From contig OX638340.1 in NCBI GenBank assembly GCA_951812955.1, positions 3,648,001 through 3,712,000 of the forward strand: a stretch of 64,000 nt of DNA, given 5' to 3'. The notes below the pieces were generated by a model. The model was not told where the DNA came from, did not search any database, and was given only the letters and a program-made list of their open reading frames with translations. This DNA is from an uncultured Gemmatimonadota bacterium (GTDB lineage: Bacteria > JAAXHH01). Position numbers and translations under genes: made by a program. This document shows positions 1-64,000 of the stretch, piece after piece (the first letter of the stretch is position 1; the number at the start of each line of letters is the position of its first letter).

Positions 1-660
1 TTCGACCCGGGGCCAGGAAAACCGGCCGCCGGGTTGCGTGTCCACCCGGAGCGTGACCTCGGCCGCGACTTCCACGCCCGATCCGGAAATCTGTCCGTCG
101 CCCATGCAGGCCTTTACATCGCCCAGCGACAGCAGGGCGCCGTTGACCTGGACGGGAAGGTAGACCCTGGACCCGGTCGTGATCTCCAATGTGTCCATGT
201 TGCCGCCGTGTCTGCCGGGGTAGACGGTTTCGATCTCCCCGTGCTTCGTGGCCACGCCAAGGACGCCGATCACCGGGCGCACCGGAAGGGCAAGCCGGTC
301 GTCCAGCTTGACTTGATTGTCGTCTACTTCCAGGACACGTACATTGTGATTCTGGATGTCCTGCCCGGGGACGCCCGCTTCCGAACGGACGGCGAACACG
401 CCGGTATCCGACGTTTTGATCTCCTTCACCTGAATGGAAAGCACGTCGCCGATATGGGCTTCTTCTATGCATATGGGACCGGATACGGGAATACCGTCGG
501 ACTTGTCAACGTCACCATGGGTTCGGGGTTCTTCCGTAAGGAGACCCCGGAAACAGTCCTGTGTTTCCACGACGACGGTCTCACCGCGGTTCACAGTAAT
601 GGCGGGTGAGACGTTCGGGCCGAATACCTGGTGTAACTGGTCTCTGGTTACCCGTCTGGT
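1..660 (-). CDS. Acetamidase/formamidase (FmdA_AmdA family), N-terminal part of the gene; the gene continues beyond the window start
   Basis: The minus frame is in the same codon phase as the spurious + ORF 34..609. Around 540-660 it reads ...FGPNVSPAITVNRGETVVVETQDCFRG, which matches the N-terminus (..AYRVNRG..GETVQVET..) of the complete paralog at 7730-8662. There is an in-frame stop at 727-729 and no ATG between it and the conserved block, so the start is uncertain (GTG at 594 or a non-ATG start upstream). Confidence 0.5.
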
Positions 661-765
661 CAGGACTGCTTGCTCGTTCTTGGACGTCCGCGACGTCCTG
701 GATGATCTGCGAAACAAAATAGTATTACCTCTCTTGGATGGGTTGGTGAATCCAACTGGAGCGGC

Positions 766-1785
766 TCAACCGAAGAGCTCATCTCCATATGCGAATATGG
801 CGGGCGTACCTCCCGTGTGCAGGAAGACGATGGTGTCGTCTGGCTGGAAGCGCCCTTCCCTGATGTGTATGGCCAGGCCGTCCATGGCCTTGGCCGTGTA
901 TACCGGGTCGAGTACGATGCCCTCGGTCCGCGCCACCAGGCGCATGGTCTCGAGGCTGGTGCGCGACGGTTCGCCGAAATCCGGTTTGGCGTATTCGCAC
1001 GTGACATCGAAATCTTCCGGCGTGAACGTTTGTTTCAGTCCGATGACCGAGGCGCATTCGTTGGCCACGGGTGCGAGACGTTCCTGCATTTCCCGGTCGT
1101 CCCCCACCCAGTAGTTGAGCCCGACGGCCTTGAAGCAGGCGGATACGGCGCGCAGTCCGACCACCAGGCCGACGATGGTATAGGTCATGGAACTCGTGTA
1201 GATTGCCTTGGGCGCAATGCCCCGCTGTGCCAGTTGCTCGCACAGTTCCAGGGTGGCGTCCACATAGGCCACGGCGCGCAGGATCGCACCGTCGCTGCTC
1301 GTGTCGTAGGGTTTCGATCCCTTTGTTTCCAGCTCCTTCATCTGCTTTTTCAACTCGTCCTTCACGGTCAGGGGAAAGACGTACTTGATCTGGTCCGCCA
1401 TGAGGTGGTTGAGCAGCAGGTTGCCGGAAACGGGGTAGGATCTATGGTCCCGCGGGATGACCACGATGGACTTCATGCCGAGCCGTGCGGCGGCGGCAGC
1501 GGTCTGCGCGGACTGGTTGGACTGGGAATCGGACCCGTGGAGCAGGCAGTCGCAACCCCTGTCGAGGGCTGGACCCAGCGAGTAGGTGAACTGGCGGGCC
1601 TTGTTTCCGCCCATGGCCAGTCCGGTCATGTCATCGCGTTTGACGAGAATTCGGGGGCCCCCAAGGGCTTTCCCGAGGCGAGGACAGTCCTGTAGCGGAG
1701 TGGGCAGGTGGGCCACCGGCGCTCGGGTGAACCTGCCCAGCAGGTGACGCAGTTTCTGCGCGGCGTCACGGTCGTACAACTTCAA
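766..1785 (-). CDS. PLP-dependent ACC deaminase / D-cysteine desulfhydrase family enzyme
   Basis: 339 aa ORF. It has the Lys-containing KRDD.TG..GGNK.R motif and overall collinearity with DcyD/AcdS (N-terminal ..LP.TPL.., C-terminal ..LDPVYTAKA..HTGG). The start is TTG at 1785, with GGAG about 9 nt upstream. Confidence 0.85.
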   Translation of the reverse strand: MKLYDRDAAQKLRHLLGRFTRAPVAHLPTPLQDCPRLGKALGGPRILVKRDDMTGLAMGGNKARQFTYSLGPALDRGCDCLLHGSDSQSNQSAQTAAAAARLGMKSIVVIPRDHRSYPVSGNLLLNHLMADQIKYVFPLTVKDELKKQMKELETKGSKPYDTSSDGAILRAVAYVDATLELCEQLAQRGIAPKAIYTSSMTYTIVGLVVGLRAVSACFKAVGLNYWVGDDREMQERLAPVANECASVIGLKQTFTPEDFDVTCEYAKPDFGEPSRTSLETMRLVARTEGIVLDPVYTAKAMDGLAIHIREGRFQPDDTIVFLHTGGTPAIFAYGDELFG

Positions 1786-1845
1786 TATGACTGCTCCAAC
1801 AGGCGGTACGCGGGACCTCCGCTTGGAAAGGTCCGTCGCGTTCGC

Positions 1846-3618
1846 CTAATGACCGAATGCAGCGCCCTCGATCCGGGGGTCCGGCGCACCCAGGCGATAG
1901 CCTGTGTCGGGGTCCACCATGATACTGTGGCCGTCACCCTGGCGGTAGGATCCACCGCCGAATCCGCGGCTGCTGAGCTCATGGCCCTTGGCCTGCAGTG
2001 CGTCCGCTGTCTCGCGCCCCACTCCGCCTTCCAACCGAAGGAAGTCCGGAAACCACTGGTGGTGTACACGCGGCGCGTCGACCGCTTCCTGGATGTTCAT
2101 GCCGTGATCGACGACATTCAGGATCAGCTGCATAGTCGTATTTATGATAGTGCGTCCTCCGGGGCTGCCCACGACCAGGTACAGATCGCCGTTACGCGTA
2201 ACGATGGTCGGCGACATCGAACTCAGCATACGCTTGTTCGGTTCGATGATATTCGGCGGCGTGCCGATCTGTCCGGTGGTTCTCGTGATCCCCGGCTGAG
2301 GATTGAAATCGCCCATCTCATTATTCGTGATCATGCCCGTTCCCGCGATGACGATGTGGGAGCCGTACCCGCCTTCGAGCGTGTAGGTGTTCGATACGCC
2401 GTTACCCCACTGGTCGACAACGGAGTAGTGCGTGGTCTGGTCGCTCTCGCTCGGCATCGTCAAATCGGGTCCCAGTTCTTCGCTGGGCGTGGCGAAGAAG
2501 GGATCGATCGTGGACCGGAGCTCTGCCGCGTACTCCTTCGTCGTTAAGTGTTCCGGTATCTCGACGAAGTCCGCGTCTCCAAGGTGCCGGGCACGGTCGG
2601 CGTAAGCCCGGCGCATCGCTTCGGCCATGATATGTAGTGTATTGGAGGAGTTATGGCCCATCCGGCCCAGGTCGTAACCTTCAAGCATGTTGAGCATAAG
2701 CGACATGGTGATGCCGCCGGAGCTCGGAGGGGGCATGGAAATGATCTCGTATTCCCCCCGATACTTGTTTCTAACGGGTTCCCGAATGATCGCCTGGTAG
2801 TTCGCCAGGTCGGTCCGGTCGATCATCCCTCCCCCGGCTTTCATATCCTTTTCAATCAATTCGGCGGTCACACCCTTGTAGAATCCGTCGTGGCCGTCCC
2901 GGGCGATGTGCTTCAGGGTTTCCGCCAGGTCTTTCTGAACCCACCGGTCGCCTGCCTGCCAGGCCTCGCCGTCGCTCCGGAGCATGGCCGCCTTGCTAGC
3001 CGGGATCTGATTGAATATGACCGTTCGGCTGTTCAATCCCCGGGCGATGCGCTCTGTCAGAATGAACCCGTTTTCGGCGAGATCGATGGCGGGCTGGATG
3101 ACTTCCGCCATGGACATGGTGCCGTATTTCTCCAGGGCCAGGGCGAATCCGGCCACTGTACCCGGCACGCCGATGGCCAGGTGGTGTATGCGGTTGGTCG
3201 GAGGATGGTAGGTTGAACCGTCGCGGCGGGTGAGGGTGATGTTCGGGTTCACCGCGCGGTTGCCGTCTTCATCCAGGTACATCCGGGCATGGGCCTTGCC
3301 CGGCGCTTTCTCGCGGTAGTCGACCGCCACGGCCGTTCCGTCGGCCATGCGTATGATCATGAACCCGCCGCCGCCGATGTTGCCGGCGGATGGGTGGGTC
3401 ACCGCCAGGGCCAGTCCGAGCCCCACGGCGGCGTCTACGGCGTTACCGCCCTTCTTCAGGATGTCCGCGGCGATCTGTGTGGCCAGAGGTTCCACCGCGA
3501 CCGCCATGCCTTTCTTGCCGACGACCGGCTTGCGGGACGCCGCATTGGCATCATAGATCGATAAGGCCGAGATAAACAGGCCGCATATTGCGACCAGGAT
3601 TGTCAGGCGATGCTTCAT
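1846..3618 (-). CDS. ggt: Gamma-glutamyltranspeptidase with N-terminal signal peptide
   Basis: GGT hallmarks are present, including the catalytic Thr in TTHYSVVD and the GGGG/PPSSGG blocks. I moved the start from 3702 to the internal ATG at 3618 (MKHRLTILVAICGLF.., a signal peptide), which has GAGGA 7-8 nt upstream. Confidence 0.9.
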   Translation of the reverse strand: MKHRLTILVAICGLFISALSIYDANAASRKPVVGKKGMAVAVEPLATQIAADILKKGGNAVDAAVGLGLALAVTHPSAGNIGGGGFMIIRMADGTAVAVDYREKAPGKAHARMYLDEDGNRAVNPNITLTRRDGSTYHPPTNRIHHLAIGVPGTVAGFALALEKYGTMSMAEVIQPAIDLAENGFILTERIARGLNSRTVIFNQIPASKAAMLRSDGEAWQAGDRWVQKDLAETLKHIARDGHDGFYKGVTAELIEKDMKAGGGMIDRTDLANYQAIIREPVRNKYRGEYEIISMPPPSSGGITMSLMLNMLEGYDLGRMGHNSSNTLHIMAEAMRRAYADRARHLGDADFVEIPEHLTTKEYAAELRSTIDPFFATPSEELGPDLTMPSESDQTTHYSVVDQWGNGVSNTYTLEGGYGSHIVIAGTGMITNNEMGDFNPQPGITRTTGQIGTPPNIIEPNKRMLSSMSPTIVTRNGDLYLVVGSPGGRTIINTTMQLILNVVDHGMNIQEAVDAPRVHHQWFPDFLRLEGGVGRETADALQAKGHELSSRGFGGGSYRQGDGHSIMVDPDTGYRLGAPDPRIEGAAFGH

Positions 3619-3958
3619 TGATCTTATCCTCTGTTCCGCTGTTAGGTACTTAGGGAAGCTTCGAGTTTGATGCGAACTTCGGAGTTTACTACACTTCACC
3701 ACTGGATTTCATGCCTGCCCTTCACACTCGCCTGGAAAGCAGGCACAGGCAATTAAGGCGGGGTTCCCGGTCAAGTCAAGGTCTATATGTTCTAATTTGC
3801 CGAAGAACGATCACTATAAATGTACGCCGTACTGCCTTTTTGCCTTCAGTTTTTCTCTGTTGATCGGCCCGGCTCACCATCGTATATTCGAACGATGTTT
3901 CAAACACAGAAAAACGACGGCTGAACTCATCCGCGAGACCCATCCACAGGTGCCCTTC

Positions 3959-5104
3959 ATGCGTAAACACTACCGTTTGATGATCCCAGGTCCCATCGAA
4001 ATAAGCCCCGACGTGGCGGCCCACATGGGCGATCCGATCACCGCCCACTACGGAGATCGCTGGGTGGAGATCTGGCGCAAGACCATTTCCAATCTTCAGC
4101 GCGTCATCGGGACGGAAGGCGATGTTTTCGTACTCGTGGGATCGGGTCACACGGCCAACGACGTGGTCGTGAACAGCCTGTTCAATCCCGGCGACCGGAT
4201 TCTGACCCTCGACAATGGCCTGTTCGGCCGGCGTCTGGATGATCTCGCCAGGGCGTTCGGCCTTGATTCCGTGGTGTTGGAGAAGCCCTGGGGCGTTCCC
4301 TTCGAAGCTTCCGACATCCACGAAGCGGCCGCGGCCAATCCCGGCCTGAAGGCGGTATTCATGGTGCACGGGGAAACTTCAACTGGCGTGGCCAACCCGG
4401 TACGCGAGCTGGCCGCCGCCGCGAAGGAACACGGCATGCTCGTCCTGGCGGACACGATCGCGTCCCTGGGCGGAGAGCAGTACCTGATGGACGCCTGGGA
4501 CATCGACGTCACGGTCTGCGCCTCTCAGAAGGCACTTGGCGCGCCGCCGGGCCTGGCCCTCGTGGCCGTGAGCGACCGGGCATGGGACGTCATGAAAGAC
4601 CGGCGCGAGCCCCGCGGATTCATGGGCGATCTTCAGAACCTGCGCCATTTCGCCGTTACTCAGGCCGACGTCCATCCCCATCCAGGCACCATGCCCGTCA
4701 ACAACTTCGTCGCCCTGGAGAAGAGCACCGCTTCGATCCTGGAGGAAGGTCTCGAGGCGACCTGGACCCGCCACAGAAAGATCGCCCGCGTGGTGCGGGA
4801 AGGGGTCCGCGCCATGGGACTGAAGATCATGGCCGAGGAACGGGCCGCCTGCGTCAACATGACGGTTATCCTTTCGGAAGACCGGTTCAAACCCGTCGCT
4901 TTTTCCGATTTCATGAAGGCCGAGTACGGCATGCACGTCGGCCTGGGCCTGGGTGACTACGTGAATCGGTCGATCCGAGTGGGCCACATGGCGCACAACG
5001 CCAACCTGGAGGCCGTAACGCCGTTCCTGGTCGGCCTGGAACAATACCTGCGCCGGCAGGGCTTCGACGTGGCGCGCGGAGCGTGTCTGGCCGGCCTTGA
5101 CTGA
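3959..5104 (+). CDS. Class V PLP aminotransferase (serine–glyoxylate / alanine–glyoxylate / serine–pyruvate aminotransferase-like)
   Basis: Class V fold-type I blocks: GPIEISPDV, VHGETSTGV and the SQKALGAPPGLA region containing the PLP-lysine. I trimmed the start from the TTG at 3797 to the ATG at 3959 (MRKHYRLMIPGP). Confidence 0.85.
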   Translation: MRKHYRLMIPGPIEISPDVAAHMGDPITAHYGDRWVEIWRKTISNLQRVIGTEGDVFVLVGSGHTANDVVVNSLFNPGDRILTLDNGLFGRRLDDLARAFGLDSVVLEKPWGVPFEASDIHEAAAANPGLKAVFMVHGETSTGVANPVRELAAAAKEHGMLVLADTIASLGGEQYLMDAWDIDVTVCASQKALGAPPGLALVAVSDRAWDVMKDRREPRGFMGDLQNLRHFAVTQADVHPHPGTMPVNNFVALEKSTASILEEGLEATWTRHRKIARVVREGVRAMGLKIMAEERAACVNMTVILSEDRFKPVAFSDFMKAEYGMHVGLGLGDYVNRSIRVGHMAHNANLEAVTPFLVGLEQYLRRQGFDVARGACLAGLD

Positions 5105-5155
5105 GCTGCCGGCCTTGACTGAACTGCCGGTCTGGACTGCCGGCCTGGACCGACC
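5091..5155. repeat. Imperfect short tandem repeat (about 18 bp x3: GGCCTTGACTGAGCTGCC / GGCCTTGACTGAACTGCC / GGTCTGGACTGCC..) spanning the aminotransferase stop and the downstream spacer
   Basis: Read directly from the sequence at 5091-5155. Confidence 0.5.
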
Positions 5156-5237
5156 TCTGGGGCCTGGAAAGAATGCCTCTGGTCGGCTTGTACTGATTCT
5201 ACTTCAATCTCCACCGACGATTCGGGAGAAACCGATC

Positions 5238-5564
5238 ATGATCTACGAAGAACGCATCTATAAAATCATGCCTGGCCGCGTGCCGGACATCCTGGACCGG
5301 TTCACCAACCACGCCCTGCCCCTCTTCGAGAAGCACGGCATGAAGCTGGTGGGCTTCTGGCAGACCGTGATCGGACCCAGCAACCACGAACTCACCTACC
5401 TGCTGGCCTTTGAGGACGCGAACCACCGCGACCGCACCTGGGCGGCGTTCATGGCCGATCCCGCCTGGATCAAGGCCAAGGCCGAAAGCGAAACGAACGG
5501 TCCGCTGGTGGCGGACGTGGCCAACCGGCTCCTCGCGCCGGTTCCTTTCTCTCCCCTGAAATAG
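5238..5564 (+). CDS. NIPSNAP family protein
   Basis: 108 aa. The sequence MIYEERIYKIMPGR..FEDANHRDRTWAAFMADPAW is typical of NIPSNAP. The ATG at 5238 has GGGAGAAA 8 nt upstream, so the longer ORF from 5097 is rejected. Confidence 0.7.
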   Translation: MIYEERIYKIMPGRVPDILDRFTNHALPLFEKHGMKLVGFWQTVIGPSNHELTYLLAFEDANHRDRTWAAFMADPAWIKAKAESETNGPLVADVANRLLAPVPFSPLK

Positions 5565-5582
5565 ACTGTCCCTTTCGGATTC

Positions 5583-7658
5583 ATGGTAAAATCCCCAAGA
5601 CTCAAAAAAGAACTCGGTTTCTTCGAAGTGTACGCCGTGGCGACGGGCACGACGCTGAGCGCAGGCTTCTTCCTGTTGCCCGGCCTGGCCGCGATGGAAG
5701 CCGGTCCGTCCCTCGTGCTGGCCTATCTCCTGGCGACCCTCCCCCTCATTCCGGCCATGCTGTGCATCGTGGAACTGGCCACAGCCATGCCCCGTGCCGG
5801 CGGCGTGTATTACTTCATCGACCGCTCTCTGGGTCCTTACGTCGGACTGATTACCGGTGTCGGAACCTGGCTTGCGCTCATCCTCAAGGTCACCTTCGCC
5901 CTTGTGGGAATGGGCGCCTATATTGCCCTGTTCTTCCCCGGCCTGCCGCAGAAACCCCTAGCCATTGTCCTGGCCGCTGGCCTCGGCGCGGTGAACTATT
6001 TCGGTGCCCGGAAGAGCGGCCGTCTACAGATCTACCTGGTGTTGGGCCTGTTGCTCCTCCTGGCCGGCTTTATTGGTGGTGGAGTACCGGCATTGGAATC
6101 TGCTGCTTTCGAGGGACTCTTCGACGTCGAGGTTACTACGCTCATGGGGACGGCCGGTATGGTCTACATCAGCTACGTGGGCGTAACCAAGGTCGCAAGC
6201 CTTTCGGAAGAAATCGAAAAACCGGAGAAGACCCTTCCCCTGGGCGTGTTCCTTGCCCTGGCCACCTCCGTCCTGGTATATGGTCTCGGCACGGCTATTA
6301 TGGTGGGTGTGATTCCCATCGAACGCCTTTCGGGCGACCTTACGCCGGCGGCAACTGCGGCCGAAATACTGTATGGCTGGTGGGGAAGCCTGTTCATCTC
6401 GGTCGCGGCCCTGCTCGCTTTCGTCTCCGTGGCGAACGCAGGCATCCTGAGCGCTTCGCGCTATCCGCTGGCGATGAGCAGGGACCAGTTGCTGCCCGGC
6501 AGAATCAGCCACGTAACTTCCCAGGGCGTGCCGGTCATCTCGCTGCTGCTTACCGTAGCAAGCATCCTCGTCATCCTGGTGGCCCTGGACCCCGTGGGCA
6601 TCGCCAAGCTGGCTAGCGCCTTTCAACTGGTCGTCTTCGCGTTCGTGTGCCTCGCGGTCGTCGTGATGCGGGAGAGCAGAATCGTCGAGTACGACCCGGG
6701 ATACCGATCGCCCTGGTACCCCTGGATGCACATCGCGGGCATGGTCCTGCCCTTCTTCGTGGTCTGGCAGATGGGTTGGCCCGCCATACTGTTCATCGCC
6801 GGGTTCATTGTCGCCGGGACCCTGTGGTATTTCTACTACGCACGGTTCCGGGCCGACCGCAATGGCGCCATCTACCACATCTTCGAACGGTTGGGTCGCC
6901 TGCGACATAAGGGCCTGGATTCGGAGATGCGGGATATCCTGAAGGAAAAGGGTCTCCGGGACGAAGACCCTTTCGAAGACATGATCACGCGATGCCAGGC
7001 CGTCGATCTGGAGCATGAAATCGAATTCGGGCGGGTTGCCAATGAGGCGGCAGAGAGGTTGTCGGCCCGTATCGGGCTTTCAGTCAATGATATCAGCGAT
7101 CGATTCATGCAAGGGACCCGTGCAGGCGGAACGCCCGTGGCAAAAGGCGTGATGCTGCGCCATTTTCGAATACCGGATCTCGCCCTGCCTGAGCTGGTGC
7201 TCGTCCGTTCGTTCGAGGGCGCACGTGTGAACTACCAGAACCCCGTGACCGGCTTGCAGGATTCAGACGAGATTCATGCGTTTTTCTTTCTGGTCAGCCC
7301 CTTGGAAAACCCCGCGTTGCACCTGCGCATGCTGGCCAGGATTGCGAATCGGGCCGATGACGAGAACTTCGGCCAGGTGTGGATCGCCGCGGTCGATGAG
7401 CACTCCCTTCGCGACATATTTCTGCGTCATGATCGGTACCTTACCGTCCCGGTCCTCCCCCAATCGCCCGCAAGCGTCCTGATTGGAAAGCGAATCTCGG
7501 AGATAGATATCCCCGAAGGATGTCGAATCGTGTGGATACGCCACTTCGATGAGGTTATCATCCCCAGGGGCGATACCGTGATCCAATCCGGCACGCTGCT
7601 GACCGTTATCGGAGAGCCCAACGACGTGAACGTTTTCCGACGAAAGTACCACGCCTAG
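5583..7658 (+). CDS. APC-superfamily amino-acid/polyamine permease fused to C-terminal cytoplasmic PTS-EIIA-type-2 (PtsN-like) and TrkA-C (RCK_C) domains
   Basis: 691 aa. The N-terminal ~430 aa form 12 TM helices with APC signatures. Next comes an EIIA-2-like domain with a retained His (..GVMLRHFRIP..). The C-terminal ..IVWIRHFDEVIIPRGDTVIQSGTLLTVIG.. is an RCK_C fold. Confidence 0.8.
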   Translation: MVKSPRLKKELGFFEVYAVATGTTLSAGFFLLPGLAAMEAGPSLVLAYLLATLPLIPAMLCIVELATAMPRAGGVYYFIDRSLGPYVGLITGVGTWLALILKVTFALVGMGAYIALFFPGLPQKPLAIVLAAGLGAVNYFGARKSGRLQIYLVLGLLLLLAGFIGGGVPALESAAFEGLFDVEVTTLMGTAGMVYISYVGVTKVASLSEEIEKPEKTLPLGVFLALATSVLVYGLGTAIMVGVIPIERLSGDLTPAATAAEILYGWWGSLFISVAALLAFVSVANAGILSASRYPLAMSRDQLLPGRISHVTSQGVPVISLLLTVASILVILVALDPVGIAKLASAFQLVVFAFVCLAVVVMRESRIVEYDPGYRSPWYPWMHIAGMVLPFFVVWQMGWPAILFIAGFIVAGTLWYFYYARFRADRNGAIYHIFERLGRLRHKGLDSEMRDILKEKGLRDEDPFEDMITRCQAVDLEHEIEFGRVANEAAERLSARIGLSVNDISDRFMQGTRAGGTPVAKGVMLRHFRIPDLALPELVLVRSFEGARVNYQNPVTGLQDSDEIHAFFFLVSPLENPALHLRMLARIANRADDENFGQVWIAAVDEHSLRDIFLRHDRYLTVPVLPQSPASVLIGKRISEIDIPEGCRIVWIRHFDEVIIPRGDTVIQSGTLLTVIGEPNDVNVFRRKYHA

Positions 7659-7729
7659 GGCTCGTAGCTGGCAGCCACATCGCGCATGTCGGCGTCGGCG
7701 ATGCCCGCTTCCCGGCGCATGTGCCACGC

Positions 7730-8662
7730 CTAGGGCACGTAGGGCGTCCCTGTCCGGTGCAGTTCCTTGGTTACCGCCATCTGACACGTCACGTAGGCGT
7801 GCACATCCGCGTTGCCGCGGCGGTTCAGCAGGCCGGCGGAGTAGCCCGGGCGGGCATCCGCGATGGTGCCCACGATGAGGTTTGCGTATTCCACGGTAGT
7901 CTCGTACCGGTCCGCGATGAGGGCGTTCATCTCGCTCCAGGCGATCTTGACGGCTTCCTCCCAGTTGTAGCCCTGTCCGCTGGTCAGGTATTCCTCCCGC
8001 GACTCCACGATCCGGGTTTTCTCCACGACCGGCGCACTGCACGGAAACCCCTGCGATTTATCCACCTTCATCGTGATCGTCGAATCGATTTCCACGCCCG
8101 TGCCGGTCAACTCGCCGTCCCCCATCCGCGCATGCACGTCGCCCAGGGTGAGCAGTCCCCCCGGTTTCTGGGCGCGGATGTGCACCGTGCTCCCCGGTTG
8201 GATCGCATTGAAATCCATGTTGCCGCCCGTATCGATCTGGTGGGGAGCTACCGATTCCAGCTGTACGACGCCGATCATGGGCCGGACCGGCACTACGAAG
8301 TCGGGTGGGAAATGAACGAGTCCGTCTCGCACCGGCGCGATCAGTCGCAGGCTGCCCCAGTGCGGTCCGCCGTTGCGGTAGAAGCCGTAGGGACCGACTT
8401 CCATGTCGATGATCTCCACGGACACCCAGTCCCCGGCCTCGATACCCTCGATGAAAAAGGGGCCACACGGACGCGAATGCCGATAGGGGTCCACGTCCAT
8501 GACCGCCCCGGCCCGCAGGTCCTTCTTGGCGAGGTAGTCCTGGTCGTGTCCCCCGTAGGTCTCCACCTGGACCGTCTCTCCAGGCTGGAGCACGCCCCGG
8601 TTTACACGGTATGCCGGGTCTTCGGGGCCGGACAGGTAAGGGGTGCGGGTGAATCGGCGCAT
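7730..8662 (-). CDS. Acetamidase/formamidase (FmdA_AmdA family)
   Basis: VNRG..PGETVQVET..D at the N-terminus, with family collinearity throughout. I moved the start to the ATG at 8662, preceded by GGAAGGAG; position 8680 is a GTG. Confidence 0.85.
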   Translation of the reverse strand: MRRFTRTPYLSGPEDPAYRVNRGVLQPGETVQVETYGGHDQDYLAKKDLRAGAVMDVDPYRHSRPCGPFFIEGIEAGDWVSVEIIDMEVGPYGFYRNGGPHWGSLRLIAPVRDGLVHFPPDFVVPVRPMIGVVQLESVAPHQIDTGGNMDFNAIQPGSTVHIRAQKPGGLLTLGDVHARMGDGELTGTGVEIDSTITMKVDKSQGFPCSAPVVEKTRIVESREEYLTSGQGYNWEEAVKIAWSEMNALIADRYETTVEYANLIVGTIADARPGYSAGLLNRRGNADVHAYVTCQMAVTKELHRTGTPYVP

Positions 8663-8859
8663 GAGATACTCCTTCCTCACTGGGCTGACAGATTATGGAG
8701 TAATAGAAATCATTCTGTATTGCCTTGATGTGTTTTTTGTCACCTTCGGGCGATTGTGCGTTATATTCCGGATTGTATTCGTTCCTTCGACCCCTTACAA
8801 GCCCAAAAACAGCGCCAATGCGCGACCAAATACGCGCTGCGCGCTGCGGAGAACTGCCC

Positions 8860-9711
8860 ATGCGACTGACGGAACAGCAACATGCGTTTGTGGATACCTT
8901 CGGCTACCTCGGTTTTCCTGGGTTATTGAAAGACCGGATCGACGAGATCATCGACGCCTTCGAGTCCGTGTGGACCGAGCGCGGCGGCGGGCACGACGGA
9001 AGGCCCCACGACGGTACGGCGCGGTCCTGCATCGTGCCCTTCATCGATCAGCATCCGGTGCTGTCCTCGCTCATAGACGATCCTCGGGTCAACGGCATCT
9101 TCAGCAGCCTCCTGGGCGATGATTTCGTCTACCTGGGCAGCGACGGCAATTTCTACGTCAGCGATACCAACTGGCATTCCGACACGGACTGGTCGGGCAA
9201 GATGCGTGGCAAGCCGCCCCGCATCTACTTCAAGATGGCCTTCTATCTCGATCCCCTGACGCGGGATTCGGGTGCGCTTCGGGTGATTCCGGGCAGCCAC
9301 CGGTACGGCGACGCCTATGCCGAAGCGCTGGAAACCCGGATCAGGAAGTCGGGGGAAAACTGGGGCGTCGAGGGCTGGGAGGTGCCCGCGGTGGCGCTCG
9401 AGACGCAACCGGGCGACGTCGTCGTATTCAACCAGAACACCAAGCACAGCGCCTGGGGAGGAAGCGACCGGCGCAGGATGTTCACGATCAATTGTACGGC
9501 GCGTTTCGCCGAGAAGGATATGCAACTACTGAAGAACGAGATCGCCGCGGGCGCCCGGTTCTGGCTCGACAGCGTCTACGGCGAAGCCATGCTGGAGACG
9601 GCCGGTCCGGCGCGCATGAAGCACCTGGAGCAGCCCCTGGCCCACCAGGACCACCTGGCGGAGGAAGTGCGGAAGGCTAAACTGCGGATGGCGGAGCCGT
9701 CGAGGGGTTAA
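8860..9711 (+). CDS. Phytanoyl-CoA dioxygenase (PhyH) family Fe(II)/2OG-dependent oxygenase
   Basis: WHSD..W, ALRVIPGSHR and a later H in ..KHSAWGG..RR: the His-x-Asp...His facial triad plus the Arg. The start at 8860 (MRLTEQQHAFVDTFGYLGFPGLL) aligns with the paralog at 21932-22720 (MFQLESHQKEFMDTFGYLHFPGLL). Confidence 0.8.
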   Translation: MRLTEQQHAFVDTFGYLGFPGLLKDRIDEIIDAFESVWTERGGGHDGRPHDGTARSCIVPFIDQHPVLSSLIDDPRVNGIFSSLLGDDFVYLGSDGNFYVSDTNWHSDTDWSGKMRGKPPRIYFKMAFYLDPLTRDSGALRVIPGSHRYGDAYAEALETRIRKSGENWGVEGWEVPAVALETQPGDVVVFNQNTKHSAWGGSDRRRMFTINCTARFAEKDMQLLKNEIAAGARFWLDSVYGEAMLETAGPARMKHLEQPLAHQDHLAEEVRKAKLRMAEPSRG

Positions 9712-10712
9712 CGCCAGGTCTGACGGGCGCGGACTTCGGAGAGGAACCGCTTCGCGTTGCCTGAGAAATGGTCCTCGATCTCCCGCGCGGTCAGACCCAG
9801 CATGTCCGCCACCTGTTTTTCCTGCCTGAGCTGCTCGTAGATGACCAGCGTCGCCCTGGAATCGCAGTGGGGCGTCGTTTCCGTCGTGCCCTCGTAGTAG
9901 GTCCACGCACGCCCGTAGGTCACGTACTTGCCGCGTGCGCATCCCGCCACAACGTTGTCCGAGCCAAACATGACGCGCGAGCGGTCCTCGTGTTTCATCA
10001 GCAGGTATTGGGTGTACAGGTCGTTCACGGCCGAGGTGTCGTACCAGATATTGGGCAGGCCGGTCAGGAACTGGATCGCCCGCTCCATCATGAAGCAGTT
10101 GAAGGCCCTTGCGCAGTGGGCAAGGATCCACTGGGCGCGGGGATACCGCTTCGTGTAATCTGCGAGGTCCCGCTGGTTGTCGGGGTCCGCCGGTCCTTCG
10201 GGCTTGGACATGTGCATCGTGATGGCAAGCCCCATGTCGTGGGCCACCTCGATGAAGGATTCGGGCAGAAAATCGCGGATGCGGCAGTAGGTGGGATCCG
10301 GGGCGAAGGTCCGGTACGGCTTCAGGCCCAGGAAGCCGTGTCTTTTTACCTGCGCGGCCACGTATTCCGGCGTCATGTCGGGCGTGACCATCATGTTGAT
10401 CCCCGATACGGGATCCTGCTTCATCTCCTCGGCCATCCAGTCGTTATGCCCTTCCGTGTCGATCCCCCCCGGGATCGGTGTACCGAGGACCAGGTAGTGC
10501 ATCTCGCGGCCGGGATACATTTTATTCGCCCAGTCCAGGTGGTCCTGGTAGTCGATTTCAAGGCGGAGCCCGGAGGGGTCCGGGTCCAGTCTTCCCCTGT
10601 GCCGCTCAGACCACATGTGGACGTGCATGTCGTAGACGGTGTCCGGTACGTAATCGGCCAGTTCTTCGTCCCATATGCCCCGATCGAATTCCTGGTAGTC
10701 CGGCGCTCGCAT
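9708..10712 (-). CDS. Amidohydrolase-2 family (TIM-barrel metal-dependent hydrolase/decarboxylase, ACMSD-like)
   Basis: DMHVHMW metal-binding start and collinear Amidohydro_2 blocks (..HMSKPEG.., ..FGSD..). I trimmed the start to the ATG at 10712, which has GAGGAGA immediately upstream. Confidence 0.75.
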   Translation of the reverse strand: MRAPDYQEFDRGIWDEELADYVPDTVYDMHVHMWSERHRGRLDPDPSGLRLEIDYQDHLDWANKMYPGREMHYLVLGTPIPGGIDTEGHNDWMAEEMKQDPVSGINMMVTPDMTPEYVAAQVKRHGFLGLKPYRTFAPDPTYCRIRDFLPESFIEVAHDMGLAITMHMSKPEGPADPDNQRDLADYTKRYPRAQWILAHCARAFNCFMMERAIQFLTGLPNIWYDTSAVNDLYTQYLLMKHEDRSRVMFGSDNVVAGCARGKYVTYGRAWTYYEGTTETTPHCDSRATLVIYEQLRQEKQVADMLGLTAREIEDHFSGNAKRFLSEVRARQTWR

Positions 10713-10936
10713 GTTGTCTCCTCGAGTTTTGGTCGGATCGCGCGGATTTACGCTTCTCGGGCACAACGTCCGGTATGCTTTGTGTGAACCCGAGCCATAC
10801 ATTAGTGGAACACCCATTTTAGTAGAAGTGGGCCGGAGTTTCAAGGCAAAAGAGTCTTTGACAACACCTCGTCCCGTCCACTTATTGCCCACGAGATCAA
10901 CTCCCTTAAATACCGCCATCTACGTTGGAGGCTATC

Positions 10937-12097
10937 ATGGCTGAAACACACGAAATGGACCGGCGGAATTTCCTGCGTAACACCGTCCTGGGCGGCGCGG
11001 GTGTTTCGCTGATCGGCACGCCGGTATGGGAAGCCGCGGCCCAAATGGTCAACGAACCCCAGATGCCGGCAGTAAACGGTGTCGGACTCGATGATCCCCT
11101 GCTGGTCCAGCTCAGCATCAATGAGAATCCCCTCGGCGCTTCGCACCGCGCCATCGAGGCGGTCGCGAGCAAGATGTTCGGCATGAACCGGTATACCATG
11201 CACAACGAGCTCGAGGAAGCCCTCGCCGACTTTCACGGCGTCGATCCCGAGTCGGTCTTCATGGGCGTCGGTTCATCGGAAATCCTGTTGACGGCGACGC
11301 TGGCGGCCTTCTGGGATCAGCCAGGCAATACGGTGACGGCCTTTCCATCCTATCGTTCCATACCGAGGACGACCGAGGAACTCGGACAGGCGGTCAAGAA
11401 AGTGCCCCTGACCGGAGACTGGCAGATGGACCTGTCCGCCATGGCTGCGGCGGTCGATGACCAGACCCGGATCGTCAGTATCTGCAATCCCAACAACCCA
11501 ACGGGCCAGATACTCGATGCCTCGGCGCTGGAGCAGACGATCAGGGCGATGCCGAAGGACGTAATCGTCTGCGTCGACGAAGCCTATATTCAGTTCGTGG
11601 ACGATCCGGACTACCCGTCGATGATTCCGTTGACGAAGGACGTCGAGAACCTGCTGATCTCCCGCACGTTCTCTAAGGCGTATGGACTGGGTGGCATGCG
11701 TGTCGGTTATGGCGTCGCGCACCCGTCGCTGTTGGAGAAAATGCAGCGGTTCAGCATCGGAATGCTCAACAAGAACACCCTATCGACCGTTGCGGCCCTC
11801 GCCGCGCTGGGAGACCAGGAGCACGTGAGGCGTTCGGCAGCGCTTGCACGGGAAGGCAAAGCGTATCTCTACGAAGAGCTCGAAGGCATGGGATACAGCC
11901 CCTTGCGCACGCAGACCATCTTCGTCACCGTCGAGGTCGGCCCCAACGTGCAGACTCTCATAGATCGCCTCTGGGAGAAGAAGGTCCAGGTCCGTCAGGC
12001 TTTCGACATGGAAGGCTTCATGCGGATTTCAGTCGGCCTGCCCCGGGAGAACGAAGCCTTTATCTCCGCCTTCAAGCGGGAACGCAGCGCGTTGTAG
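10937..12097 (+). CDS. Class I/II PLP aminotransferase (histidinol-phosphate/aromatic aminotransferase-like) with twin-arginine (Tat) signal peptide
   Basis: DRRNFLRNTVLGGAGVSLIG..AAAQ is a Tat motif. HisC-like blocks follow (NENPLG, NPNNPTG, and SKAYGLGGMRVGY containing the PLP-lysine). The ATG at 10937 has GGAGG 7 nt upstream. Confidence 0.75.
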   Translation: MAETHEMDRRNFLRNTVLGGAGVSLIGTPVWEAAAQMVNEPQMPAVNGVGLDDPLLVQLSINENPLGASHRAIEAVASKMFGMNRYTMHNELEEALADFHGVDPESVFMGVGSSEILLTATLAAFWDQPGNTVTAFPSYRSIPRTTEELGQAVKKVPLTGDWQMDLSAMAAAVDDQTRIVSICNPNNPTGQILDASALEQTIRAMPKDVIVCVDEAYIQFVDDPDYPSMIPLTKDVENLLISRTFSKAYGLGGMRVGYGVAHPSLLEKMQRFSIGMLNKNTLSTVAALAALGDQEHVRRSAALAREGKAYLYEELEGMGYSPLRTQTIFVTVEVGPNVQTLIDRLWEKKVQVRQAFDMEGFMRISVGLPRENEAFISAFKRERSAL

Positions 12098-12165
12098 ACA
12101 ACAGTCATTCAGGCAACAGGACCGGAGCGCGTCTTAGGCGCGTTACAGAAAGGTATTTCAATCCG

Positions 12166-12930
12166 ATGAATTACCCGAACACGCTCAAGCGGCGCATCCG
12201 CGACGGCGAACTGCTGCTGGGTACGGTCCTGACCGCCCATAATTCGTTTGACGCCTCGGTGGTCTGCGGTTCGGATATCGACTTCCTCTGGATCGATACC
12301 GAGCACTCCGCGAGTGCCGTAGAAGACCTGGGCATGGTGCCGGTGATCGCCCGCCAGCGGGACGTGGCGCCCATGATCCGGATCGCGTGGAATGATCCCG
12401 CCTTGATCAAGAAGGCCTACGATATCGGTGCCGTGGCGGTCATGATCCCCCAGGTCAACACGGCCGAGGAGGCGGAGCACGCGGTTCGGCACGCCCGGTA
12501 CGCTCCCGAAGGACAGCGCGGGATTTCCCCCTACTGGGCGATGATGGCGGGACTGGACTTCAAGCACGTAGTTAAAACGGCCAACGCGGAGACCGTCACC
12601 GTGCTGCAGATCGAAAGCGTCGAAGCCCTGGATAACCTGGACGAAATCAAGCAGGTGGAAGGAATCGACGTCCTCTTTCTCGGTCCCACGGACCTGTCCG
12701 CGACGATGGGCGTGATCGCTGAGACCGAATCACCCGAGGTACAGGGCGCTATGCGCGAGTTTCCCGGCCGGCTGGAAGGTTCCGGGATCATGGCGGGGAC
12801 GACGCTGGCCGATTTGCAGGATATCCAGCAGAAAATTGAATGGGGTTACCGATTCATCAACGTGGGCAGCCCCATGGGTTACGGTATGCAGGTGCTGAAG
12901 GACAACCTGGATGCGCTGCGGAGTGGATGA
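12166..12930 (+). CDS. HpcH/HpaI-family 2-keto-3-deoxy-acid aldolase
   Basis: 254 aa, collinear with HpaI/RhmA-type class II aldolases (..LWIDTEHS.., ..VMIPQVNTAEEA.., ..QIES..). Confidence 0.85.
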   Translation: MNYPNTLKRRIRDGELLLGTVLTAHNSFDASVVCGSDIDFLWIDTEHSASAVEDLGMVPVIARQRDVAPMIRIAWNDPALIKKAYDIGAVAVMIPQVNTAEEAEHAVRHARYAPEGQRGISPYWAMMAGLDFKHVVKTANAETVTVLQIESVEALDNLDEIKQVEGIDVLFLGPTDLSATMGVIAETESPEVQGAMREFPGRLEGSGIMAGTTLADLQDIQQKIEWGYRFINVGSPMGYGMQVLKDNLDALRSG

Positions 12931-12934
12931 GCGG

Positions 12935-13741
12935 ATGATCAACGAAGAACAGGTCCGGAAATTCCAGGAAATGGGATGGCTGGTGGTGGAGGGCGTCTAC
13001 ACCCACGAGGAAGCCGACGAGGTGGCGCGACTGGCACTGCAGACGGCGGATTCCATGGATGTAGAGGAATCCATGGCCGGCTATCTGCTGGACCGTTCCG
13101 AATCGGGAGAATCCGCGCCCCGGAAGATCGACAGTCCCTACCTGCGGAATCCGCTATTTCGCGATTTTGCCCTGGATGGCAGGCTTCGGGAGATACTCCG
13201 GCGAATCACCGGCGAAGAACCCCTGCTCAAGAGCGACCAGCTTTTCATGAAACCGCCGCGGTTCGGATCGGAGAAACCTTACCACCACGACAATTTCTAC
13301 TTCCGTTGCACGCCGGGCGGCCACGTGATCACGGCCTGGATCGCCCTCGACGACGTGGACGAGGAGAACGGCTGCCTTCGATACATCTCCGGTTCGCACA
13401 AGAAGGGGATCATCGAGCACGTGGAGGTCCCCGGCCAGCCCTACAACCTGGCTCCTCCGGACGACTTGATCGATTGGGAGAACGAGGCCTCAGCGCCGGT
13501 GCGCAAGGGCGGCGTGGTCTTCCACCACTCGGAGACCCTCCACTCGTCGCGTCGCAATACGTCAGATCGATGGCGGCGCGGCTACGCGACGCATTGGGTT
13601 ACCGCTGCGGTGACCAGCGAGACCGACAACCTGGACGGCGCATATTTTCAAAGCGACGAGTACGCGGAGTACGTGCGGGCCGTGGACCGGACGAAGGATG
13701 ACGCGGCGCAAGTTGGTACCGCCGATTCGGGAGGGGCCTGA
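12935..13741 (+). CDS. PhyH family Fe(II)/2OG-dependent oxygenase
   Basis: HHDNFYF and WIALDDVDEENGCLRYISGSHK motifs. The ATG at 12935 lies just after the aldolase stop. Confidence 0.8.
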   Translation: MINEEQVRKFQEMGWLVVEGVYTHEEADEVARLALQTADSMDVEESMAGYLLDRSESGESAPRKIDSPYLRNPLFRDFALDGRLREILRRITGEEPLLKSDQLFMKPPRFGSEKPYHHDNFYFRCTPGGHVITAWIALDDVDEENGCLRYISGSHKKGIIEHVEVPGQPYNLAPPDDLIDWENEASAPVRKGGVVFHHSETLHSSRRNTSDRWRRGYATHWVTAAVTSETDNLDGAYFQSDEYAEYVRAVDRTKDDAAQVGTADSGGA

Positions 13742-13779
13742 CTTTGACGACGGCAACGGTGGCCGGAACTATCACCGAT

Positions 13780-14427
13780 CTCATGTGGTCGGAGACGGCT
13801 TCGATCTACGACGCGATCCTCGCGCACCCTTTTATCAAGGGACTAACCTCCGGGGATCTCGACCGGTCTGCTTTCGAGTTCTACACCGTGCAGGACGCGC
13901 TCTACCTGAAGGACTACGCCCGGGCCCTGAGCCTTGCCGCCGTGAAAGCGCCGGATGAGGAGACCATCATCCTCTTCAACGAGCATTCGAAGGGCTGTCT
14001 CGTGGAAGAGCGGGCCATGCAGAAGAACTTCTTCGACGTCTTCGGCCTTTCGGCGGAACAGGTGTGGGCGACGCCCAAGGCACCCGCTTGCCAGGCCTAT
14101 ACGAGCTACCTGCTATCGGTAGCCTACGCCCGGCCCTTCCACGAGGTCGTGGCCGTGGTGCTTCCCTGTTACTGGATCTACTGGGAGGTGGGCAAGGCGC
14201 TGGCCGAGAAGGGATCGCCCGATCCCATGTACCAGCAGTGGATCGACACCTACGCAGGCGAGGAGTTCGCCGAGGCCGTCGTGGCCGTCCTCGAAATCAC
14301 GAACCGGGTCGCACGGGGACTTCCGGATGTGGATCGAGCAGCCATGCTACATCATTACGTCACGACCAGCCGGTACGAGTGGATGTTCTGGGACATGGGG
14401 TATCGGAAGGAAGCCTGGCCGGTGTGA
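13780..14427 (+). CDS. TenA/PqqC-like (heme-oxygenase-like fold; thiaminase II / aminopyrimidine aminohydrolase family)
   Basis: Collinear with B. subtilis TenA (..HPFIKGL..G.L, YTVQDALYLKDYAR, LPCYWIYWEVGK, YEWMFWDMGYRKE). The start is taken at the ATG at 13780; a TTG at 13744 is also possible. Confidence 0.75.
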   Translation, partial: LMWSETASIYDAILAHPFIKGLTSGDLDRSAFEFYTVQDALYLKDYARALSLAAVKAPDEETIILFNEHSKGCLVEERAMQKNFFDVFGLSAEQVWATPKAPACQAYTSYLLSVAYARPFHEVVAVVLPCYWIYWEVGKALAEKGSPDPMYQQWIDTYAGEEFAEAVVAVLEITNRVARGLPDVDRAAMLHHYVTTSRYEWMFWDMGYRKEAWPV

Positions 14428-14462
14428 GGAGGGCACCACGCCGGTGTCTATGGACCCAGTTA

Positions 14463-15245
14463 CTACGCTCGATCGTCGTCGCTAATCAGGTTACGCAGGA
14501 TGTCCACCAGCGCCCGTCCGGGTGCCTTCTCAGCGTATCCAGCAGATTCAAATCCCCGTTGTCCATTTCTCCGCACCTCAATCTCGCCCCACGGGACAAA
14601 GAACCCCTCTTTCAACCGGACTTCCACCAGGTCGCCGATGTCGTACAGCGTCGAGGTGTTGTTGTTAACTAGCCGGTTCGACCGGGTAATGGCCATGCCT
14701 TCTTCTCCTGAACCATCGATATCGTAGAACACCAGCAGGTCGGCCACCGTGGCGGCCACCCCGCGAAACAGGGCGTTGTTCTGAAGCGATACGATGAAGT
14801 TGGCCCCCCTGTCGGCGTCGATATCCGGGTGGATGTATAGACCGGCTCTGGTATTGGTCCAGATCCCGCGGGCGGCCCGTCGTACACGCTGGACAGCCGG
14901 GTCAGTGGATGATCCGTTTCCCGTTCGACTGGAGGCGCCGGTCCGGGCATGCTCTCTCCGTTCATGGGCAGTCTGCGAGGAAGTACGGTAACGAGGCGGC
15001 TGTTGCCGTTGGGAGGACGCCCTGGAAGACGAAGGCATCCGCAGCTTTTCCGGATTTCGGACGAGCCACTGGTAGGCCTCATTGATCTCCGTGAACTTGG
15101 CCGTGGCGCGGTCTTTCACACGGTCGGGCACCTTGTCCGGGTGCCAGATCAGCGCCAGCTCCCGGTACGACTTCTTCACGTCGTCAATAGACGCGCCTGG
15201 AGCGAGGTCGAGCGAATGAAGCGCCCTGTTCGTGGTATCGTCCAT
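14463..15245 (-). CDS. J-domain (DnaJ-like) protein with uncharacterised C-terminal domain
   Basis: N-terminal SYRELALIWHPDK (the HPD motif). The ~130 aa C-terminal region has no family I can recognise. Confidence 0.65.
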   Translation of the reverse strand: MDDTTNRALHSLDLAPGASIDDVKKSYRELALIWHPDKVPDRVKDRATAKFTEINEAYQWLVRNPEKLRMPSSSRASSQRQQPPRYRTSSQTAHERREHARTGASSRTGNGSSTDPAVQRVRRAARGIWTNTRAGLYIHPDIDADRGANFIVSLQNNALFRGVAATVADLLVFYDIDGSGEEGMAITRSNRLVNNNTSTLYDIGDLVEVRLKEGFFVPWGEIEVRRNGQRGFESAGYAEKAPGRALVDILRNLISDDDRA

Positions 15246-15375
15246 ACAGGGTTATTTAACCGATACAAAGGGTTGTCTCAAGGTTTTTGTGCCGGTATAT
15301 TCACCTCGTAGATTTTTCTGACCAGTGTGACCACTCTTTCGATTCAATATTCGTTCTTATGAACAAGGTCTAGAC

Positions 15376-16209
15376 ATGCCCATTACCGACGCCCTGCCCG
15401 ATATGAAGCGGGAACTTCGTTTTTTTCCGGCAAGATCCGAAAATCCGAAAGCGCTTTCCCGTGAACAGATCGACTTCTTCAACACGAACGGGTATCTGTG
15501 CCCCCTCGATGTATTTACGCCGCGGGAAGCCGAAGCGAACCGCCTGTATTTCGAGGACCTGATGGCCCGTGCAGAGAAGGAAGGGTACAACAGCTACTCC
15601 ATCAACGGCTGGCATCGGCATTGCGAGGGCATCTACAACCTGGCCATGAACGAGAGGATTCTGGACTACGCGGAGGACCTGGTCGGCGAGACGTTGATCT
15701 GCGAGATGACCCACTATTTCTGCAAGATGCCGGGCGACGTGCAGCGGGTGAGCTGGCACCAGGACGCCTCCTACTGGCCTCTGACCCCGAGCAAAGTGGT
15801 GACGATCTGGCTGGCCATAGACGACGTGGACGGGGAAAACGGACCCATGACGGTCATCCCCGGTTCACACCTTCACGGACAAATCCCCTTCGAGAACAGC
15901 ACGAAAGCCGAACGCAACGTGCTGGGACAGTCCGTCCACGACCCGCTCAGGTGGGGTGGCGATCCCGTGCCCTTTACCATGAAGGCGGGCCAGATCTCCA
16001 TGCACACCGACCTGCTGCTGCACGGTTCCGAGCCGAATGTTTCCGACCGCCGCCGCTGCGGACTGACGATACGGTATCTGCCGCCGGACGTCCGGGGCCG
16101 CTACCCGGAATACCACAGGGCCATCATCTGCCGAGGCAGCGATCCCTCGGGTTATTGGAGACCCATACCCCGCCCGACGGGCGACCAGATTCCTCCACGC
16201 AATCGCTAG
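15376..16209 (+). CDS. PhyH family Fe(II)/2OG-dependent oxygenase
   Basis: WHQDASYWPL and IWLAIDDVDGENGPMTVIPGSH motifs. Confidence 0.8.
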   Translation: MPITDALPDMKRELRFFPARSENPKALSREQIDFFNTNGYLCPLDVFTPREAEANRLYFEDLMARAEKEGYNSYSINGWHRHCEGIYNLAMNERILDYAEDLVGETLICEMTHYFCKMPGDVQRVSWHQDASYWPLTPSKVVTIWLAIDDVDGENGPMTVIPGSHLHGQIPFENSTKAERNVLGQSVHDPLRWGGDPVPFTMKAGQISMHTDLLLHGSEPNVSDRRRCGLTIRYLPPDVRGRYPEYHRAIICRGSDPSGYWRPIPRPTGDQIPPRNR

Positions 16210-16295
16210 TATCTACATTGTATCGACGGCGCATTGTCGGTATCTACGGCAAGAGTGGTATCAACGCCGCAATTGTGGTATCTACGGCGCAATAG
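16207..16295. repeat. Tandem array of 4-5 degenerate ~19-20 bp units (consensus about ATTGTnGGTATCTACGGCGC) in a convergent intergenic region
   Basis: Copies of GGTATCnACGGCGC begin at about 16220, 16240, 16259 and 16279, with a partial copy at 16209. Confidence 0.7.
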
Positions 16296-16335
16296 TACTC
16301 AAATTCAGCTATCCGCGCCGACTTAGAGACCAAAT

Positions 16336-17226
16336 CTATGCCGAAAGCGGCCTGCAGTTTTTACACGGCCGGCATCCGCCGTTCGTTGCGTCCTCCGTAC
16401 TGCTGAATTCAAGGCGGTGCTCCCGCTTGATGCGCCGCGCATCACGGCAGGTGGGGTAACAGTAAATTCCTGTAGTTCGGCTTCCGATGTAGCGTACACC
16501 CCGCTGCTTCCAATTAGCGAGATCTTCCCTCGGTATTCCTTCCCGTTCCAGCAGCGTCCATTTCATTTCCGGACCGTAGTAGTAGTTTCCCACGCCCCCG
16601 GTCGAGGGTACAAGCCGGTGGCAGGGCACCAGGAAGGGAACGGGATTCCGGGCCATGACCGTTCCAACGGCACGGACCGCCTTCGGTCTGCCCACCTCCC
16701 GGGCCAGCCAGGCATAGGGACGGACCTCTCCAGACGGTATCCTGGCCAGGTGTACCAGCACGGTCTGTTCGAATTCGGTAAGTCCCTCAAGGGTAACCGG
16801 TGGCTGAGCGATCTTTTCTCCTCTTATGGCCCGTCTGACTGCCAGGGCGTAGGTTTCCGGCAAGGAACCACGTACTACGGAACGCCCGAGCCTGTCTTTG
16901 TAAAATGACTCGAAGGCGCCGTCCTCCGCCACGTCGAGTTTAACCGCGGATATGCCCTTTGGCGTGAAACCTACGTGCGCCGGCCCGAAATCCGTGTCGA
17001 TGACATCGTACCGATCTGCAATCCTGATCATAACTTCCTCCATGAGCCCCGCGGGGGCGGTCAGTATCAGTTTGGGAGATGCCGCTGCGAGATGCCCCAT
17101 GAATGCGGCCTCTTCGCGGCATGCGGCACACACTTCCAGGTGTTCCACCACGGCCCGGCTCGCCTTATCGTACGCCTCGCCGGTTCTGATTTGATCCAGT
17201 TGCTGTCTTGCTTCGTTACAGTCCAC
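16336..17226 (-). CDS. Cytoplasmic ZAS-type anti-sigma factor fused to Ogt/MGMT (O6-alkylguanine-DNA alkyltransferase, N- and C-domains) and an Ada-N-like Cys4 zinc domain
   Basis: From the N-terminus, VDC..(27)..HLEVCAAC gives the C..HX3CX2C spacing of ZAS anti-sigma factors (RsrA is C11/H37/C41/C44). The central region has the MGMT blocks (..FEQ.VL..L..IP.GE...Y..LA...G.PKAVRAVG...NP, then active-site PCHRLV..G..GNYYYG...K..LL.REG). The C-terminus TTGIYCYPTCRDARRIKREHRLEF..GGCRPCKNCRP matches E. coli Ada-N (TTGIFCRPSCRARHALRENVSFY..GFRPCKRCQP). The start is a GTG at 17226, which overlaps the sigma stop (AGTGGACTGTAA). Confidence 0.75.
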   Translation of the reverse strand: MDCNEARQQLDQIRTGEAYDKASRAVVEHLEVCAACREEAAFMGHLAAASPKLILTAPAGLMEEVMIRIADRYDVIDTDFGPAHVGFTPKGISAVKLDVAEDGAFESFYKDRLGRSVVRGSLPETYALAVRRAIRGEKIAQPPVTLEGLTEFEQTVLVHLARIPSGEVRPYAWLAREVGRPKAVRAVGTVMARNPVPFLVPCHRLVPSTGGVGNYYYGPEMKWTLLEREGIPREDLANWKQRGVRYIGSRTTGIYCYPTCRDARRIKREHRLEFSSTEDATNGGCRPCKNCRPLSA

Positions 17227-17770
17227 TGGGGTCGTCCTCCATGATTTTGCGAAGTCTGCGTAGCGCCCGGTACACCTTGCCCCGCAGCGCCGATTCCGAC
17301 GAACCGGTGACTGCCGCGATATCCGCATAGGTGTATTGCTCGATGAATCGCAGAATGATCAATTCCCGGCTTTCTCTGCCCAGTCTTTCGAGAGCCTTCC
17401 GGATCGCCCTGGCCTGGTCGTTTTGGGGGACGAAGGCCTGCTCTTGAAGGTCGTCCTTCATCCGCTCTACCGCGCCTGTCATGCGTTTGCGCGACCTCAG
17501 CCTGTTCAACGCCAGGTTCCGCACGATGCGGTACAGCCAGGGACGGATTTCGAGCGTCCGGCACCGCTCCGAGTCGTACTTACCGGAGAGTGTTTCGTAG
17601 GCCTTGACAAAGGCTTCCTGCGTAACGTCGAGGGCATCGTCCGAACCACCGAGCATGTGGAAGGCGTAGGTGAAGAGTCTGTCCTTGTATGCCGCCACCA
17701 GGTTTGCCACCGCGCCTCTGTTGCCGCGATGGATTTCCAGCGCGATGCATCGTCCCTCTTCCTGCGTCAT
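17216..17770 (-). CDS. ECF (sigma-70 family, group IV) RNA polymerase sigma factor
   Basis: Region 2 (..DVTQEAFVKAY..) and region 4 (..LILRFIEQYTYADIAAVTGSSESALRGKVYRALRRLR) are both present. It is translationally coupled to the downstream anti-sigma gene. Confidence 0.85.
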   Translation of the reverse strand: MTQEEGRCIALEIHRGNRGAVANLVAAYKDRLFTYAFHMLGGSDDALDVTQEAFVKAYETLSGKYDSERCRTLEIRPWLYRIVRNLALNRLRSRKRMTGAVERMKDDLQEQAFVPQNDQARAIRKALERLGRESRELIILRFIEQYTYADIAAVTGSSESALRGKVYRALRRLRKIMEDDPSGL

Positions 17771-17814
17771 GCAAAGTCCTTTGTTGTCCTGACTACCGTC
17801 CCAGTCACAGATAA

Positions 17815-17839
17815 AACACCGTCGAGGCGGATTACGTTC
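17815..17839 (-). promoter_or_regulatory. Candidate SigR-like autoregulatory promoter (GAAC -35, 18 nt spacer, GTT -10) upstream of the ECF sigma gene
   Basis: On the minus strand the sequence reads ccGAACgtaatccgcctcgacggtGTTtta, about 45-70 nt upstream of the sigma ATG. This is pattern match only. Confidence 0.25.
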
Positions 17840-17972
17840 GGATCAAAACGAATTCGAGTATCCTTCTTGACAGCTTCTTTGCTGTTTCTTTCCTTACCAA
17901 TAAGATCCTTGTTTTCTTATCTTACTGCACATCAGTCGCAATTCGGCGAAATTCATTGTCCCATCTACGCCA

Positions 17973-18170
17973 ATGCCTCGAAAAGTCAGAGAGCTGATTA
18001 AGGATTTGGTAGATGCGGGATTTGTTGAAACAGGTGGGAAAGGCAGCCATAGGAAATTCACACATGTACGAGTATCGAAAATCGTGGTCCTATCTGGCCA
18101 CCTTGGAGACGATTCGAAAAGCTATCAGGAACAGGCCATTAACGTAGCAATCAAGGAGTCACAGAAATGA
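17973..18170 (+). CDS. hicA: HicA-family toxin (mRNA interferase) of a type II toxin-antitoxin system
   Basis: 65 aa containing ..GGKGSHRKFTH.., the HicA motif. A 4-nt ATGA overlap joins it to the downstream gene. Confidence 0.75.
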   Translation: MPRKVRELIKDLVDAGFVETGGKGSHRKFTHVRVSKIVVLSGHLGDDSKSYQEQAINVAIKESQK

Positions 18171-18406
18171 AGACGAGTGCTCAATATGTGAAGATAGTGG
18201 AATGGTCAGAAGAGGATCAGTGTTTCGTCGGCAGCTGTCCCGGCCTGCTCTACGGTGGGTGTCATGGTGATAACGAACAGGAAGTGTTCTCCGAGTTATG
18301 CCGGATCGTAGAGGAAACCATAAATTTGTATAGACGAGACGGCCGGTCCCTTCCTTCACCGACATCGGGAAAAGACTACGCCAATAAAATGCTGGATATC
18401 GTCTGA
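18167..18406 (+). CDS. hicB: HicB-family antitoxin (UPF0150-type, short form lacking a C-terminal DNA-binding domain)
   Basis: 79 aa with ..IVEWSEEDQCFVGSCPGL..GHGDNEQEVFSEL..E.. characteristic of the HicB RNase-H-like fold. AAGGAG lies 9 nt upstream of the ATG. Confidence 0.7.
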   Translation: MKTSAQYVKIVEWSEEDQCFVGSCPGLLYGGCHGDNEQEVFSELCRIVEETINLYRRDGRSLPSPTSGKDYANKMLDIV

Positions 18407-18424
18407 TTTGCCTGCAGCTTCTGC

Positions 18425-20215
18425 CTACCCGCCTCCCCCTAGCACCCTCTCCCAGAATCCGGACGATCCAGAGTTCCGATTCCCATCCTCGGCGATGTAG
18501 ATCGTGAAGGCCGTGTTCCCGATCTGCTCGCCCCGCCAGGACCGGAATCCCCTGCGGTTCGGTTCGAGGGCGTCTCCCCGGATGTCCGATTTCCATATCT
18601 GGTTCATCGTTGGGTACCACACGAACAGACCGCCGACCTCCTCCACCAGGATCCGCTCGGCCTGCCGGTAGACGTCCATGCGCTTTCCGTGGTCACCGAC
18701 CACGCCGCCCGCCTGGACCACGAGCCGGTCGAAGAGATCGTGTTTCCAGGCGTGTCGGCCGGAGGATAGCCACAGGTTCATCAGGCTGCTGGGATCGATG
18801 AAGTCGGCCCCGAAACGGACAAGGCCCAGGGGAAGCTGGTGGCTGTTGATCGCGTCCATGAAGATCTTGACCTCCATGTTCCGCACCACCAGTTCGATCC
18901 CCAGGTTCTGCTTGATCATGGCTTGGATCGCCTCGCCCGCCTCGTGTACCGGACGCACGTCGCGCCGGACCCACATTTCCACCCGCGGGAATCCCTTACC
19001 GTCCGGATAACCCGCTTCGGCCAGCAGCTTGCGGCCCAGTGCGGGGTCGTATCGCTGGATGGGCTTCAGCGCTTCCGTCGCATCTGCCGGGAAACCGGGC
19101 GGCAGCATGGAGTAGGCCGGTGTCGCGAAGCCCTGCAGTGCGGAATTGCAGACGGCGTTCCGGTCGATGGAGTGGCTGAAGGCCTGGCGGACCTTGAGGT
19201 TGTTGAAGGGCGGGTTGTACGTGTCCATCGTGAGGTAGTAGGTGGCGAAGTCGGTGTATGAGTGCAGTTCGCCGTTCAGCTTCGGATCGGTCTTAATCCG
19301 GGCGAGCTCCGCGTTGTTTGTGATGAGGGCGAAGTCGATCTCGTCCGCCTCGTAGGAGGCGAGCAGGGGCGGCGGTGTCGACGCGTTGTACAACTTGGCT
19401 ATAATCGTTTCCAGGTAGGGGCGCGCGGCGCCGTGGTACCTCGGATTGGCCTTGAGCACGACGCGGTCGGCCTTGGTCCATTCCTCCAGGTAGAACGGTC
19501 CGCTGGCGATGGAAGTCTCTGAGCTGGTGGACCAGGTGTCGCCGTGCTTCTCGACCGCCTGGCGGGGAGAGACCCAGCTGTCGACCATCAGGTCAGGCAT
19601 GTAGGCGCAGGGTTCGTCGGTCTCGATCAGCAGGGTGTAATCGTCGATCGCGTGCACACCGAGCGAGTCGAGGGGAAGCTCCCGGCCGACTACCCTGCTC
19701 CAGTTTTTGATCGGCCGGTAGTACCACTCCACGTCGTAGGCGTTTTCCGGGTCGGCCCCGCGACGCAGGGTGAAGACCCAGTCGTGGGCGGTCAGCGGTT
19801 TGCCGTCGGAAAACTCCAGGTCGTCGCGGAGATAGAAGTACCAGCCCAGTCCGTCGGCAGTGGGCTCCCAGCTGTTCGCCGCCGCCGGGATCAGGTTGAA
19901 ATCCTTGTCAAATCGAATAAGCGGTTCCGCGATGATCCGGTGGCCGTAGGTGCCCTTGTAGATCGTGCGGAACCATTCCATGTAGGTGTTGTCGAGCTGG
20001 AACAGGCGGACGTACTGCTCCGAAGGAGGCGCCGCGTCGGGGGGCAGCGTAACGCCCGCGGAATTAACGTAGCGCGCGGACTGCCCGGACTGCCCGGACT
20101 GCCCGAACTGCCCGGATGTCCCTGACTGCCGGTCGACTGCCAGGACATGCAGGATCCCTGCCGCGGTGGCGCAGCAAACCAGGATGATAGCAATAGCGCG
20201 GGCAGTTGAGATCAT
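18425..20215 (-). CDS. ABC transporter substrate-binding protein, family 5 (oligopeptide/dipeptide/nickel OppA/DppA-like), with signal peptide
   Basis: 596 aa with an N-terminal signal peptide and SBP_bac_5 collinearity. Confidence 0.85.
   Translation of the reverse strand: MISTARAIAIILVCCATAAGILHVLAVDRQSGTSGQFGQSGQSGQSARYVNSAGVTLPPDAAPPSEQYVRLFQLDNTYMEWFRTIYKGTYGHRIIAEPLIRFDKDFNLIPAAANSWEPTADGLGWYFYLRDDLEFSDGKPLTAHDWVFTLRRGADPENAYDVEWYYRPIKNWSRVVGRELPLDSLGVHAIDDYTLLIETDEPCAYMPDLMVDSWVSPRQAVEKHGDTWSTSSETSIASGPFYLEEWTKADRVVLKANPRYHGAARPYLETIIAKLYNASTPPPLLASYEADEIDFALITNNAELARIKTDPKLNGELHSYTDFATYYLTMDTYNPPFNNLKVRQAFSHSIDRNAVCNSALQGFATPAYSMLPPGFPADATEALKPIQRYDPALGRKLLAEAGYPDGKGFPRVEMWVRRDVRPVHEAGEAIQAMIKQNLGIELVVRNMEVKIFMDAINSHQLPLGLVRFGADFIDPSSLMNLWLSSGRHAWKHDLFDRLVVQAGGVVGDHGKRMDVYRQAERILVEEVGGLFVWYPTMNQIWKSDIRGDALEPNRRGFRSWRGEQIGNTAFTIYIAEDGNRNSGSSGFWERVLGGGG
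20077..20130. repeat. Coding 9-bp tandem repeat (GGACTGCCC x5-6) encoding (SGQ/FGQ)n near the N-terminus of the SBP
   Basis: The sequence runs ggactgcccggactgcccggactgcccgaactgcccggatgtccctgactgcc. Confidence 0.8.
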
Positions 20216-20385
20216 GGAGGGACCATCCGTTGGTCACAATGGCCACAATCGTCACTATAGAAGGATTGCAACGTACCTTATCCCCTTTCCTACCCCGCGT
20301 CAAGTATATGACGGTGATTCGGCTTGACCCCCATCGGGCGGTCTTTATTTTGCACGTGGACCTCAACAGGCCGGTGAATCACCCC

Positions 20386-20886
20386 ATGGATTCCTTCCTC
20401 ATATCTCAGGCGCTCGCCGCCGTCGCATTCACCTGCGGCGTGATCTCCTTCCAATACAAGAAGCGACGCAACGTGTTGCTCTGGTTGAGCGCCTCGGCGC
20501 TGACCAATGCGTGCCACTTCTTCGTGCTTGGCAGAAACGGCGCGGGAACCCTGTACGTCGTGATGGGCGTGCGTGTCTTCACGGCGGCTTTCACGACCGA
20601 CCAGCGCCTGATGTACGTTTTCATGGCGCTGATCGTGGCCGGATTCTTCGTGTCCTATGAACGGCCACTGGACATACTGGCGCTTTTCGGATCGCTACTG
20701 CCGACCTACGGGAACTTTCAGAAATCCGACCGCAAGATACGGCTGATCTACATGGCCTGCGCGCTGATCTGGATGATCCACAACTACATCGCCGGCAGTC
20801 CGGTCGCCGTCCTCATGGAAACCACGTTCCTGGTCAGCAACCTGGTCGGATACTACCGGATTTACCGGTTCGCGCTAAAGGCCTGA
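20386..20886 (+). CDS. YgjV-like inner-membrane protein
   Basis: 166 aa with roughly 5-6 TM segments. The ATG at 20386 is preferred over the long 5' extension of the ORF that starts at 20206. Confidence 0.5.
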   Translation: MDSFLISQALAAVAFTCGVISFQYKKRRNVLLWLSASALTNACHFFVLGRNGAGTLYVVMGVRVFTAAFTTDQRLMYVFMALIVAGFFVSYERPLDILALFGSLLPTYGNFQKSDRKIRLIYMACALIWMIHNYIAGSPVAVLMETTFLVSNLVGYYRIYRFALKA

Positions 20887-20946
20887 TCAGGCACACCCGA
20901 TTCACACTGAAGCCTGATAGTAGTTGCCCAGTTGGTCTTTGCGGGA

Positions 20947-21900
20947 TTACCCGTACATCCGGATCGGGGTGGGCTCGGTGGGACGGTTCTTTCGGGGCGG
21001 ACGCTGCGTAGTGACCTTCAGCGCCTCCTCCCAGCCCCGGCTCCACGTGTTGTAGTCCGCTAGCACGAATTCGGGATGGCGCTGGCTGCGGACGATGAAG
21101 TTGGGGTAGAAGGATCGTCCCGTGGGCAGGCCGGTCTGCTGATACCGCAGGTCGAGACTCCACCGGATCGATCCCGATCGGTTGGGGATGGACCGGTGCG
21201 GGATCAGCTTGTGCATGAGCAGCACGTCGCCCTTCTTCATCGGCAAAGACAGGACCTTGCCTTCGGGCAACCCGCTTTCTTCGATGCCGAATCCTTCGCT
21301 CCAGTATACGGTGCCGCGGTGGTGTACGCGGGGGATGATCTGCAGGCATCCGTTCTCTTCGTCGGTATCGCACAGGGGCAGCCAGACGGTGAGAATAAAG
21401 ACCGGATCGGCGTCTTCTTGGTGCACCTGCGCGTCCTGGTGCCAGGGCGCCACATTTTCTTTGACACGCGCAGCCAGGGCGTTCTCGTCGCCGCTGCCGT
21501 TGCCGCCACTATCGCCACTGGCCACGGCCTCCGGCAACTTCGCCCGCAGATGCTGTATGGGGCTGCACGTGATTTCGGGTCCGACGAGAGACCCCACCAG
21601 GTTCAGCATCCGGTCGTTACCGAGAAATCGGAATACCGCTTCGGCACGCATGTGCATGATGTCGATATCGTCATAGATCGAGGGGTTTTCCCGGGTGATC
21701 AGGGCCAGCCGTCGCTCGAAGGGTTCTCCCTCGTGAAGTTCGGTAATTCGTCCTTCTTCATGGAGACTGCGCGCCCGTCCGTCCACGAACGCTTCGATCC
21801 CGGCGATGACGGGATCCAGATCATCACCGGTGAGCGCTCCCTTTACGATGACGTATCCTTCATCTACAAAATGCTGAAACTGATCCTGTGTGAGTGCCAT
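20947..21900 (-). CDS. PhyH family Fe(II)/2OG-dependent oxygenase
   Basis: WHQD.. and LTVWLPLCDTDEENGCLQIIPRVHHRG motifs. Confidence 0.8.
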   Translation of the reverse strand: MALTQDQFQHFVDEGYVIVKGALTGDDLDPVIAGIEAFVDGRARSLHEEGRITELHEGEPFERRLALITRENPSIYDDIDIMHMRAEAVFRFLGNDRMLNLVGSLVGPEITCSPIQHLRAKLPEAVASGDSGGNGSGDENALAARVKENVAPWHQDAQVHQEDADPVFILTVWLPLCDTDEENGCLQIIPRVHHRGTVYWSEGFGIEESGLPEGKVLSLPMKKGDVLLMHKLIPHRSIPNRSGSIRWSLDLRYQQTGLPTGRSFYPNFIVRSQRHPEFVLADYNTWSRGWEEALKVTTQRPPRKNRPTEPTPIRMYG

Positions 21901-21931
21901 GTTATTGTATTCCCCGGTCCGTGTAGTTTGT

Positions 21932-22720
21932 TCAAGCCGCTTTCGGGATGTGAGAGATCAAGTTCTGCAGGTGCCGTAGTCGTTCGGGCGTGGCCGTGGA
22001 AACCAGGGGGCCGTTCTCCCTGCCAAAAACTTCCCGCGTCGTATAGCCGTGTTGACGGATGATCTTCTTGTACGCCTCGAGCGCAGGGCCTTCCGTATGA
22101 TGACCTGTAAATACGATCGTGAACATGCGCCGCCTTGTCCCCCCGCCCCACGCGCTGTGCTTGGTGGAATGATTGAACACGGCCAGGTCGCCGGGTTGGG
22201 TCTCGACGGCGACTGCGGGAACCTCGCTGCCGTGGAGCCCACCCCACCCTCCCTTCCTGCCCGTAAGGTGTTCGTGGACCGATTCCGCGTAGCCTTCGCC
22301 GAACCGGTGGCTACCCGGGATGACCCGGAGCGCTCCCGTGTCCCTCGTCATGGGATCCAGGTAGATCGCCATCTTGAAGAACCGGATCGGTTCGGGCCAC
22401 TGGGTGTCGGAGTGCCATCGCGTGTCGCCCACATACAGATTGCCGTCGCTGTTCCAGTACTGGTATTGATCGCCCAGCAGGCCGGCTGCGATGCCGTGTA
22501 TGCGGGGATCGTCCAGCAGCGTGCACAGGTAGGGATCATGGTTGATAAACGGCACGATGGCCAGCCGCTCCACGCCTGCGTGGTCGTCGCTCCCGTTTTT
22601 TTTCAGCAGCCCATCGAAAGCCGCTGCTATTTCATCGATCCTGTCGTTGAGCAGACCGGGAAAGTGTAGATACCCGAAGGTATCCATGAATTCCTTCTGG
22701 TGTGATTCAAGTTGAAACAT
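21932..22720 (-). CDS. PhyH family Fe(II)/2OG-dependent oxygenase (close paralog of 8860-9711)
   Basis: Collinear with the ORF at 8860-9711 (WHSDTQW, ALRVIPGSHRFGEGYAE, NHSTKHSAWGGG.RRRMFT). Confidence 0.8.
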   Translation of the reverse strand: MFQLESHQKEFMDTFGYLHFPGLLNDRIDEIAAAFDGLLKKNGSDDHAGVERLAIVPFINHDPYLCTLLDDPRIHGIAAGLLGDQYQYWNSDGNLYVGDTRWHSDTQWPEPIRFFKMAIYLDPMTRDTGALRVIPGSHRFGEGYAESVHEHLTGRKGGWGGLHGSEVPAVAVETQPGDLAVFNHSTKHSAWGGGTRRRMFTIVFTGHHTEGPALEAYKKIIRQHGYTTREVFGRENGPLVSTATPERLRHLQNLISHIPKAA

Positions 22721-22787
22721 CGTAGTTCCTCATATTCGCCAGATGTCCATTGGCGCCAGCCGACAGGCTTCTTTACCTCGGGATCCG

Positions 22788-23867
22788 TCAGTATTCTTCG
22801 AGCACGGATCCCTCGATGCCCCGTGTTCCATCTTCATAAACATAATAGTAAACGACCAGCACCCGTCCATCATTCAATTCGAGCGACCAGGGATACCCGC
22901 AGTCCGGTTCCAGGGAATCGGCGCGCACGACGATTTCCGGCGCGGTATCCAGGTCGCCGGCTTCGGGATCGAGGACACGCGCCAGGCATCCCATCTGTCC
23001 TTCCCACCGGGTTCCCACCGTGGCCAGGATGCGGCCGTCCCGCAGCCCGAGCAGGTGTCCGGGACATCCCCGCATCGTCGTCGACCGCCATGGGGACCAG
23101 GTCTCGCCTCCGTCATCCGAATGGACTTCCACCAGGTGCACGTCCTGTCCTGGTGGTTGGTTCGGATGACAACGGAAGAGTACCAGGATACGGCCGGACG
23201 GCGTCATGTGGATCGCCGGTTCGCTGAAATGAGCGACGTCGTCCACGGCAATGCGCCCGGCATAAGTCCAGGTATGTCCGCCATCGGTCGACGATTGCAT
23301 CATGCCGAAAAAGGGTGGCCTGCCTTCTGGATGATCCGTCGCCTTGCCAGGTAGCAGAAGACGCCCGTCCGGCATCTCCAGCAAACCGCTCCGGCAGACC
23401 CCGGAGTGCGACGCGGGATGGCCGTTCACGGCGTCCGGCATTGGTGGAAAGCTTTCGGGATGTGTCCAGGTCGTCCCATCGTCCAGCGATCGTACGTTGA
23501 AACCCACTCCCGGGCGGGACACCCAGGTATGCTTGGAGACCTCCGGCGGATCGGCGGGTAACAAATCCACCGTGCTGGCGTGCAGGAAGATTTCACCGGA
23601 TGAAAGGGGATGGGTGCCGAAATCGACCACGCCGCCGAAGGGGTAGGCCGTTACCAGTTCAACCGGCCCCCAGGACTGCCCTTCATCTTCGGACCGGCAG
23701 GCCCGCACGTCGAAGAGGGGATGGCTGTGGTGACTGAATCCCGTGGCGGGTGACCGGTGAAATAACGTCAGCAGGTCACCGCCGGGTGTCCGGATAATGT
23801 TCGGATGGGCGCCGTACCAGCCCTCATCGCGGTAGATCGTAATATGATCCGCTACGCGCCAGCTCAT
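22788..23867 (-). CDS. BNR-repeat (sialidase/exo-alpha-sialidase-like, GH33-type beta-propeller) glycosyl hydrolase
   Basis: Four Asp-box (S-x-D-x-G-x-T-W) repeats: SEDEGQSWG, SLDDGTTWT, STDGGHTWT and SDDGGETWS. Confidence 0.75.
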   Translation of the reverse strand: MSWRVADHITIYRDEGWYGAHPNIIRTPGGDLLTLFHRSPATGFSHHSHPLFDVRACRSEDEGQSWGPVELVTAYPFGGVVDFGTHPLSSGEIFLHASTVDLLPADPPEVSKHTWVSRPGVGFNVRSLDDGTTWTHPESFPPMPDAVNGHPASHSGVCRSGLLEMPDGRLLLPGKATDHPEGRPPFFGMMQSSTDGGHTWTYAGRIAVDDVAHFSEPAIHMTPSGRILVLFRCHPNQPPGQDVHLVEVHSDDGGETWSPWRSTTMRGCPGHLLGLRDGRILATVGTRWEGQMGCLARVLDPEAGDLDTAPEIVVRADSLEPDCGYPWSLELNDGRVLVVYYYVYEDGTRGIEGSVLEEY

Positions 23868-24020
23868 GTGGACTCAGTCCTTCCGGTGTTCGATCCAATT
23901 TGTTCACGTTGGATTGAATTTCAACGAAATCGACGATGGATTCAAGCACAAACCTGTGGCAGCCTTGCGGAAAACGAAAATATGGTCAGATTTCTCGACA
24001 AATCCGGACTGGCGGTTCCG

Positions 24021-24089
24021 TCTCAGGTGGACATCGCGGCAAGCCGCCTGCATGCGTCTGTCTCAGGTGGACATCGCGGCAAGCCGCCG
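24021..24089. repeat. 29-bp direct repeat x2 (GTCTCAGGTGGACATCGCGGCAAGCCGCC) with period 40 at the 3' end of the CPT-like gene
   Basis: The copies sit at 24021-24049 and 24061-24089. The second copy encodes the C-terminus ..RRLAAMST* of the minus-strand gene, and the first lies just beyond the stop. Confidence 0.8.
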
Positions 24090-24725
24090 GAGCGCGTCGG
24101 GCGCTCGTCCAGTTTCAATATGCCTCAGGATCATGCCGCCACCAGTTTCGGCGCTCATTTCGGATGTATCGATCTCGAGGTCATAGATGCCGGGTTTATG
24201 TACTTCCCGGTCCCAGATCCGTACGAGATCCGGGACAGGCGCGTCGGCCGGTATATCCTCTCCCCTGTGCCAGGTTTCCCTGCGGCGTCGCCACACTTCG
24301 TCAACCGGGCACCGCACGCCTACGAAATACACCCGCAGTCCGTTCAGCCGCTTCGCGCAGTCGTAGAGGATACCGCTCACGGTAGCGTAATCATCATGAT
24401 GCGCGACGTCAGAAACCACGTTCAGGCCCTTGCGAAGCTGGACTGCGATGGAATCGTAGAGCGCTTCGTACATGTTGGGTATCAACGGTTCGAGGTCGGG
24501 CCGTTCGCCGCCTGGCCGGTTCACGATAGCGGCGGGCCGCAGCCCGATCCCTGGGCGAAACCGCGGCGGCGTGATATCTATGAATCGATCGGCGCCGAGG
24601 TTCATCCATGGCTCCCGCGACATCTGCTGGATGGCGGACGCGATACTGGATTTCCCGGATCTGGGCGCTCCGTTGAGTATCACGGCTGTGCCTTGTACGG
24701 TCGTGGAATCAGGCAAGGCGCTCAT
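24063..24725 (-). CDS. Chloramphenicol-phosphotransferase-like (CPT) P-loop kinase family protein
   Basis: VILNGAPRSGKSSIA (Walker A), then ..EPWMNLGADRF.. and ..VYFVGVRCP.. are collinear with Streptomyces CPT. I took the start at the internal ATG at 24725 (MSALPD..), leaving a 187 bp divergent spacer to the next gene. Confidence 0.65.
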   Translation of the reverse strand: MSALPDSTTVQGTAVILNGAPRSGKSSIASAIQQMSREPWMNLGADRFIDITPPRFRPGIGLRPAAIVNRPGGERPDLEPLIPNMYEALYDSIAVQLRKGLNVVSDVAHHDDYATVSGILYDCAKRLNGLRVYFVGVRCPVDEVWRRRRETWHRGEDIPADAPVPDLVRIWDREVHKPGIYDLEIDTSEMSAETGGGMILRHIETGRAPDALRRLAAMST

Positions 24726-24912
24726 CTCCTTAATGACGTGCCGCAACACTCCCGAAAGCAACCCCTGTCGCCCTGCTGGAAACAGGTCCATCGGCGTCCC
24801 TGTTTCGTTGTGGATTCTCCGGAATATAGGACTTATCTTCGATGAGAGGAATTGGTATTTATCTTCTACGGCCGCGCTGTACAGGTATCCTTGTAACGGC
24901 AATTATCAGCCA

Positions 24913-26283
24913 ATGACGACTCGACTAATAACGGGCAACTACGAACTCAACGCGAGAATCACCGGCGCAGGTTCGGCGCCGGCTGCGACCATCCGTTTTT
25001 CCGGAGGCGAACAGGCAAACGCTGTCCTGGAAATCGACGGCCGTGGCTTTCGCGTAGTCCGGCGGGCCGGGAGAGCTTGCACCGTGCTGAAGGACTATAC
25101 CGGCGGGGGACCGCCCCCCTGGGAGGTACGCGTGCTGAAGAAGGGCAACTTCTTCCGTTTCCGCGTAAACGGAAACACGGGCTGGATCCGGGGCCCAACG
25201 GGCGAATGGGTCGGATTGTACGATCCATGGGAGAACACGCTGGTTCTGGAGGGGTCCGGGGGATGCGGATACGAATCCTGCACGGTCACGACGCTGCCCT
25301 GGCTGAGCCAGATGACGGAACCGGTCATTTCCCTGGGCCCGGCGGGCAGTCACTACGAAAAGCAGATCATTCCAGGCGCGAACATTGAAATAGACGGGCG
25401 CTACTACATGTACTGCATGGCGGGCATGGAAGGCGACCAGGAAGGGTCCTCGCGGCGTACCATCGCCGTGGCGGAAAGCACAAATCTTATAACGTGGAAA
25501 GTGCACCCTTCGCCCGTCCTTTCCCATGCGGACGCGCCGGGAGACAATATCTACGTGAACGGCGCGGTCGTCACGCCCGAGGGGCAGGTTGCCATCATGT
25601 ACGCCGTGCAGCAGTATCCGTCCTGGATCGGATTCATGATCGCCTTGGCCGATGATCCACTGGGCCCATTCACGCCCTTCGCGGGAGATCCCGTCTACCG
25701 GCATTTCAACGACGCCGCACACGAATTCGACCTGCGGCGGGTGGACCATCCGGATTACCGTTACATCATGTTCTACGCGGGTTACACGCCGCGGCAATCG
25801 GGGGGCTGGCCGGGCGGAGACCGGGGCTACCTGCTTTACAGCGACGACCTCGTGGACTGGCGCGAGGACGCGACCAATCCCGTATTCGGTCCGGAGACGA
25901 GGGACGACTGGGACGCCGTGCACGTCCGGCCACGGTCGCTCGATCGTATCGGCGACACGTGGTATCTCTGGTACGAAGGGTGCAACGCATGGACGCCGCC
26001 GGGCACGGCAGGGCGGGAACAGTGGTGCGATTCGGTCGGACTCGCCCGTTCGGCGGACCTTGAAAACTGGTCATACTATCCCCGAAATCCAGCGCTGCCG
26101 GCACTGGGAATCGGAGCTGAGCGTTTCGACAATACCTGGACCGGCTGGCCTCGCATGGTCGTAAAAGACGAGGTAGGATACGTGTTCTACACAGGAAACG
26201 CCCAGGTTGGCCTCAGAACGATTCCGATCCGTCGCCTGGTGGACTGGGAGTCCGAAGGCGGGGAGACGCTTCGGATGTTTTAG
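24913..26283 (+). CDS. Glycoside hydrolase with five-bladed beta-propeller catalytic domain (GH43/GH32/GH130-clan-like) and N-terminal jelly-roll/lectin-like domain
   Basis: The C-terminal ~300 aa carry propeller-type blocks (..DWDAVHVRPRS..DTWYLWYEG..). I trimmed the start to the ATG at 24913 (MTTRLITGNYEL), because the long 24472 ORF overlaps the divergent neighbour. Confidence 0.6.
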   Translation: MTTRLITGNYELNARITGAGSAPAATIRFSGGEQANAVLEIDGRGFRVVRRAGRACTVLKDYTGGGPPPWEVRVLKKGNFFRFRVNGNTGWIRGPTGEWVGLYDPWENTLVLEGSGGCGYESCTVTTLPWLSQMTEPVISLGPAGSHYEKQIIPGANIEIDGRYYMYCMAGMEGDQEGSSRRTIAVAESTNLITWKVHPSPVLSHADAPGDNIYVNGAVVTPEGQVAIMYAVQQYPSWIGFMIALADDPLGPFTPFAGDPVYRHFNDAAHEFDLRRVDHPDYRYIMFYAGYTPRQSGGWPGGDRGYLLYSDDLVDWREDATNPVFGPETRDDWDAVHVRPRSLDRIGDTWYLWYEGCNAWTPPGTAGREQWCDSVGLARSADLENWSYYPRNPALPALGIGAERFDNTWTGWPRMVVKDEVGYVFYTGNAQVGLRTIPIRRLVDWESEGGETLRMF

Positions 26284-27092
26284 GCGGGTTTTCCTGGGTC
26301 GTTCGGGGAAGATGGCTCGCGCGGGGCGGACGGGGCGCGCGGGGCGGACGGGGCGCGCGGGGCGGACGGGGCGGCCGCCCGCATCTTCCGCGCCTGGTAC
26401 CGGCGCGCCAGGTAAACCGGCAGGTACACCGCGAAGAACATGACAAGCGCCACGGCGTCGAGGATGGGGATGTACCACGGCCACGGCGCGAAGAAGAAAG
26501 GCGACACCGTACCCCAGGGCGGCTTCGAGAGGTACATGTAGTTCGACCCCAGGAGCAGATTGACGATACCCACGGCCATGGCGAATACATTCAGGGCTAT
26601 AAAGGCGCGAAAGAGTCCGGCCAGCGTGGGCCGCATGCCCAGGCCCCAGGTGGCGTAAAGGACGCCCACCACGATACCGGAGTGGACGATGAAGTACTGG
26701 AAGAAACGCCACGAAGGGAAACCGGCATCCATGGCACCCGGCGTGATCACGGCGTTGGCGGAACCGACCAGGCCCCAGAAGTAGGCGATCTCGTAGGTCC
26801 GCCGGCTGCGGAACAACAGGGTAGCGGCCGTGACCAGATTCGCGACACCGCAGATATGCAGCGGCAGGTGATTCCGTATGAAGTAGTCCAGGCCGAACTG
26901 CAGGAGGCGCTGTCCCCCGGCCGAGACTTCATTGATCAACAGCATGGCGGCGAGCAGGTAGCCGATGGCGGCGGCCACACGGCCGTCCGGGTTTCTTCGC
27001 GCCAACTTAGATAGCACGACGGCGAAGATCAGGGTCAGGCCCATCACCACGAGGTGCGGGGTCCCGAATGTCTGGAATTGGGATGGGTTCAT
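26280..27092 (-). CDS. Conserved polytopic integral membrane protein (TIGR02206/YwaF-like), with C-terminal (APSAPR)n low-complexity tail
   Basis: About 7 TM helices. The start is taken at the ATG at 27092 (MNPSQFQ..). Confidence 0.55.
   Translation of the reverse strand: MNPSQFQTFGTPHLVVMGLTLIFAVVLSKLARRNPDGRVAAAIGYLLAAMLLINEVSAGGQRLLQFGLDYFIRNHLPLHICGVANLVTAATLLFRSRRTYEIAYFWGLVGSANAVITPGAMDAGFPSWRFFQYFIVHSGIVVGVLYATWGLGMRPTLAGLFRAFIALNVFAMAVGIVNLLLGSNYMYLSKPPWGTVSPFFFAPWPWYIPILDAVALVMFFAVYLPVYLARRYQARKMRAAAPSAPRAPSAPRAPSAPREPSSPNDPGKPA
26319..26375. repeat. Coding 18-bp tandem repeat x3 (CGCGGGGCGGACGGGGCG) encoding APSAPRAPSAPRAPSAPR at the C-terminus of the membrane protein
   Basis: Read directly from the sequence. 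Confidence 0.8.
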
Positions 27093-27248
27093 GATGTAGA
27101 ATGGGTGAGGTGGCATTGCCCGATCTACCGAAGATACATCGCGAAGCATTCCGGTCAAGGCGGCGGGCTGATCAGGCCGGTGCCGCCCCCGGCGATGGAT
27201 CCGGCTTTTCCGGCAGGCATCCATAACCTGAAGAGATGACCATACTCC

Positions 27249-30053
27249 ATGATTACGTTGTTTAAAAACGGACTACCACAGTCACAGATCGTGCTGTCCC
27301 CTTCGTCCGGACCGGCAGAACGGCGTGCCGCTCTCGAGTTCCAGCGCATCGCGAAATGCATGTGCGGTGTTGAACTGCCCATACATAAGGTGTCGGACGG
27401 ACAATCTCCAGCCGGCGCCGATGGATCTCCAGCCGGCGCCGATGGATCAGATCCCGTCCCCGGAGACGCCTCAGGTCGGGTATACATCGGGTGGGCGCCT
27501 CAGGATCTCGCCATCAATCTCTCCGAAACCGCCCTGGGCTACGACGGTTATGTCATCCTGTGCGCCGGCAACATACTGGTGCTGACAGGACGAAAGCCCT
27601 ACTCGGCGCTTTATGCCGCGTACCGCCTGTTCGAAGAACATCTTGGCTGCGGTTTCTTCGAAGAAGGCGAGCAGATTCCCCGGACGGATACCGTCTCGAT
27701 TGGCGAACTGACGGACTACCGCAAGCCCCGGTTCAAGTGGCGGATGTATTTTGCGAACATGCAGGATGCCTACAGCGGCATGCGCTGGTGGACCTGGGAG
27801 GAGTTCAAACCCTGGATCGACTACCTGGTCAAGAAACGGTTCAACATCCTCGAGAGCGGCAACATCGCGGACTGTTGCGGCATCGGCGCGCTGGCGGCCA
27901 ACCGGCTGGGCGTACCGGTGGAACTGACCGACTGGCAGAAAGCGCGCATCGCGTTGCTGCGGCGCGTCTTCGACTATGCCCGGGAGGCCGGAATCCGGAT
28001 CCGGTACCGCATGCAGCTTCACGTGGGCACGCCCGCGGTCAATCCCGGTTTTTCTCCCTACGCTGACGGCCGACAACTCCAGGAATTCGTGGACGGGTAC
28101 GAGGCCATGACCGGCGCGAAGATCCGCGTGGCGCCCCTGGAGTGGTGCGGCGAGTCCGAGATCGTCCTCGACCCGCGGGACCCGGTGACCCGGCGGTTCA
28201 CAACCGCCGTGGTGGAGTCTTACGGACAAGCGCTGGGTACGGACCATCTCTACAGCCTGTGGCTGCCCACGGAGGAGACCTGGGTGGAGGATGACCCGGA
28301 CCGGGCCGCGGAACTGACCCGCGCGTCCGTCGACGGCATGATCCAGGCCATCCGGGAAGGCGACCCGGACGCGGTGCTGTTCAGCCCACGGGTGTGCACG
28401 GACAATCCCACGGCGGCCGCACAGGCGCAGGCGGTCCGGGACGCAGGCCTGCCCGTGATCGGCAACATGTTCCTCAACCACGGCGGCCGCATGTACGACT
28501 TCCTGCGGTGCGACTACTACTGGGGCCTGCCGTGGTCCACGGGCATGTGCGGCCAGTGCGGCCGGGAGACCAACCCCAACGGCGATATCGAAACGGCGAT
28601 CAACAATGCCCGGTCGCTGGCGGATCACCCAAAGGCGCGGAACCTCCAGGGCTTCATGGTGTCGACCGAAACCAACCATCGGAACGTCATGACCATGGAT
28701 CTCTACGCGGAGCTGTCGTGGAATCCAGCGGACCTGGATCCCGACGACTACATCGAACGGTGGAACCGCAGGAGATACGGACCGGCGGCCGAAGGCACCC
28801 GTCCAGCCGTCCGGATATTCGCCGAAACGATCATGGCCTACTTCGACCCGTGCACCCACAACGGTCCGCTTTACCGAAACTGGGACGGCACCCTGCTGCC
28901 CGGTCTCACTTCCGGGTCCGTCAAACGGCTCATCGGATTCCTGCCGTCCCTACACGAGATGCTCGAGATCCTGCTTTCCCCGTACGATAAACTCGGAGAT
29001 TCCCCCATGTACCGCTTCGACCTGGTGGATATCGGACGCACCTACCTGGCGGGCATCTTCAACCATCGCCTGGCTGACGCGCGCAAGGCCTTTCGCGCCG
29101 GGGACAGGGAAAGGTTCGAGCGAATGGCCGGGGAGACGGAGCAGGTAATGCTCGCCATGGCCCGGTACTGCAGTGCCCATGAGCAGTTCAGGCTGAAGAC
29201 CCACGACGAATGGGCGGCGCGGTGGCCCGAGATCGTGCCCGGCCACGCCAACGGCGAAAGCAACTGGATCACCTTCACCGCGCTGATTTCCCTGGAAAAC
29301 TGGCAGGTGCTGCTGGACTACCTGCCGGAAGATTTCGCCGAGATGATCGTCCACTATTTCCTCCCCCGCGTGCGGCAGTACATCGACCGGATGCGGACGA
29401 TGATGGACCGGGGCGAGGATATTTCGGAACGGCTGGTGGACCGGGATTCAGACGTGGATCTGCCGTCCCGCGTGGCGAATTGGTCGACGCCCCAGGGCAA
29501 CACGCCCTGGTCGCCCTACGGGGACACCTGCGAGCCCGAGTTGACCGAAGAGGACGAAGCACTCGCCCTTAGGCTCATCAAGGCCGGATCCGTAAGCGGC
29601 AGCTACGACTATTATGAGGGTCCACTCGATACGCTCGTCCGCGAGATGCTGGACGAGTTCCCGTCCCCCGGGGACATCGAGGAGATCCTCGCGGAGGAAG
29701 ACTACGCGCCGCCGAGTAACCGGCTGGTATTGCACGGCGTCCCCGGTGAGACGATCGAGGGCTTCAACGTGCCCGGTTTCGTGGAAAGGGTCGAGGTCCC
29801 GCGAGAACTCCAGAATCTCATCGCGGTGCGCGAGGTACGCAGGGAGTACAATATCGCCCGGGGTGAGATCGCCCTGTACCAGGTGACCGTACCGCCGGAG
29901 GTCGAACTGACCCGCCTCGAAGACGTATCCGCTTCCTCGGACGGCCACGATGTTGCGGTATTCACCTTCCAGGAGGGAGCAACTGATTACAAGGTATGGT
30001 TCGACAGCGGGACGGACCTGGACGTGGCCTCTTTGGTAGTGAAACGGATTTAG
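27249..30053 (+). CDS. Alpha-N-acetylglucosaminidase (NAGLU, glycoside hydrolase family 89)
   Basis: 934 aa. The block WRMYFANMQDAYSGMRWWTWEEFKPWIDYLVKKRFNILE aligns with human NAGLU [40 protein letters not shown]. The overall N-domain / TIM-barrel / helical C-domain layout fits GH89. Confidence 0.7.
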   Translation: MITLFKNGLPQSQIVLSPSSGPAERRAALEFQRIAKCMCGVELPIHKVSDGQSPAGADGSPAGADGSDPVPGDASGRVYIGWAPQDLAINLSETALGYDGYVILCAGNILVLTGRKPYSALYAAYRLFEEHLGCGFFEEGEQIPRTDTVSIGELTDYRKPRFKWRMYFANMQDAYSGMRWWTWEEFKPWIDYLVKKRFNILESGNIADCCGIGALAANRLGVPVELTDWQKARIALLRRVFDYAREAGIRIRYRMQLHVGTPAVNPGFSPYADGRQLQEFVDGYEAMTGAKIRVAPLEWCGESEIVLDPRDPVTRRFTTAVVESYGQALGTDHLYSLWLPTEETWVEDDPDRAAELTRASVDGMIQAIREGDPDAVLFSPRVCTDNPTAAAQAQAVRDAGLPVIGNMFLNHGGRMYDFLRCDYYWGLPWSTGMCGQCGRETNPNGDIETAINNARSLADHPKARNLQGFMVSTETNHRNVMTMDLYAELSWNPADLDPDDYIERWNRRRYGPAAEGTRPAVRIFAETIMAYFDPCTHNGPLYRNWDGTLLPGLTSGSVKRLIGFLPSLHEMLEILLSPYDKLGDSPMYRFDLVDIGRTYLAGIFNHRLADARKAFRAGDRERFERMAGETEQVMLAMARYCSAHEQFRLKTHDEWAARWPEIVPGHANGESNWITFTALISLENWQVLLDYLPEDFAEMIVHYFLPRVRQYIDRMRTMMDRGEDISERLVDRDSDVDLPSRVANWSTPQGNTPWSPYGDTCEPELTEEDEALALRLIKAGSVSGSYDYYEGPLDTLVREMLDEFPSPGDIEEILAEEDYAPPSNRLVLHGVPGETIEGFNVPGFVERVEVPRELQNLIAVREVRREYNIARGEIALYQVTVPPEVELTRLEDVSASSDGHDVAVFTFQEGATDYKVWFDSGTDLDVASLVVKRI
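27404..27445. repeat. Coding perfect 21-bp tandem duplication (ATCTCCAGCCGGCGCCGATGG x2) encoding SPAGADG x2 in the GH89 N-terminus
   Basis: Read directly from the sequence. Confidence 0.85.
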
Positions 30054-30195
30054 CGCGGGCCGCATATAACGCCAGCGGTTTGTATGACGCGTAACGGCGG
30101 AGTTTCCTTTTGACAGCCGCTGACCTCGCCGCTTAACATTGCATAGGGTTTAGCATACCGTCTGCACCGCGGAACATTGTCCGGAGCATCGACCT

Positions 30196-31002
30196 ATGAT
30201 GCCTGCACCGGAAGACTACGACCTCGACCTCAAAGTAGCGGAACTCAAGATCAATGGGTTTACGGCCTTTGAAGATCTCATTCCGCCAGAGAAGATCGAC
30301 CGGATTCGTGAGGCGTTCCTGCCCAGACTGAACCGGCTCAGGGATCGCGAGAAAGGCGGGATTCATCCGGAAGAGCGGGGTGAGGTGAGCACGGGAAAGG
30401 GGCGCCAGCAGTTCATCAACCGCTTTACGATGCACGTGCCCTGGGAGACTCCTTTCTCCGATCCGGATATCTACGAGAACCCGGTCGTGCTGGCCTTTCT
30501 CGAGAGATACTGGGGCGCGGACGATTTTCAAATCACCTGCTATCATTCCAACAACCCCTACCCAGGCAGTGAATTTCAACCGTGGCACCGGGACATCCAC
30601 CTGATCACGCCCCACGTGGGCCTGCCGGTCTGTCCCCACTTCGGCATCAAGTTTCCCCTCGTGGACACGAACGAGGAAAACGGCAGCTTCGAGGTCATGC
30701 CCGGCACCCAGTACCTGGCGGACCCGGAAATGGAGAAGGCGTACGACGAGATCCTGTGCAACGGCCATTTCCCGGGCGCGCACCGGATGAACCTGAAGAA
30801 AGGGACCATGTGGGTGCAGGACCCAAGAACCCTGCACCGGGGTACGCCGAACCGGTCCGATCACGCCCGCATGGAACTGGTCATCTGCTATTCCCGGCCG
30901 TGGTTCCGTCCGTCGACCGTAGAGATATCGCAGGCGGAATATGACAAACTATCTGAACGCGGCCGGGCAATGCTGACACGCAGCATCATCACGGCGTCCT
31001 GA
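30196..31002 (+). CDS. PhyH family Fe(II)/2OG-dependent oxygenase
   Basis: WHRDIHL.. and DTNEENGSFEVMPGTQ motifs with a later HRGTPN.S; family collinearity. Confidence 0.8.
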   Translation: MMPAPEDYDLDLKVAELKINGFTAFEDLIPPEKIDRIREAFLPRLNRLRDREKGGIHPEERGEVSTGKGRQQFINRFTMHVPWETPFSDPDIYENPVVLAFLERYWGADDFQITCYHSNNPYPGSEFQPWHRDIHLITPHVGLPVCPHFGIKFPLVDTNEENGSFEVMPGTQYLADPEMEKAYDEILCNGHFPGAHRMNLKKGTMWVQDPRTLHRGTPNRSDHARMELVICYSRPWFRPSTVEISQAEYDKLSERGRAMLTRSIITAS

Positions 31003-31044
31003 CCCCTTTCATCTGCCTACCGCGATCTGTATGAGGAGCAGCCC

Positions 31045-31839
31045 ATGTTGACCGAGGCCCAGATCGCCCATTTCCAGACCTTCGGATTCCTGGTCATACG
31101 ACAGGCCTTCACGCGTTCGGAGGTGGAGGCACTGATCCGGGAGGCCGATGCGGCTTACGCGGCGAAATCGGACCGCGAAAAAGACGGCTCGTCTTCGATG
31201 TGGACATCTGAGTTAGTAGAGGAACGCCCGGCCTTGATGAAGCTGATGGAGGACGACCGGATCTACCTGTCCATAGGCGGACTCCTGGGCCGGGATTTCA
31301 TCTGGAACGGGTCCGAAATCATGTGGGGGATCGACCCGACGCTGGCCGATCACACCTGGCATTTCGATGGCCATAAGACCTCGCGGAATCTCGACTATCC
31401 GCGGACCAAGGTCATGCTGTACCTCGATCCCCAGCGGAGGGACACCGGCGCGCTGCGCGTCATCCCCGGTTCCCATCGGGATCCTCTTCACAAAGCGCTG
31501 TTCCCCCTTCAGGACGCCCACCTGGGCGGAGACCCCAACCCTTACGGCGTCGAGGGACCGCAGATTCCCGCCTGCGCCATCGAAACGGATCCGGGCGACA
31601 TCGTCTTCTTCAACCAGTGGCTGTATCACGCGGTGTACGGCAAGGAGGGAAAACGGAGGGTCATCGTCCTCAAGTTCGGACCCCGGCCACGGACGCACGC
31701 CCATCTGGCCATGCTGCGGGACGGCGCACCTGCCGGGTTTGCGCCACATCCGGCTTTAAGCAACAGCAAGCGTCTCCGTATCAGGCGACTGGCCGAGGCG
31801 TGCTCCGAACTCGAAGCGCAGGTTGAAAAACTGGATTGA
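31045..31839 (+). CDS. PhyH family Fe(II)/2OG-dependent oxygenase
   Basis: WHFDGH and ALRVIPGSHRD motifs. GAGGAG sits 7 nt upstream of the ATG. Confidence 0.8.
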   Translation: MLTEAQIAHFQTFGFLVIRQAFTRSEVEALIREADAAYAAKSDREKDGSSSMWTSELVEERPALMKLMEDDRIYLSIGGLLGRDFIWNGSEIMWGIDPTLADHTWHFDGHKTSRNLDYPRTKVMLYLDPQRRDTGALRVIPGSHRDPLHKALFPLQDAHLGGDPNPYGVEGPQIPACAIETDPGDIVFFNQWLYHAVYGKEGKRRVIVLKFGPRPRTHAHLAMLRDGAPAGFAPHPALSNSKRLRIRRLAEACSELEAQVEKLD

Positions 31840-31858
31840 AGCGCGGACCGGCCGGCGG

Positions 31859-34800
31859 TCACACCGGCTGCCGGATCCTGGCCACTACGCCCCGCCACCA
31901 GTTCCGGAGGTCTTCGAAGGCGCTGTAGACCAGGGGCAGCGCGACCATGGCGCCAATAGTGGAGAAGATCAGGCCGCCCATAACGGATCGCCCCATGGGA
32001 TAGTAGGGCAGATCCCCCAGCGAGGCCGTGCCGATCGCCATGGGCAGCAGGCCCAGCATGGTGGTCAGCGCCGTCATCAGGATCGGCCGCAGGCGGTCGC
32101 GCCCGGCCTGGATGATCAGTTCCCGCCCCTTGAGTCGCCCCTCTTTCTCCAGGTGTTTGATGTGGTCGATGAACACGATGGCGTTGTTGACCACCACCCC
32201 AATCAGGATGACCACGCCAATGAGGGCGAGCACCGACATGCTGGTGCCGGTGGCCCACAGCATCCAGTAGCAACCGAAGTAGGCGAAGGGAATGGACACC
32301 AGGACGATGATCAGGGGATCGATGTAGGATTCGAACAGCGATCCCAGGAGCAGGAGTACCGCGACCAGGGCCAGCATGGCGGCCAGCATCATGGTCTGGC
32401 TGTCTTCTTCCAGCTGCTCCCACCGTTCTCCAAGCCGCCAGGAGTATCCCCGGGGCAGGGACAGGTCCGCGAGACTGCCGCTTATGCTGGTACCCAGGGT
32501 CTCAATGCCTTCGGCGGTAGTGTTCGCGCGGACCATGAGGATGGTCTGGCTGTCCCGGCGATAGATCGCTCGGAAGGCCGGACTCTGTGAAAAGCCGGCC
32601 ATGGTGGCCAACGGCAGTTGCGTTCCGTCGTCCAGGTAGACCGCCTGGTCCCGCAGCTGGTGGACGGTTTGCCGGTCTTCTTCGTCCGACTGCATCCAGA
32701 CCCGGATCTCCCGGTCCGCGGTTTTCAACCGCTTCATTTCTTGTCCCCGGATGCCCGACAGCGCCATGGTGGAGATACGCTGGGGCGTGAGTCCGAACTT
32801 GCCCGCCAGATCGCGGTCCACGGTGACTCTCAGCTCGTCCTGCGTGTCGTCATTGTCCAGGTCGGTGGTAACCGTCGTGATTTCCGGCAGAAGGCTCAAC
32901 CGCGCCTTCACGTCCTCGGCGACCTGCTCAAGCAGCCTGGGGTCTTCGCCGCTCAGGGCGATGCTCACCCTCGGGTCCTCCTCGCCTTCTTCGCCCCATC
33001 GCCACTTTACGACACGCCCCGGGGCCTCGGGAATCGTTTCGCGCAGGATCTTCGCGACCTCTTCCGAAGAACGGTAGTCGCCCGCCCCGCCCTGGGTGCC
33101 AAGTATCAGCAGGATGGCCGCGTATAGCGCCGTGGCCGCGGCAATGGCCTGGAAGGCGTAGGGCTTTCTCCTCACGGCTACGAGCAGGCAACCGCAAACC
33201 GCGAGCGATGCCCATACCCAGGAGCGTTTCGCATTGTGGAACAGCCCCTCCCAGACGGAATCGTCCCGTTCGTTTTTGAGATAGACGTTGAACCACACCT
33301 GGCCGGCCCGGAAGTCCGTGCGAATGGCCGAGATGTTCAGCGAATCGGCCGCGGCCAGCCACTCGTTTTCCCGTTCGGTCACAAAGCGGCCCGTTTCGGC
33401 CAGATCGAGAAACGGACCGGGTTCGATGAACATCCATACCTGTCGCTGGTCCGTGGGCGTGTTGTCCAGGCTGACCTTATTCATGGGTACGAGCACGGTC
33501 AGGATGACGAATCCGGCCAGAATGAGCGCCGTGTCGATCCGATGGTTCAGCACCCAGCCGATCAGCCTGCTGTATCGCCGTTCCAAGGCATCCAGCAGAC
33601 CGATGTCAGGCAGGGAGCCGTCTTTCAGCAAACGGGACGCCAGCAGGGGAATGAAGGTCAGCGACATGACCAGGGAGGAAAACAGGGAGATGGTAATGAC
33701 CAATCCCAGTTCCCTCATCTGCGTTTGCGCCCCTCCGCCCCCGATGAAGAGCAGGGGAAGGAAAACGATCGCCGTGGTGAGCGTAGCCGCGCTGACGGCC
33801 ACGGAGACCTCGCGGGCACCCTGGATAGCCGCCTTTACAGGTTCCACGCCCTGGCGTCTGAGCCGGAGGATGTTCTCCAGGACTACCACGGCATTGTCCA
33901 CCAGCATGCCTATGCCGAGCATAAGGCCCATCAGGGAAACGAGGTTGAGCGAAAGGATCTGGTAACTCGTATTTATGAAATACATGGCCGTGAACGTGAC
34001 CAGGATGGACGCAGGGATGGACGCGGCGATGATGAAGGTGGTCCGGTACTTTCTCAGAAAGAAAAACAGCACGCCTATGGCGAACAATCCCCCCCACATC
34101 CCAGCGTTACCGAGCGCATTGAGCGAACTCAGGATCCACGTGGACTGCTGGAAGAAGACGTGGTAGGTCAGGCCGGGCCAGCGTGGGTCCCGGGTCAGAT
34201 CGTCCAGCGTTTCCCGGATGGCGGCCGTCACCTCCACGGTGTTCGCATTGGACTCCTTGCGGATGACCATGCCCACGGCGTCCTGGCCGTCGAGGCGGTA
34301 TCGCTGCCGGCTTGTGGGTTTACGGTAGGCCACTTCCGCGACGTCGTCGAGACGAAGGCCCCGGTCGTTAACAGGGAACGACCGGATGTCTTCCACGGAC
34401 TGGAACGCACCCGTGAGCCGAACCAGGTAGCGGAAGCCGCCGTCCTCCACATATCCCCCCGGAGAGTCCATGTTGGCCTGTTCCATGGCACCCAGAAACT
34501 CTTCGGGATTCACCCTGTAGGCCTTCAGCCGGTCTTCATCCATGTCGATGATCACCTGCCGGGCCTGCGATCCCCAGGTGTCTATACCGGCAATGCCGTC
34601 CAGGCGTTCGAGGCGGGGCCGAAGCTGTTCGTCGACTACCTGGAACAACGCGTCCTGGTCGCCGTGCCAGGACATGGCGAGCCACATGATCGGGATATCG
34701 GTACTGGAGAACTTCCTTACCCAGATACGGTCTATTTCATCGGGCAGCCGGGGCCGTACCCGCTCCACGCGGTCGCGGACCTCCACATAGGCCAGCTTCA

Positions 34801-35128
34801 TGTCGGTGTCGTAATCGAAGCGCAGGTCGACACTCACCCCGTTGGTCCTCGCGTCAGACTCGACGCGAATCAGTCCCCGGAGGGTCTTCAGTTCTCCCTC
34901 CAGGGGCCGGGCGATCAGCTGAACGTTGTCCTCGGGAGTGGAATTGGGATAGGGGACCCAGACGTTCATCCACGTTCCTTCGATCGCCGGGATGAACTCC
35001 AGGGGAAGCAGTCTGAAGGAGACCGCACCGAACAGGATTGCGCTGACCAGCACCATGAAGACCGTCACCGGCCTGCGGAATGCGAAGGCGGTCCAGTTAG
35101 CGGGTGTAAGGAATCGAAACATCATCAC
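31859..35128 (-). CDS. RND efflux transporter permease (HAE1/AcrB-MdtC-like), second of two tandem RND permeases
   Basis: 1089 aa with a 12-TM/two-large-periplasmic-loop architecture and AcrB collinearity. Position 35128 is a GTG; an ATG lies at 35125. Confidence 0.9.
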   Translation of the reverse strand: MMMFRFLTPANWTAFAFRRPVTVFMVLVSAILFGAVSFRLLPLEFIPAIEGTWMNVWVPYPNSTPEDNVQLIARPLEGELKTLRGLIRVESDARTNGVSVDLRFDYDTDMKLAYVEVRDRVERVRPRLPDEIDRIWVRKFSSTDIPIMWLAMSWHGDQDALFQVVDEQLRPRLERLDGIAGIDTWGSQARQVIIDMDEDRLKAYRVNPEEFLGAMEQANMDSPGGYVEDGGFRYLVRLTGAFQSVEDIRSFPVNDRGLRLDDVAEVAYRKPTSRQRYRLDGQDAVGMVIRKESNANTVEVTAAIRETLDDLTRDPRWPGLTYHVFFQQSTWILSSLNALGNAGMWGGLFAIGVLFFFLRKYRTTFIIAASIPASILVTFTAMYFINTSYQILSLNLVSLMGLMLGIGMLVDNAVVVLENILRLRRQGVEPVKAAIQGAREVSVAVSAATLTTAIVFLPLLFIGGGGAQTQMRELGLVITISLFSSLVMSLTFIPLLASRLLKDGSLPDIGLLDALERRYSRLIGWVLNHRIDTALILAGFVILTVLVPMNKVSLDNTPTDQRQVWMFIEPGPFLDLAETGRFVTERENEWLAAADSLNISAIRTDFRAGQVWFNVYLKNERDDSVWEGLFHNAKRSWVWASLAVCGCLLVAVRRKPYAFQAIAAATALYAAILLILGTQGGAGDYRSSEEVAKILRETIPEAPGRVVKWRWGEEGEEDPRVSIALSGEDPRLLEQVAEDVKARLSLLPEITTVTTDLDNDDTQDELRVTVDRDLAGKFGLTPQRISTMALSGIRGQEMKRLKTADREIRVWMQSDEEDRQTVHQLRDQAVYLDDGTQLPLATMAGFSQSPAFRAIYRRDSQTILMVRANTTAEGIETLGTSISGSLADLSLPRGYSWRLGERWEQLEEDSQTMMLAAMLALVAVLLLLGSLFESYIDPLIIVLVSIPFAYFGCYWMLWATGTSMSVLALIGVVILIGVVVNNAIVFIDHIKHLEKEGRLKGRELIIQAGRDRLRPILMTALTTMLGLLPMAIGTASLGDLPYYPMGRSVMGGLIFSTIGAMVALPLVYSAFEDLRNWWRGVVARIRQPV

Positions 35129-35167
35129 CCCGGTGATTCGGATCTACAATAATTGGATACCAGTTCT

Positions 35168-38100
35168 TCACGCGTTCACATCAGGTTTTCGATCCAGCAG
35201 CGTATAAACGACAGGTATTACAATCAGGGTAAGCACAGTGGATGAAATCAGTCCCGCGATCACGGTGATGGCGAGCGGCGTACGGATTTCGGCGCCTTCG
35301 CCTATGCCCAGTGCGAGGGGCAGCAACCCCAGGACGGTCGTGGCGGTCGTCATCATAATAGGGCGAAGTCGTACTCTTCCTGCCGTAATGACGGCATTGA
35401 TCCGGTCTTCGCCTCTTCGCCGCAACCGATTGATGTAGTCCACCAGTACAATCGCGTTGTTCACCACGATGCCCGCGAGCATGATAATGCCGATCAGGAC
35501 CACGACGCTGATCGTGATGTCGAGCAGATAAAGGGCTACCAGCACGCCGGAAAGGGCGAGCAGAAAGGAGAACATGACGATGAAGGGATGTATCAGCGAC
35601 TCGAACTGGGAAGCCATGACCAGGTAAACCAGGAAAACGGCCATGGCAATGGCGAGCAGCATGCTGCGCGACGCAGTGTTCATCTCCCGGTATTGGCCGC
35701 CAAGGTCGATATTGAAGTCAGCGGGTAACGGGAGCCCGGCCAGCCTGTCCTGGATGCCCCGCGCCACGCTCCCCAGGTCGATTCCCGTCAGATTGGCCGT
35801 TACGAGCGCCACGCGCTGCTGGTCTATGCGCCGGATCTCGCTCGGTCCCTCGTCCAGATGCACCTGCGCCACGGCGCTGAGCGGCACGGCGCCGCGTTCA
35901 GCAGCTGGCTGCGAGGACCGGTCATTCGACGATTCGGGATCCTCCCCGAAGGCATTCTGGTCCGCCATGTCTTCCGTATTCGTGTTTCCGCGACTGCGGG
36001 CGTTGACGGCCAGAGCCTTTAACTGGGCGATCTCCGTTCGATCTTCCTCCCGTGCGCGGACGAGGATATCGATCTTTCGGTCTCCCGCGGAAAACCGGGT
36101 GGCGACGCTTCCGCGGACCTTGTTCCTGATCGCGTCGGCCGCCTGGCCGATATCCACGCCCAGGGCCGCCATGCGGTCGCGATCGAAGACGACCACGACT
36201 TCCGGATGCCCGGCCTCCATCAGGGATCGGGCGTCCCTGAGGCCTTCCAGGTCTTCGAGGGATTCGACGACTTGACCGCTGACGGAACGGAGATCCCTCA
36301 GGTTGTAGCCCCGGATTTCTACCTCCAGCGGCGTCTTGAAGCTAAACAGTGCGGGGCGGACAAACTCCATCCGGACCTCGGGTATGTCCGCCAGGCGGGA
36401 CCTGAGCCGCTCCATGACGTCGTCGCTTCCCTGCTGCCTCACCGACTCCTGCCGGAGCATCACGGCCACCCGGGCGATATTCTCCCGTTCTTCCTCGACG
36501 AGCGTGCCGCCCGATTCCACCGCGCCTACCACGACATAGACTTGCTCGATGGCCGGGTCGTCCCGGATCAGGGTTTCTATCCGTGTCGCAGTCGTGTCGG
36601 TGGTGGCCAGCGGCGTGCCCGATGGCAGGATGAGGTCGACGGCAAACTCACCCTGTTCCAGTTCAGGAATCAGCTCGGTCCCCAAACGCGGAACCAGTAC
36701 CGCCGAGGTTGCTACGATCCCCGCAACGAAGAGCATGGTGACAAACCGGTGTTCCAACGCGCGGGAGAGCACCATTACATAGATATCCTGGCATTTCGAG
36801 ATCGCGAGGTTGAACAGGTTCAGAACCGGGTGGACGATTTTGCCCAGCAGCCAGAATACGGCGCGAACCAGCAACCACACCGGGGTCAGGACCAGCGCCA
36901 GCACGTTGGGTACGACCGTAAAGAGAATCTTGAACAAGCTGCCGACCAGGAACCGGATCAGCCGGAAGAAGGGCAGTATGAAGCGAAAGGCGAACACGGC
37001 GATCCATCGCGGGACCCGCCCGGCGGCCGACAGCAGCCATCGGATCCGGCCTTCATGCCCGATCGTGTCGCGGCCCTGAACCACGCAACCTTTCAGCCAG
37101 CGCCATACCAGCACGAAGAAACGGCCGGCGAGATACACCGGGTAGAAAACGATCCAGTTTGCCCGGGAAGGTCCATCATCCTTGCGCGTTCTGAATCTGC
37201 GGGCGGTCTCCCCGAACCACGTGAGACCGGGAAAAGTTCCAATGAACCAGGCTCCTGTGTCCTTCCGCGCCTTCCGGGGGAACCAGCGCCAGGCGCGGCC
37301 CCGTTCCTCCGGCGCGGACCGCCGGTAGTCCCGGTACGCGGCCTGTATCCAGAGACCGGCTCCCGCCGCGCCGCCGGTACCGCCTTCCCGGGAGGCCATC
37401 ATGGGTATGAACGTCAGTGCCACGGCGAGCGAGGCCAGCAGGGCGAAGGTGACGGTCAGAGCCTGGTCTGTGAAGATCTGGCCGGCGACCCCTTCGATGA
37501 ACACGATGGGGAAAAACACGGCAATTGTCGTGAGGGTCGAAGCGGTCACAGCCATGCCTACTTCCGACGCCCCGCGGCGGGCCGATTCGACGATGGAGTC
37601 CCCCTCCTCCCGGCACCGGAATATGCTTTCTAGCACGACGATGGCGTTGTCGACGAGCATGCCGATGCCCAGGGCCAGTCCGCCGAGCGACATGATGTTG
37701 AGCGTGGTGTCGCTGAAGAACATCAGGATGAAAGTGATCAACACCGATACGGGAATGGCCACGCCCACGATGAGCGTGCTCTTCAGGTTGCGCAGGAACA
37801 GGAAGAGGACCAGGATCGCCAGCACGCCGCCCCACTGGGCGGTATTGATCACTTCGTCGATGGCGTTTTCGATGAAACGGGACTGATCGGATATGATGTA
37901 CAACGAGACGCCTTCCGGCAGCGTCGAAACGATGGTGCGTCTTTCGTCTGCAACAGGCGGTCCGGTGGTTTCCGTCCCATCCGTGGCTGCATTCTCATTT
38001 CCGCCGCCATCTGCGGGACCCGCTTCATCGGCATCCCCCTCCTCTCCACTTCTGGTCCCGATGTCGCCAAGGCGCTCCTTGATCGCGCGGGCGACCGTCA

Positions 38101-38965
38101 CCGTATTCGCGTCGGCCTCCTTGAACAGGGCGATTTCCACGCTCTCCTGCCCGTTGATCCGGGTAACGGTCTTCCTTTCCTTATAGTGGCGCCGCACCGT
38201 CGCAAGGTCGTTCAGCCGGACAGGTACCTCGCCCCGGCCGGAGATGATGATTCCGCCGATTTCTTCAACCGACTGGAATTCGTTGACCGCGCGAACGATC
38301 AATTCCTCGTCGCCTTCCCGGAGTCGTCCGCCGGCCTGGTTGATGTTTTCGGCGGCTAGCCGGCTGTTGATGTTTTCGAAGGTGAGTCCCAGCCGCGTCA
38401 ACTGCGCTTCGTTGATCTCCACCTGTATTTCCTCGATCAGGCCCCCCTTCATGCGCACCGAGGCCACCCCGGGGATCGTCTCCAGTTCCCTGCGGATTTC
38501 CCAGTCCGCCAGGTTACGGAGCATGATCAGGTCTTCGCCGGACAGGCCGAGGCGCATGATCGGGTCGAGTTCGGGGTTGTATCGGAGCAGCAGCGGCCTT
38601 TCGGCGTCCTCTGGCAGGAAAACCCGGTCCACCCGCTCTCGGACGTCCATGACCGCGAGGTTCATATCCGCATCCCAGTCGAATTCCAGCACCACGTCGG
38701 AGATGCCGGCGCGTGAAATGGAGCTGACTTCGACCAGTCCGTTGATGACGCCTACGGCTTCCTCGATACGCCGGGAAATGAGGTTCTCGATCTCTTCAGG
38801 TGCGGCGCCTTCGTACTCGGTCCGTACGGTCAGCGAAGGATAGGAAATGTCGGGCAGCAGATTTACCGCGAGGCGGCCGAAGGAGACGTAGCCGAAAATC
38901 AGCGCCGCCAGCACCAGCATGGTGACGGTGACCGGCCTGCGGATGGCGAAGTCGACGATGGTCAT
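35168..38965 (-). CDS. RND efflux transporter permease (AcrB/MdtB-like), unusually large, with insertions
   Basis: 1265 aa. AcrB collinearity is clear, but three extra segments are present: an acidic low-complexity insert in periplasmic loop 1, a ~200 aa Arg/Trp/Phe-rich hydrophobic insert in the central cytoplasmic loop, and a polar insert in periplasmic loop 2. Confidence 0.9.
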   Translation of the reverse strand: MTIVDFAIRRPVTVTMLVLAALIFGYVSFGRLAVNLLPDISYPSLTVRTEYEGAAPEEIENLISRRIEEAVGVINGLVEVSSISRAGISDVVLEFDWDADMNLAVMDVRERVDRVFLPEDAERPLLLRYNPELDPIMRLGLSGEDLIMLRNLADWEIRRELETIPGVASVRMKGGLIEEIQVEINEAQLTRLGLTFENINSRLAAENINQAGGRLREGDEELIVRAVNEFQSVEEIGGIIISGRGEVPVRLNDLATVRRHYKERKTVTRINGQESVEIALFKEADANTVTVARAIKERLGDIGTRSGEEGDADEAGPADGGGNENAATDGTETTGPPVADERRTIVSTLPEGVSLYIISDQSRFIENAIDEVINTAQWGGVLAILVLFLFLRNLKSTLIVGVAIPVSVLITFILMFFSDTTLNIMSLGGLALGIGMLVDNAIVVLESIFRCREEGDSIVESARRGASEVGMAVTASTLTTIAVFFPIVFIEGVAGQIFTDQALTVTFALLASLAVALTFIPMMASREGGTGGAAGAGLWIQAAYRDYRRSAPEERGRAWRWFPRKARKDTGAWFIGTFPGLTWFGETARRFRTRKDDGPSRANWIVFYPVYLAGRFFVLVWRWLKGCVVQGRDTIGHEGRIRWLLSAAGRVPRWIAVFAFRFILPFFRLIRFLVGSLFKILFTVVPNVLALVLTPVWLLVRAVFWLLGKIVHPVLNLFNLAISKCQDIYVMVLSRALEHRFVTMLFVAGIVATSAVLVPRLGTELIPELEQGEFAVDLILPSGTPLATTDTTATRIETLIRDDPAIEQVYVVVGAVESGGTLVEEERENIARVAVMLRQESVRQQGSDDVMERLRSRLADIPEVRMEFVRPALFSFKTPLEVEIRGYNLRDLRSVSGQVVESLEDLEGLRDARSLMEAGHPEVVVVFDRDRMAALGVDIGQAADAIRNKVRGSVATRFSAGDRKIDILVRAREEDRTEIAQLKALAVNARSRGNTNTEDMADQNAFGEDPESSNDRSSQPAAERGAVPLSAVAQVHLDEGPSEIRRIDQQRVALVTANLTGIDLGSVARGIQDRLAGLPLPADFNIDLGGQYREMNTASRSMLLAIAMAVFLVYLVMASQFESLIHPFIVMFSFLLALSGVLVALYLLDITISVVVLIGIIMLAGIVVNNAIVLVDYINRLRRRGEDRINAVITAGRVRLRPIMMTTATTVLGLLPLALGIGEGAEIRTPLAITVIAGLISSTVLTLIVIPVVYTLLDRKPDVNA

Positions 38966-38983
38966 GGAGGGTGTTTCCGAGAA

Positions 38984-40087
38984 TCAGGGCGTTACGATCT
39001 TGACCCGCGTGCTGTCCTTCATGCTTCGGTGCCCGGCGATGACGATCCGGTCACCGGGATTCAGCCCTTCTTCAATCTCTACGAAATCGGCGTCCTGCAA
39101 GCCCAGGCTGAGTTCGGCGCGGACCGCCAGGCTGTCGTCCACCACGGTAAAGACGTTGTTGTCGTCCAGCAAGGCGATCTTGGGAATCAGCAGGACGTCC
39201 ATGTGCTGGTCGGCGAGTATCTTGACGCGGACGAACATGCCGGGTTTCAAACGCCAGCCGGGGTCGTTAATCCGAATCGTTACCTTGAAGGTGCCGTTCT
39301 GCGGGTTGATGATGGGACTTACGCGGAAGATCTTCCCTCCGAATTCACCGTCGGGAAGGGTATCGGTTTCAAGCACGACGTCCTGGCCCGCGGACACGTG
39401 GGCCCACTCCATCTCAGGCAGGTACGTGTAAATCAGCAGGGTGTTCAGATCCACCAGGGTGAAGAGGGCGTCGCCCGTCCTGGCCATGTTGCCCACATTG
39501 AGATGCCGTTCGGTTATCGTGCCGCTGAAAGGAGCCTTGATAGTGGTTTTGTCGTACGACACCTTGGCGGACTCCCAGTCCGCCTGGGCCATGATGTACT
39601 CACGTTCCTTGCCTTCGTGGTCCACTTCGCTGATGAGCTCGCCTTCCAGCAGGGCGACAGACCGGTCGAACTCCTGCTTCCGAGCCTGTCTGATCGCCTC
39701 CGCCCGTGCCAGGGCGACTTCTTCCTCGGCATGTTCCAGGACGGCCAGCGTCTGGCCCTGCTTAACGTGGTCCCCCTCCTGAACCAGGATATTCTCGATC
39801 ATCGCGGTGGTTCGCGGGAATATGCGGGCGTCGCGGTCCGCTTCCACCGTGGCGGTCGTCAGGATGACGTCGGAAATGGTACCCAGGGAAGCGGAAATCA
39901 CGTTCACGGGGACGGGGGGCGGAGCGGTGGAATCCGCCTCGGCCTCGCCTTTCTTGCCTTCGTCCGGGCTATCACCCGTGCCGGAACTGGCGTCGCCGCA
40001 TCCGGAAGCGACGAAGGCCGCGAAGATCACAAGGAGGAACAGCCGGTGTAACTTCATTCCGCTAAGACTGGATCGCATCTGCCTCAT
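38984..40087 (-). CDS. RND efflux periplasmic adaptor subunit (membrane fusion protein, HlyD/AcrA family), probable lipoprotein
   Basis: The signal ..MKLHRLFLLVIFAAFVASGC contains a lipobox. Biotinyl-like beta-barrel and coiled-coil hairpin blocks follow. The ATG at 40087 has AGGGAG upstream; 40057 is an alternative start. Confidence 0.85.
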   Translation of the reverse strand: MRQMRSSLSGMKLHRLFLLVIFAAFVASGCGDASSGTGDSPDEGKKGEAEADSTAPPPVPVNVISASLGTISDVILTTATVEADRDARIFPRTTAMIENILVQEGDHVKQGQTLAVLEHAEEEVALARAEAIRQARKQEFDRSVALLEGELISEVDHEGKEREYIMAQADWESAKVSYDKTTIKAPFSGTITERHLNVGNMARTGDALFTLVDLNTLLIYTYLPEMEWAHVSAGQDVVLETDTLPDGEFGGKIFRVSPIINPQNGTFKVTIRINDPGWRLKPGMFVRVKILADQHMDVLLIPKIALLDDNNVFTVVDDSLAVRAELSLGLQDADFVEIEEGLNPGDRIVIAGHRSMKDSTRVKIVTP

Positions 40088-40139
40088 TTTCGCTCCCTGT
40101 AACAACCTGAATCGACCTCTTGAATTATACGCGAGTCAC

Positions 40140-40260
40140 GTATTGTATACATCATTTAATGACTTCAATTCAAAGGAAGTTCCCGTTAAACTGTACGTAA
40201 GACTTCCGAATGTGGAGTTAAGTTACAGAAAGTTCGGACTTAAACTGTCTGCGCTCCGGA
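40140..40260. promoter_or_regulatory. AT-rich leader upstream of the MFP-RND-RND operon with 9-bp direct repeat TTAAACTGT x2 and a TCCGAA/TTCGGA inverted pair
   Basis: Local G+C is far below the genome background. The direct repeats are at 40186-40194 and 40240-40248. This is a putative promoter/operator; no regulator gene is adjacent. Confidence 0.25.
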
Positions 40261-40476
40261 TTACGCCGCATGTTGTTGGACGGACGGTGTCTTTTTCCGG
40301 TTTACGCTACGGCCAGCCGAGATTCGAAGTACAGGTCCATTACCCGGCGACCGCTGGCGACCTCGGCAGGAACAGCGATGGGGGCGTCGGAAACGTACTC
40401 GCTGGAGTATCAATTCCCGTGGGCAGGCAGGGAAAGAAAAACGCCATCGTCAAGCGCGGCTGAAACGGCACTACCC

Positions 40477-41316
40477 TCATCCGGCCGCCGCCAGCAACCG
40501 CTCCATGTTACCGCCCAGGACGAGGTCCATATCCGCCTTTGCAATGAATGAACAGTGCGTTCGGACGGCTTCCAGCGAATGCTGATAGGTGCTCGCCCGC
40601 GCGACCGGCGGGTAGTTGGACGCCCAGCACATGCGTTCCGGGCCGTAAGCCTCATAGAGCTTGCGTACGATCCACATGCAGTCCGAATAGGGATATTCCC
40701 ACGCGGTCTCCGAGGTGTATTGAAAGCCGGACAGCTTGATGTGGATATTGGGTACGTCAGCGGAGTTCAAAACCTCCTGGAGCAACGGACGCGGCGGAGG
40801 TTCTCCGACCTTCAAACTGGCCATGTGATGGCATAGGAAAGGTACCGTCGGAAACCGGCGCGCGAGCTTTCGCAGGGCGGGCATCCAGGCCGGACTTAGA
40901 GCCAGGGACGCGATCTGGTTGAGTTCGGCAGCTTGCTCGAAAAACGCGAGTCCTTCACTGGATTCGAACCAGTCAAAGTCGTCCCGGAGATAGTGGGTAA
41001 ATCCCTTCAACCGGTATTTTTCGACGGCCTCCGCAAGCCTTCCCGCACCCCCCGGTGTATGGTAGGTGTCGGTCCAGCCGCAGTCCACGTCGGCGAACTG
41101 GACGAACCGGTCCGGGTACCGGCGGACGCAATCCGCCCCGTAGTCGTTGTTCCCGGGATTGTGTTCGATCCGGGCGCAGACCAGCACCGCCTTGTCCACC
41201 CCCACCGTGTCCATTTCATAAAGCAGCATCTCCGCCCGGCCCCGGTTCTCCGGATCCGGGACTGCCGGTTCGTAGGGCCAGAAGTCCCATGCATGGGAAT
41301 GACAGTCGATGATCAT
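40477..41316 (-). CDS. Amidohydrolase-2 family TIM-barrel metal-dependent hydrolase
   Basis: MIIDCHSHAW is a metal-binding His-x-His start. Amidohydro_2 collinearity. Confidence 0.75.
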   Translation of the reverse strand: MIIDCHSHAWDFWPYEPAVPDPENRGRAEMLLYEMDTVGVDKAVLVCARIEHNPGNNDYGADCVRRYPDRFVQFADVDCGWTDTYHTPGGAGRLAEAVEKYRLKGFTHYLRDDFDWFESSEGLAFFEQAAELNQIASLALSPAWMPALRKLARRFPTVPFLCHHMASLKVGEPPPRPLLQEVLNSADVPNIHIKLSGFQYTSETAWEYPYSDCMWIVRKLYEAYGPERMCWASNYPPVARASTYQHSLEAVRTHCSFIAKADMDLVLGGNMERLLAAAG

Positions 41317-41398
41317 GGTTGTATTCTCCTTTGTTCAGGTACGCGCCAAGGGTTTCTGTTGCTTCTGTTCGGGTTTCCGTGGCCGGGGATATCCGTAT

Positions 41399-42283
41399 TC
41401 AATTCCGATTGACTACCCAGAGTCCGGCCGCCAGCAGCGCCAGGCCGCCGGTGAGGTACGTGGTCACCTGGTCGCCGAGGATCAGCCAGCTCAGGAGGAC
41501 GCCGAAAAGGGGTGTCGTGAAGAAAAAAGCGCTGATCTGCGTGGCGCTGTGACGCTGCAGCAGCCGTATCCATACGAGAAAGCAGAAACCGGCCACGATG
41601 GCGCCCTGGTACAGCACCGCGGCTACGATGCCAAGGTCTATCGTGACCGGGAGGTGCCATTCGGTCGATATCCAGAGTATGGTGAATATTGGCAGCACGA
41701 CCACCTGTTGCCAGAAGATCACCGCCACGGGGGAGATGCGCCTGACCAGCACCTTGTTGATCATGATCTGGATGGCCAGGCTGACGGAGCTGAGCAGGAC
41801 AAGCACATCGCCCAGGGGTGTCGAAGGACCGCCCGCTTCATCATAAATGGTCAACACCATGCCGCCGCCGGCCAGGACCAGGCCGACAAGCTTCATCGGT
41901 GTCAGGCGATCGCCTGGAATGATGAAATGAGCGATCCCGGCGACGACGAACGGGTAGGTCTGCATAAACAGGACGGCGTGGCTTCCCGAGGTCTGTTCCG
42001 CGCCGATATTCAGGAACAGGATCTGCGCGGCCATGACGAGGGCGGGCACGGCGATGATCAGGCGGTCGCCCCGTGCCACGTAGAGCGAGACGCCGGCCAG
42101 CCGCGTCCACGTGTAGACGCACACCAGGGCTACGCCGAATCGCAAGACCGCCAGGAGGACCGGCGGGATGCCCTCCAGCCCCACTTTTACCGACACGACC
42201 AGGCCGCCCCAGAGCGTACACAGCATCAGTACGAGCAGCACGGGTCTCGTAGTCAGCGGCTGGTTTTCGTCGATATGGCTCAC
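41399..42283 (-). CDS. DMT-superfamily (EamA-type) transporter
   Basis: 10 TM helices in two EamA repeats. The start at 42283 is a GTG. Confidence 0.8.
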   Translation of the reverse strand: MSHIDENQPLTTRPVLLVLMLCTLWGGLVVSVKVGLEGIPPVLLAVLRFGVALVCVYTWTRLAGVSLYVARGDRLIIAVPALVMAAQILFLNIGAEQTSGSHAVLFMQTYPFVVAGIAHFIIPGDRLTPMKLVGLVLAGGGMVLTIYDEAGGPSTPLGDVLVLLSSVSLAIQIMINKVLVRRISPVAVIFWQQVVVLPIFTILWISTEWHLPVTIDLGIVAAVLYQGAIVAGFCFLVWIRLLQRHSATQISAFFFTTPLFGVLLSWLILGDQVTTYLTGGLALLAAGLWVVNRN

Positions 42284-42368
42284 CCGGGCCGGCCTTTTGC
42301 GGGAGGTAGACAGCGAGAGGAAACGGCAGGGCGTGATTATACGGCCTCAGAATGCATGGAGGCAATGT

Positions 42369-43418
42369 TTAAGTTCGGGGCCGGGCATCCATGCGCTGGA
42401 AACGCAGGGCCACGTTGACCAGCGCGATCATGACCGGTACTTCAACGAGCGGGCCGATGACGGCCGCGAAGGCCACGCCTGATTCGATGCCGAAGACCGC
42501 CACGGCCACCGCGATGGCCAGTTCGAAGTTATTGCTTGCGGCGGTGAAAGAGAGCGTGGCGTTCTTCGAATAGTCCGCGCCGATCTTCCGTCCCATCCAG
42601 AAGGTGATCAGGAACATGAGCACGAAATAGACCAGGAGGGGCAGGGCGATGCGGATCACGTCCAGTGGGATGGCCACGATCGTGTCGCCCTTCAGGCTGA
42701 ACATGACCACGATGGTGAACAGCAACGCGGCCAGGGTAATGGGGCTGATGCGGGGTATGAAGGCCGTCTCGTACCACGGCCTCCCCTTGATCCGCAGCAG
42801 GATCAGGCGCGTCGCCATGCCGCCGAAGAACGGGATGCCCAGGTAGATCAAAACGCTTTCCGCGATCTGTACGATCGTAACCGGAACGACACTCCCCTCC
42901 AGTCCGAAATAGGGCGGCAGGACCGTAATGAAGACGTAGGCGTACACGCTGTAGAAGAACACCTGGAACAGGCTGTTCAAGGCTACGAGGCCGGCGGCGT
43001 ACTCCGTGTTTCCCTTCGCCAGTTCGTTCCACACGATGACCATGGCGATGCACCGGGCCAGGCCGATCAGGATCAGGCCGGTCATGTATTCGGGATGTCC
43101 GGGCAGGAAGAGCGCCGCGAGACCGAACATCAGTATGGGGCCCACGATCCAGTTCAGGAAAAGGGACGCGCCGAGGATCCGCACGTTTCGGAACACGTCC
43201 CCCAATTCCTCGTACTTCACCTTGGCCAGCGGTGGATACATCATCAGAATGAGCCCGATAGCGATAGGCAGGTTGGTCGTGCCCACCTGTCCCAGCTGGA
43301 TCAGGGCGGGAACCTCCGGCGTCCACACCCCGAGGCCGACGCCCAGGCCCATGGCCAGGAAGATCCACAGGGTCAGGTAACGATCGCGCAACGATAGTCG
43401 TTTCGTCGTGGATTCCAT
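42369..43418 (-). CDS. acr3: ACR3-family arsenite efflux permease
   Basis: 349 aa, collinear with ACR3/ArsB-type BART-superfamily carriers (..LAKVKYEEL..). It is the terminal gene of the arsR-arsC-acr3 operon. Confidence 0.85.
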
Positions 43419-43462
43419 TTTTACTCTCTGGTTGATTTCCTAAGAGGACCTATGCCTGTCTT

Positions 43463-43620
43463 GTGCGATGAACCGTATACGCGTCATGATGAACGATATA
43501 GGCGTCATGATGAACGATATAGGCGTCATGATGAACGATATAGGCGTCATGATGAACGATATAGGCGTCATGATGAACGATATAGGCGTCATGATGAACG
43601 ATATAGGCGTCATGCGATCC
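43463..43620. repeat. Perfect 21-bp tandem repeat (GCGTCATGATGAACGATATAG x6, plus degenerate flanking copies) between arsC and acr3
   Basis: Six identical units at 43481-43606, a degenerate copy upstream, and a partial copy that overlaps the arsC stop codon. The nearest edge of the array is ~45 bp upstream of the acr3 ATG. Confidence 0.95.
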
Positions 43621-44263
43621 CGACCCGCTTGAACAGCCAACCCATCTCCCGACTGATCTCCCGGCATCGTTCGTCGTATATGTCAGTCTCCCGGTCCGTT
43701 CCGTCGGAGGACCTCGGATCTTTGTAGGGAATGAGTATACGTTTGTCGGCGCCGTATACCGCGGGACAGTTGCGGTCCGCGTCCGAACAGGTCAGGACCG
43801 CGCAGAAACGGTCCGGGGGGTTCGCGGGATCCAGGAAAGTCTTGGAGAACGCGCGCACCGGGGAAAGTTCTGCCCCGGGATGGACGAGGTAGACCGGGTT
43901 TTCTCCTGTCGAGTTTCGTTCGATCCGAAAACCCGCCCGGACCAGCGCCGATACGGCCCTCGGATCGAAAGCGGAGACTTCGGTGCCGCCCGAGAAGGCG
44001 GATATCATCGGTACGCCGAGAAAGCGCGCCATGGTCTGTGCCCAGATCTGCGCAATCTGACTCCTGCGGGAATTGTGGGTACAGATAAAGGTGAGCCGGG
44101 CCGGTTCGCCGCTTCCGATCTTCGCCGAGGCGTATGCAGCAACGGATTCCAGCTCCTTCCTTCGTTCTGTAGAGATCAGGCTGGATTCCGCCATGCGGGC
44201 CTTGAGATAGCGATGGAGGGCCGGGTACAAGGTGGTACAGGTATCGTGAGGGGGCGGTCTCAT
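43610..44263 (-). CDS. arsC: LMW-PTP-family thioredoxin-coupled arsenate reductase (ArsC) with variant P-loop and N-terminal extension
   Basis: The P-loop is CTHNSRRS (CX5R retained; canonical CTGNSCRS). The Cys82/Cys89-equivalent pair LTCSDADRNCP matches B. subtilis TLCGDAADKCP. The ATG at 44263 overlaps the arsR stop by an ATGA. Confidence 0.7.
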   Translation of the reverse strand: MRPPPHDTCTTLYPALHRYLKARMAESSLISTERRKELESVAAYASAKIGSGEPARLTFICTHNSRRSQIAQIWAQTMARFLGVPMISAFSGGTEVSAFDPRAVSALVRAGFRIERNSTGENPVYLVHPGAELSPVRAFSKTFLDPANPPDRFCAVLTCSDADRNCPAVYGADKRILIPYKDPRSSDGTDRETDIYDERCREISREMGWLFKRVGIA

Positions 44264-44688
44264 CGCTCCTCCCGCGAAAGCATGGACCGGTCGAAAAAAG
44301 CCGGATCTTCCCGGTCGTCTGCCTGGAGTTGGGCCAAGGAGGGCTGAGGCACGCAGATTTTGCCTTCACCGGCCAGTCCGCGCAACCGGTCCAGGTCCGC
44401 CAGGATCCGTTCGTGTACCTGCCGGGCGGAGACCAGGTAAACCGTCACGTATTTCAGGGCGATGGAAGAGTCTCTGGCCAGCGCGTAGTAGATCCAGACT
44501 CCGTCGCGGCGGCCCGTGAGCAGACCGGACTGCTTGAGCACGGCCAGGTGCCGGGAGATTTTGCCCTGGGGCATATCCAGCACGGCCATGATTTCGCACA
44601 CGCACAGTTCCCGCTCGGTCAGCAGGAACAGGATGCGGAGGCGCGTGGCGTCCGAACAGGCTTTGAATACGGCAAGATCGTTGTCCAA
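44260..44688 (-). CDS. arsR: ArsR/SmtB-family metalloregulatory repressor
   Basis: As(III)-site ELCVCEI motif within the wHTH. TTG start with GGAGACAGG upstream. Confidence 0.8.
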   Translation of the reverse strand: MDNDLAVFKACSDATRLRILFLLTERELCVCEIMAVLDMPQGKISRHLAVLKQSGLLTGRRDGVWIYYALARDSSIALKYVTVYLVSARQVHERILADLDRLRGLAGEGKICVPQPSLAQLQADDREDPAFFDRSMLSREER

Positions 44689-44731
44689 ATTCCTGTCTCC
44701 GATGCTGAAAGAAAGGATTATATCTTCATAA

Positions 44732-44754
44732 ACGAATATACGAATATAGATCTA
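44732..44754. promoter_or_regulatory. Candidate ArsR operator: 9-bp direct repeat ACGAATATA x2 overlapping the perfect 10-bp palindrome ATAGATCTAT
   Basis: Sits in the AT-rich 190 bp divergent spacer, 45-65 bp upstream of the arsR start. Confidence 0.3.
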
Positions 44755-44876
44755 TTTGTCAAGGGAAATGAAGCGATCGGTAATCGCCGGTATCGGTGGA
44801 CACCCGGCAACGCATGTTGTATATTAAGGAAGTCATTTGCGGGATCAACTCGATGTACGCTACACCCTGGAGAATC

Positions 44877-46349
44877 ATGCCGTCCCGTCCCCATGTCCTT
44901 CTCGTCTGTACCGATCACTGGCCGGGCAGGCTGTTCGGCCACGCGGGTCATCCGGTGGTCCAGACTCCGACCCTGGATACCCTCGCGCGCAGCGGTGTCC
45001 GGTATACCCGGGCCTACAGCGAATGTCCGGTGTGCATTCCCGCGCGAAGGACGCTCATGACCGGCACGACCACGGCCACACACGGCGACCGGGTGTTCAA
45101 GGTCGATGACCCCATGCCTCGGGTCCCGACCCTGGCACAGACCTTTCGGGACAACGGCTACCAGGCCTACGCGGTTGGCAAACTGCACGTGTACCCGCAG
45201 CGGGACCGGATCGGGTTCGACGACGTGGTCCTGGCGGAGGAAGGCCGTCCGAATATCGGCGCCCTGGACGATTACGAGGCCTTTCTCGGGGAAAGCGGAT
45301 ACGCCGGGGAGGGATTCACGCACGGCATGAGCAACAACGAGTACGGCCAACGTCCCTGGCACTTGCCCGAGGCCATGCACGTGACCAACTGGAACACGCG
45401 CCAGATGGCCCGTATGATACGCCGGCGCGATCCCACCCGGCCGGGGTTCTGGTACCTGTCCTACTGCCATCCCCATCCCCCGCTGACTCCGCTACAATGC
45501 TACCTGGACCTCTACCGCGACGAGCACCCAGGTGAGCCGTACTGCGGCGACTGGGCACGGGACCCCGACAGCCTGCCATATGCGCTGAAGGCGGTCCAGG
45601 GAAGATTCGGGGGCATGAGTGATGCCCAGGTCGCCTGGGCAAGACGGGCATTCTACGCCCTGTGCACCCATATAGACCACCAGCTGCGCGTGGTGATCGG
45701 CACGTTGCGGGAGGAAGGCCTGATAGACGACACGATCGTGCTCTTCACGGCCGACCACGGCGACATGCTGGGCGTCCACGGACTGTGGGCAAAGCGGCTT
45801 TACTACGAGCAATCCGCCAACGTGCCCATGATACTCGTGGCCCCGGCCGGCGACGACCGGGTCGGACACAACCGCGCGGACGGACGGCTCGTAGGCTGGC
45901 AGGACGTAATGCCCACGCTGCTGGACCTCGCGGGGCTCGATGTCCCGGATACGGTCGATGGCCTCTCCATGGCGGGCGAAGAGAAACGGGAATACCTGTA
46001 CGGAGAGTGCGGCGAAAACGCCCAGGCCACCCGCATGATGCATGACGGCCGGTACAAGCTGATCTATTACCCGGTGGGCAACCGTACACAGATGTTCGAC
46101 CTCGAGGAAGACCCGGACGAATGCCGCGATCTGTCCGAGTCGAACGACCACGCCCCAATCCTGCGCCGGCTTACGAAGCGGCTGGTGGATGAGATGGCCG
46201 ACCTGGATCCGGCGTGGTTCCGGGACGGACAACTGACCGGCCTGCCGGACCGCGAATACACGCTGCCGCCCAACCGGGGCCTGTCCGGCCAGCGGGGACT
46301 GCACTGGCCGCCGCCACCCATGGATCCGGGGTCGTCCTACGTCCCCTGA
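44877..46349 (+). CDS. Formylglycine-dependent sulfatase (arylsulfatase/choline-sulfatase family)
   Basis: LLVCTDHW at the N-terminus and C-x-P-x-R in SECPVCIPARRTLMTG, followed by ..LFTADHGDMLG... The ATG at 44877 has GGAGA 5 nt upstream. Confidence 0.85.
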   Translation: MPSRPHVLLVCTDHWPGRLFGHAGHPVVQTPTLDTLARSGVRYTRAYSECPVCIPARRTLMTGTTTATHGDRVFKVDDPMPRVPTLAQTFRDNGYQAYAVGKLHVYPQRDRIGFDDVVLAEEGRPNIGALDDYEAFLGESGYAGEGFTHGMSNNEYGQRPWHLPEAMHVTNWNTRQMARMIRRRDPTRPGFWYLSYCHPHPPLTPLQCYLDLYRDEHPGEPYCGDWARDPDSLPYALKAVQGRFGGMSDAQVAWARRAFYALCTHIDHQLRVVIGTLREEGLIDDTIVLFTADHGDMLGVHGLWAKRLYYEQSANVPMILVAPAGDDRVGHNRADGRLVGWQDVMPTLLDLAGLDVPDTVDGLSMAGEEKREYLYGECGENAQATRMMHDGRYKLIYYPVGNRTQMFDLEEDPDECRDLSESNDHAPILRRLTKRLVDEMADLDPAWFRDGQLTGLPDREYTLPPNRGLSGQRGLHWPPPPMDPGSSYVP

Positions 46350-46370
46350 AAGACCGACGGAGAACAGCTC

Positions 46371-47165
46371 ATGCGCGTTTTACGAATTCTTATGGCGTCG
46401 ATCGTCCTGTTATGCGGGACCCTGCCGGTTGCGGCATGGGGGCCGAACGGTCACCGCATCGTGGGCCAGATCGCCGAGAACCACCTGACGGACGCGGCCC
46501 GCAGGGGCATCACCGAACTCGTCGGCCGCGCCTCGCTGGCTCAGATCAGTACCTGGGCCGACGAGATCAAGTCCGATCCCGCCTGGCGCCACGCCTCGCC
46601 GTGGCACTACATCAACGTGCCGCCCGGCCAGACGCTTGAAGAGGTGCGCAGAAACCCGCGCGGCGACGTGGTCGAGGCCATCGAACGGTTCGAACGGATC
46701 TTGAGGGACCGCGATGCGGGCAGGAAAGAACGGGTGGACGCGTTGAGATTCCTGGTCCACCTGGTGGGCGACATCCACCAGCCGCTCCACGCCGGATATG
46801 GCAGCGACCGCGGCGGCAACGATATCCGGGTCCGATGGTTCGGCGAGAGCACCGACCTCCACACGGTCTGGGACGAACACCTCGTAGAGTACCAGCGTCT
46901 GAGCTTCACGGAATGGGTCCGATTCTTCGGGCATGCGCAGCCCGGTGAGATCAACGCATGGCGCCGGTCCACCGTAGTGGACTGGATGCGTGAGTCGAGG
47001 AGCATGCTACCGGCCGTGTACGATTACGGCGGATCCCGTTCCGCCAAAACGCCCTACCTGGGCTACGCCTACATCTTCAAACACAACGATGGCTTAAAAA
47101 TGAGGCTGCTGCAGGCCGGCATCCGGCTGAGCGGCCTGCTGAACGACATATTCGCCTCGCCCTGA
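46371..47165 (+). CDS. S1/P1-family zinc-dependent nuclease, secreted
   Basis: Signal peptide, then the mature N-terminal WGPNGHRIV. GDIHQPLH and further His/Asp Zn ligands follow. Confidence 0.8.
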   Translation: MRVLRILMASIVLLCGTLPVAAWGPNGHRIVGQIAENHLTDAARRGITELVGRASLAQISTWADEIKSDPAWRHASPWHYINVPPGQTLEEVRRNPRGDVVEAIERFERILRDRDAGRKERVDALRFLVHLVGDIHQPLHAGYGSDRGGNDIRVRWFGESTDLHTVWDEHLVEYQRLSFTEWVRFFGHAQPGEINAWRRSTVVDWMRESRSMLPAVYDYGGSRSAKTPYLGYAYIFKHNDGLKMRLLQAGIRLSGLLNDIFASP

Positions 47166-47175
47166 TCCCCGCTCG

Positions 47176-48000
47176 TCATCCCCCGAACAGCATAATCGCG
47201 CCCGCTGCCAACACGAGCCCCGTGATGGTTATCTGCAGGGACCGCTCGGGGATCTTCCGGGACATCCGGACGCCCAGCGGAACACCCACCAGGGATCCTG
47301 CAGCCATGGTCACGGCGATGGCGAGGTCCAGCTGGCTGCTGCCGGCGTAAATGATCGAACTCGTGAGGGTCAGCGTCAGCGCGATGAAAATGGATGAGCC
47401 TACCGTGTCCACCGCGGTCAGGTGGAAAATGATGATCATGAGCGGTACGATGAGAATGCCGCTCCCAACCGAGGTGGACGCGATCAGTCCGCCGATGACG
47501 GCGCCGAGCACCGCCACGAGGAAAACCTTCGCGCCCGTGACCCGGTGGGGGATCCGCTGGTCGGACGCCGTGCGGGATCCCGGTCGCATGAACATGTGCC
47601 AGAGGATCAACAGGCCAGAAAGAATGACTACCGCCGCGATGAACTGGCGAAGATTCGTCTGTAATTCGAGCCAGGCCGGGTCGGACTGGTCCATGGCGCC
47701 GGCGTATCCCGTGATCCAGACGGCCACGGCTATGGTCGCCGGCACTGCGCCTACCAGGAAGTAGGCGGATGTGCGGAAACGGATGGTGCCCTGCCTGAAA
47801 TGGAAAAAGACGGCCGGAAGCTTACAGAGGCAGGAATAGAGGTGGGCCGTGCCCACGGCCACCGTGGAAGGCAGGCCGAATCCAAGGGTAAGAACGGGCA
47901 GAATGAGTACTCCGCCGCCGATGCCGGTCATGCCGATGCAGGCGCCGATCAGCGCGCCGGCCACGAGTTGCGCGACTGCTGTCAGGATATCCACGTCCAT
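47176..48000 (-). CDS. TauE/SafE-family sulfite/anion exporter (DUF81)
   Basis: Two 4-TM repeats with Gly-rich GIGGG/VGSG motifs. Confidence 0.8.
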   Translation of the reverse strand: MDVDILTAVAQLVAGALIGACIGMTGIGGGVLILPVLTLGFGLPSTVAVGTAHLYSCLCKLPAVFFHFRQGTIRFRTSAYFLVGAVPATIAVAVWITGYAGAMDQSDPAWLELQTNLRQFIAAVVILSGLLILWHMFMRPGSRTASDQRIPHRVTGAKVFLVAVLGAVIGGLIASTSVGSGILIVPLMIIIFHLTAVDTVGSSIFIALTLTLTSSIIYAGSSQLDLAIAVTMAAGSLVGVPLGVRMSRKIPERSLQITITGLVLAAGAIMLFGG

Positions 48001-48112
48001 AGAATGTGAGACGGCTCCCTATACCTGGACGAAAACCGGCTCCTGACCTCGTACGCGTCCGCCCATTTTTTTCTTGCCACACCCGTCAAAACGATGCAAA
48101 CATGAGCTTGCG

Positions 48113-48772
48113 ATGATACCTACCAAACCATACGCGGCTACGGACCTGGGCATCTTCCGGTTTCTTGATGGCAAATTGCTGGTATACCTGGTCGAGTTGA
48201 AGATCGAACCCTTCGTGGGCCGATATTCACTGCCGGGAACGCTGGTGCTTGAGACCGAAGACCTGGAGGCGGCTGTCCGCCGCGCCTACCGCGAGGCAAC
48301 GGGGCGGGACAGCGCCTACTTCGAGCAGGTTTATACCTTCTCCGCCATCGATCGCGATCCCAAGAGGCGCACGATTTCGACAGCCTACATGGGGTTTCCC
48401 GTCAGCCCGGACGAGTACTTTGTACCCGTGGACAAGTATCGCAAGGGCGATTGGTTCTACGTCAACGATACCCCGTCGCTGGCGTACGATCACAATGAGA
48501 TTCTAAAGGTGTGCACGAACAGGATCGCGGCCAAGCTGAATTACACCAATATCGCACTGCTGCTGCTTCCCGGTGAATTCACCATGGCGGAACTTCAGCG
48601 CGTGTATGAACAGGGGCTTGGCGAAAGGCTGGAAACCCGGAGTTTCAGCGACAAGGTCCGGTCGCTGAAGATGATAGAAGCCACTGGTGGAGAGCGCGAG
48701 GAAGACAATGCCCCTCCGGCTCCCCTCTACCGCGCCGCGCACCGGGACCTGCGGGAAATCCCCTTCATCTGA
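48113..48772 (+). CDS. NrtR-like protein: Nudix-fold domain plus C-terminal winged-helix DNA-binding domain
   Basis: Degenerate Nudix box GTLVLETEDLEAAVRRAYREATG. The C-terminus ..ILKVCTNRIAAKLNYTNIALLLLPGEFTMAELQRVYE.. matches NrtR_C. The ATG is at 48113. Confidence 0.6.
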   Translation: MIPTKPYAATDLGIFRFLDGKLLVYLVELKIEPFVGRYSLPGTLVLETEDLEAAVRRAYREATGRDSAYFEQVYTFSAIDRDPKRRTISTAYMGFPVSPDEYFVPVDKYRKGDWFYVNDTPSLAYDHNEILKVCTNRIAAKLNYTNIALLLLPGEFTMAELQRVYEQGLGERLETRSFSDKVRSLKMIEATGGEREEDNAPPAPLYRAAHRDLREIPFI

Positions 48773-48808
48773 AACGCCGATCAACGCACACCGGGACAAT
48801 GCTTCCGG

Positions 48809-49729
48809 CTACATCATGCGCTTGATGATCCGGTCGGACTGACCCGGGGTGATCCCCAGTTCCCGCCCTGCCATGGAGCCGCCCTCGTCCAGTACAGGCT
48901 CCCGGTCCCCCAGCGTGGGCGTATCCGGCTTCTGAAAGAACAGGCCGGTGTAGATTTCGTCCCCCCAGATCAAGGCTTTTTCGCAGGCCGCCTTCCAGTC
49001 GCCTGGATCATGGCCTTCGTCCTCCAGCTTCTTGACACGCTGCTTGAAGAAGGGGTAGTCGTTGTCCTTGTTGAAGGTAACGCAGGGGCTGAATACGTCG
49101 ATCAGCGCAAAGCCCCTGTGCCGGACGGCCTGTTCGATCAGACCGGTCAGGTGGCGGGCGTCGCCGCTGAAGGCCCGTGCCACGAATGTCGCGCCGTTCA
49201 TGATGGCCGCCGTGATGGGATTGATCGGCGATTCCACGCTGCCGAAGGGTGTGCTCTTGGTCTTCATTTCGATACTGCTGGTTGGCGAGACCTGGCCGGT
49301 GGTCAAACCGTAGATCTGGTTGTCCATGACGATGTAGGTCAGGTCGACATTGCGCCGGGCCGTATGCGTGAAGTGGTTTCCGCCAATCCCATAACCGTCG
49401 CCGTCTCCGCCCGTGACGAACACGGTAAGCTCGTGGTTCGCCATCTGTGCTCCCGTGGCCACGGCCAGGGCACGGCCGTGCAGCGTATGCATTCCATACG
49501 AGTTGAAGAAACCCGGGAAATTGGAGGAACAGCCGATCCCGCTGATCGTGAGAATCTCGTGGGGCCGGAGTCCGAGGTTTACGCAGGCCCGCTGCAGACT
49601 GCTCAGCACGCCGAAATCGCCGCAACCGGGACACCAGTCCGGATCCACCTTGCCCTTGAAGTCCTTCGCCTTCAACGGTGTCGCCGGTTTTTCTTCCACT
49701 GCTTCGCGTGGTACAGTTTCCACTGACAT
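48809..49729 (-). CDS. korB: 2-oxoacid:ferredoxin oxidoreductase beta subunit (TPP-binding, KorB-type)
   Basis: CPGCGDFG and TPP-binding GDGDGYGIGGNH blocks. Confidence 0.85.
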   Translation of the reverse strand: MSVETVPREAVEEKPATPLKAKDFKGKVDPDWCPGCGDFGVLSSLQRACVNLGLRPHEILTISGIGCSSNFPGFFNSYGMHTLHGRALAVATGAQMANHELTVFVTGGDGDGYGIGGNHFTHTARRNVDLTYIVMDNQIYGLTTGQVSPTSSIEMKTKSTPFGSVESPINPITAAIMNGATFVARAFSGDARHLTGLIEQAVRHRGFALIDVFSPCVTFNKDNDYPFFKQRVKKLEDEGHDPGDWKAACEKALIWGDEIYTGLFFQKPDTPTLGDREPVLDEGGSMAGRELGITPGQSDRIIKRMM

Positions 49730-49741
49730 GTTGGGAACTCC

Positions 49742-51622
49742 TTAGACGATGACTTCCTGATAGGGCACGAATATGTCCGTCTGACCGGCCAGCAGTTCCT
49801 TGACGCCGTCCACGATATGATGGGGCATGAACGGTTCGCCGTCGTACTTCCGGATGTGTCCTTCGGCCGTCAACCCGGTCTCGCCGCGCAGATAGCGATG
49901 GAACTGGCCGGAATGGTTGTTTTCCACGATCACCGTGCGCTTCGCGCTGGCAAACACTTCCGCTATGGCCTCCGCATGAAGCGGGACGATCCACTTGACC
50001 GGCAGATGGTTTACGGCGATGCCGTCACGGTTGAGAATTTCCACCGCTTCCCTGATCACGCCGTGGGTCGAACCCCAGCCGATGAGCGTGATTTCGGCGT
50101 CGGCGGCATCGGCGCCTGAAAGCGTGGGCGGTTCAATGCGCCTCGCGACATCCTTGAACTTGCGGGCCCGCTTTTCCACCATCTTGCGTCGCTTGTGGGG
50201 ATTGGTGAACTCATCGCTGACCAGGACACCGTCTTCATCGTGCTCGTCCGTGGCCACAACGTGGGCATATCCCTCCACGCCCGGGAGCGCGCGGGGAGAA
50301 ATGCCGCTATCGGTGTTTTCGTACCGCAGGTAACCGTTGCTCGGTGCGCCGATGAGCCCGTGCCCGTTGGCCTCCTGCGATCCCGTTGGTATGTCGCTCA
50401 CGCCGTTCCTGGATTCGGTGATCAGTTCGCCCCGGTCAATTTCAGGCTGCATATCGATGGCCTCTGGGTCGACGCTGAAGGTGCCTTCGGAGATCAGCAG
50501 ATCCGAGATCACGATGCCCGGGCACTGGAAGTGGTCCACCAGGTTAAACAGTTCGGGCATCGTATTGAAGGCGTCAAGCGCATCGGTCGGCGCCACGATG
50601 AAGCGCTCGAAATCTCCCTGGCTCGCGCCCAGAATCTGCCAAAGGTCGCCCTGCTCCGTCTTGGTGGGCACGCCCGTGGACGGTCCGGCGCGCTGCACGT
50701 CGATGAAGACGACCGGTATTTCCAACATCGCCGCGCTGCCCACCGCCTCGGTCATCAGGGCGAATCCGCCGCCCGACGTCGCGCACATGGACCGGCAGCC
50801 CACGTGAGCCGCGCCGATCGCCATGTTGGCCACGCCGATCTCGTCTTCGACCTGACGTACCATGATACCCAGTTCCCGGGCGTTCTGCGCCATCCAGTGG
50901 AGGACGCCGGTGGATGGACTCATGGGATAGGCACAGTAGAACTTGACCCCGGCGGACGCGCCGCCCATGGCCAGCGCATCGTTGCCCGTCCATACCGCCA
51001 GCGGCTTTCCGCCGGAGGGAACGGCAAGATTGAAATGTTCGAAATGCTCTGCGGCGTAGTCGAATCCCGCGCGTGCCACGCCCACGTTCTCGTCGACGAC
51101 TTCCTGGCCCTTGCGCTGAAACTGCATGGTGATGATCTCTTCCAGGATCTGGAAGTCCATGCCGAGCAGGTTGAGGATCGTTCCGAGGGCGACGGTGTTC
51201 TGCACCAGCTTGTTCCGGTTGTTGTCGGTCAGTTCGCCGATGGGAAGCGGACACAGATGCACGCCGTCTCCCGGGCTGCCCGGCGTAATGGTGTCGCCAT
51301 TGTATATGACCCGCGTGCCGGGACCCATGAGCCCCAGGTGCCGGTCCATCGTATCCTGGTTCAGGCAGACCAGCAGGTCGAGTTTGTCGCCATGGTTATG
51401 AACCGGCCGATCACTGATCCTCATCGTGAGGAAAATATGACCGCCCCGGATGATCGACTGGTAGGCATTGTAGGCGTTGAGATGCAGTCCGCGTCGGATG
51501 AAAATCCGGGCGAGCACGTTGCCCGGCGTGGCGATTCCCTGGCCTGCCGCACCGCCTATGGCAATGGCAAAGTCGAATCTTTCTGAACTCATCGGTTGCT
51601 CCTGTCTGTACATCAAGGACAA
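49742..51622 (-). CDS. korA: 2-oxoacid:ferredoxin oxidoreductase alpha subunit with fused N-terminal gamma domain (KorA-type)
   Basis: 626 aa. N-terminal gamma-domain blocks (..IGGAAGQGI..) are followed by the alpha-subunit core. Located immediately upstream of korB on the same strand. Confidence 0.85.
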   Translation of the reverse strand: MSLMYRQEQPMSSERFDFAIAIGGAAGQGIATPGNVLARIFIRRGLHLNAYNAYQSIIRGGHIFLTMRISDRPVHNHGDKLDLLVCLNQDTMDRHLGLMGPGTRVIYNGDTITPGSPGDGVHLCPLPIGELTDNNRNKLVQNTVALGTILNLLGMDFQILEEIITMQFQRKGQEVVDENVGVARAGFDYAAEHFEHFNLAVPSGGKPLAVWTGNDALAMGGASAGVKFYCAYPMSPSTGVLHWMAQNARELGIMVRQVEDEIGVANMAIGAAHVGCRSMCATSGGGFALMTEAVGSAAMLEIPVVFIDVQRAGPSTGVPTKTEQGDLWQILGASQGDFERFIVAPTDALDAFNTMPELFNLVDHFQCPGIVISDLLISEGTFSVDPEAIDMQPEIDRGELITESRNGVSDIPTGSQEANGHGLIGAPSNGYLRYENTDSGISPRALPGVEGYAHVVATDEHDEDGVLVSDEFTNPHKRRKMVEKRARKFKDVARRIEPPTLSGADAADAEITLIGWGSTHGVIREAVEILNRDGIAVNHLPVKWIVPLHAEAIAEVFASAKRTVIVENNHSGQFHRYLRGETGLTAEGHIRKYDGEPFMPHHIVDGVKELLAGQTDIFVPYQEVIV

Positions 51623-51994
51623 GCTGATCTGCCGACGTACGCACGAGTTGTTATTTAGGTATCACGAACGAATAGCGGGAACCAACAAGATACACACTGC
51701 CCTGTGGAGTGTCAACCATTCCTTATGTTTCTTGGGTACAGGCTGCTCCATGGCCCATCGGGTGCCTGCAGCAGGCCATTTTTTGTCGGCGACAGGTAAC
51801 CAGAAAAAACCTAAGCCGCGCTCATGCCCAGGCGTTATTCTACCTTGACACCGGCAGGAATACACCGCTTTATTTTTGATCGAAATCCACCCGTTCATCC
51901 CGAACGGGACCCTGCGCAAATCGGAGTTCGGCCGCGCCCTGCGCATTGCCTCGAACACGAACAACGCGTAAAACAAGTATATCGGGATAGGAAA

Positions 51995-52768
51995 ATGAAC
52001 GGCGCCGAAATCGTACGTCGGTACGAAGAAGATGGTTACGTCGTCGTGCCCGGGGTCATCGACAGCGAGCTGACCGCCGAGGCGCAGGGACATATCGAGT
52101 GGATGGGAGAGAAACACCCCGATGTCCGCCCCGAACAGTACCATCACCACCTGATCGTGGACGATCCGTTCTGGATACGACTTTGCACCGACCCTCGGCT
52201 CATCGACGTCATCGAACCGTTCCTGGGTCCCGATATCGCGCTCTTCGCGGCGCACTACATCAGCAAGCCGCCCCGGGACGGGCAGCCCGTACTCTGGCAC
52301 CAGGACGGGAACTACTGGCCGCTGGAGCCCATGGAGGTCATCACGATCTGGCTGGCCGTGGACGATTCGAACCCGGAAAACGGATGCATGCGGGTCGTCC
52401 CCGGCAGCCACCGGGACCAGAACCTGTTCAAACACCGTGCTTCGGACGGGGAAAACGTGTTGCGTTCGGAACTCGATCTGAAGGTGGATGAATCCACTGC
52501 GGCGGACGTCGTCGTGCCGGCGGGCGGCGTTTCGCTGCACGATCCCTACCTGATTCACGGCTCTGAGGCCAACCGGTCCGACCGTCGGCGATGCGGGTTG
52601 ACCCTCCGGTATATCCCCACGACCACGCGTATAAAGCGCGAGAACTTCCCGGCCTACCTTTGCCGCGGCAGGGCGGTGGAGGGCATCAACCACTATCCCC
52701 CGCTTCCCCGCTTCCGTGCCGGCGAACACTATCCCTTTAACGGGTGTGACCGGCCGCCGTGGAACTGA
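51995..52768 (+). CDS. PhyH family Fe(II)/2OG-dependent oxygenase
   Basis: WHQDGNYWPL and IWLAVDDSNPENGCMRVVPGSHRD motifs. The ATG at 51995 has AGGAAA upstream. Confidence 0.8.
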   Translation: MNGAEIVRRYEEDGYVVVPGVIDSELTAEAQGHIEWMGEKHPDVRPEQYHHHLIVDDPFWIRLCTDPRLIDVIEPFLGPDIALFAAHYISKPPRDGQPVLWHQDGNYWPLEPMEVITIWLAVDDSNPENGCMRVVPGSHRDQNLFKHRASDGENVLRSELDLKVDESTAADVVVPAGGVSLHDPYLIHGSEANRSDRRRCGLTLRYIPTTTRIKRENFPAYLCRGRAVEGINHYPPLPRFRAGEHYPFNGCDRPPWN

Positions 52769-52780
52769 CCGGACCTTCGC

Positions 52781-54139
52781 TCAGATTATCCCCATATCCT
52801 TCAATTCCTGCCTGACCGCGTACATGGCGCCTTCGGATGCCAGGACCCATAGACGGTCCCCTGGAGTCAGCCTGCGCATGATGTCGTGAAACACGTCGCT
52901 GACATCCGCTGCCGCGGCCATTTCTTCCGCGTCCATCTGCTCGTCCATCAAGGCCAGGTGCGCCCCGCCCGCGCCGGCCACGTGCACGGACCTCGACCGG
53001 TCCGCCATCCCATCCAGATCGTCGTCAGAGATCCACGGTCCGTTTCGTCCGTCACGTACGGCCTCGTCAAGCAGAAACAGGTAGTGGCCCCGCCGCCGGT
53101 CAAGCAGGCAGGTCCTGAGCGCTTCATGGAGCGAAGTCCTGTTCTTGATCGTCAAAAGGCGTGCTTCCCGCTCATGGATCACCACCCGCTCGTCCCGCCC
53201 TCCGATGGACGTTACGGACTCGAGACCCTTGCGTATCGACACGGGACTCAGGCCGAGCGTGATCGCGGCGGCCGCCGCGGCCGCCGCGTTGTACACGTTG
53301 TGGAGCCCGGTTAACCGAAAGCGCACGTCCAGGGGACCCCGAGGGGTGATGAGCCGGAAGTTCGATTCTTCCGATCCCAGGTCCACGTCGATCGCGTAGA
53401 CCGTGGGCAACGGCCTTTCCCAACCGCAGCCTTCGCACGCGTAGTCGCCCAGATGGGCGAGACAGGTGATTCGGTAGGTCAGGGGAACGCCGCAACGATG
53501 GCATGGCACCTCCGGAATGGACGAATCCGCCAATTGCAGGCGCTCATCCTCCACACCGAAGTAGGTCAGCCGGGGCGGCACGCCGCGCGTGAATCCGCCG
53601 CAGAGGACCGGATCGTCTGCGTTTACGAGGATGTTCTGTCCGGCGGTCATGGTGCCGAACCAGTTGCACCATTCCCCAGCCAGGGCAATAGCGTCGACCC
53701 CCTGGCTCAGTTCATCGTCGTACAGATTGTTCAGTACGAGCGTGCGGGGACCGCATACCCTGATCGCCCTGCCAAGTATGCCGGTTTCGAAACCGAATAC
53801 GCCGTAGTCCGCATGGATTTTGCCACGCCGGTCGGTCGCCCGGACCAGGGTTGAGACGACCTCGTCGACGGAAGGCGCGATGTCTTCAGGGTAAAGCGTG
53901 CGTGCGTCGGCCTGCCGGAGAATCGCGGCCAGGATCCTGCAGGTCGTGTGCTTGCCGTTTGTCCCGGTAACTCCGACGACGCCTTGCTGGAACTGACGCA
54001 CCAGTGATCGGGCCAGACGCGGCCAGGCAGCGGCGGTGAGGGTGCCCGGCGGGATGCGTCCGCGGGAGAAATCAAACAAATCGGCCGCCTTCGCGACGGA
54101 CTTGTCAATCGAAAGGGCGGCCGATTGGAGTATACGCAT
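52781..54139 (-). CDS. MurT-like Mur-ligase-family protein (central Mur ligase domain, Cys4 zinc ribbon, C-terminal DUF1727-like region)
   Basis: The P-loop is GVTGTNGKHTT. The ribbon is CHRCG..(9)..C..(7)..CEGC. No gatD-like amidotransferase is encoded next to it. Confidence 0.6.
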   Translation of the reverse strand: MRILQSAALSIDKSVAKAADLFDFSRGRIPPGTLTAAAWPRLARSLVRQFQQGVVGVTGTNGKHTTCRILAAILRQADARTLYPEDIAPSVDEVVSTLVRATDRRGKIHADYGVFGFETGILGRAIRVCGPRTLVLNNLYDDELSQGVDAIALAGEWCNWFGTMTAGQNILVNADDPVLCGGFTRGVPPRLTYFGVEDERLQLADSSIPEVPCHRCGVPLTYRITCLAHLGDYACEGCGWERPLPTVYAIDVDLGSEESNFRLITPRGPLDVRFRLTGLHNVYNAAAAAAAAITLGLSPVSIRKGLESVTSIGGRDERVVIHEREARLLTIKNRTSLHEALRTCLLDRRRGHYLFLLDEAVRDGRNGPWISDDDLDGMADRSRSVHVAGAGGAHLALMDEQMDAEEMAAAADVSDVFHDIMRRLTPGDRLWVLASEGAMYAVRQELKDMGII

Positions 54140-54174
54140 AGGAGGTTGATCAATGCCGGGGAATCAACCCTTGG

Positions 54175-54582
54175 TCATATCTTTACGCCGCGCCATTCGT
54201 CCCTGTCACCGGAAATATCGACAATGTTTCCGTCGGGATCGATGGCCTTGAAAGCGATCTCCGGCGGGGTATCGGAGGAGATGGCGTCGCGGCCCTTAAC
54301 GGTCTTCGGCGCTTCCGCTCCCCAGTTCCGGACCCTGTGCCAGGCGGCGTGGAGATCGTCAACCAGCACGCCGAAATGAATGTACTCCTCGCCTTCCTCT
54401 AGCGTCGGCCGCGACGGATCGTCATGGGGCAATAGCGTGATATTTGCGGTTCCGTCACTGAGATCGACCGCTTCGCCGTTTCCCCGCCGGCCGATGAAGT
54501 CAAAACCGATGACTTCCTCGTAGAAACGCCGCGAGACCGCCACGTCCCGGCACCGAAGTGCCAGGTGACGCAGAAAAGCCAT
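54175..54582 (-). CDS. VOC-family (glyoxalase/bleomycin-resistance/extradiol dioxygenase fold) protein
   Basis: 135 aa; ..HLALRCRDVAVSRRFYEEVIGF.. and a paired beta-alpha-beta-beta-beta module. Confidence 0.75.
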   Translation of the reverse strand: MAFLRHLALRCRDVAVSRRFYEEVIGFDFIGRRGNGEAVDLSDGTANITLLPHDDPSRPTLEEGEEYIHFGVLVDDLHAAWHRVRNWGAEAPKTVKGRDAISSDTPPEIAFKAIDPDGNIVDISGDRDEWRGVKI

Positions 54583-54638
54583 ATCGTGATCCTCCGGATG
54601 CTACCGCCTATTGCCCGTAAAGCGGGAAACCGCCTGGC

Positions 54639-56063
54639 TTAGAGCCGCTTCTCTTTGGCTATTTCCTCGATGGCGCCGATGAACTGGTCGGTCTGGGCAT
54701 CGGTCACCATGACGTGCATCGACGTCCGGTTGGCGTCCCAGTTGATCTCGTCGTGGGTGACGTTCCGGATGTAAATACGGTGGCGTTCCCACAGTGTGTT
54801 GTTCAGGTCTCGGGTACTCACGCCACTGACCTTGAACGATACCAGCGCGGCACTCATGCGCGGGTCCGGCGAACTGTAGACGTCGACACCGTCCATGTTG
54901 CGCAGGGCGTTGGCTACCCGTGTGGCCTGGTGGCGGTTCCGGCTTTCGATGGCCGCCGGACCGATCATGTTGTGGAAGTCCAACGCGGCGTCGATGGCGA
55001 CGCGCGCCGGGGCGTTCGAGGAACCCCGCAACTCGAACTTGGCAGCTCCCGCCAGGTATTCGTCGTAGTACACCTTGGCGAAGCCCGTGGGTTCCAGACC
55101 GTACATGGTGAGTCCGTTCACGGGGCCGGAATACAGGGTCGGCCACACACGGTCCACGATGTCCTCTTTCACGTAGAAGAAACCGGTGTACATGGAGGCC
55201 ATCATCCACTTGTGACACGGACCCGCGTACATGTCGCAACTCAGGTCGTGCATGTCGAGGTCGAGCATGCCCGGCGGTTGCGCCCCGTCTACCAGGGTCA
55301 GGATGCCCTTGGACCGGGCCATCTCACAGATTTCCTTCACGGGAAGGACCAGGCCGTCGCCGTAATTGACATGGCAGAAGCTGAGCAGCTTCGTCCGCGG
55401 CGTGATGGCGGCCTCGAAGGCCTTCAGCAGCATATCGGGATTGTCGGGCGGATGGAAATCCGGGGAGGACAGGTCGATCATCACGGTCTTCGTCCCCTGC
55501 CGTGCCGCCCGGAGATTGATAGGCTGAACTCCGCTGGAGTGATCGTGGTTGGTCGTCACGATCTCGTCGCCCGGTTCCATGTCGATACCGAATGTGCCGA
55601 AGTTCATGCCCTCGGTCGTATTGTTTGTGAAGGCGACCTCGTTCGACTTGCAGCCGATGTACTTCGCCATCTTATTGCGCATATTCGTCCGGAAGTCGCT
55701 GTTGTAGACGTAACTGGTGTAGCTCTTGTAGTTCGAGTTCGCGCCTTCCATCGCGGCGACCTGCGCCCTGTGCACCGGACCGGGGGACGGTCCGCGCGTA
55801 CCGGTGTTCATGTAGGACACGCCATCGCGGATGATGAACTGGTCGGCCACCCAGTTCCAGTACGCCACGTCATCGGGTTCCGGAAGATGGTCTTCGGGTA
55901 TAGGCGGCTTGGCCCCGGCTTTTCCGGCCATGGACAGCAATGCGGTTCCCGCGGCGAGCCCTCCAGCGATTCGACCGATGAAACCTCGCCGGGACAGTGC
56001 TTTCAGCTTTTCCGAATCTTCGTATTTCGGGTCGAAATTTAAACCGGTCTCTTCCGTAATCAT
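54639..56063 (-). CDS. Class V PLP aminotransferase-fold enzyme (cysteine-desulfurase / isopenicillin-N-epimerase-like) with Tat signal peptide
   Basis: Tat motif LSRRGFIGRIAGGLAAGTALLSMAGKAGA. Class V blocks follow, with the PLP-Lys in ..YAGPCHKWMM... I trimmed the start to the ATG at 56063, which has GGGAGA upstream. Confidence 0.75.
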   Translation of the reverse strand: MITEETGLNFDPKYEDSEKLKALSRRGFIGRIAGGLAAGTALLSMAGKAGAKPPIPEDHLPEPDDVAYWNWVADQFIIRDGVSYMNTGTRGPSPGPVHRAQVAAMEGANSNYKSYTSYVYNSDFRTNMRNKMAKYIGCKSNEVAFTNNTTEGMNFGTFGIDMEPGDEIVTTNHDHSSGVQPINLRAARQGTKTVMIDLSSPDFHPPDNPDMLLKAFEAAITPRTKLLSFCHVNYGDGLVLPVKEICEMARSKGILTLVDGAQPPGMLDLDMHDLSCDMYAGPCHKWMMASMYTGFFYVKEDIVDRVWPTLYSGPVNGLTMYGLEPTGFAKVYYDEYLAGAAKFELRGSSNAPARVAIDAALDFHNMIGPAAIESRNRHQATRVANALRNMDGVDVYSSPDPRMSAALVSFKVSGVSTRDLNNTLWERHRIYIRNVTHDEINWDANRTSMHVMVTDAQTDQFIGAIEEIAKEKRL

Positions 56064-56293
56064 GGTGTATCTCCCAAGTGATGCCTCCGGCGCGCTCATG
56101 CAGTTAAACCGGTGTAGGCCACCGCGGCAGACCGTGCCAGGGGATCTGGAAATAAGGCTATTGTAGCGAGAATCTGTAAAGAGAGTATACAGGGCACCGA
56201 AGGGGGACTTCAAGTAAAAACTGCATTTCACGGGATTTGCGGCCGGATGGTTCCGATTTCTGGTTGCGGGGTGCCGGAAACTCCGCTTACTTG

Positions 56294-56391
56294 ATAGGTG
56301 CCTGTTCGATCTTCAAAGGCAATTCCATCGGGGATAGCTGGATATAGTTGCCCGTTCGATTTTCGAGTGTAGTTCTATCGGGGAAAGCTCG
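56294..56391. repeat. Imperfect ~48-50 bp direct repeat x2 in a 430 bp divergent intergenic region
   Basis: ATAGGTGCCTGTTCGATCTTCAAAGGCAATTCCATCGGGGATAGCTGG at 56294-56341, and ATATAGTTGCCCGTTCGATTTTCGAGTGTAGTTCTATCGGGGAAAGCTCG at 56342-56391. Confidence 0.7.
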
Positions 56392-56492
56392 ATTCGACCG
56401 CTCCGAGCCGGAAGGCAAGTGCATACAGTCCAGGGGCGACTACCAGTCACCGGCCGCCCATATCCGCCGCGAAGCCAGAAAGGGTATGCTAC

Positions 56493-57620
56493 GTGAAAAT
56501 CGAAGACATCGCCTCGTATTTCATCGGAGGCGGGTACGTCATCCGCATCCGGACCGACAGCGGCCTCACCGGGGTGGGCCAGACCGCCTGCTGGGGATAT
56601 CCGGAAGCCGTACACCAGATCGTTGAGCGGTTCAAAGACTACCTGGTGGGACAGGACCCCTTCCGCATCGAGCATCACTGGCAGTACCTCTACCGCATGT
56701 CGCCCTTCCGGGGAAGCGCCTTGTCCGGTGCGGTCAGCGCCGTCGATATCGCCCTGTGGGATATAAAGGGGAAGCACTTCGGCATACCGATCTGGGAGTT
56801 GCTCGGCGGGAATTGCAGGGATAGAGTCAGGCTTCATCTGCTGGGTGGCGGCGGCACCCCGGAGGCCATGTACGAATCCGCGCGCAACGCGGCGTCGGAG
56901 GGCTTCACGGCGCTCAAGTTCGATCCCCTGCCGGGCGGCTACCAGGACATGGCCCTGGACCGGATGATACGTACCGCCCGGGATCTCGTCGCGGCAGCCC
57001 GGGACGGCGGCGGCCCGGACATGGATCTCATCGTGGAGGTCCACCGCAAGTTGACCCCGTTGACCGCCATGCCACTGGCCAACGCCCTGACCGAATTCAA
57101 CCTCTATTTCATCGAGGATCCCATCCAGATCGACAGCATCATGGCCCAGGGCGAAATCGCGCGGCGGATCGGTATCCCCGTCGGGAACGGGGAACGCCTG
57201 AACACCATTTGGGAATTCCAGGAACTCCTGGCCCACGGCGGACCGCAATACGTGCGGCCGGACGTGGCCCTGGCGGGCGGCCTGACGCACTGCAAGAAGA
57301 TCGCCGCCATTGCCGAGGCCCATCACTGCGCCGTCGTCACCCACAATTTCCTGACGCCCCTCATCACCGCCGCTTCCGTTCACCTGGACACCTGCATACC
57401 GAACTTCGTGACGCAGGAGTACAGCATGGGGGACGAATCGGAGGCCAGCACGGTGTACCGGACCAACATCCGGCGGGAAGGCGGGTACATACCGATTCCC
57501 CGCGATCCGGGCCTGGGTGTCGAACTGGATGACGAATTGCTGGCCGGCGCGGCGTTTTCGCCAATGAATACCGCGAATACGTTGCTCAGGTCGGACGGTT
57601 CGGTGGCCAACTCGGTCTAA
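56493..57620 (+). CDS. Enolase-superfamily enzyme (mandelate racemase / muconate lactonizing enzyme / D-galactonate-dehydratase-like)
   Basis: Capping domain (..VDIALWDIKGK..) and TIM-barrel metal ligands (..KFDP.., ..FIEDP.., ..GERL..). GTG start at 56493. Confidence 0.8.
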   Translation: MKIEDIASYFIGGGYVIRIRTDSGLTGVGQTACWGYPEAVHQIVERFKDYLVGQDPFRIEHHWQYLYRMSPFRGSALSGAVSAVDIALWDIKGKHFGIPIWELLGGNCRDRVRLHLLGGGGTPEAMYESARNAASEGFTALKFDPLPGGYQDMALDRMIRTARDLVAAARDGGGPDMDLIVEVHRKLTPLTAMPLANALTEFNLYFIEDPIQIDSIMAQGEIARRIGIPVGNGERLNTIWEFQELLAHGGPQYVRPDVALAGGLTHCKKIAAIAEAHHCAVVTHNFLTPLITAASVHLDTCIPNFVTQEYSMGDESEASTVYRTNIRREGGYIPIPRDPGLGVELDDELLAGAAFSPMNTANTLLRSDGSVANSV

Positions 57621-57662
57621 GACTTCACGCCCCGGCGCAGGGCCGGGAGGTAGAGAGCGTAC

Positions 57663-58451
57663 ATGCGTCGATTCAGTTTATTGCATCCGCTGTGGATGGC
57701 CTTTTACGACGGGGAGATCTACGAGGATGTGGCCCGGTTCTGGCGAAACCGCGTGTTTTTGTACCTTGTCCTGCTTCTGGCCCTGACCTGGATTCCTGTC
57801 ACGATACAGATCCAGAACCAGGTGGACGAATGGGTCAGCCGGGAGGCCCCGTTCTATATCGACCAGGTCCCGGACCTGAGCCTGTCCGGCGGCGAACTCT
57901 CCACCTCCTCCTCCGCGCCGACGCTGCTGCGGGACCGGGACGGGACGGTCATGGCCGTGATCGACCCCACCGGCCGGTACACCAGCCTGGACGACACCGA
58001 AGCGCCGGTGCTGGTGACGAAGACCCGGATCTTCGTCCGGGGAGAGGGCGACCAGGTCGAAGTCAGTACACTGCCGGACGGACCGCCGGAGACGCTGACC
58101 CGGGAGGACCTGTACGTGATCGCAGACTGGACCCGGTCCCTGGTCAACACGCTGCTCTTGCCCGTCCTGCTCGTGCTTTCCTTCGCGTACCGGTTGCTGC
58201 AGGCGATGCTTTTTGCCTACGTGGCATCATTTTTCACGGCGTCCACCGGAGGGAGCCTTCCGTACCGTACGCTCCTGAACCTGGCGGTCATCGCCATCAC
58301 GCCGGCCGTCGTGCTGGACACCGTGCACGTGCTCATGGAATCTCCGCTGCCGGACTGGTTCTGGTGGCCGGCGTGCGTGGTGTTGTCCCTCGGCTATCTG
58401 CGCTTCGGCATCCGGGTCACGCTGGAATCCGAACAGCGGTCCGCGGCCTGA
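57663..58451 (+). CDS. Hypothetical membrane protein (DUF1189-like)
   Basis: 262 aa. One N-terminal TM, then a ~120 aa extracytoplasmic segment, then 3 TM helices. The family assignment is tentative. Confidence 0.5.
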   Translation: MRRFSLLHPLWMAFYDGEIYEDVARFWRNRVFLYLVLLLALTWIPVTIQIQNQVDEWVSREAPFYIDQVPDLSLSGGELSTSSSAPTLLRDRDGTVMAVIDPTGRYTSLDDTEAPVLVTKTRIFVRGEGDQVEVSTLPDGPPETLTREDLYVIADWTRSLVNTLLLPVLLVLSFAYRLLQAMLFAYVASFFTASTGGSLPYRTLLNLAVIAITPAVVLDTVHVLMESPLPDWFWWPACVVLSLGYLRFGIRVTLESEQRSAA

Positions 58452-58573
58452 ACGCCTTCGGTATGTCTGTCGCAAAGCAAAGGCTTCGAGCAAAACGGGT
58501 TTCAGGACATTGCATGATCATTGCTTCAAATATTGGTCGTCCTTTCTTTCACCCACAGATGTGAGGAAACGCC

Positions 58574-60238
58574 GTGAAACGCATATTGCTTTTGATCAAC
58601 CATCACAGGCCGCCGTTCAGCCAGTTCGCAGCCATGTTCGAACGGGTCGTGAACGGCGCTTCTCATTTCAAGCTGGAGGTAACCGACGACCGGGACGCGC
58701 TGTGCGACCTGTCGGATTACGACGCCGTGGCGCTGTACATTGCGGCCGGAGAACTGAGCCGGGAGCAGGAACAGGGGATCACCGGCTACGTGCGGAACGG
58801 GGGCGGGCTGCTGGCCGTGCACACCGCGAACGCGGGACTGGCGAAATACGCCGACTACATCGAGATGATCGGTACCGAATTCATCGGCCACGATCCACTG
58901 GGCGACTTCGACGTGGAAATCGATCCGTCCTTCGACGACATCCTGCCGCGTCTGAGCCGGAGTTTCCGCGTCGAAGACGAATGCTACAACATGGACATCA
59001 AGACGGAGGCGCCGCTCAAGTGGTTCCAGCACGGGATCTGGAAACTCGAACGCAAACCCCTGGGATACGTGCGGGACTACGGGAAGGGCAGGATATTCTA
59101 TACGGCCCTCGGCCACGACAACCGGGCCTTCGTCCACCCCGATTTTCAGGACCAGTTGATCAAGGGGCTGCGGTACGTGTGCGGGATGGCCGACGGATCG
59201 CCCGTCCGCATCGGACTGGTGGGATACGGGCCACTGTTCGGCATGGGGAAGCACCACAGCGATCAGATCGCCGCGACCCGCGGTTTCGAGCTGGGAGCGG
59301 TCTGCGACCGGGACCCCGCCCGGCTGGAAGCGGCGCGGGAGGAGCAGGGCGACCACGTGCCCATGTTCCAGGATGCTGCGGAAATGGCCGGGAGCGGGTT
59401 GGTAGATCTCGCCATCGTCATCGTCCCCCACGCCTATCACGCACCCGTCGCGAAGCCCCTGCTCGACGCCGGCCTGCACGTCATCACGGAGAAACCCTTC
59501 ACGGTCAAGGTTTCCGAGGCGGACGAACTGATCGCCCTGGCCAGGGAACGGGGCGTCATGATCTCCGTGTACCACAACCGGCACTGGGACCCGGATATCC
59601 TTTCCATGAAGGAGATCGTCGGCAGGGGCGATATCGGAGAGGTGTATTCCATAGAAAGCGCCCTGGTCGGATACGGCCTGCCGGGCCAGGCGTGGCGATC
59701 CGAAAAGTCGATTTCCGGCGGGGCGATGTACGACTGGGGCGCCCACAATTTCGAGAAAATCCTTCAGCTGGTGCCGCGGTACGATGGCCAGGGAAACCGG
59801 ATCAACAAGCGGGCTACTCTCTTCGGAAACTACATGAAACGGGTCTGGCACAGCGTCACCAACGAGGATTACTGCCGGGCGTACGTCCGTTTCGATTCGG
59901 GCCTGGAGGCCCAGTTCACGACCTCATCCATCCATGCGTCCCGCAAGCCCATGTGGACCGTCCAGGGGACCGGCGGATCGATCGTCATGGAGGGGGGCGA
60001 CGGCGCGGGCACGGTGACGATGGCCAGCGCGGACGGACGCCACCGGGCCGTGGAGGTCAAACCCTATGACCGTGGCCATAACTGGCAAGGCTACTACAAG
60101 AACGTGGCCGACCACCTGCTCTCCGGCCTTCCCCTGGAAATTACCGGGGAATGGGCAAAGGGACCCATTCAGTGTGTCGAGGGTTGTGAAACGGCTTCGA
60201 GAGAGAATAGACTGGTGGAAATCGAATTCGATTTCTAG
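58574..60238 (+). CDS. Fusion protein: N-terminal ThuA-like (class-I glutamine-amidotransferase-like) domain plus C-terminal Gfo/Idh/MocA-family NAD(P)-dependent oxidoreductase
   Basis: Residues 1-200 ..GGGLLAVHTA..FIGHD..YTALGHD.. are ThuA-like. Residues ~205-554 carry a Rossmann segment (VRIGLVGYG) and the GFO_IDH_MocA C-terminal domain. GTG start with GAGGAA upstream. Confidence 0.7.
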   Translation: MKRILLLINHHRPPFSQFAAMFERVVNGASHFKLEVTDDRDALCDLSDYDAVALYIAAGELSREQEQGITGYVRNGGGLLAVHTANAGLAKYADYIEMIGTEFIGHDPLGDFDVEIDPSFDDILPRLSRSFRVEDECYNMDIKTEAPLKWFQHGIWKLERKPLGYVRDYGKGRIFYTALGHDNRAFVHPDFQDQLIKGLRYVCGMADGSPVRIGLVGYGPLFGMGKHHSDQIAATRGFELGAVCDRDPARLEAAREEQGDHVPMFQDAAEMAGSGLVDLAIVIVPHAYHAPVAKPLLDAGLHVITEKPFTVKVSEADELIALARERGVMISVYHNRHWDPDILSMKEIVGRGDIGEVYSIESALVGYGLPGQAWRSEKSISGGAMYDWGAHNFEKILQLVPRYDGQGNRINKRATLFGNYMKRVWHSVTNEDYCRAYVRFDSGLEAQFTTSSIHASRKPMWTVQGTGGSIVMEGGDGAGTVTMASADGRHRAVEVKPYDRGHNWQGYYKNVADHLLSGLPLEITGEWAKGPIQCVEGCETASRENRLVEIEFDF

Positions 60239-60270
60239 TCGCAGTTAAACCCGGAAGAGACAACTCCGAT

Positions 60271-60510
60271 ATGACGAAAAAAGAGAAAATAGAAGCAGGA
60301 TTCACCATACTTGCCATCTTCGCGCTCTGGCCGGTGATCCTGGGTTGGGAAAACCCGATCTACCAGGTCATCCTCGTCGTGATCCTGGTCGTGTTCATCG
60401 CACTCGTCGCCCAGAAGTTCCGCCGCCTCCGGTCCATCTACAACGCGACCAAAGTGGAAGCGAAGAAGCGCAGGCCACCCGGTGGTAATGCGGATGAACC
60501 CTTCGACTGA
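60271..60510 (+). CDS. Small two-TM membrane protein (hypothetical)
   Basis: 79 aa with two hydrophobic helices and a basic C-terminal tail. Confidence 0.4.
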   Translation: MTKKEKIEAGFTILAIFALWPVILGWENPIYQVILVVILVVFIALVAQKFRRLRSIYNATKVEAKKRRPPGGNADEPFD

Positions 60511-60539
60511 CGGAGCGATGTCCCGCGACGAGTGCGCTG

Positions 60540-61520
60540 TCAGGCGTATTTCCCAGGAAGTTCCGGTGCGGAGATTTCGTCCAGCAGGATACGGTCTTCC
60601 GGTTCGAGCGTCCATCCCACGGCACCGAGTGACTCCTCGACCTGTTCGGGAAAGTCCGGACCGATGATCGGCGCCGTCACCTCATCGTGGTCAAGGATCC
60701 AGGCCAGCGCCACCTGCGCCGGCGTCCTCCCGTACTTATCGCCCAAGGCAATCAGCGTCTGCACGATGCCGTCCAGCTTCTCCGTCATGGCCTCGTCAAA
60801 GGGATACGAACTGCGGCTCAGTCCCGGGCGGGGATTCCTCCCCCAGGGGCTGTTTTCGGGCGGCACGGCCCCGCGGCGGAACTGGCCGGTCAGCAGGCCT
60901 ATGGCAAGCGGGCTGTAACACATGAGACCGAGTCCGTGGTCCCTGGCCATGGGCATGAGTTCGAGTTCCGTCTCCCAGCGCGCCAGGAGGCTGTAGTTGT
61001 ACTGCAGGCAGACGAAAGGCTCGAGATTGAGCCGGTCGCTTGTCCAGAGGGCGTCCACCACCTTGTAGACCGGCCAGTTGCTGCAGCCGATGTACCTGAC
61101 CTTGCCCTGGCGAACGAGGTCGTTAAAGGTCGAGAGGGTTTCCTCGAGGGGCGTGACCGGGTCGAAACTGTGGGCCAGGTAGAGGTCGATGTGGTCGGTC
61201 TGCATCCTTTTGAGGCTGGCCTCCACACCCTGCATCAAGTTGACACGGGACAGACCGGTATAGTTGGGCCCATCGCCTTTCCTACCGAAGATCTTCGTAC
61301 ACACCACGACGTTTTCGCGCCGGCCCTTGAGCGCTTTCCCGATGATCTTCTCTGATCTCCCCTCGCCGTAGAAGGCAGAATCGATGAAGTTGCATCCCAG
61401 GTCGAGGGCCGTTTCGATCACGCGGATGCCGGCGTGTTCGTCGATCGCGCCCCGAAAGGCCGTGCCGAGGCAGATCGGCGACACCTGCAGGCCGGTTTTG
61501 CCCAGATAGCGGTATTCCAT
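60540..61520 (-). CDS. Aldo/keto reductase
   Basis: Begins MEYRYLGKTGLQVSPICLGT. The AKR catalytic tetrad is in place. The ATG at 61520 has AGGATGG upstream. Confidence 0.85.
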   Translation of the reverse strand: MEYRYLGKTGLQVSPICLGTAFRGAIDEHAGIRVIETALDLGCNFIDSAFYGEGRSEKIIGKALKGRRENVVVCTKIFGRKGDGPNYTGLSRVNLMQGVEASLKRMQTDHIDLYLAHSFDPVTPLEETLSTFNDLVRQGKVRYIGCSNWPVYKVVDALWTSDRLNLEPFVCLQYNYSLLARWETELELMPMARDHGLGLMCYSPLAIGLLTGQFRRGAVPPENSPWGRNPRPGLSRSSYPFDEAMTEKLDGIVQTLIALGDKYGRTPAQVALAWILDHDEVTAPIIGPDFPEQVEESLGAVGWTLEPEDRILLDEISAPELPGKYA

Positions 61521-61557
61521 GATCCATCCTCTCAAAATCGGTTTAACAGACAGTCGC

Positions 61558-62400
61558 TCACGACCGGGATACATCCGCTTCGGCGAAGGCGTTCGCCAGG
61601 GTCCGGTAACATAGGGCGGCCGCTTCGAAGGGGTCGTAACCGGGATGTCTCTGCACCATGTGACTGACCTCCGCCGTGATGGATCCCGTGTACCCGGCTG
61701 CGTGCATGGCGCGCAGGTAGGTCACGAAATCGAAATCGCCCTCGCCGGGCACAAGAAACTCGAAATCCGGGACACGGCCGCGCTGGTCCTTGACGTGGGT
61801 ATGGACCGCGTAGGGGGCCATGAGCCGGACCGCCTCCTCGATGGACATACCCAGGACGTCGAAGTGGCTGATGTCGAAATTGAGCCCCAGGTAGGGGGAG
61901 CTCATCGTCTCCACGAGTTGGACGGACTTCTGCGCGGTGTCCAGGGCGGAGCCGACGTGGGCCTCCATCCCGATCACGACTTCACGTGCGGCGGCGTAAT
62001 CCAGCAGTTCCCGGACCCGTTCGAGGATGAAATCCAGCCTGGGTTCCCAGTCTTCAGGCGCGCCGCCCAACACGGTGTCCAGGACCGGCATGCCGCGGCC
62101 GTCGCTCCACTCGGCGCACAGGTCGACGGCCTGTTTCAGCACGCGCATGTTCTCGCGGTGCGCATCGGGATCCTCGTCGAGCAGCGAGCGGTGGGCGGCA
62201 ACGGCGGGCATGTCAAGGCCGTACTGTTGAAAGATCCGCTTGATCCGTCGCCGTTCATCGGAGTCCAGCCGGTCCGCGGCCGTCGTATAGTTTGGGAGCA
62301 CCGTCAATTCGACGGCGTCGAATCCCTGTTCGCTCAGGAACGACAGGGCCTGGTCCACGGGGACGCTGGGCATGCCCCAGGTGGTGTAGCCTATCTGCAT
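61558..62400 (-). CDS. Sugar-phosphate isomerase/epimerase (xylose-isomerase-like TIM barrel)
   Basis: Begins MQIGYTTWGM, with ..ELTV.. and metal ligands in ..HVKD... The start is taken at the ATG at 62400, so the 42-bp duplication is excluded from the CDS. Confidence 0.75.
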   Translation of the reverse strand: MQIGYTTWGMPSVPVDQALSFLSEQGFDAVELTVLPNYTTAADRLDSDERRRIKRIFQQYGLDMPAVAAHRSLLDEDPDAHRENMRVLKQAVDLCAEWSDGRGMPVLDTVLGGAPEDWEPRLDFILERVRELLDYAAAREVVIGMEAHVGSALDTAQKSVQLVETMSSPYLGLNFDISHFDVLGMSIEEAVRLMAPYAVHTHVKDQRGRVPDFEFLVPGEGDFDFVTYLRAMHAAGYTGSITAEVSHMVQRHPGYDPFEAAALCYRTLANAFAEADVSRS

Positions 62401-62448
62401 GGGTCGGTACTTTCTGGCCGTGTTGTAGTCGATACGCGAATTCGCCAG

Positions 62449-62532
62449 CCCCGCCGGGTCGATTCTCCGCCTCGTCAACCCGGTAGTGCGCCCCGCCGGG
62501 TCGATTCTCCGCCTCGTCAACCCGGTAGTGCG
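62449..62532. repeat. Perfect 42-bp tandem duplication (CCCCGCCGGGTCGATTCTCCGCCTCGTCAACCCGGTAGTGCG x2) in the 5' leader / intergenic region
   Basis: Two identical copies at 62449-62490 and 62491-62532. Confidence 0.95.
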
Positions 62533-62556
62533 GTCCGCCCTGCCCGGCCGATTTAA

Positions 62557-63465
62557 CTATAGCATGTCGCGGCCGGTAAGAAACGCCTTGAGCTGCTCCA
62601 TCTCTTCGTCCGTAAGATCGGGCAGGGGGCTTCTCCGCCAGCGGCCGCAGATTCCCGCCAGTTCCAGGACGGCGTGCTGGGCTGCGTCCCCGCCGGCCGG
62701 AAAGGCGCTGTACAGGTAATCGAACAATGGCATGTCGTAGCGCGCGATGATGTCTACGGCCGAATCGAGGTCTTTTTTCTCAATGGCGGACGAGTAGGCG
62801 CGGGCTACTTCGGGCTTGAACTTGATGAAGGTGGACATGTACCCATCGCAGCCGTAGGGCAGCATGTCCATGTGGGTCTGCTTCTGGCCGCCCGCGAAGA
62901 TCACCCATTTTTCGTGGGCTCTAACACAGGCACCCCGCGCGAAATCCGGGCCGAAGTCTTCCTTGAATCCCACGACCCCGGGCACCTCGTCCAGGAGCCG
63001 TTCGACCGTTTCGAGCGCGCCCCGGACGCCCACGCTCACCAGCCCGGCGCTCAGGATGAACGCCGGAAGGGCCTGCGACACCGCGCCGTAATACGCCACG
63101 AGCCCATCCACCGTCATGCCGCGGTCGGGAGGCGCCACGATCAACGCGTCCGCTCCGCAGTCCCGGGCGTACTCCGCGAAGCCCGCGGTCTGTTTCGTGG
63201 ACCAGAACCCCGCGCTCGCGATGAACAGCGCCCGTCCGTTGACGACGCGGGCGGTAAACTCCGTCATCTCGGCGATCTCCGCCTCGGTCAGCAACGAATA
63301 GAGACTGTCCCCCGGGGTGAACAGTACGGTTCCCGCACCGGAATCGATGCAGAAATCCACGAACCGGCGTAACCCGGCGTAATCGATGCCGTCATGCTCG
63401 AGAAAAGGCGTGTTGATCGAGGCGACCGGGCCGGCCAGGTGGTGACGGAAACGGTCTGTATCCAT
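62557..63465 (-). CDS. DapA-family (dihydrodipicolinate synthase / N-acetylneuraminate-lyase-like) class I aldolase/lyase
   Basis: DHDPS-family collinearity with the Schiff-base Lys region (..VVGFKEDFG..). ATG at 63465. Confidence 0.75.
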   Translation of the reverse strand: MDTDRFRHHLAGPVASINTPFLEHDGIDYAGLRRFVDFCIDSGAGTVLFTPGDSLYSLLTEAEIAEMTEFTARVVNGRALFIASAGFWSTKQTAGFAEYARDCGADALIVAPPDRGMTVDGLVAYYGAVSQALPAFILSAGLVSVGVRGALETVERLLDEVPGVVGFKEDFGPDFARGACVRAHEKWVIFAGGQKQTHMDMLPYGCDGYMSTFIKFKPEVARAYSSAIEKKDLDSAVDIIARYDMPLFDYLYSAFPAGGDAAQHAVLELAGICGRWRRSPLPDLTDEEMEQLKAFLTGRDML

Positions 63466-63466
63466 C

Positions 63467-64000
63467 CTATGTCCGCCCTTCAGCTGACCAGGAGTCGAAG
63501 GGGTTGCCGTTTTCAGCGAGGGGAAAAGCGACCCGCGCACCCGTGATGTGGGAAAGATGCGCGCCCATGGCCATCTCGATATGTCGGCGGGCCGTGCGCG
63601 CATGGCAAAGTTCGTATTCGGGTTCCCTGCCCTCGATGAGATCCATCATGGACCTCGCCATGCGGTGATGGGCGTTGATCCATTTCTGCCCGCCCGAAAC
63701 CTGTTCGTGGGCGAGCACTTCCCATCGATCGTCGTCGAAGGGCCGCGGGTTCGAGTGGGGATGGAAATAGATATCCGGACCATCCTGCGTGGGGCCGGGC
63801 AGGATGAGCGTCCCGGCGGTCCCGTGGATATCGATGCGATAGGGATTCTCGATACCGTCACCCGCGAAGGATTCGAACTCAGCGTTGAATCCGTCGAACT
63901 GGTAATGCGCCCATATGCCGTTTCCCGCGGAGGTGCCCATGCCGAACAGGCCTTCCTTCCGGTCGATCGGTCCGGCCGTCCGGCCGTCCTGCGTGATGAT
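63467..64000 (-). CDS. Gfo/Idh/MocA-family oxidoreductase, C-terminal part; the gene begins beyond the window end
   Basis: The C-terminal alpha/beta domain ..WAHYQFDGF..GTAGTL.. is typical of the family. The stop lies 1 bp upstream of the DapA-like start, consistent with an operon. Confidence 0.6.
   Translation of the reverse strand: MITQDGRTAGPIDRKEGLFGMGTSAGNGIWAHYQFDGFNAEFESFAGDGIENPYRIDIHGTAGTLILPGPTQDGPDIYFHPHSNPRPFDDDRWEVLAHEQVSGGQKWINAHHRMARSMMDLIEGREPEYELCHARTARRHIEMAMGAHLSHITGARVAFPLAENGNPFDSWSAEGRT

Follow-up and report, generated by a model that had tools for sequence, protein, structure and literature searches.

The window analysed here is a stretch of 64,000 nucleotides on the 3.8-Mb chromosome of a sponge-associated bacterium and contains eight genes of the PhyH family (Pfam PF05721), numbered copies 1 to 8 in window order (Table 1). 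All eight open reading frames run from ATG to a stop codon at the coordinates given in a preliminary description of this DNA, and they score between 50 and 125 bits against PF05721, well above its gathering cut-off of 22 bits. The eight PhyH-family paralogs within 44 kb announced there are thus borne out, and all can be regarded as PhyH-family 2OG oxygenases. A ninth copy was not found when an HMM made from the eight was run against 531 six-frame ORFs of the window. With eight out of approximately 54 genes, PhyH density exceeds chance (P = 8e-6 at the rate of >1.9 % known from Poribacteria, which is a reference rate and not that of the present genome; P = 5e-3 at an assumed rate of 5 %). Assignment by HMM placed no copy in another 2OG family, as the match of copy 7 to 2OG-FeII_Oxy_3 lies below threshold. 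None of the eight reaches an NCBIfam equivalog cut-off, in agreement with the earlier view that the substrates are unknown; statements on substrates are hence inferential throughout.

Table 1. Positions and annotation of the PhyH copies and of further genes in the window; dN/dS values are from sister-genome orthologues.
Feature	Coordinates	Strand	Annotation	dN/dS
FmdA/AmdA-type amidase	7730-8680	-	flanks copy 1	
PhyH copy 1	8860-9711	+	283 aa; clade A; monocistronic; PF05721 51 bits	0.09-0.10
Amidohydro_2 gene	9708-10919	-	flanks copy 1	
Class I/II aminotransferase (HisC-like)	10925-12097	+	PF00155 177 bits; first operon gene	
HpcH/HpaI-type class II aldolase	12166-12930	+	PF03328 112 bits; directly upstream of copy 2	
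PhyH copy 2	12935-13741	+	268 aa; third operon gene; PF05721 125 bits	0.12-0.18
TenA thiaminase II	13744-14427	+	PF03070 148 bits; 2 bp past copy 2 stop	
PhyH copy 3	15376-16209	+	277 aa; clade B (shared with copy 8); monocistronic; PF05721 98.5 bits	0.05-0.08
PhyH copy 4	20947-21900	-	317 aa; PF05721 79 bits	0.13
PhyH copy 5	21932-22720	-	262 aa; clade A; PF05721 50 bits; 31 bp separate it from copy 4 (downstream), 67 bp from the BNR_2 gene (upstream)	0.11
BNR/Asp-box beta-propeller	22788-23867	-	PF13088 BNR_2 64 bits; upstream of copies 5 and 4	
CPT-like (chloramphenicol-phosphotransferase-like) P-loop kinase	24066-24605	-	upstream of the BNR gene, same strand	
TMEM164-family membrane protein	26313-27092	-	PF14808 151 bits; coordinates from L081	
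GH89 alpha-N-acetylglucosaminidase-like protein	27249-30053	+	934 aa; NAGLU_C PF12972 78.5 bits, NAGLU PF05089 42 bits	
PhyH copy 6	30196-31002	+	268 aa; KanJ-like subfamily; PF05721 66.5 bits; 142 bp downstream of GH89	0.14
PhyH copy 7	31045-31839	+	264 aa; clade A; PF05721 53 bits; 42 bp downstream of copy 6	0.18
Sulfatase with SGSH_C domain (arylsulfatase-like)	44796-46349	+	PF00884 133 bits, PF16347 64 bits; 13 kb downstream of copy 7	
KorB/KorA-type 2-oxoacid:ferredoxin oxidoreductase	48809-51622	-	Pfam POR_N, POR, TPP_enzyme_C, PFO_beta_C	
PhyH copy 8	51995-52768	+	257 aa; clade B; monocistronic; PF05721 119 bits	0.09-0.14
ThuA + GFO/IDH/MocA fusion oxidoreductase	58574-60238	+	PF06283, PF01408, PF22725, PF02894	

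The metal triad, formed by H-x-D and a distal His (H106, D108 and H196 in copy 1), is invariant in the eight copies, and each carries an Arg 9–12 residues past the distal His. Judged by this triad, all eight are predicted to be catalytically intact. The motif strings quoted previously exist in the eight in a degenerate form but, being consensus forms, fail as literal matches: only copies 3 and 8 contain WH.D..YW, and none contains DD.D.ENG.[LM]R.[IV]PGSH. The second block was also taken to be part of the facial triad, which it is not; in copy 6 its His is replaced by Gln, a residue conserved to at least 90 % across 62 family members. The AF2 models of copies 1 and 6 are of high confidence (pLDDT 94.7 and 95.9, respectively) and have Foldseek matches exclusively to 2OG oxygenases; no solved neighbour of copy 1 reaches TM >0.6.

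Most characterised bacterial and fungal enzymes of the PhyH family tailor secondary metabolites (KanJ, SnoK/N, EvdO, PtlH, FtmOx1, halogenases). The nearest solved relatives of the present copies are likewise mostly biosynthetic enzymes, and natural products are plentiful in sponge symbionts, so that a tailoring function might be suspected. We consider this distinctly improbable. All eight copies carry HxD rather than HxA/G, hence none is a halogenase; the window genes scanned included no PKS, NRPS, terpene cyclase or glycosyltransferase, and the adjoining hydrolases, transporters and catabolic-type enzymes are kept across several species.

The pairwise protein identities among the copies range from 14 to 52 %. 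As noted before, copies 1 and 5 are the closest pair (~50 %), followed by copies 3 and 8 (34–43 %), while copy 7 is ~30 % identical to copies 1 and 5. The best inter-copy DNA match is 69 % over 472 nt, which excludes recent identical duplicates and assembly duplication. Adjacent copies are among the least similar (18 % for copies 4 and 5, 14 % for copies 6 and 7) and were placed in different deep branches of a neighbour-joining (NJ) tree; the local duplication with subsequent divergence that had been suggested for these pairs is therefore unsupported. In the tree the eight copies represent eight clades with outside members in between. The closer relatives of each copy lie outside the window, several under other phylum labels; those at 52–76 % identity are labelled Chloroflexi TSY, Caldilineaceae, Poribacteria, Handelsmanbacteria, Zixibacteria and Phycisphaeraceae. 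All eight are positionally conserved in sister genomes (six copies in locus L081, three each in L082 and L130, copy 8 in L001–L006), and dN/dS values of 0.05–0.18 indicate purifying selection. The eight are an old, fixed set of different enzymes and neither recent nor tandem duplicates.

The KorA protein encoded next to copy 8 served as a taxonomic anchor. It is 91–93 % identical to that of MAGs named Candidatus Latescibacterota, the closest of which are sponge- or coral-associated, and near-identical DNA is found in metagenomes of Aplysina aerophoba and other sponges. The phylum label of the relatives is inconsistent, being Latescibacterota for genomes and Gemmatimonadota for nr proteins.

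The preliminary description had placed the locus among the oxygenase expansions that mark marine oligotrophs and are reported for SAR202; recalcitrant or branched substrates would be oxidised, and the adjacent pairs were attributed to local duplication. On this view the enzymes would act on dissolved organic matter. The concept of a family expansion tied to diverse organic substrates is common to both cases, and no substrate could be assigned to the window copies. However, the paralogue expansions in SAR202 reportedly concern other families, e.g. flavin-dependent monooxygenases. A PhyH gene does exist there, noted as present along with 2-hydroxyphytanoyl-CoA lyase, but no PhyH expansion is reported (Landry et al., 2017; PMC5395668). 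The bacterium studied here does not belong to SAR202: KorA homologues from SAR202/Dehalococcoidia MAGs are only ~70 % identical, against the 91–93 % found with sponge- and coral-associated relatives. Moreover, the adjacent pairs belong to different deep clades and all copies are older than the split of the sister species. The SAR202 framing is thus not upheld, and we rate such an expansion as quite unlikely.

Three co-directional gene runs are conserved. The first consists of the aminotransferase, the HpcH aldolase, copy 2 and TenA, the second of the CPT-like kinase and the BNR propeller followed by copies 5 and 4, and the third of GH89 followed by copies 6 and 7. Spacing and conservation suggest that these are operons. 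Promoter and terminator scans remained at chance level; a promoter-like site is located between GH89 and copy 6.

The copy 2 run is kept in L081, L082 and L130, so that aldolase and TenA, named earlier as its partners, are real and conserved ones. The aminotransferase scores 250 bits against TIGR01141 (hisC), under the cut-off of 276, and the aldolase, from a family cleaving 4-hydroxy-2-oxo acids, misses all NCBIfam equivalog cut-offs, whereas TenA exceeds that of TIGR04306 (salvage_TenA; 166 vs. 130 bits). An alternative upstream start of copy 2 at 12911, in use in some database entries, would give 276 aa. The best solved relative of copy 2 is PHYHD1 (87 bits), and in the NJ tree copy 2 groups deeply with the tested demethylases. 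A Poribacteria PF05721 member has been shown to demethylate 2'-O-methyl-nucleosides (Stonkus et al., 2025; PMC12709175); ribose substituents are hence among the targets of some PhyH enzymes from symbionts. With a bona fide TenA salvage enzyme at 2 bp distance, this led us to consider that one or more of the copies, chiefly copy 2, are PHYHD1/FJS-like oxidative O-/N-demethylases or hydroxylases salvaging modified nucleosides or vitamin fragments. Yet copy 2 is only 25–30 % identical to the characterised 2'-O-methyl-nucleoside demethylases, it has no gene for a nucleoside hydrolase, phosphorylase or nucleoside transporter as a neighbour, and its aldolase and aminotransferase have no obvious fit to nucleoside salvage. 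Such a role is unlikely, albeit the least so among the alternatives weighed here.

In the minus-strand run, which ends with copy 4, the kinase is identified by a 97 % tblastn match to an L081 gene with PF07931 (CPT). The partner termed ‘sialidase’ before is an ill-fitting label: the propeller best matches an uncharacterised solved structure (5hx0, 160 bits), while sialidases reach ~27 bits, and no signal peptide was apparent on inspection of its N-terminus. Copy 5 has an orthologue of 97 % identity in L081. Copy 4, with 99 relatives at 50–100 % identity, bears a Gly/Ser-rich insert ahead of the HxD motif; among solved structures PtlH matches it best, with 29 bits.

The GH89 gene as partner of copies 6 and 7 is likewise real, the same arrangement being conserved in L081 and L088. 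No signal peptide was apparent at the inspected GH89 N-terminus. The divergently oriented TMEM164-family gene remains paired with GH89 in L088. The sulfatase further downstream scores 409 bits against the NF010322 arylsulfatase model, under the cut-off of 481. Copy 7 belongs to a narrow subfamily, with 52 out of 1.84 billion representatives matching at E<=1e-30 and a best identity of 57 %. The relatives of copy 6, at 52–70 % identity, come from several phyla according to source labels.

Among the eight, copy 6 is the only one matching KanJ in its solved-structure relatives. KanJ performs the 2OG-dependent oxidative deamination of a glucosamine-ring 2'-amine in kanamycin biosynthesis, which is followed by NADPH-dependent reduction by KanK. 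Sequence, profile (64 bits, E 9e-17; next family 32 bits) and predicted fold all point to KanJ as the nearest solved relative of copy 6, Foldseek ranks 1–37 all being KanJ at TM 0.73–0.83 with the next family reaching 0.70. Beyond the triad they have in common NxxPGSxxQxxHxD, ENGSxE and HRGxPNxSxxPRP, although sequence identity is only 22–23 %.

The neighbourhoods of copy-6-type genes were compared in 24 non-redundant loci with control loci from other phyla. GFO/IDH/MocA genes were enriched (9/129 neighbours vs. 0/547 controls, p = 3e-7, rising to 1e-3 to 2e-2 under a base rate of 2–3 %), as were further PhyH genes (12/129 vs. 2/547, p = 1e-7). BNR_2 was marginal (p = 0.047) and sulfatases were not enriched (1/129 vs. 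3/547). In L085 and L103 the GFO gene is the next one downstream, and in L083, L092 and L107 it follows after one intervening ORF. In the window itself none is adjacent to copy 6, the ThuA fusion, 27 kb away, being the sole GFO-family gene detected with a local GFO HMM. Immediately upstream of the copy-6-type gene lies GH89 in the window lineage, and a PIG-L de-N-acetylase in L083 and L092; in L085 and L087 this position is taken by an SGSH_C sulfatase, accompanied in L087 by heparinase II/III. Thus, in several independent contexts the gene just upstream is predicted to act on glucosamine-containing substrates; in about half of the loci the neighbours are unrelated or unannotated. Copy-6-type genes often have an NAD(P) oxidoreductase gene downstream, a possible parallel to the KanJ/KanK pair, but this is of GFO/IDH/MocA type and a putative counterpart of KanK. 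Unlike the kanamycin system, the context looks catabolic (GH89, sulfatase, PIG-L, heparinase, transporters) and there is no aminoglycoside cluster.

Based on sequence relationships, the model and the neighbouring genes of relatives, we tentatively propose a participation of copy 6 in oxidative amino-sugar deamination, a role we regard as possible yet rather doubtful. The enzyme would act on a glucosamine-type sugar by oxidation at its amine-bearing C2, releasing NH3 and leaving a 2-keto sugar. This 2-keto product could, in related loci, be reduced by the GFO/IDH/MocA-type NAD(P) oxidoreductase, as KanK does for KanJ.

Copy 8 and KorA are divergently oriented, and on its other side copy 8 converges with a Mur-ligase-like gene. 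KorAB, named as its partner, is adjacent in six sister loci (L001–L006, copy 8 at 86–92 % identity), but it is divergently transcribed, and copy 8 is missing beside KorAB in L007 and L008, where KorA is 77 % identical. Copy 3 scores 78 bits against TIGR01762 ‘chlorinating enzyme’, for which the cut-off is 226. A Poribacteria-labelled relative of it (67 %) adjoins another PhyH, GFO_IDH_MocA and AP_endonuc_2. Copy 1 has no NCBIfam match; among its relatives at 65–90 % identity are some under the labels Chloroflexi TSY and Caldilineaceae.

The family name would suggest that some copies are phytanoyl-CoA 2-hydroxylases in the alpha-oxidation of branched, phytol- or isoprenoid-derived acyl-CoAs. 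The human peroxisomal enzyme PAHX has the same Pfam family, HxD...H triad and 2OG-binding Arg arrangement and turns up as a solved match for copies 2, 3 and 8 (38–61 bits), but it is never the top one. The window genes scanned contained neither a 2-hydroxyacyl-CoA lyase or an acyl-CoA ligase nor a beta-oxidation gene, the adjoining genes coding for glycosidase-like proteins, amidases, aminotransferases and transporters. This function is therefore very improbable. The same applies to phosphonate catabolism (PhnY-type hydroxylation, then PhnZ cleavage) and ectoine hydroxylation, the two functions proposed earlier for bacterial PhyH genes. Pairs of phnY and phnZ were indeed found among poribacterial PhyH genes (Kamke et al., 2014; PMC3909097), and weak NCBIfam matches to PhnY-GIM8 and EctD models were obtained here; these amount, however, to 29–38 bits against cut-offs of 336–500, and neither an HD-phosphohydrolase (PhnZ) nor ectABC was among the window genes scanned.

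Taken as a whole, the locus is in our judgement likely to comprise eight old PhyH enzymes with roles as outlined in the following. They would be soluble, cytoplasmic hydroxylase-type enzymes, each using O2 and 2-oxoglutarate for C-H oxidation of a different small polar substrate, and the products may feed catabolic or salvage routes encoded by the adjoining genes. We are more confident about the evolutionary and organismal part: very probably this is an old, non-tandem set, fixed in sister species, of a sponge-associated bacterium with Latescibacterota-named relatives. Over-abundance of PhyH in sponge symbionts has been known since 2014 from Poribacteria, where it is the most abundant Pfam family, of mostly unknown function, accounting for >1.9 % of genes and with 305 sequences falling into 193 clusters at 60 % identity (Kamke et al., 2014; PMC3909097). 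Old separate subfamilies, fixed positions and purifying selection make the window a local concentration of this phenomenon. Both cases share the marine-sponge habitat, including Aplysina aerophoba, and many highly diverged PF05721 copies, and some window subfamilies have Poribacteria-labelled members at 62–67 % identity. They differ in that the window belongs to a Latescibacterota-named lineage, lacks a phnY-phnZ pair, and displays synteny across species, purifying selection and clustering of the genes within a single chromosomal region.

An open reading frame with an ATG start and a stop codon was found at each of the eight coordinate pairs for which the preliminary description had claimed a PhyH gene, and all eight products matched the Pfam PhyH family (PF05721) at 50–125 bits (gathering threshold 22 bits). 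The sole secondary Pfam match among them, of copy 7 to 2OG-FeII_Oxy_3, was sub-threshold, and hence none of the copies is placed in a different 2OG-oxygenase family by its HMM score. When the 531 six-frame ORFs of 60 aa or more were searched with an HMM made from the copies themselves, exactly these eight and no ninth were recovered. With about 54 genes in the window, the PhyH genes are locally concentrated: P was 8e-6 at a PhyH frequency of >1.9%, which is the rate of the PhyH-richest genomes known in 2014 and not that of the own genome, and 5e-3 at an assumed frequency of 5%.

Coordinates, strands and settings of the PhyH copies and of other features (window positions, except for the last line).
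Feature	Position	Strand	Description and setting
Amino-acid permease	5583–7658	+	C-terminal PTS_EIIA_2-like and TrkA_C domains
PhyH copy 1	8860–9711	+	Monocistronic; flanked by FmdA/AmdA-type amidase and Amidohydro_2 genes
PhyH copy 2	12935–13741	+	Tight co-directional run: HisC-like aminotransferase, HpcH/HpaI aldolase, copy 2, TenA
TenA	13744–14427	+	Starts 2 bp past copy 2
PhyH copy 3	15376–16209	+	Monocistronic
PhyH copy 4	20947–21900	-	With copy 5, downstream of CPT-like kinase and BNR/Asp-box propeller
PhyH copy 5	21932–22720	-	As copy 4
456-aa protein	24913–26280	+	No Pfam or NCBIfam match; has the CPT-like kinase/BNR/PhyH run on one side and the TMEM164 gene on the other
TMEM164-family protein	26313–27092	-	Multi-pass membrane protein; divergent to GH89
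GH89	27249–30053	+	NAGLU-like
Promoter-like match	30110–30139	+	10-of-12 sigma-70-like match; lies in the 142 bp that separate GH89 from copy 6
PhyH copy 6	30196–31002	+	With copy 7, downstream of GH89
PhyH copy 7	31045–31839	+	As copy 6
RND transporter genes	31859–40105	-	Convergent with copy 7 and immediately downstream of it: two very large AcrB-type genes (1089, 1265 aa), plus an HlyD-type membrane-fusion gene
217-aa protein	43610–44263	-	No Pfam match; beside an ArsR regulator
S1/P1 nuclease	46371–47165	+	Secreted
PhyH copy 8	51995–52768	+	Monocistronic; divergent from KorA
ThuA fusion protein	58574–60238	+	ThuA (trehalose-utilisation-like) domain fused to a full GFO/IDH/MocA oxidoreductase
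Fic-domain gene	7716–8834 of sister locus L130		Separates TenA from DnaJ; seen in a single sister genome

The motif blocks reported as common to all copies hold in degenerate form. An H-x-D...H core is shared, with H-x-D and the distal histidine (H106, D108 and H196 in copy 1 numbering) invariant in all eight; the literal strings are not, 'WH.D..YW' being present in copies 3 and 8 only and the long second string in none. In every copy an arginine follows 9–12 residues past the distal histidine and presumably, by family knowledge, contacts the C5 carboxylate of 2OG. The histidine of 'PGSH' is not a metal ligand and is replaced in copy 6 by a glutamine, which is nearly invariant (≥90%) across 62 members of the copy-6 subfamily. 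Predicted models of copies 6 and 1 (pLDDT 95.9 and 94.7) adopt a double-stranded beta-helix fold, and every Foldseek match was a 2OG oxygenase. The copy 1 model, with a long helical C-terminus, had no informative neighbour among the solved structures compared by Foldseek (TM ≤0.6). Copy 4 carries a Gly/Ser-rich insert of about 25–30 residues just ahead of HxD; its close relatives are 303–352 aa long.

Protein identity among the copies ranges from 14 to 52%. The pair named earlier as closest, copies 1 and 5, is indeed so at about 50%, followed by copies 3 and 8 (34–43%) and by copy 7 against copies 1 and 5 (about 30%). Recent identical duplicates, as might arise from an assembly artefact, are excluded, the best inter-copy DNA match being 69% over 472 nt. 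A neighbor-joining tree, in which 41 database relatives and four characterised demethylases were placed alongside the eight copies, assigned every window copy to its own clade with outside sequences in between. The deeper groupings were a clade A (copies 1, 5 and 7) and a clade B (copies 3 and 8), with copies 4 and 6 alone and copy 2 joining, deeply only, the PHYHD1/FJS 2'-O-methyl-nucleoside demethylases. The proposal that the adjacent pairs arose by local duplication is not supported, because copies 4 and 5 are 18% and copies 6 and 7 14% identical and lie on different deep branches; in neither pair are the neighbours mutual closest relatives, as the definition of a tandem array demands.

Subfamily members elsewhere are far closer to the copies than the window paralogues are to one another. 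Relatives of copy 1 reach 65–76% identity (labelled Chloroflexi TSY, Caldilineaceae and Latescibacteria), those of copy 3 61–73% (one labelled Poribacteria), and those of copy 6 52–70% (Caldilineaceae, Handelsmanbacteria, Poribacteria, Zixibacteria and Phycisphaeraceae). The copy-7 type is rare, with 52 representatives at E≤1e-30 in 1.84 billion sequences searched. In sister loci the genes are in place: copies 2–7 in L081 (89–98% identity), copies 1–3 in L082 and L130 (81–89%) and copy 8 in L001–L006 (86–92%). Against the sister orthologues, dN/dS was 0.05–0.18 for all eight. The copies are thus long-established enzymes that differ from one another and are each maintained separately, and not duplication noise; the comparisons show eight predicted PhyH oxygenases with intact catalytic residues, representing eight subfamilies fixed in a sponge-associated lineage.

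That lineage is not the one first suggested. KorA, the neighbour of copy 8, is 91–93% identical to proteins of MAGs titled Candidatus Latescibacterota and of complete 3.5–4.0-Mb chromosomes, versus about 70% to SAR202/Dehalococcoidia homologues. Copy 6 is encoded at 96% identity on a contig of an Aplysina aerophoba sponge metagenome (MKWU01000410) and at 81% in another sponge metagenome (LXNJ). Because of these identities, the source organism is, on the evidence of its genes, a sponge-associated symbiont and not a pelagic SAR202 cell, and the framing as a SAR202-like marine oligotroph was abandoned. The window proteins are carried on a 3,813,436-bp contig. The phylum label varies by source: genome titles of the closest relatives read Candidatus Latescibacterota, and the nr names for the same 90% protein clusters read Gemmatimonadota or Gemmatimonadetes bacterium.

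A 2014 study (PMC3909097) reported that no Pfam family is more abundant than PhyH in Poribacteria, a phylum of sponge symbionts, and described hundreds of diverged copies, mostly of unassigned function. The locus is therefore a further case of an already published over-abundance of PhyH in sponge symbionts, now seen in a second symbiont lineage, and the expansion itself will not surprise a specialist. No report of PhyH over-abundance in sponge Latescibacterota was found in the searchable literature, which is not proof of absence. What is new here is that the copies appear to be ancient, syntenically fixed subfamilies, together with the KanJ-like/GFO association described below. This matters since almost no functions have been assigned to the family that has, since 2014, been the most over-represented one of a major sponge-symbiont phylum; the decade-old question of PhyH function becomes testable for at least one subfamily.

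Often the copies share their direction of transcription with genes for glycosidase-like proteins, for amide or amine handling, or for salvage. TenA beside copy 2 passed the thiaminase II equivalog cut-off (166 versus 130 bits), and the unusual set of TenA, PhyH, HpcH aldolase and HisC-like aminotransferase is kept in three sister loci (L081, L082 and L130). A relative of copy 1 labelled Caldilineaceae (71% identity) lies after hydantoinase A/B genes. For the gene beside copies 5 and 4 that had been called a sialidase, the top match was 5hx0, an uncharacterised propeller (160 bits), with sialidases at about 27 bits. The pairing of the TMEM164-family gene with GH89 is kept in sister and sponge-metagenome loci (L081 and L088), and the 456-aa protein ahead of it is 96% identical in L081. 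Lysosomal heparan sulfate breakdown pairs the membrane acetyltransferase HGSNAT with NAGLU; the TMEM164/GH89 pairing may recall this arrangement as a likeness only, TMEM164 being a different family. Given the promoter-like match ahead of copy 6, copies 6 and 7 might be transcribed apart from GH89, the counts from the regional promoter and terminator scans being at chance level. An Rfam search yielded no riboswitches; a TPP element was likewise missing near or upstream of the TenA operon. A tRNA scan found no tRNAs.

By inspection of the N-termini, neither GH89 nor the BNR protein shows a signal peptide, and the same holds for all PhyH copies. No lipid/CoA, PKS/NRPS, PhnZ or ectoine genes were found among the window genes scanned. 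The eight copies would work in the cytoplasm as hydroxylase-type enzymes, with a different small polar substrate for each.

None of the copies was assigned to an NCBIfam equivalog, and four had no NCBIfam match at all. An ectoine hydroxylase was rejected (EctD, TIGR02408; best 37.7 bits, copy 8, versus a cut-off of 336.5), as were a PhnY-type phosphonate hydroxylase (PhnY-GIM8, NF052437; about 37 versus 500 bits, with no HD-domain gene found in the window) and PtlH (34 versus 550). The Fe/2OG halogenase model of SyrB2/CytC3 type (TIGR01762) gave the highest score, 78 bits for copy 3 versus 226, and relatives of copy 3 carry a halogenase label at JGI; because all eight copies have HxD and not HxA/G, none is a halogenase, and the label was rejected. 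The nearest solved sequences were PHYHD1 for copy 2 (87 bits), 6zyk for copies 3 and 8 (71 and 77), KanJ for copy 6 (45), PtlH for copy 4 (29) and EctD for copy 1 (27). The phytanoyl-CoA 2-hydroxylase PAHX scored 38–61 bits but was never the top match, and no 2-hydroxyacyl-CoA lyase or acyl-CoA genes were found in the window, which argues against an orthologue. Enzymes of the PHYHD1/FJS type, including one from Poribacteria, have been shown to demethylate 2'-O-methyl nucleosides (PMC12709175). Copy 2 is too distant from them (25–30% identity, 45–70 bits) for orthology to be assigned.

Copy 6 gave the most specific relationship. A profile of its family (62 sequences) scored 64 bits (E 9e-17) against KanJ, the oxygenase of the KanJ/KanK pair of kanamycin biosynthesis, versus 32 bits for the next family, FtmOx1, and the two share the motifs NxxPGSxxQxxHxD, ENGSxE and HRGxPNxSxxPRP. 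With the AlphaFold model of copy 6, Foldseek ranks 1–37 were all KanJ chains (TM 0.73–0.83, E about 1e-17), followed by AndA (TM 0.70). By sequence and predicted fold, KanJ is the specific nearest relative of copy 6, at an identity of 22–23% only. KanJ oxidatively deaminates the 2'-amine on the glucosamine ring of kanamycin B, and KanK then reduces the 2'-oxo product.

The gene order around distant copy-6-type genes (c6) is PIG-L de-N-acetylase, c6, PhyH, GFO/IDH/MocA in L083 and L092; BNR_2, sulfatase (SGSH_C), c6, GFO/IDH/MocA, PhyH in L085; BNR_2, heparinase II/III, sulfatase (SGSH_C), c6, Amidohydro_2 in L087 (Phycisphaeraceae); and PhyH, c6, GFO/IDH/MocA, PhyH in L103. A census covered 129 ORFs within 5 kb of such genes at 24 non-redundant loci and, as control, 547 ORFs at 45 KorA-anchored loci of other phyla. 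GFO/IDH/MocA genes accounted for 9 of 129 ORFs, at 8 of the 24 loci, versus none of 547 (p=3e-7 with these controls from other phyla; p between 1e-3 and 2e-2 at an assumed base rate of 2–3%). Further PhyH genes were likewise enriched (12/129 versus 2/547, p=1e-7) and BNR_2 marginally so (4/129 versus 4/547, p=0.047). A general link to sulfatases was dismissed (1/129 versus 3/547, not enriched), and the remaining neighbours were heterogeneous, with AP_endonuc_2, 2-hydroxyacid dehydrogenases, SDRs and a sugar ABC transporter among them. Nor do copies 6 and 7 form a conserved two-oxygenase module: partner PhyH genes elsewhere come from various subfamilies, and the clusters are hence combinatorial. 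The 6.35-Mb contig of L085 holds at least three copy-6-type paralogues (P0141, P0168 and P0183), a pair of which lies within 5 kb; expansion has therefore taken place elsewhere within the KanJ-like subfamily itself.

Like KanJ, copy 6 would oxidise a glucosamine-type sugar at the carbon that bears the amine, and the second half of a KanJ/KanK-like conversion would fall in many genomes to a GFO/IDH/MocA reductase. Resting on remote homology (22–23% identity) and gene neighbourhood, with no GFO/IDH/MocA reductase next to copy 6 in the window, this is the best-supported specific hypothesis, a tentative one that we consider possible if on balance doubtful. The locus thereby yields one concrete substrate proposal, namely KanJ-like amino-sugar oxidation with GFO/IDH/MocA reductases beside glycan-processing genes. 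In a broader scheme, which we regard as unlikely and less probable again, the copy-6 subfamily and these reductases would play the part of KanJ/KanK in catabolism. Sulfamidase-type sulfatases, PIG-L de-N-acetylases or GH89-linked steps would expose glucosamine residues with a free 2-amino group in heparan-like host glycans; the oxygenase would remove this group oxidatively, and the reductase would restore a normal sugar. If true, N-unsubstituted glucosamine would be handled by a route not described before, and part of the PhyH expansion seen in sponge symbionts and in marine degraders of Planctomycetota type would gain its first biochemical explanation. The narrower proposal of KanJ-like amino-sugar oxidation would, if confirmed, introduce a new step into the degradation of animal polymers of glycosaminoglycan type by bacteria and help to account for the way in which symbionts live on host matrix.

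Several other genes of the window differ in their conservation. The ThuA fusion protein is about 90% identical in L001–L005. The amino-acid permease is present in the window and in L130 and absent from the otherwise collinear L082, and therefore represents an indel between sister genomes. The 217-aa protein is 62–68% identical in sister genomes, its neighbours 84–95%, and the S1/P1 nuclease is 57% identical in L001 and 79–84% in the others; both are evolving more quickly than the genes around them.

Follow-up and report, generated by a model that had tools for sequence, protein, structure and literature searches.

Rather than a new four-step pathway, the four genes at positions 10937-14427 seem to encode a patchwork of ordinary enzymes, as related genomes keep, drop or split the genes independently. 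The favoured reading, which is given about an even chance, is that they are a lineage-specific mosaic, probably co-transcribed, of three units with separate functions: a putatively exported aminotransferase, an aldolase with or without a neighbouring dioxygenase, and a thiaminase II. An earlier note on this DNA had proposed a single catabolic operon, and its interpretation is partly supported. The term window is used throughout for the whole stretch of 64,000 nucleotides that was analysed, which comes from an uncultured, Gemmatimonadota-like genome.

The gene string and its surroundings

Among the open reading frames of the window, four intact forward-strand genes lie in the order aminotransferase (AT; 10937..12097), HpcH/HpaI-family aldolase (HpcH; 12166..12930), PhyH-family dioxygenase (PhyH; 12935..13741) and TenA (13744..14427). 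The gaps between successive genes are 68, 4 and 2 nt, which confirms the tight, same-strand spacing noted earlier. No terminator-like site or hairpin was found on the forward strand within 10937-14427, and this arrangement of a shared strand, short gaps and no internal terminator is that of an operon, from which it is inferred that the string is probably co-transcribed. Judging from the 4-nt and 2-nt junctions and their Shine-Dalgarno sites, HpcH, PhyH and TenA may be translationally coupled; such coupling could be a sign of common function, and counts against the mosaic reading.

The promoter presumably lies in the divergent intergenic region (10713..10936), between the starts of AT and of an Amidohydro_2-family gene on the reverse strand. 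The sole sigma-70-like match in this region is on the reverse strand (10844 to 10816), and no forward-strand promoter match was found there. The 68-nt spacer between AT and HpcH (12098..12165, forward strand) carries a GCGCG-N6-GGCGCG motif and no T-run terminator. The length of this spacer varies among relatives, and in L098, where AT is 99% identical, it is ~195 nt long and the motif is repeated.

The divergent Amidohydro_2-family protein (9708..10712; PF04909, 64 bits), whose start was set at 10712 using homologues of 334/335 amino acids, has no PDB relative at E<=0.01. Every relative whose AT is at least 68% identical has it as a conserved neighbour. A short FmdA/AmdA-family amidase (7730..8680, reverse strand; PF03069, 65.6 bits) is conserved in most of these, the 73% relative (L004/L117) having only a distant 30% match, and its PDB matches are 'acetamidase' entries of unknown function. 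Further upstream is a block of four genes identified by Pfam (766..7658), encoding PALP (766-1785, reverse), a gamma-glutamyltranspeptidase (GGT) with a Sec leader (1846-3618, reverse), a class-V aminotransferase (3959-5104, forward) and an APC permease with a TrkA_C domain (5583-7658, forward).

The four encoded enzymes

The family assignments of the earlier note hold for AT, HpcH, PhyH and TenA, with Pfam scores of 177, 112, 125 and 148 bits respectively. AT is a HisC-fold class I/II PLP aminotransferase (PF00155, Aminotran_1_2; gathering score 19.7), and its ATG start is preceded by GGAGG 5 nt upstream (10927-10931). The PLP Schiff-base lysine, K247, is invariant in alignment A1 together with N187, D214, Y217, R255 and R363. 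In the PDB it is nearest to HisC and aromatic aminotransferases; among homologues with a name, those closest to it come from Gemmatimonadetes MAGs, and within its own family about 50% identity is reached in Latescibacteria and Zixibacteria.

A Tat leader has a motif of the S/T-R-R-x-F-L-K type close to the N-terminus and, by TATFIND-type criteria, an uncharged h-region of ~13-20 residues and then an A-x-A cleavage motif. Residues 1-35 of AT (10937..11041, forward strand) read as such a predicted signal peptide, MAETHEMD-RRNFLR-NTVLGGAGVSLIGTPVW-EAAA|Q: the twin-arginine motif D-R-R-N-F-L-R occupies residues 8-14 (RRNFLR, 9-14) and is followed by an h-region of 17 uncharged residues, with cleavage predicted after WEAAA. 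The RR motif and uncharged stretch are kept in all 44 related loci with at least 49% AT identity. Down to 38% identity, the RR motif is present in 17 of the 19 sequences of A1, the two exceptions being N-terminally truncated calls. On the curated TAT_signal profile, TIGR01409, AT reaches 14.2 bits (E = 0.043) and narrowly misses the cut-off of 16.7, and Pfam PF10518 gave no match. The Tat-type leader described in the earlier note is upheld, and the predicted location of this transaminase is the periplasm. The leader is found on AT only; HpcH, PhyH and TenA have no N-terminal extension or signal peptide, their family profiles match from the very start of each protein, and all three are predicted to be cytoplasmic.

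HpcH is a class II pyruvate aldolase of the HpcH/HpaI family (PF03328, 111.7 bits against a gathering score of 25). Its translation contains the motifs DTEH, IRIAW, QIES and GPTD, which by comparison with HpaI would supply the His and Arg for catalysis and the Glu and Asp that bind the metal. YfaU, HpaI and GarL are its PDB relatives, with E-values of ~1e-36 to 1e-38.

PhyH is an Fe(II)/2-oxoglutarate dioxygenase of the PF05721 family (124.9 bits, above the gathering score), the match spanning the entire profile (positions 1-213 of 213). Its translation contains YHHDNFY and TLHSS, which provide the HHD...H of the HxD...H facial triad. The start is at 12911 or, more likely, at 12935, the latter being preferred due to a GGAG 11 nt upstream and a 258-amino-acid homologue in L001 that starts 4 nt past the aldolase stop. 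PHYHD1, SnoK and EvdO2 are closest to it in the PDB, the leucine hydroxylase 5nch is also among the matches, and no NCBIfam equivalog was matched. As the window holds eight PhyH genes, including this one, the presence of PhyH in the string says little specific; its identity to the neighbouring paralogues is just 27-29%.

TenA, which has a TTG start with GGAGG 9 nt upstream, matches PF03070 at 148 bits and exceeds the equivalog cut-off of TIGR04306 (166 against 130 bits). It aligns to Bacillus subtilis TenA (1tyh/1yaf) at E = 2.5e-39 in phmmer, and in the alignment to 1tyh the equivalents of D44, Y47, Y112, C135 (in LPCYW), Y163, E205 and F208 are all identical. In the numbering of B. subtilis TenA, Cys135, Asp44 and Glu205 are catalytic and Tyr47, Tyr112, Tyr163 and Phe208 line the pocket. 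Where the earlier note had suggested a generic C-N hydrolase, TenA is instead classed as a canonical thiaminase II (aminopyrimidine aminohydrolase) with a predicted role in thiamin pyrimidine salvage. This salvage role of TenA has been described, and in the known pathway a formamide hydrolase is required upstream of it (PMC5635689). Comparison with Rfam gave no TPP riboswitch and no match of any kind, and no thiamin transporter or thiD/thiE was seen near TenA.

Gene content in related genomes and alternative readings

The four genes do occur together in other genomes, the synteny on which the earlier note had staked its operon, and the full order is confined to relatives with AT identity of at least 85% (L001, L014 and L098). 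PhyH is absent from L004/L117 (AT identity 73%) and L100/L101 (68-69%), which have AT-HpcH-TenA, and in L102, L103, L121 and L133 (68-71%) AT and TenA are 20 nt apart. At ~25 loci with AT identity of 67% or less, AT is found alone, in unrelated contexts. Gene content follows the AT phylogeny, and the set is not co-localised across divergent genomes as the members of a conserved functional gene cluster are.

The other genes also occur separately. HpcH and PhyH are adjacent (11-nt gap) in L138/L139, where AT and TenA are missing, and there they adjoin homologues of the window GGT (73%), permease (59%), class-V aminotransferase (52%) and PALP (56%); the content of L138 is PALP, GGT, AT5, NIPSNAP, permease, Amidohydro_1, HpcH and PhyH. 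If L138 belongs to the same clade, inherited synteny rather than an independent association could explain the block in common. HpcH homologues at about 62-64% identity are in unrelated contexts, and whereas HpcH identity declines smoothly, that of PhyH homologues drops from at least 80% directly to 67% or less. The TenA junction is breakable: in the co-occurring strain L002, Gabija GajA/GajB are inserted into TenA on the opposite strand, and L140 has other inserted genes after PhyH. AT-HpcH adjacency is kept in three of the four sub-lineages, with HpcH divergence paralleling that of AT, which is also compatible with AT and HpcH being a functional pair. All of the synteny evidence comes from one clade, and so accommodates genes that are functionally linked but dispensable as well as genes that are functionally unrelated.

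According to the mosaic reading, AT would acquire its PLP in the cytoplasm, pass through Tat in folded form, and then transaminate an amino compound in the periplasm. HpcH, with or without PhyH, would be a cytoplasmic accessory module of the surrounding island, a putative nitrogen-compound scavenging island comprising GGT, PALP, the class-V aminotransferase, the permease, amidases and many PhyH genes. In this module a substrate would be hydroxylated and a 4-hydroxy-2-oxo acid then cleaved by retro-aldol reaction to pyruvate and an aldehyde; as the transaminase that partners these steps, the cytoplasmic class-V aminotransferase is the likelier candidate. TenA would separately hydrolyse 4-amino-5-aminomethyl-2-methylpyrimidine to HMP for thiamin salvage.

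It is possible, though unlikely, that AT, HpcH and PhyH are instead a three-step catabolic unit with TenA as an unrelated passenger. PhyH would gamma-hydroxylate an amino compound, AT would yield the 4-hydroxy-2-oxo acid, and the aldolase would release pyruvate and an aldehyde. Hydroxylation, transamination and aldol cleavage are a sensible sequence for class II aldolases, the chemistry is coherent for the families, and amino-acid hydroxylases are among the PhyH relatives (5nch was matched). AT and HpcH also adjoin in the window group, L004 and L100/L101, and diverge in parallel, but PhyH is missing from L004 and L100/L101, and the AT family is without HpcH at every locus of 67% identity or less and in L102/L103. 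Furthermore, L138 has HpcH-PhyH with a cytoplasmic class-V aminotransferase in place of this AT, and the Tat leader that is conserved on AT and lacking on HpcH and PhyH would put the steps in different compartments.

A partnership of the exported AT with the periplasmic GGT, the HpcH/PhyH/TenA neighbourhood being incidental, is compatible with the mosaic but is itself doubtful, and somewhat less probable than the three-step unit. The substrate of AT would be either the glutamate that GGT sets free or gamma-glutamyl compounds, transaminated at their free alpha-amino group; PtaA does the latter with pyoverdine, acting on a gamma-linked glutamate (PMC6206403). Counted with cytoplasmic HisC loci as the sole control, a GGT gene lies less than 10 kb from the Tat-AT in 4 of ~11 distinct lineages (at least 49% identity) and is missing nearby in the other 7. 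A GGT paralogue of 29-30% identity is directly divergent from AT in L010/11, L129 and L112/113, and the window GGT bears a Sec leader, but AT scores no better as a PtaA (199 bits) than as a HisC (251 bits).

A single pathway of all four enzymes for degrading an amino- or pyrimidine-containing compound, in which TenA would be the C-N hydrolase, is quite improbable. The tight spacing, shared strand and conserved order in L001, L014 and L098 agree with this proposal of the earlier note, which nevertheless fared poorly: the order is kept only where AT identity is at least 85%, partial sets are found elsewhere and relatives can do without any one of the genes. The Gabija insertion parts TenA from the rest in one strain, TenA passes the thiaminase II threshold with its catalytic set complete, and the predicted compartments do not match. 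The least probable reading, a degraded-thiamin salvage core of the FmdA-like amidase, Amidohydro_2, AT and TenA with HpcH and PhyH as later inserts, would have the amidase deformylate the N-formyl-aminopyrimidine in place of YlmB before TenA makes HMP, and although the four are syntenic in most loci of at least 68% identity with enough flank, FmdA/AmdA-family enzymes hydrolyse small formamides/acetamides (Pfam description) and the known pathway does require a formamide hydrolase (PMC5635689), the association is restricted to a single clade and may reflect inherited synteny, the 73% relative has a weak FmdA or lacks it, for neither amidase is there a close relative that has been characterised, the periplasmic transaminase has no role in it, and neither a TPP riboswitch nor nearby thiamin transport or thiD/thiE genes were seen.

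Comparison with known systems

TenA is like that of B. subtilis, which acts with YlmB in salvage of base-degraded thiamin, in that the catalytic Cys/Asp/Glu and the aromatic pocket residues are kept. It differs in having no ylmB or thiXYZ neighbours and in being placed behind unrelated catabolic genes. HpcH shares its fold and catalytic motifs with the class II divalent-metal pyruvate aldolases HpaI, GarL and RhmA (YfaU). It scores 162.8, 155.3 and 145.5 bits against the HpaI, GarL and RhmA equivalogs, whose cut-offs are 368.8, 406.75 and 441, and as it is below every one of these a 4-hydroxy-2-oxo-acid substrate cannot be assigned. With the whole PF05721 profile and the HxD...H motif, PhyH resembles PHYHD1, SnoK, EvdO2, MysH and ectoine hydroxylase, from which it differs in matching no equivalog and in being one of eight paralogues in 64 kb.

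The best-scoring families for AT are HisC (TIGR01141, 250.6 bits) and PRK09105 (NF006580, 233.6 bits), a subfamily with a Tat leader. AT retains every PLP-binding residue, and the PRK09105 profile aligns from residue 5 of AT, so includes the leader, but AT is under both curated cut-offs (276.55 and 444) and, unlike HisC, it could not as an exported enzyme take part in histidine biosynthesis in the cytoplasm.

The earlier note had called an exported PLP transaminase unusual; it is uncommon, but there is a precedent in periplasmic transaminase A (PtaA) of Pseudomonas fluorescens/P. aeruginosa, a Tat-exported PLP transaminase whose target is the glutamate side chain of pyoverdine (Ringel et al. 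2017; review, PMC6206403). AT differs from PtaA in its score on the PtaA equivalog NF051461 (199.4 bits, cut-off 500), in its non-pseudomonad host and in having no pyoverdine genes nearby, no siderophore/NRPS genes being seen among the ORFs scanned in the window. It is PtaA-like only as to the HisC-like class I/II PLP fold and the N-terminal twin-arginine leader, and as these are shared, AT would be expected to be exported folded, with PLP bound.

The four genes and their products

Four intact open reading frames lie on the plus strand at 10937-12097 (AT, an aminotransferase of the HisC fold with a Tat leader), 12166-12930 (the aldolase HpcH), 12935-13741 (the dioxygenase PhyH) and 13744-14427 (TenA), as the earlier note had described, and its assignment of the products to these families is borne out by Pfam and NCBIfam profile scores. 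AT begins with an ATG that has GGAGG 5 nt upstream, and is followed by a spacer of 68 nt (12098-12165). The ATG of PhyH comes 4 nt after the aldolase gene ends and is preceded by GGAG at 11 nt; this start (12935) is the most likely one as it matches the 258-aa homologue in L001, one of the homologous loci from other genomes and metagenomes, the alternative being an in-frame ATG at 12911. TenA starts with a TTG 2 nt past the end of the dioxygenase gene, with GGAGG 9 nt before it, and a convergent gene with a DnaJ domain has its stop 35 nt from the end of TenA (14427). Judging only by this spacing, the four genes probably share a single transcript that begins in the divergent region of 224 bp at 10713-10936. 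No terminator-like hairpin was found on the plus strand within the four-gene string, and the matches from promoter and terminator consensus scans were not above shuffled expectation. GC and GC3 are uniform between the four genes and their neighbours, and so give no sign of recent foreign origin. No Rfam family was matched at gathering score across the whole window, or at E<=1 in 10400-14700, and therefore there is no TPP riboswitch ahead of TenA or of the string. The spacer between AT and HpcH is ~195 nt in L098 (1675-1868), a relative that is 99% identical; in this extra DNA a GCGCG-N6-GGCGCG-like motif is repeated, one that most relatives conserve in their spacer.

AT is a class I/II PLP aminotransferase (Pfam PF00155, 177 bits), and the solved structures closest to it are HisC and aromatic aminotransferases. 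It scores best on HisC-type models yet is under all curated cut-offs (hisC, 250.6 against 276.55; PRK09105, 233.6 against 444; PtaA, 199.4 against 500). In the AT family alignment (A1), neither the Schiff-base lysine K247 nor the usual PLP-binding residues vary. The N-terminus has ~35 residues more than HisC (MAETHEMD-RRNFLR-NTVLGGAGVSLIGTPVW-EAAA|Q), and the twin-arginine motif and uncharged stretch are present in 44/44 related loci at an identity of at least 49%, and in A1 down to 38%. The curated TAT_signal profile gave 14.2 bits against 16.7, which is slightly sub-threshold, and Pfam TAT_signal had no match on AT. As the leader is conserved but the profiles fall short in this way, export of AT is likely though not proven. 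An extracytoplasmic PLP transaminase, which the same note called unusual, is indeed uncommon, but there is a precedent in PtaA, the sole characterised exported HisC-like transaminase (PMC6206403).

The products of the other three genes carry no leader, and their family profiles align from the first residues. HpcH is an HpcH/HpaI class II aldolase (PF03328, 112 bits) that reaches 145-163 bits on the HpaI, GarL and RhmA equivalogs, where the cut-offs are 369-441, and therefore no substrate is assigned to it. PhyH covers the whole PhyH profile (125 bits) and had no match to equivalog models. TenA scores 166 bits on TIGR04306 (cut-off 130) and, in an alignment with TenA of B. subtilis, has retained the catalytic cysteine (LPCYW), the aspartate, the glutamate and the aromatic pocket residues. 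By its sequence it is a canonical thiaminase II, which is at odds with its proposed part as the C-N hydrolase of a catabolic pathway.

Gene content of related loci

Loci were gathered by exact look-ups of AT, HpcH and PhyH homologues, by scanning a genome collection and by scanning metagenomes with an AT alignment specific to the clade; all were searched with the window's proteins (tblastn), and an AT tree was built. Among the matches listed for the genome-collection scan, which used a broad AT alignment, were one close relative and ~79 distant, mostly cytoplasmic HisC loci, the latter being used solely as a negative control for co-occurrence.

Where AT is at least 85% identical to that of the window, the order is AT-HpcH-PhyH-TenA (the window, L098, L001, L014 and L140, with TenA not seen in the last). 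At 73% (L004/L117) and 68-69% (L100, L101) it is AT-HpcH-TenA, and at 68-71% (L102, L103, L121, L133) AT and TenA are alone, 20 nt apart. At 67% and below, ~25 loci of ~8 sequence types have a lone AT in unrelated contexts, which include a position beside ribosomal-protein genes, glycosyltransferase neighbourhoods and a toxin-antitoxin region. As a conserved cluster the four genes do not hold up, for they are not co-localised across divergent genomes, the full set being found only at AT identities of at least 85%. On the AT tree, the clade at an identity of at least 64% is most parsimoniously derived from an ancestor with AT-HpcH-TenA; HpcH would have been lost once, in one sub-lineage, and PhyH would be confined to the window's own sub-lineage. 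An ancestral AT-TenA pair with HpcH inserted later was dropped, as the tree favours the three-gene ancestor.

The homologues of PhyH show a gap in identity, with values of at least 80%, then of 67% or less and nothing between; HpcH falls off smoothly, and its homologues at 62-64% are in unrelated neighbourhoods. In L138/L139, HpcH (61%) is followed after 11 nt by PhyH (56%), the order being that of the window, and immediately upstream of the pair are homologues of the window's PALP, gamma-glutamyltranspeptidase (GGT), class-V aminotransferase and TrkA_C-permease; neither Tat-AT nor TenA is present there. In the window, these four upstream genes occupy 766-7658. The HpcH-PhyH pair appears to have an association of its own with this upstream block.

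Two relatives carry inserts. L002 (12769-18087; sample ERZ25072670) comes from the sample that also gave L001 and is a strain variant of low coverage, in which a Gabija system on the opposite strand interrupts TenA past ~codon 50 (GajA, 935 bits, PADLOC; GajB is fragmented, probably through long-read errors). Past this insert, for which no flanking direct repeats were found, is another TenA, full-length and diverged, whose A+T-rich upstream region is a different one. In L140, PIN-like and M78/HTH genes are inserted past PhyH at the same junction. Given these inserts and the variation in gene content, any one of the four genes can be either missing or set apart from the others in relatives.

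The surrounding window

An island of nitrogen-compound enzymes and transporters takes up the first 24 kb of the window; its members include a Sec-exported GGT, PALP, a class-V aminotransferase, an APC permease, two amidase-type genes, a family-5 solute-binding protein and BNR_2. There are eight PhyH-family genes (PF05721) in the 64 kb, six on the plus strand (8860-9711, 12935-13741, 15376-16209, 30196-31002, 31045-31839 and 51824-52768) and two on the minus strand (20947-21900 and 21932-22720). This is a striking expansion, and so the presence of PhyH in any gene string here says little for a specific pathway; the PhyH of the string is ~25-30% identical to the copies at 8860 and 15376. The Palauibacterales paper (PMC10469786) does not mention TenA, salvage or PhyH.

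Several other genes of the window were recorded. At 16336-17328 and 17216-17770, both on the minus strand, an ECF sigma gene overlaps the gene downstream of it, which is in the anti-sigma position. The product of that downstream gene combines the DNA-binding domain of O6-methylguanine-DNA methyltransferases (PF01035, 89.5 bits) with a zinc-binding Ada domain (PF02805), and its L001 homologue has a weak zf-HC2 match; for an anti-sigma factor such an architecture is unusual. A TMEM164-family membrane protein (26280-27224, minus; PF14808, 151 bits), of a family best known from eukaryotes, is encoded near a NAGLU-like alpha-N-acetylglucosaminidase of 934 aa (27249-30053, plus) and BNR_2 (22788-23867, minus). 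By their names, close homologues of the locus genes come from Gemmatimonadetes MAGs, and PhyH also has some homologues that are named as belonging to Poribacteria and a Theonella symbiont; together with these three genes, the names hint at a sponge-associated or marine host-glycan-degrading lifestyle. Two adjoining AcrB/RND-type transporter genes (31859-35128 and 35168-38965, both minus) are beside a membrane-fusion protein gene (38984-40105), and in the second, of 1265 aa, the ACR_tran match is split into three stretches.

Interpretation and comparison with known systems

The reading preferred here, to which we give about an even chance, is that the four genes are a lineage-specific mosaic of three units: AT, HpcH with or without PhyH, and TenA. 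AT would bind PLP in the cytoplasm, be exported folded by Tat and transaminate a periplasmic amino compound, by analogy with PtaA (PMC6206403). HpcH, with or without PhyH, may be a cytoplasmic accessory module of the nitrogen-compound island, where hydroxylation and retro-aldol cleavage of a 4-hydroxy-2-oxo acid would yield pyruvate and an aldehyde; the cytoplasmic class-V aminotransferase would be a better placed partner for it than the exported AT. TenA would convert an aminopyrimidine to HMP in thiamin salvage (PMC5635689). The earlier interpretation is thus kept in its genes and families, and not in its single pathway.

An alternative in which AT, PhyH and HpcH are a three-step unit, with TenA as a passenger, has coherent chemistry and agrees with the fairly stable adjacency of AT and HpcH, but it places the steps in different compartments and both partners are found without each other, and we consider it unlikely. 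A functional link between exported AT and periplasmic GGT is compatible with the three-unit mosaic, and draws on the presence of GGT within 10 kb of AT in 4 of ~11 lineages, in three of which the two are directly divergent (L010/L011:7953-11254; L129:2839-5956; L112/L113:346-3463). The GGT of the window's clade is 5-7 kb from AT (in the window, GGT, with its Sec leader, is at 1846-3618 on the minus strand and AT at 10937-12097 on the plus strand), and we regard the link as quite doubtful. The pathway of four enzymes for an amino- or pyrimidine-containing compound conflicts both with TenA being a canonical thiaminase II and with the differences in gene content among relatives, and is very improbable. 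A thiamin-degradation salvage core of FmdA-like, Amidohydro_2, AT and TenA has some appeal, since the known pathway requires a formamide hydrolase, but it too is very improbable: the synteny comes from one clade, the exported AT is left without a role and PDB searches with Amidohydro_2 and FmdA-like gave no characterised relatives of the amidases.

If the three-unit mosaic is right, little is gained from the locus beyond two lessons: close packing of genes on one strand does not make a pathway in an uncultured genome that shuffles its genes, and a TenA beside catabolic genes remains a thiamin-salvage enzyme. The part worth pursuing is the Tat-leader AT family, with its substrate, the regeneration of PLP outside the cytoplasm and the possible link with GGT. 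It ranges over Gemmatimonadota, Latescibacteria and Zixibacteria-type MAGs, under the PtaA, PRK09105 and HisC thresholds, and its substrate and PLP regeneration are of interest because it is conserved in phyla without pyoverdine production. That it is a distinct, widely distributed Tat-exported HisC-fold family, periplasmic in non-pyoverdine bacteria and possibly acting with GGT on glutamate or gamma-glutamyl compounds, is a long shot; if true, it would be an undescribed periplasmic transamination route for nitrogen scavenging.

The enzymes of the locus are new members of known families, put together in a mosaic specific to the lineage. AT resembles PtaA in its HisC fold and Tat leader, and differs from PtaA, PRK09105 and HisC in that it scores below the membership cut-offs of all three. 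HpcH and PhyH are within their Pfam families and in no characterised subfamily, and TenA belongs to the thiaminase II family, as does TenA of B. subtilis.

Follow-up and report, generated by a model that had tools for sequence, protein, structure and literature searches.

The locus examined here lies in a window of 64 kb (the whole stretch of DNA that was analysed) and raises the question of whether an ECF sigma factor could be held by a DNA repair protein and released when that protein is spent on alkylated DNA. The inducible alkylation responses of well-studied bacteria operate via Ada-type HTH activators, and ECF sigma factors are known chiefly as envelope, redox and metal sensors. Two overlapping genes and one promoter make up the locus, with the following features:

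17815..17840, minus strand: ECF-type promoter CGAACGTAATCCGCCTCGACGGTGTT, with CGAAC at -35, a spacer of N16 and GTGTT at -10; conserved in the phylogeny
17216..17770, minus strand: ECF sigma factor gene, 184 aa, with sigma2 and sigma4 regions and without sigma3 (Pfam, NCBIfam)
17216..17240, minus strand: putative translational-coupling junction, with SD-like GGAGGA at 17235-17240, GTG at 17224-17226 and the sigma TAA at 17216-17218
16336..17226, minus strand: anti-sigma ORF, 296 aa, with GTG start at 17226-17224 and stop at 16336-16338
17017..17226, minus strand: anti-sigma domain (aa 1-70), class I ZAS-type, with zinc ligands C3, H29, C33 and C36
16531..17016, minus strand: O6-alkylguanine-DNA alkyltransferase (aa 71-232), N lobe and C lobe, with active site P201-C202-H203-R204
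16339..16530, minus strand: linker helix (aa 233-242) and N-Ada-type zinc domain (aa 244-296), with Cys4 residues C256, C260, C288 and C291

The product of the sigma gene matched Sigma70_r2 (7e-14), Sigma70_r4_2 (1e-11) and Sigma70_ECF (1.6e-5) in Pfam, and passed the cut-off of TIGR02937 in NCBIfam (83.8 bits, cut-off 42.9), with none of the NCBIfam equivalog models reaching its own cut-off. Having regions r2 and r4_2 alone and a length within the expected ~180-200 aa, it is an ECF (group 4 sigma-70) factor.

The anti-sigma ORF begins inside the 3′ end of the sigma gene, with an 11-nt overlap that includes the sigma TAA stop, and GGAGGA is located 8 nt 5′ of its GTG. The first-pass annotation had re-placed the start to a GTG overlapping the sigma stop codon, which was correct, while its length of 297 aa becomes 296 aa. 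A longer, 330-aa reading of the ORF was excluded, because the starts of the homologues coincide with the GTG of the window (ATG in L017 and most other phyla) and in-frame stops are present 5-11 codons 5′ of the start in L014, L016 and L017-L019. From N to C terminus, the ORF encodes a class I zinc-type anti-sigma domain, a two-lobe alkyltransferase and an N-Ada-type Cys4 zinc domain.

Such a fusion might be suspected to stem from an erroneous (fused or frameshifted) gene call, from a pseudogene or from motifs that lie together by chance, and one relative from a long-read MAG (L022) is indeed split over three frames. The chance of this is negligible, since the 296-aa ORF is intact, independent assemblies contain over 100 full-length homologues (291-305 aa), the key residues are invariant and the AF2 model of the protein as a single chain is confident (pLDDT 91, pTM 0.74); the artefact is effectively refuted. 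As first noted, the protein has no TM segment (Kyte-Doolittle maximum of 1.08 over a 19-residue window), and a soluble, cytoplasmic anti-sigma factor is supported.

In the AF2 model, the anti-sigma domain folds into four helices (H3-15, H20-32, H34-53 and H61-69), and the zinc motif of the window protein is spaced as C-x25-H-x3-C-x2-C. The RsrA-like spacing had been recognised at first pass, with numbering (H30, C34 and C37) that was off by one with respect to H29, C33 and C36. Although zf-HC2 scored only E=0.055 in Pfam on the window protein alone, PF13490 is recorded for many of its homologues. A family profile of residues 1-72 searched against the PDB retrieved RsiW (3.6e-6), RslA (1.7e-3), DdvA (2.3e-3) and ChrR (9.5e-3), the top of the list consisting exclusively of anti-sigma domains, and Foldseek aligned the domain to RsiW 5wuq_D over 66 columns (TM 0.68, rmsd 2.7 Å). 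The same search in the representative library gave 19,338 representatives at E<=1e-3, which places the domain in the large ZAS superfamily and was uninformative on the MGMT architecture. Homology to the four-helix fold, the H-x3-C-x2-C motif with its upstream Cys and the adjoining ECF sigma gene assign the domain to class I (ZAS-type), and by analogy with its relatives it probably binds and inhibits the sigma factor.

The alkyltransferase matched Pfam DNA_binding_1 (1e-25) and TIGR00589 (1.6e-24, over the cut-off), whereas no Pfam match to Methyltransf_1N was obtained on the window protein. The family profile aligned residues 69-230 to residues 13-175 of 1sfe (Ada-C), covering both lobes, at 6e-28, and Foldseek gave a TM of 0.79 over 167 columns with the same structure; hence the enzyme is complete, as had been proposed from its N-domain and PCHRLV motif. 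For the conservation analysis, a window clade of 43 proteins at >=70% identity was separated from a distant set of 76 proteins below 70%. Y171, R185, N194, C202 (codon at 16621-16623, minus strand), H203, R204, Y215 and E229 were identical in all 43 window-clade proteins and retained by 74-76 of the 76 distant proteins. The protein thus shows the PCHR, the residues of the Glu-His-water-Cys network, the Arg finger, the Asn hinge, the Tyr residues and the two-lobe fold of MGMT/Ogt/Ada-C enzymes.

The C-terminal Cys4 cluster, which the first reading had aligned with the zinc domain of Ada, matched Ada_Zn_binding (PF02805) over the Pfam cut-off at 8e-10; the match spans positions 15-64 of the 65 in the profile, and the domain lacks the first N-Ada helix. 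Profile comparison with N-Ada (1adn) gave 5e-10, residues 248-294 corresponding to chain residues 30-75, and Foldseek aligned the domain to 1u8b over 54 columns at 2.1 Å rmsd and 42% identity. The four Cys match C38, C42, C69 and C72 of Ada, with C256 being the equivalent of the Cys38 methyl acceptor, and they are kept in 43/43 close and 73-74/76 distant proteins; Cys285 is an extra, clade-specific Cys of the domain. No Pfam match to HTH_AraC or HTH_18 was found on the window protein, in agreement with the earlier statement that the AraC-type HTH is absent, and the protein falls outside the Ada regulatory protein family as modelled by the NCBIfam equivalog NF011964 (99 bits, cut-off 345). Taken together, the Pfam search suggested at first pass recovered Ada_Zn_binding and DNA_binding_1 but not zf-HC2 or Methyltransf_1N, and both gaps were resolved via the family profiles and the structure. 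Because the catalytic machinery is fully conserved, we infer that alkyl groups would be transferred from O6-alkylguanine to Cys202 and from Sp-methylphosphotriesters to Cys256. A ClpXP-type, Ala-rich C-terminal degron was also considered and dropped because the C-terminal tails are heterogeneous among the homologues (LSV, LSA, AA, AS or none).

Relative to the sigma ATG, the promoter extends from ~70 nt to 44 nt upstream. The GAAC/N18/GTT match reported earlier was real, being part of a conserved CGAAC-N16-GTGTT motif, which has a single exact match within the 64-kb window; the only other similar site of the window, at 52724 with one mismatch, is at chance level. In 42 related loci the motif stands in front of the sigma gene at the same position, and in 801 kb it was matched 43 times against 0.8 expected from shuffles, every time just upstream of a sigma gene. 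Neither the window nor the 801 kb of sequence flanking 80 loci had a second promoter site. Since the motif is conserved, the autoregulation suggested at first pass is strongly supported, and the operon would be transcribed by its own sigma factor.

Of 80 related loci from at least 6 phyla, 72 have an ECF sigma gene directly upstream and on the same strand; this outcome of the suggested search for conserved sigma neighbours and the same fusion bears out the coupling of the two genes. Close homologues also occur on complete chromosomes, such as OY762445.1 and OZ220749.1. All 8 loci without sigma lack the N-terminal ~65 residues of the protein, so that the N-terminal anti-sigma region and the sigma gene co-occur perfectly among the 80 loci. 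An identical 11-nt overlap was found in 41 of the 56 loci with a full-length homologue, in several phyla, and 10 further loci have a -14 overlap. The system is present in Gemmatimonadota/Latescibacterota-like lineages, Acidobacteriota, Chloroflexota, Zixibacteria, Eremiobacterota and Actinomycetota. Variants without the Ada zinc domain (Eremiobacterota) and sigma-linked variants without anti-sigma helices 1-3 (Actinomycetota) leave MGMT as the sole universal module. Stand-alone MGMT-AdaZn genes also exist (L028, L060, L063 and L065), one of which (L028) has the PhyH/DnaJ synteny of the sigma-linked loci, yet neither sigma nor anti-sigma domain; this suggests that an anti-sigma domain captured a pre-existing MGMT-AdaZn repair module. 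Besides sigma, the conserved neighbours were PhyH, DnaJ and TenA, as clade-level synteny. Two Chloroflexota operons (L029 and L031) extend further, to a second MGMT-AdaZn paralogue followed by an HhH-GPD (AlkA-like) glycosylase gene, and beyond these two loci no alkylation-repair gene was a conserved neighbour.

We are highly confident of the three-module architecture, on which the sequence profiles, the confident AlphaFold model and Foldseek agree, and of the autoregulation, both taken without a release step. The whole mechanism, in which a bicistronic, autoregulated sigma/anti-sigma operon has its sigma factor freed by alkyl transfer, is one that we cautiously favour, as slightly more likely than not. 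In such a mechanism, translational coupling would deliver sigma and anti-sigma in fixed proportion, and the four-helix N-terminal domain would sequester sigma; the coupling is backed by the gene organisation and by homology to other anti-sigma domains, from which sigma binding is also predicted. The C-terminal modules would then repair O6-alkylguanine and Sp-methylphosphotriesters, with the transfer to Cys202 and Cys256 being irreversible. Once alkylated, the protein would presumably lose its hold on sigma. The cause might be a conformational change through helix 4, which leads without a break into strand 1 of the N lobe of the alkyltransferase, or else the alkylated protein might become unstable and be proteolysed. 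Free sigma would transcribe its own operon from CGAAC-N16-GTGTT, and fresh, unalkylated protein would recapture it.

It is possible, though we would rate it slightly below even, that the anti-sigma factor acts as a consumable suicide enzyme, at which one alkyl group, from O6-alkylguanine on Cys202 or from a methylphosphotriester on Cys256, irreversibly inactivates one molecule and frees one sigma. The pair would then be a stoichiometric damage counter, reset by re-synthesis.

Which part of the protein receives the signal is the point at which other explanations have to be weighed. Perhaps sensing resides in the ZAS domain itself, as it does in RsrA and RshA, with oxidants or thiol-reactive electrophiles, alkylating agents among them, attacking the zinc-thiolate site (C3/C33/C36) to free sigma; the MGMT-AdaZn part would then be only co-expressed repair cargo, in effect a product of the regulon joined to its regulator. 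The RsrA-type C-x25-H-x3-C-x2-C spacing is consistent with this, and so is the model of C. glutamicum SigH/RshA, in which thiol depletion by oxidation or alkylation frees SigH; a putative MGMT gene was up 1.9-fold in the rshA mutant of that species (PMC3489674). In the window clade, on the other hand, zinc ligands of the anti-sigma domain were lost in 26 of the 43 proteins, which are close relatives (75-86% identical). C3 and C36, which we take to be the pair that forms the trigger disulfide in RsrA, were usually lost jointly and replaced by I, L, F and similar residues. The relatives that lost zinc ligands have nevertheless kept a conserved anti-sigma domain (pairwise identity of 75%, against 70% in the zinc-intact proteins of the clade), the sigma gene, the overlap and the promoter, and despite the loss, the alkyl-acceptor Cys and the catalytic and DNA-binding residues are present in 43/43. 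Since ligands were lost and acceptors are invariant, an RsrA-type thiol switch is unlikely as the common input, as far as conservation can tell. The window protein itself and 74-76 of the 76 relatives below 70% identity have all four ligands, and therefore a thiol or zinc switch is possible there. In anti-sigma domains of class I, zinc often has a structural role (PMC7406223), and a ZAS sensor would leave unexplained why a suicide alkyl acceptor is its partner in six phyla; overall we consider a ZAS sensor with repair cargo unlikely. Release by alkyl transfer would fit the invariant acceptors, the dispensable ZAS ligands and the alkylation-repair operons of Chloroflexota.

The other explanation is that no alkylation signal passes via the anti-sigma domain, and that sigma is set by transcription, proteolysis or another partner. 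The fusion would then match the dosage of the repair protein to that of sigma, or tether sigma/RNAP to the DNA-bound repair protein. The actinobacterial sigma-linked homologues without helices 1-3 speak for it, as does the description of ECF122 as a group without an anti-sigma factor (PMC8999054); given these two points, the conserved theme may be merely a sigma factor that transcribes MGMT. It also agrees with the operon promoter being the sole site found in the window and the 801 kb of flanks. But the perfect co-occurrence of the N-terminal domain with the sigma gene, the 11-nt overlap kept across phyla and the bona fide anti-sigma homology argue against it, and an anti-sigma factor without a release route would silence its own autoregulated operon. 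We therefore regard an arrangement without an alkylation signal as improbable too. The actinobacterial MGMT keeps an N-terminal stretch that can be aligned with helix 4 and the last part of helix 3 of the anti-sigma domain, and this stretch could be a minimal sigma-binding element. If so, 'orphan' sigma factors of the ECF122 type may have an anti-sigma factor after all.

Sigma freed by alkyl transfer would combine traits of two known kinds of system. Like E. coli Ada, the window protein has both suicide acceptor modules (C256, equivalent to Cys38, and C202 in PCHR) and its gene is autoregulated, and in both the consumption of a repair protein would report damage. In contrast to Ada, it has no HTH, the order of the modules is reversed (MGMT before the zinc domain) and the zinc domain lacks a counterpart of the first ~29 N-Ada residues; where Ada acts by direct promoter binding, the window protein would act by releasing an ECF sigma factor. 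With RsrA/SigR, RshA/SigH, ChrR/SigE and RsiW/SigW it shares the N-terminal four-helix class I domain with H-x3-C-x2-C and the operon with an ECF sigma gene under an autoregulated, AAC...GTT-type promoter, the best analogue being ChrR, whose soluble ZAS domain is followed by a separate cupin sensor at the C terminus. Unlike in these ZAS anti-sigma factors, the zinc ligands are dispensable in the sister lineages of the window protein, and the latter shows neither a TM segment nor signs of a proteolytic cascade. To our knowledge, a pair of DNA-repair alkyl acceptors has been described as the C-terminal partner of no characterised anti-sigma factor.

Other distributions of the Ada zinc, HTH, MGMT and AlkA modules occur in B. 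subtilis (AdaA/AdaB) and M. tuberculosis (AdaA-AlkA/Ogt), and the Chloroflexota order sigma - ZAS-MGMT-AdaZn - MGMT-AdaZn - AlkA-like is comparable to these alkylation operons. Both still rely on an AraC-type HTH activator, and we know of no use of a sigma/anti-sigma pair in either.

By gene neighbourhood alone, a precedent is ECF122, at which MGMT adjoins sigma, and the actinobacterial loci (L045-L066) resemble it. Compared with the actinobacterial sigma factors that fit ECF122, the window sigma shows 30-34% identity, and the promoters differ slightly at -35 and -10 (CGAAC..GTGTT in the window, TGCAAC..GGGTTC in the actinobacterial loci). As summarised in PMC8999054 after the classification of Casas-Pastor 2021, the group has an O6-methylguanine DNA methyltransferase as conserved neighbour, works by an 'unknown mechanism' and, with Cellulomonas as example, is given without an anti-sigma factor, whereas the window protein has a full ZAS domain. 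The novelty claimed at first therefore holds in that no characterised sigma/anti-sigma-MGMT system was found in the literature searched, and it is qualified in that a sigma-MGMT association had already been catalogued as ECF122.

The design of one sigma gene and one repair-fused inhibitor is conserved and could switch genes on upon DNA alkylation. The system is small (two genes and one defined promoter), and because MGMT is the parent of SNAP-tag, it could give a compact, orthogonal and covalently triggered sigma/anti-sigma switch for synthetic biology. If the proposed mechanism is true, evolution would have wired the adaptive response a second time and independently, with a sigma/anti-sigma partner switch in place of the AraC-type HTH. 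The mechanism would add a direct DNA-damage input to ECF signalling, as the first ECF pathway under the direct control of DNA-repair chemistry, and would suggest a mechanism for ECF122, listed so far as 'mechanism unknown'.

On the minus strand of the window, an ECF sigma factor gene is directly followed by an ORF whose product combines a class I zinc-type anti-sigma domain (ZAS), an O6-alkylguanine alkyltransferase (MGMT) and an N-Ada-type Cys4 zinc domain (AdaZn). The features of the region are:

15376-16209, plus strand: PhyH-family gene, convergent to the anti-sigma ORF
16336-17226, minus strand: anti-sigma ORF, 296 aa, with a GTG start at 17226-17224 and its end at 16336
17216-17770, minus strand: ECF sigma factor gene, 184 aa, with Sigma70_r2 and r4_2
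17815-17840, minus strand: CGAAC-N16-GTGTT promoter motif, the sole exact match in 64 kb
17973-18406, plus strand: HicA toxin gene (HicA Pfam 6e-10) and an overlapping 79-aa HicB-like ORF

TIGR02937, a generic ECF model, was the sole model passed by the sigma factor. The anti-sigma start shares 11 nt with the 3′ end of the sigma gene, its TAA stop codon included, and GGAGGA precedes the GTG by 8 nt. The first-pass annotation had re-placed the start to this GTG, correctly, although the length it gave (297 aa) is one residue too long. A start at ATG 17328, which would give 330 aa, was rejected, as homologues begin at the same M/V-D/R-C position and, in several relatives, a stop codon interrupts the frame a few codons before that point.

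Taken alone, the window sequence gave marginal evidence for the anti-sigma domain (zf-HC2 E=0.055 on the isolated N-terminus; RsrA model 0.007). DNA_binding_1 (1e-25) and Ada_Zn_binding (8e-10), both expected by the first-pass annotation, exceeded their curated Pfam cut-offs. A family profile of residues 1-72, built from 26 homologues, matched class I anti-sigma domains throughout its top PDB matches, namely RsiW (3.6e-6), RslA (1.7e-3), DdvA (2.3e-3) and ChrR (9.5e-3), and 19,338 cluster representatives at E<=1e-3. The full-length profile paired residues 69-230 with E. coli Ada-C, across its two lobes (1sfe, 6e-28), and residues 248-294 with positions 30-75 of N-Ada (5e-10). In a confident AlphaFold2 model (pLDDT 91, pTM 0.74), predicted from a 64-sequence alignment, the chain opens with four helices, continues through the two MGMT lobes (N-lobe strands at 71-97, then the C lobe) and closes with a small zinc domain that follows a linker helix. 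Foldseek recovered all three folds from this model, matching the alkyltransferase to 1sfe (TM 0.79), the anti-sigma domain to RsiW 5wuq_D (TM 0.68) and the zinc domain to 1u8b, a methylated N-Ada/DNA complex (2.1 A over 54 columns); the three modules are thus real, and the proposed fusion is borne out by Pfam, family profiles and structure alike. No transmembrane segment was found in the protein, as had been predicted. It differs from the Ada regulatory protein, an identity that was rejected, in having no HTH and in scoring far below the NF011964 cut-off.

The protein search returned more than 100 full-length homologues (291-305 aa, 45-92% identity), which are named only as methyltransferases in the databases; many carry PF13490, PF01035 and PF02805. 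A scan of GTDB species genomes yielded 80 related loci; an ECF sigma gene lies immediately upstream on the same strand in 72 of them, and the remaining 8 all lack the N-terminal ~65 residues. The search for conserved sigma neighbours and for the same fusion therefore gave both. Where the protein is full-length (56 loci), the two genes overlap by 11 nt in 41 and by 14 nt in 10, these loci belonging to Gemmatimonadota/Latescibacterota-like, Acidobacteriota, Chloroflexota and Eremiobacterota MAGs. The SigR-like promoter noted upstream of the sigma gene belongs to a conserved motif, CGAAC-N16-GTGTT, which occurred 43 times on both strands of 801 kb (the 80 loci plus the window) vs 0.8 times in shuffled sequence, always on the coding strand and 35-310 nt (typically ~70 nt) upstream of the sigma start codon. 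Variants were seen in actinobacterial (TGCAAC..GGGTTC) and Eremiobacterota (GTGAAAC..GTT) relatives. Sigma linkage, overlap and promoter motif together are strong comparative evidence for a sigma/anti-sigma operon that is both autoregulated and translationally coupled.

Three architectures were sigma-linked, and related forms were found beside them:

ZAS, MGMT and AdaZn: window-type, sigma-linked
ZAS and MGMT without the Ada zinc domain: Eremiobacterota/Vulcanimicrobiota and locus L053, sigma-linked
Short form, MGMT-AdaZn without anti-sigma helices 1-3: loci L045-L066, sigma-linked, in Actinomycetota, Limnocylindria and Thermomicrobiales
Stand-alone MGMT-AdaZn: locus L028 (Gemmatimonadota MAG), ~5001-5681, no sigma gene or anti-sigma domain, although the PhyH/DnaJ synteny of the window is kept
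Four-gene operon of Chloroflexota: loci L029 (4355-7668) and L031 (4391-7645), ECF sigma and ZAS-MGMT-AdaZn genes, then those for a second, ZAS-less MGMT-AdaZn paralogue and for an AlkA-like glycosylase of the HhH-GPD type

The N-terminus of the short form matched residues 46-98 of the window protein, which run from the last part of helix 3 through helix 4 into the first strands, with an hhalign probability of 97.6%; a stretch that it keeps, LAxL-xxx-AP-x6-VLLGxGLADGY, falls on the helix 3 end and on helix 4. This stretch is missing from the stand-alone proteins of L028, L063 and L065, which have neither an N-terminal extension nor a sigma gene. In a long-read MAG (L022, 5001-5887), the homologue is broken across three reading frames, as either a pseudogene or an assembly error.

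Among the related loci, the operon is bicistronic outside L029 and L031, and no repair gene is conserved beside it there. The window operon is flanked by the convergent PhyH-family dioxygenase gene, by DnaJ-domain and TenA genes, and by the HicA/HicB-like pair, which lies directly upstream and diverges from the sigma promoter. The HicB-like ORF had no Pfam match, and the pair is absent at the equivalent position in the syntenic marine relatives L081-L084 (anti-sigma 53% identical). In these relatives, an Endonuclease V gene (deaminated-base repair; 9945-10472) lies two genes downstream, beside the PhyH gene; it was not seen at the equivalent window position. Between the PhyH-family gene and the anti-sigma stop codon, an intergenic 20-nt tandem repeat (3.8 copies, 16220-16293) has the consensus GTATCTACGGCGCAATTGTG, and its core, GGTATCTACGGC, has no other copy in the window.

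The catalytic and DNA-binding residues of MGMT (Y171, R185, N194, P201, C202, H203, R204, Y215 and E229) and the Ada Cys4 site (C256, C260, C288 and C291) were invariant in the homologue alignment; none of the 43 proteins in the window's clade (>=70% identity) lacks any of them, and 73-76 of the 76 proteins further away carry them. Cys285 (codon 16372-16374), an extra Cys beside the Ada zinc site (GGCRPC), is specific to this clade (36/43), with Tyr or Phe in other lineages and, presumably, Phe in E. coli Ada.

One main rival explanation is that ZAS itself acts as a thiol/electrophile switch and that the repair part is cargo. The RsrA-like spacing reported earlier holds (C-x25-H-x3-C-x2-C), with the ligands renumbered from H30, C34 and C37 to H29, C33 and C36 after C3. 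The window protein retains all four, as do most lineages, the ligands being essentially invariant below 70% identity, and C. glutamicum SigH/RshA offers a precedent (PMC3489674). However, at least one ligand is missing in 26 of the 43 cluster representatives of the window's clade (loci L004-L016 and L023, proteins P0007-P0040; equivalent to window 17017-17226). Usually C3 (to I/K/R/T/G) and C36 (to L/F/I/S/M) are replaced jointly, with H29 or C33 gone as well in some proteins; we take the C3/C36 positions to be those of C11/C44, the trigger pair of RsrA. The zinc-less domains are not decaying, since their pairwise identity is 75% vs 70% in zinc-intact ones; their helix 4 is 88% identical. As ligands are lost while the domain, sigma gene, overlap and promoter are kept, a thiol/zinc switch could not, judging from these sequences, be the input shared by the clade.

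What is shown or strongly supported is one autoregulated, translationally coupled operon for an ECF sigma factor and a class I anti-sigma factor; the latter is soluble, and both of its suicide alkyl-acceptor domains appear competent. Once Cys202 and/or Cys256 had been irreversibly alkylated, the protein would lose its anti-sigma function, through a conformational change or through destabilisation and proteolysis; the freed sigma factor would express the operon again, and the replenished repair protein would re-sequester it. This whole alkylation-release model, with Ada-like logic and a different output, seems to us somewhat probable on balance. The other main rival gives the fusion a non-sensing role, in dosage coupling or tethering.

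The short-form loci are probably of the ECF122 type. A review from 2022, which cites the ECF reclassification of 2021, lists ECF122 as lacking an anti-sigma factor, with '6-O-methylguanine DNA methyltransferases' as conserved neighbours and the mechanism given as unknown (PMC8999054). Because that entry names these neighbours, the sigma-methyltransferase gene association has already been noticed, at least in actinobacterial members. In the literature searched, no paper was found that presents ZAS-MGMT-AdaZn fusions as anti-sigma factors or tests such a system, in agreement with the earlier statement that no characterised sigma/anti-sigma pair has this architecture. L028 and the window offer a natural 'before/after' comparison of how the regulatory module was captured or lost. 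There is good support for ZAS-MGMT-AdaZn being a genuine architecture of wide occurrence, and the alkylation switch proposed for it is an attractive mechanism that would be easily testable.
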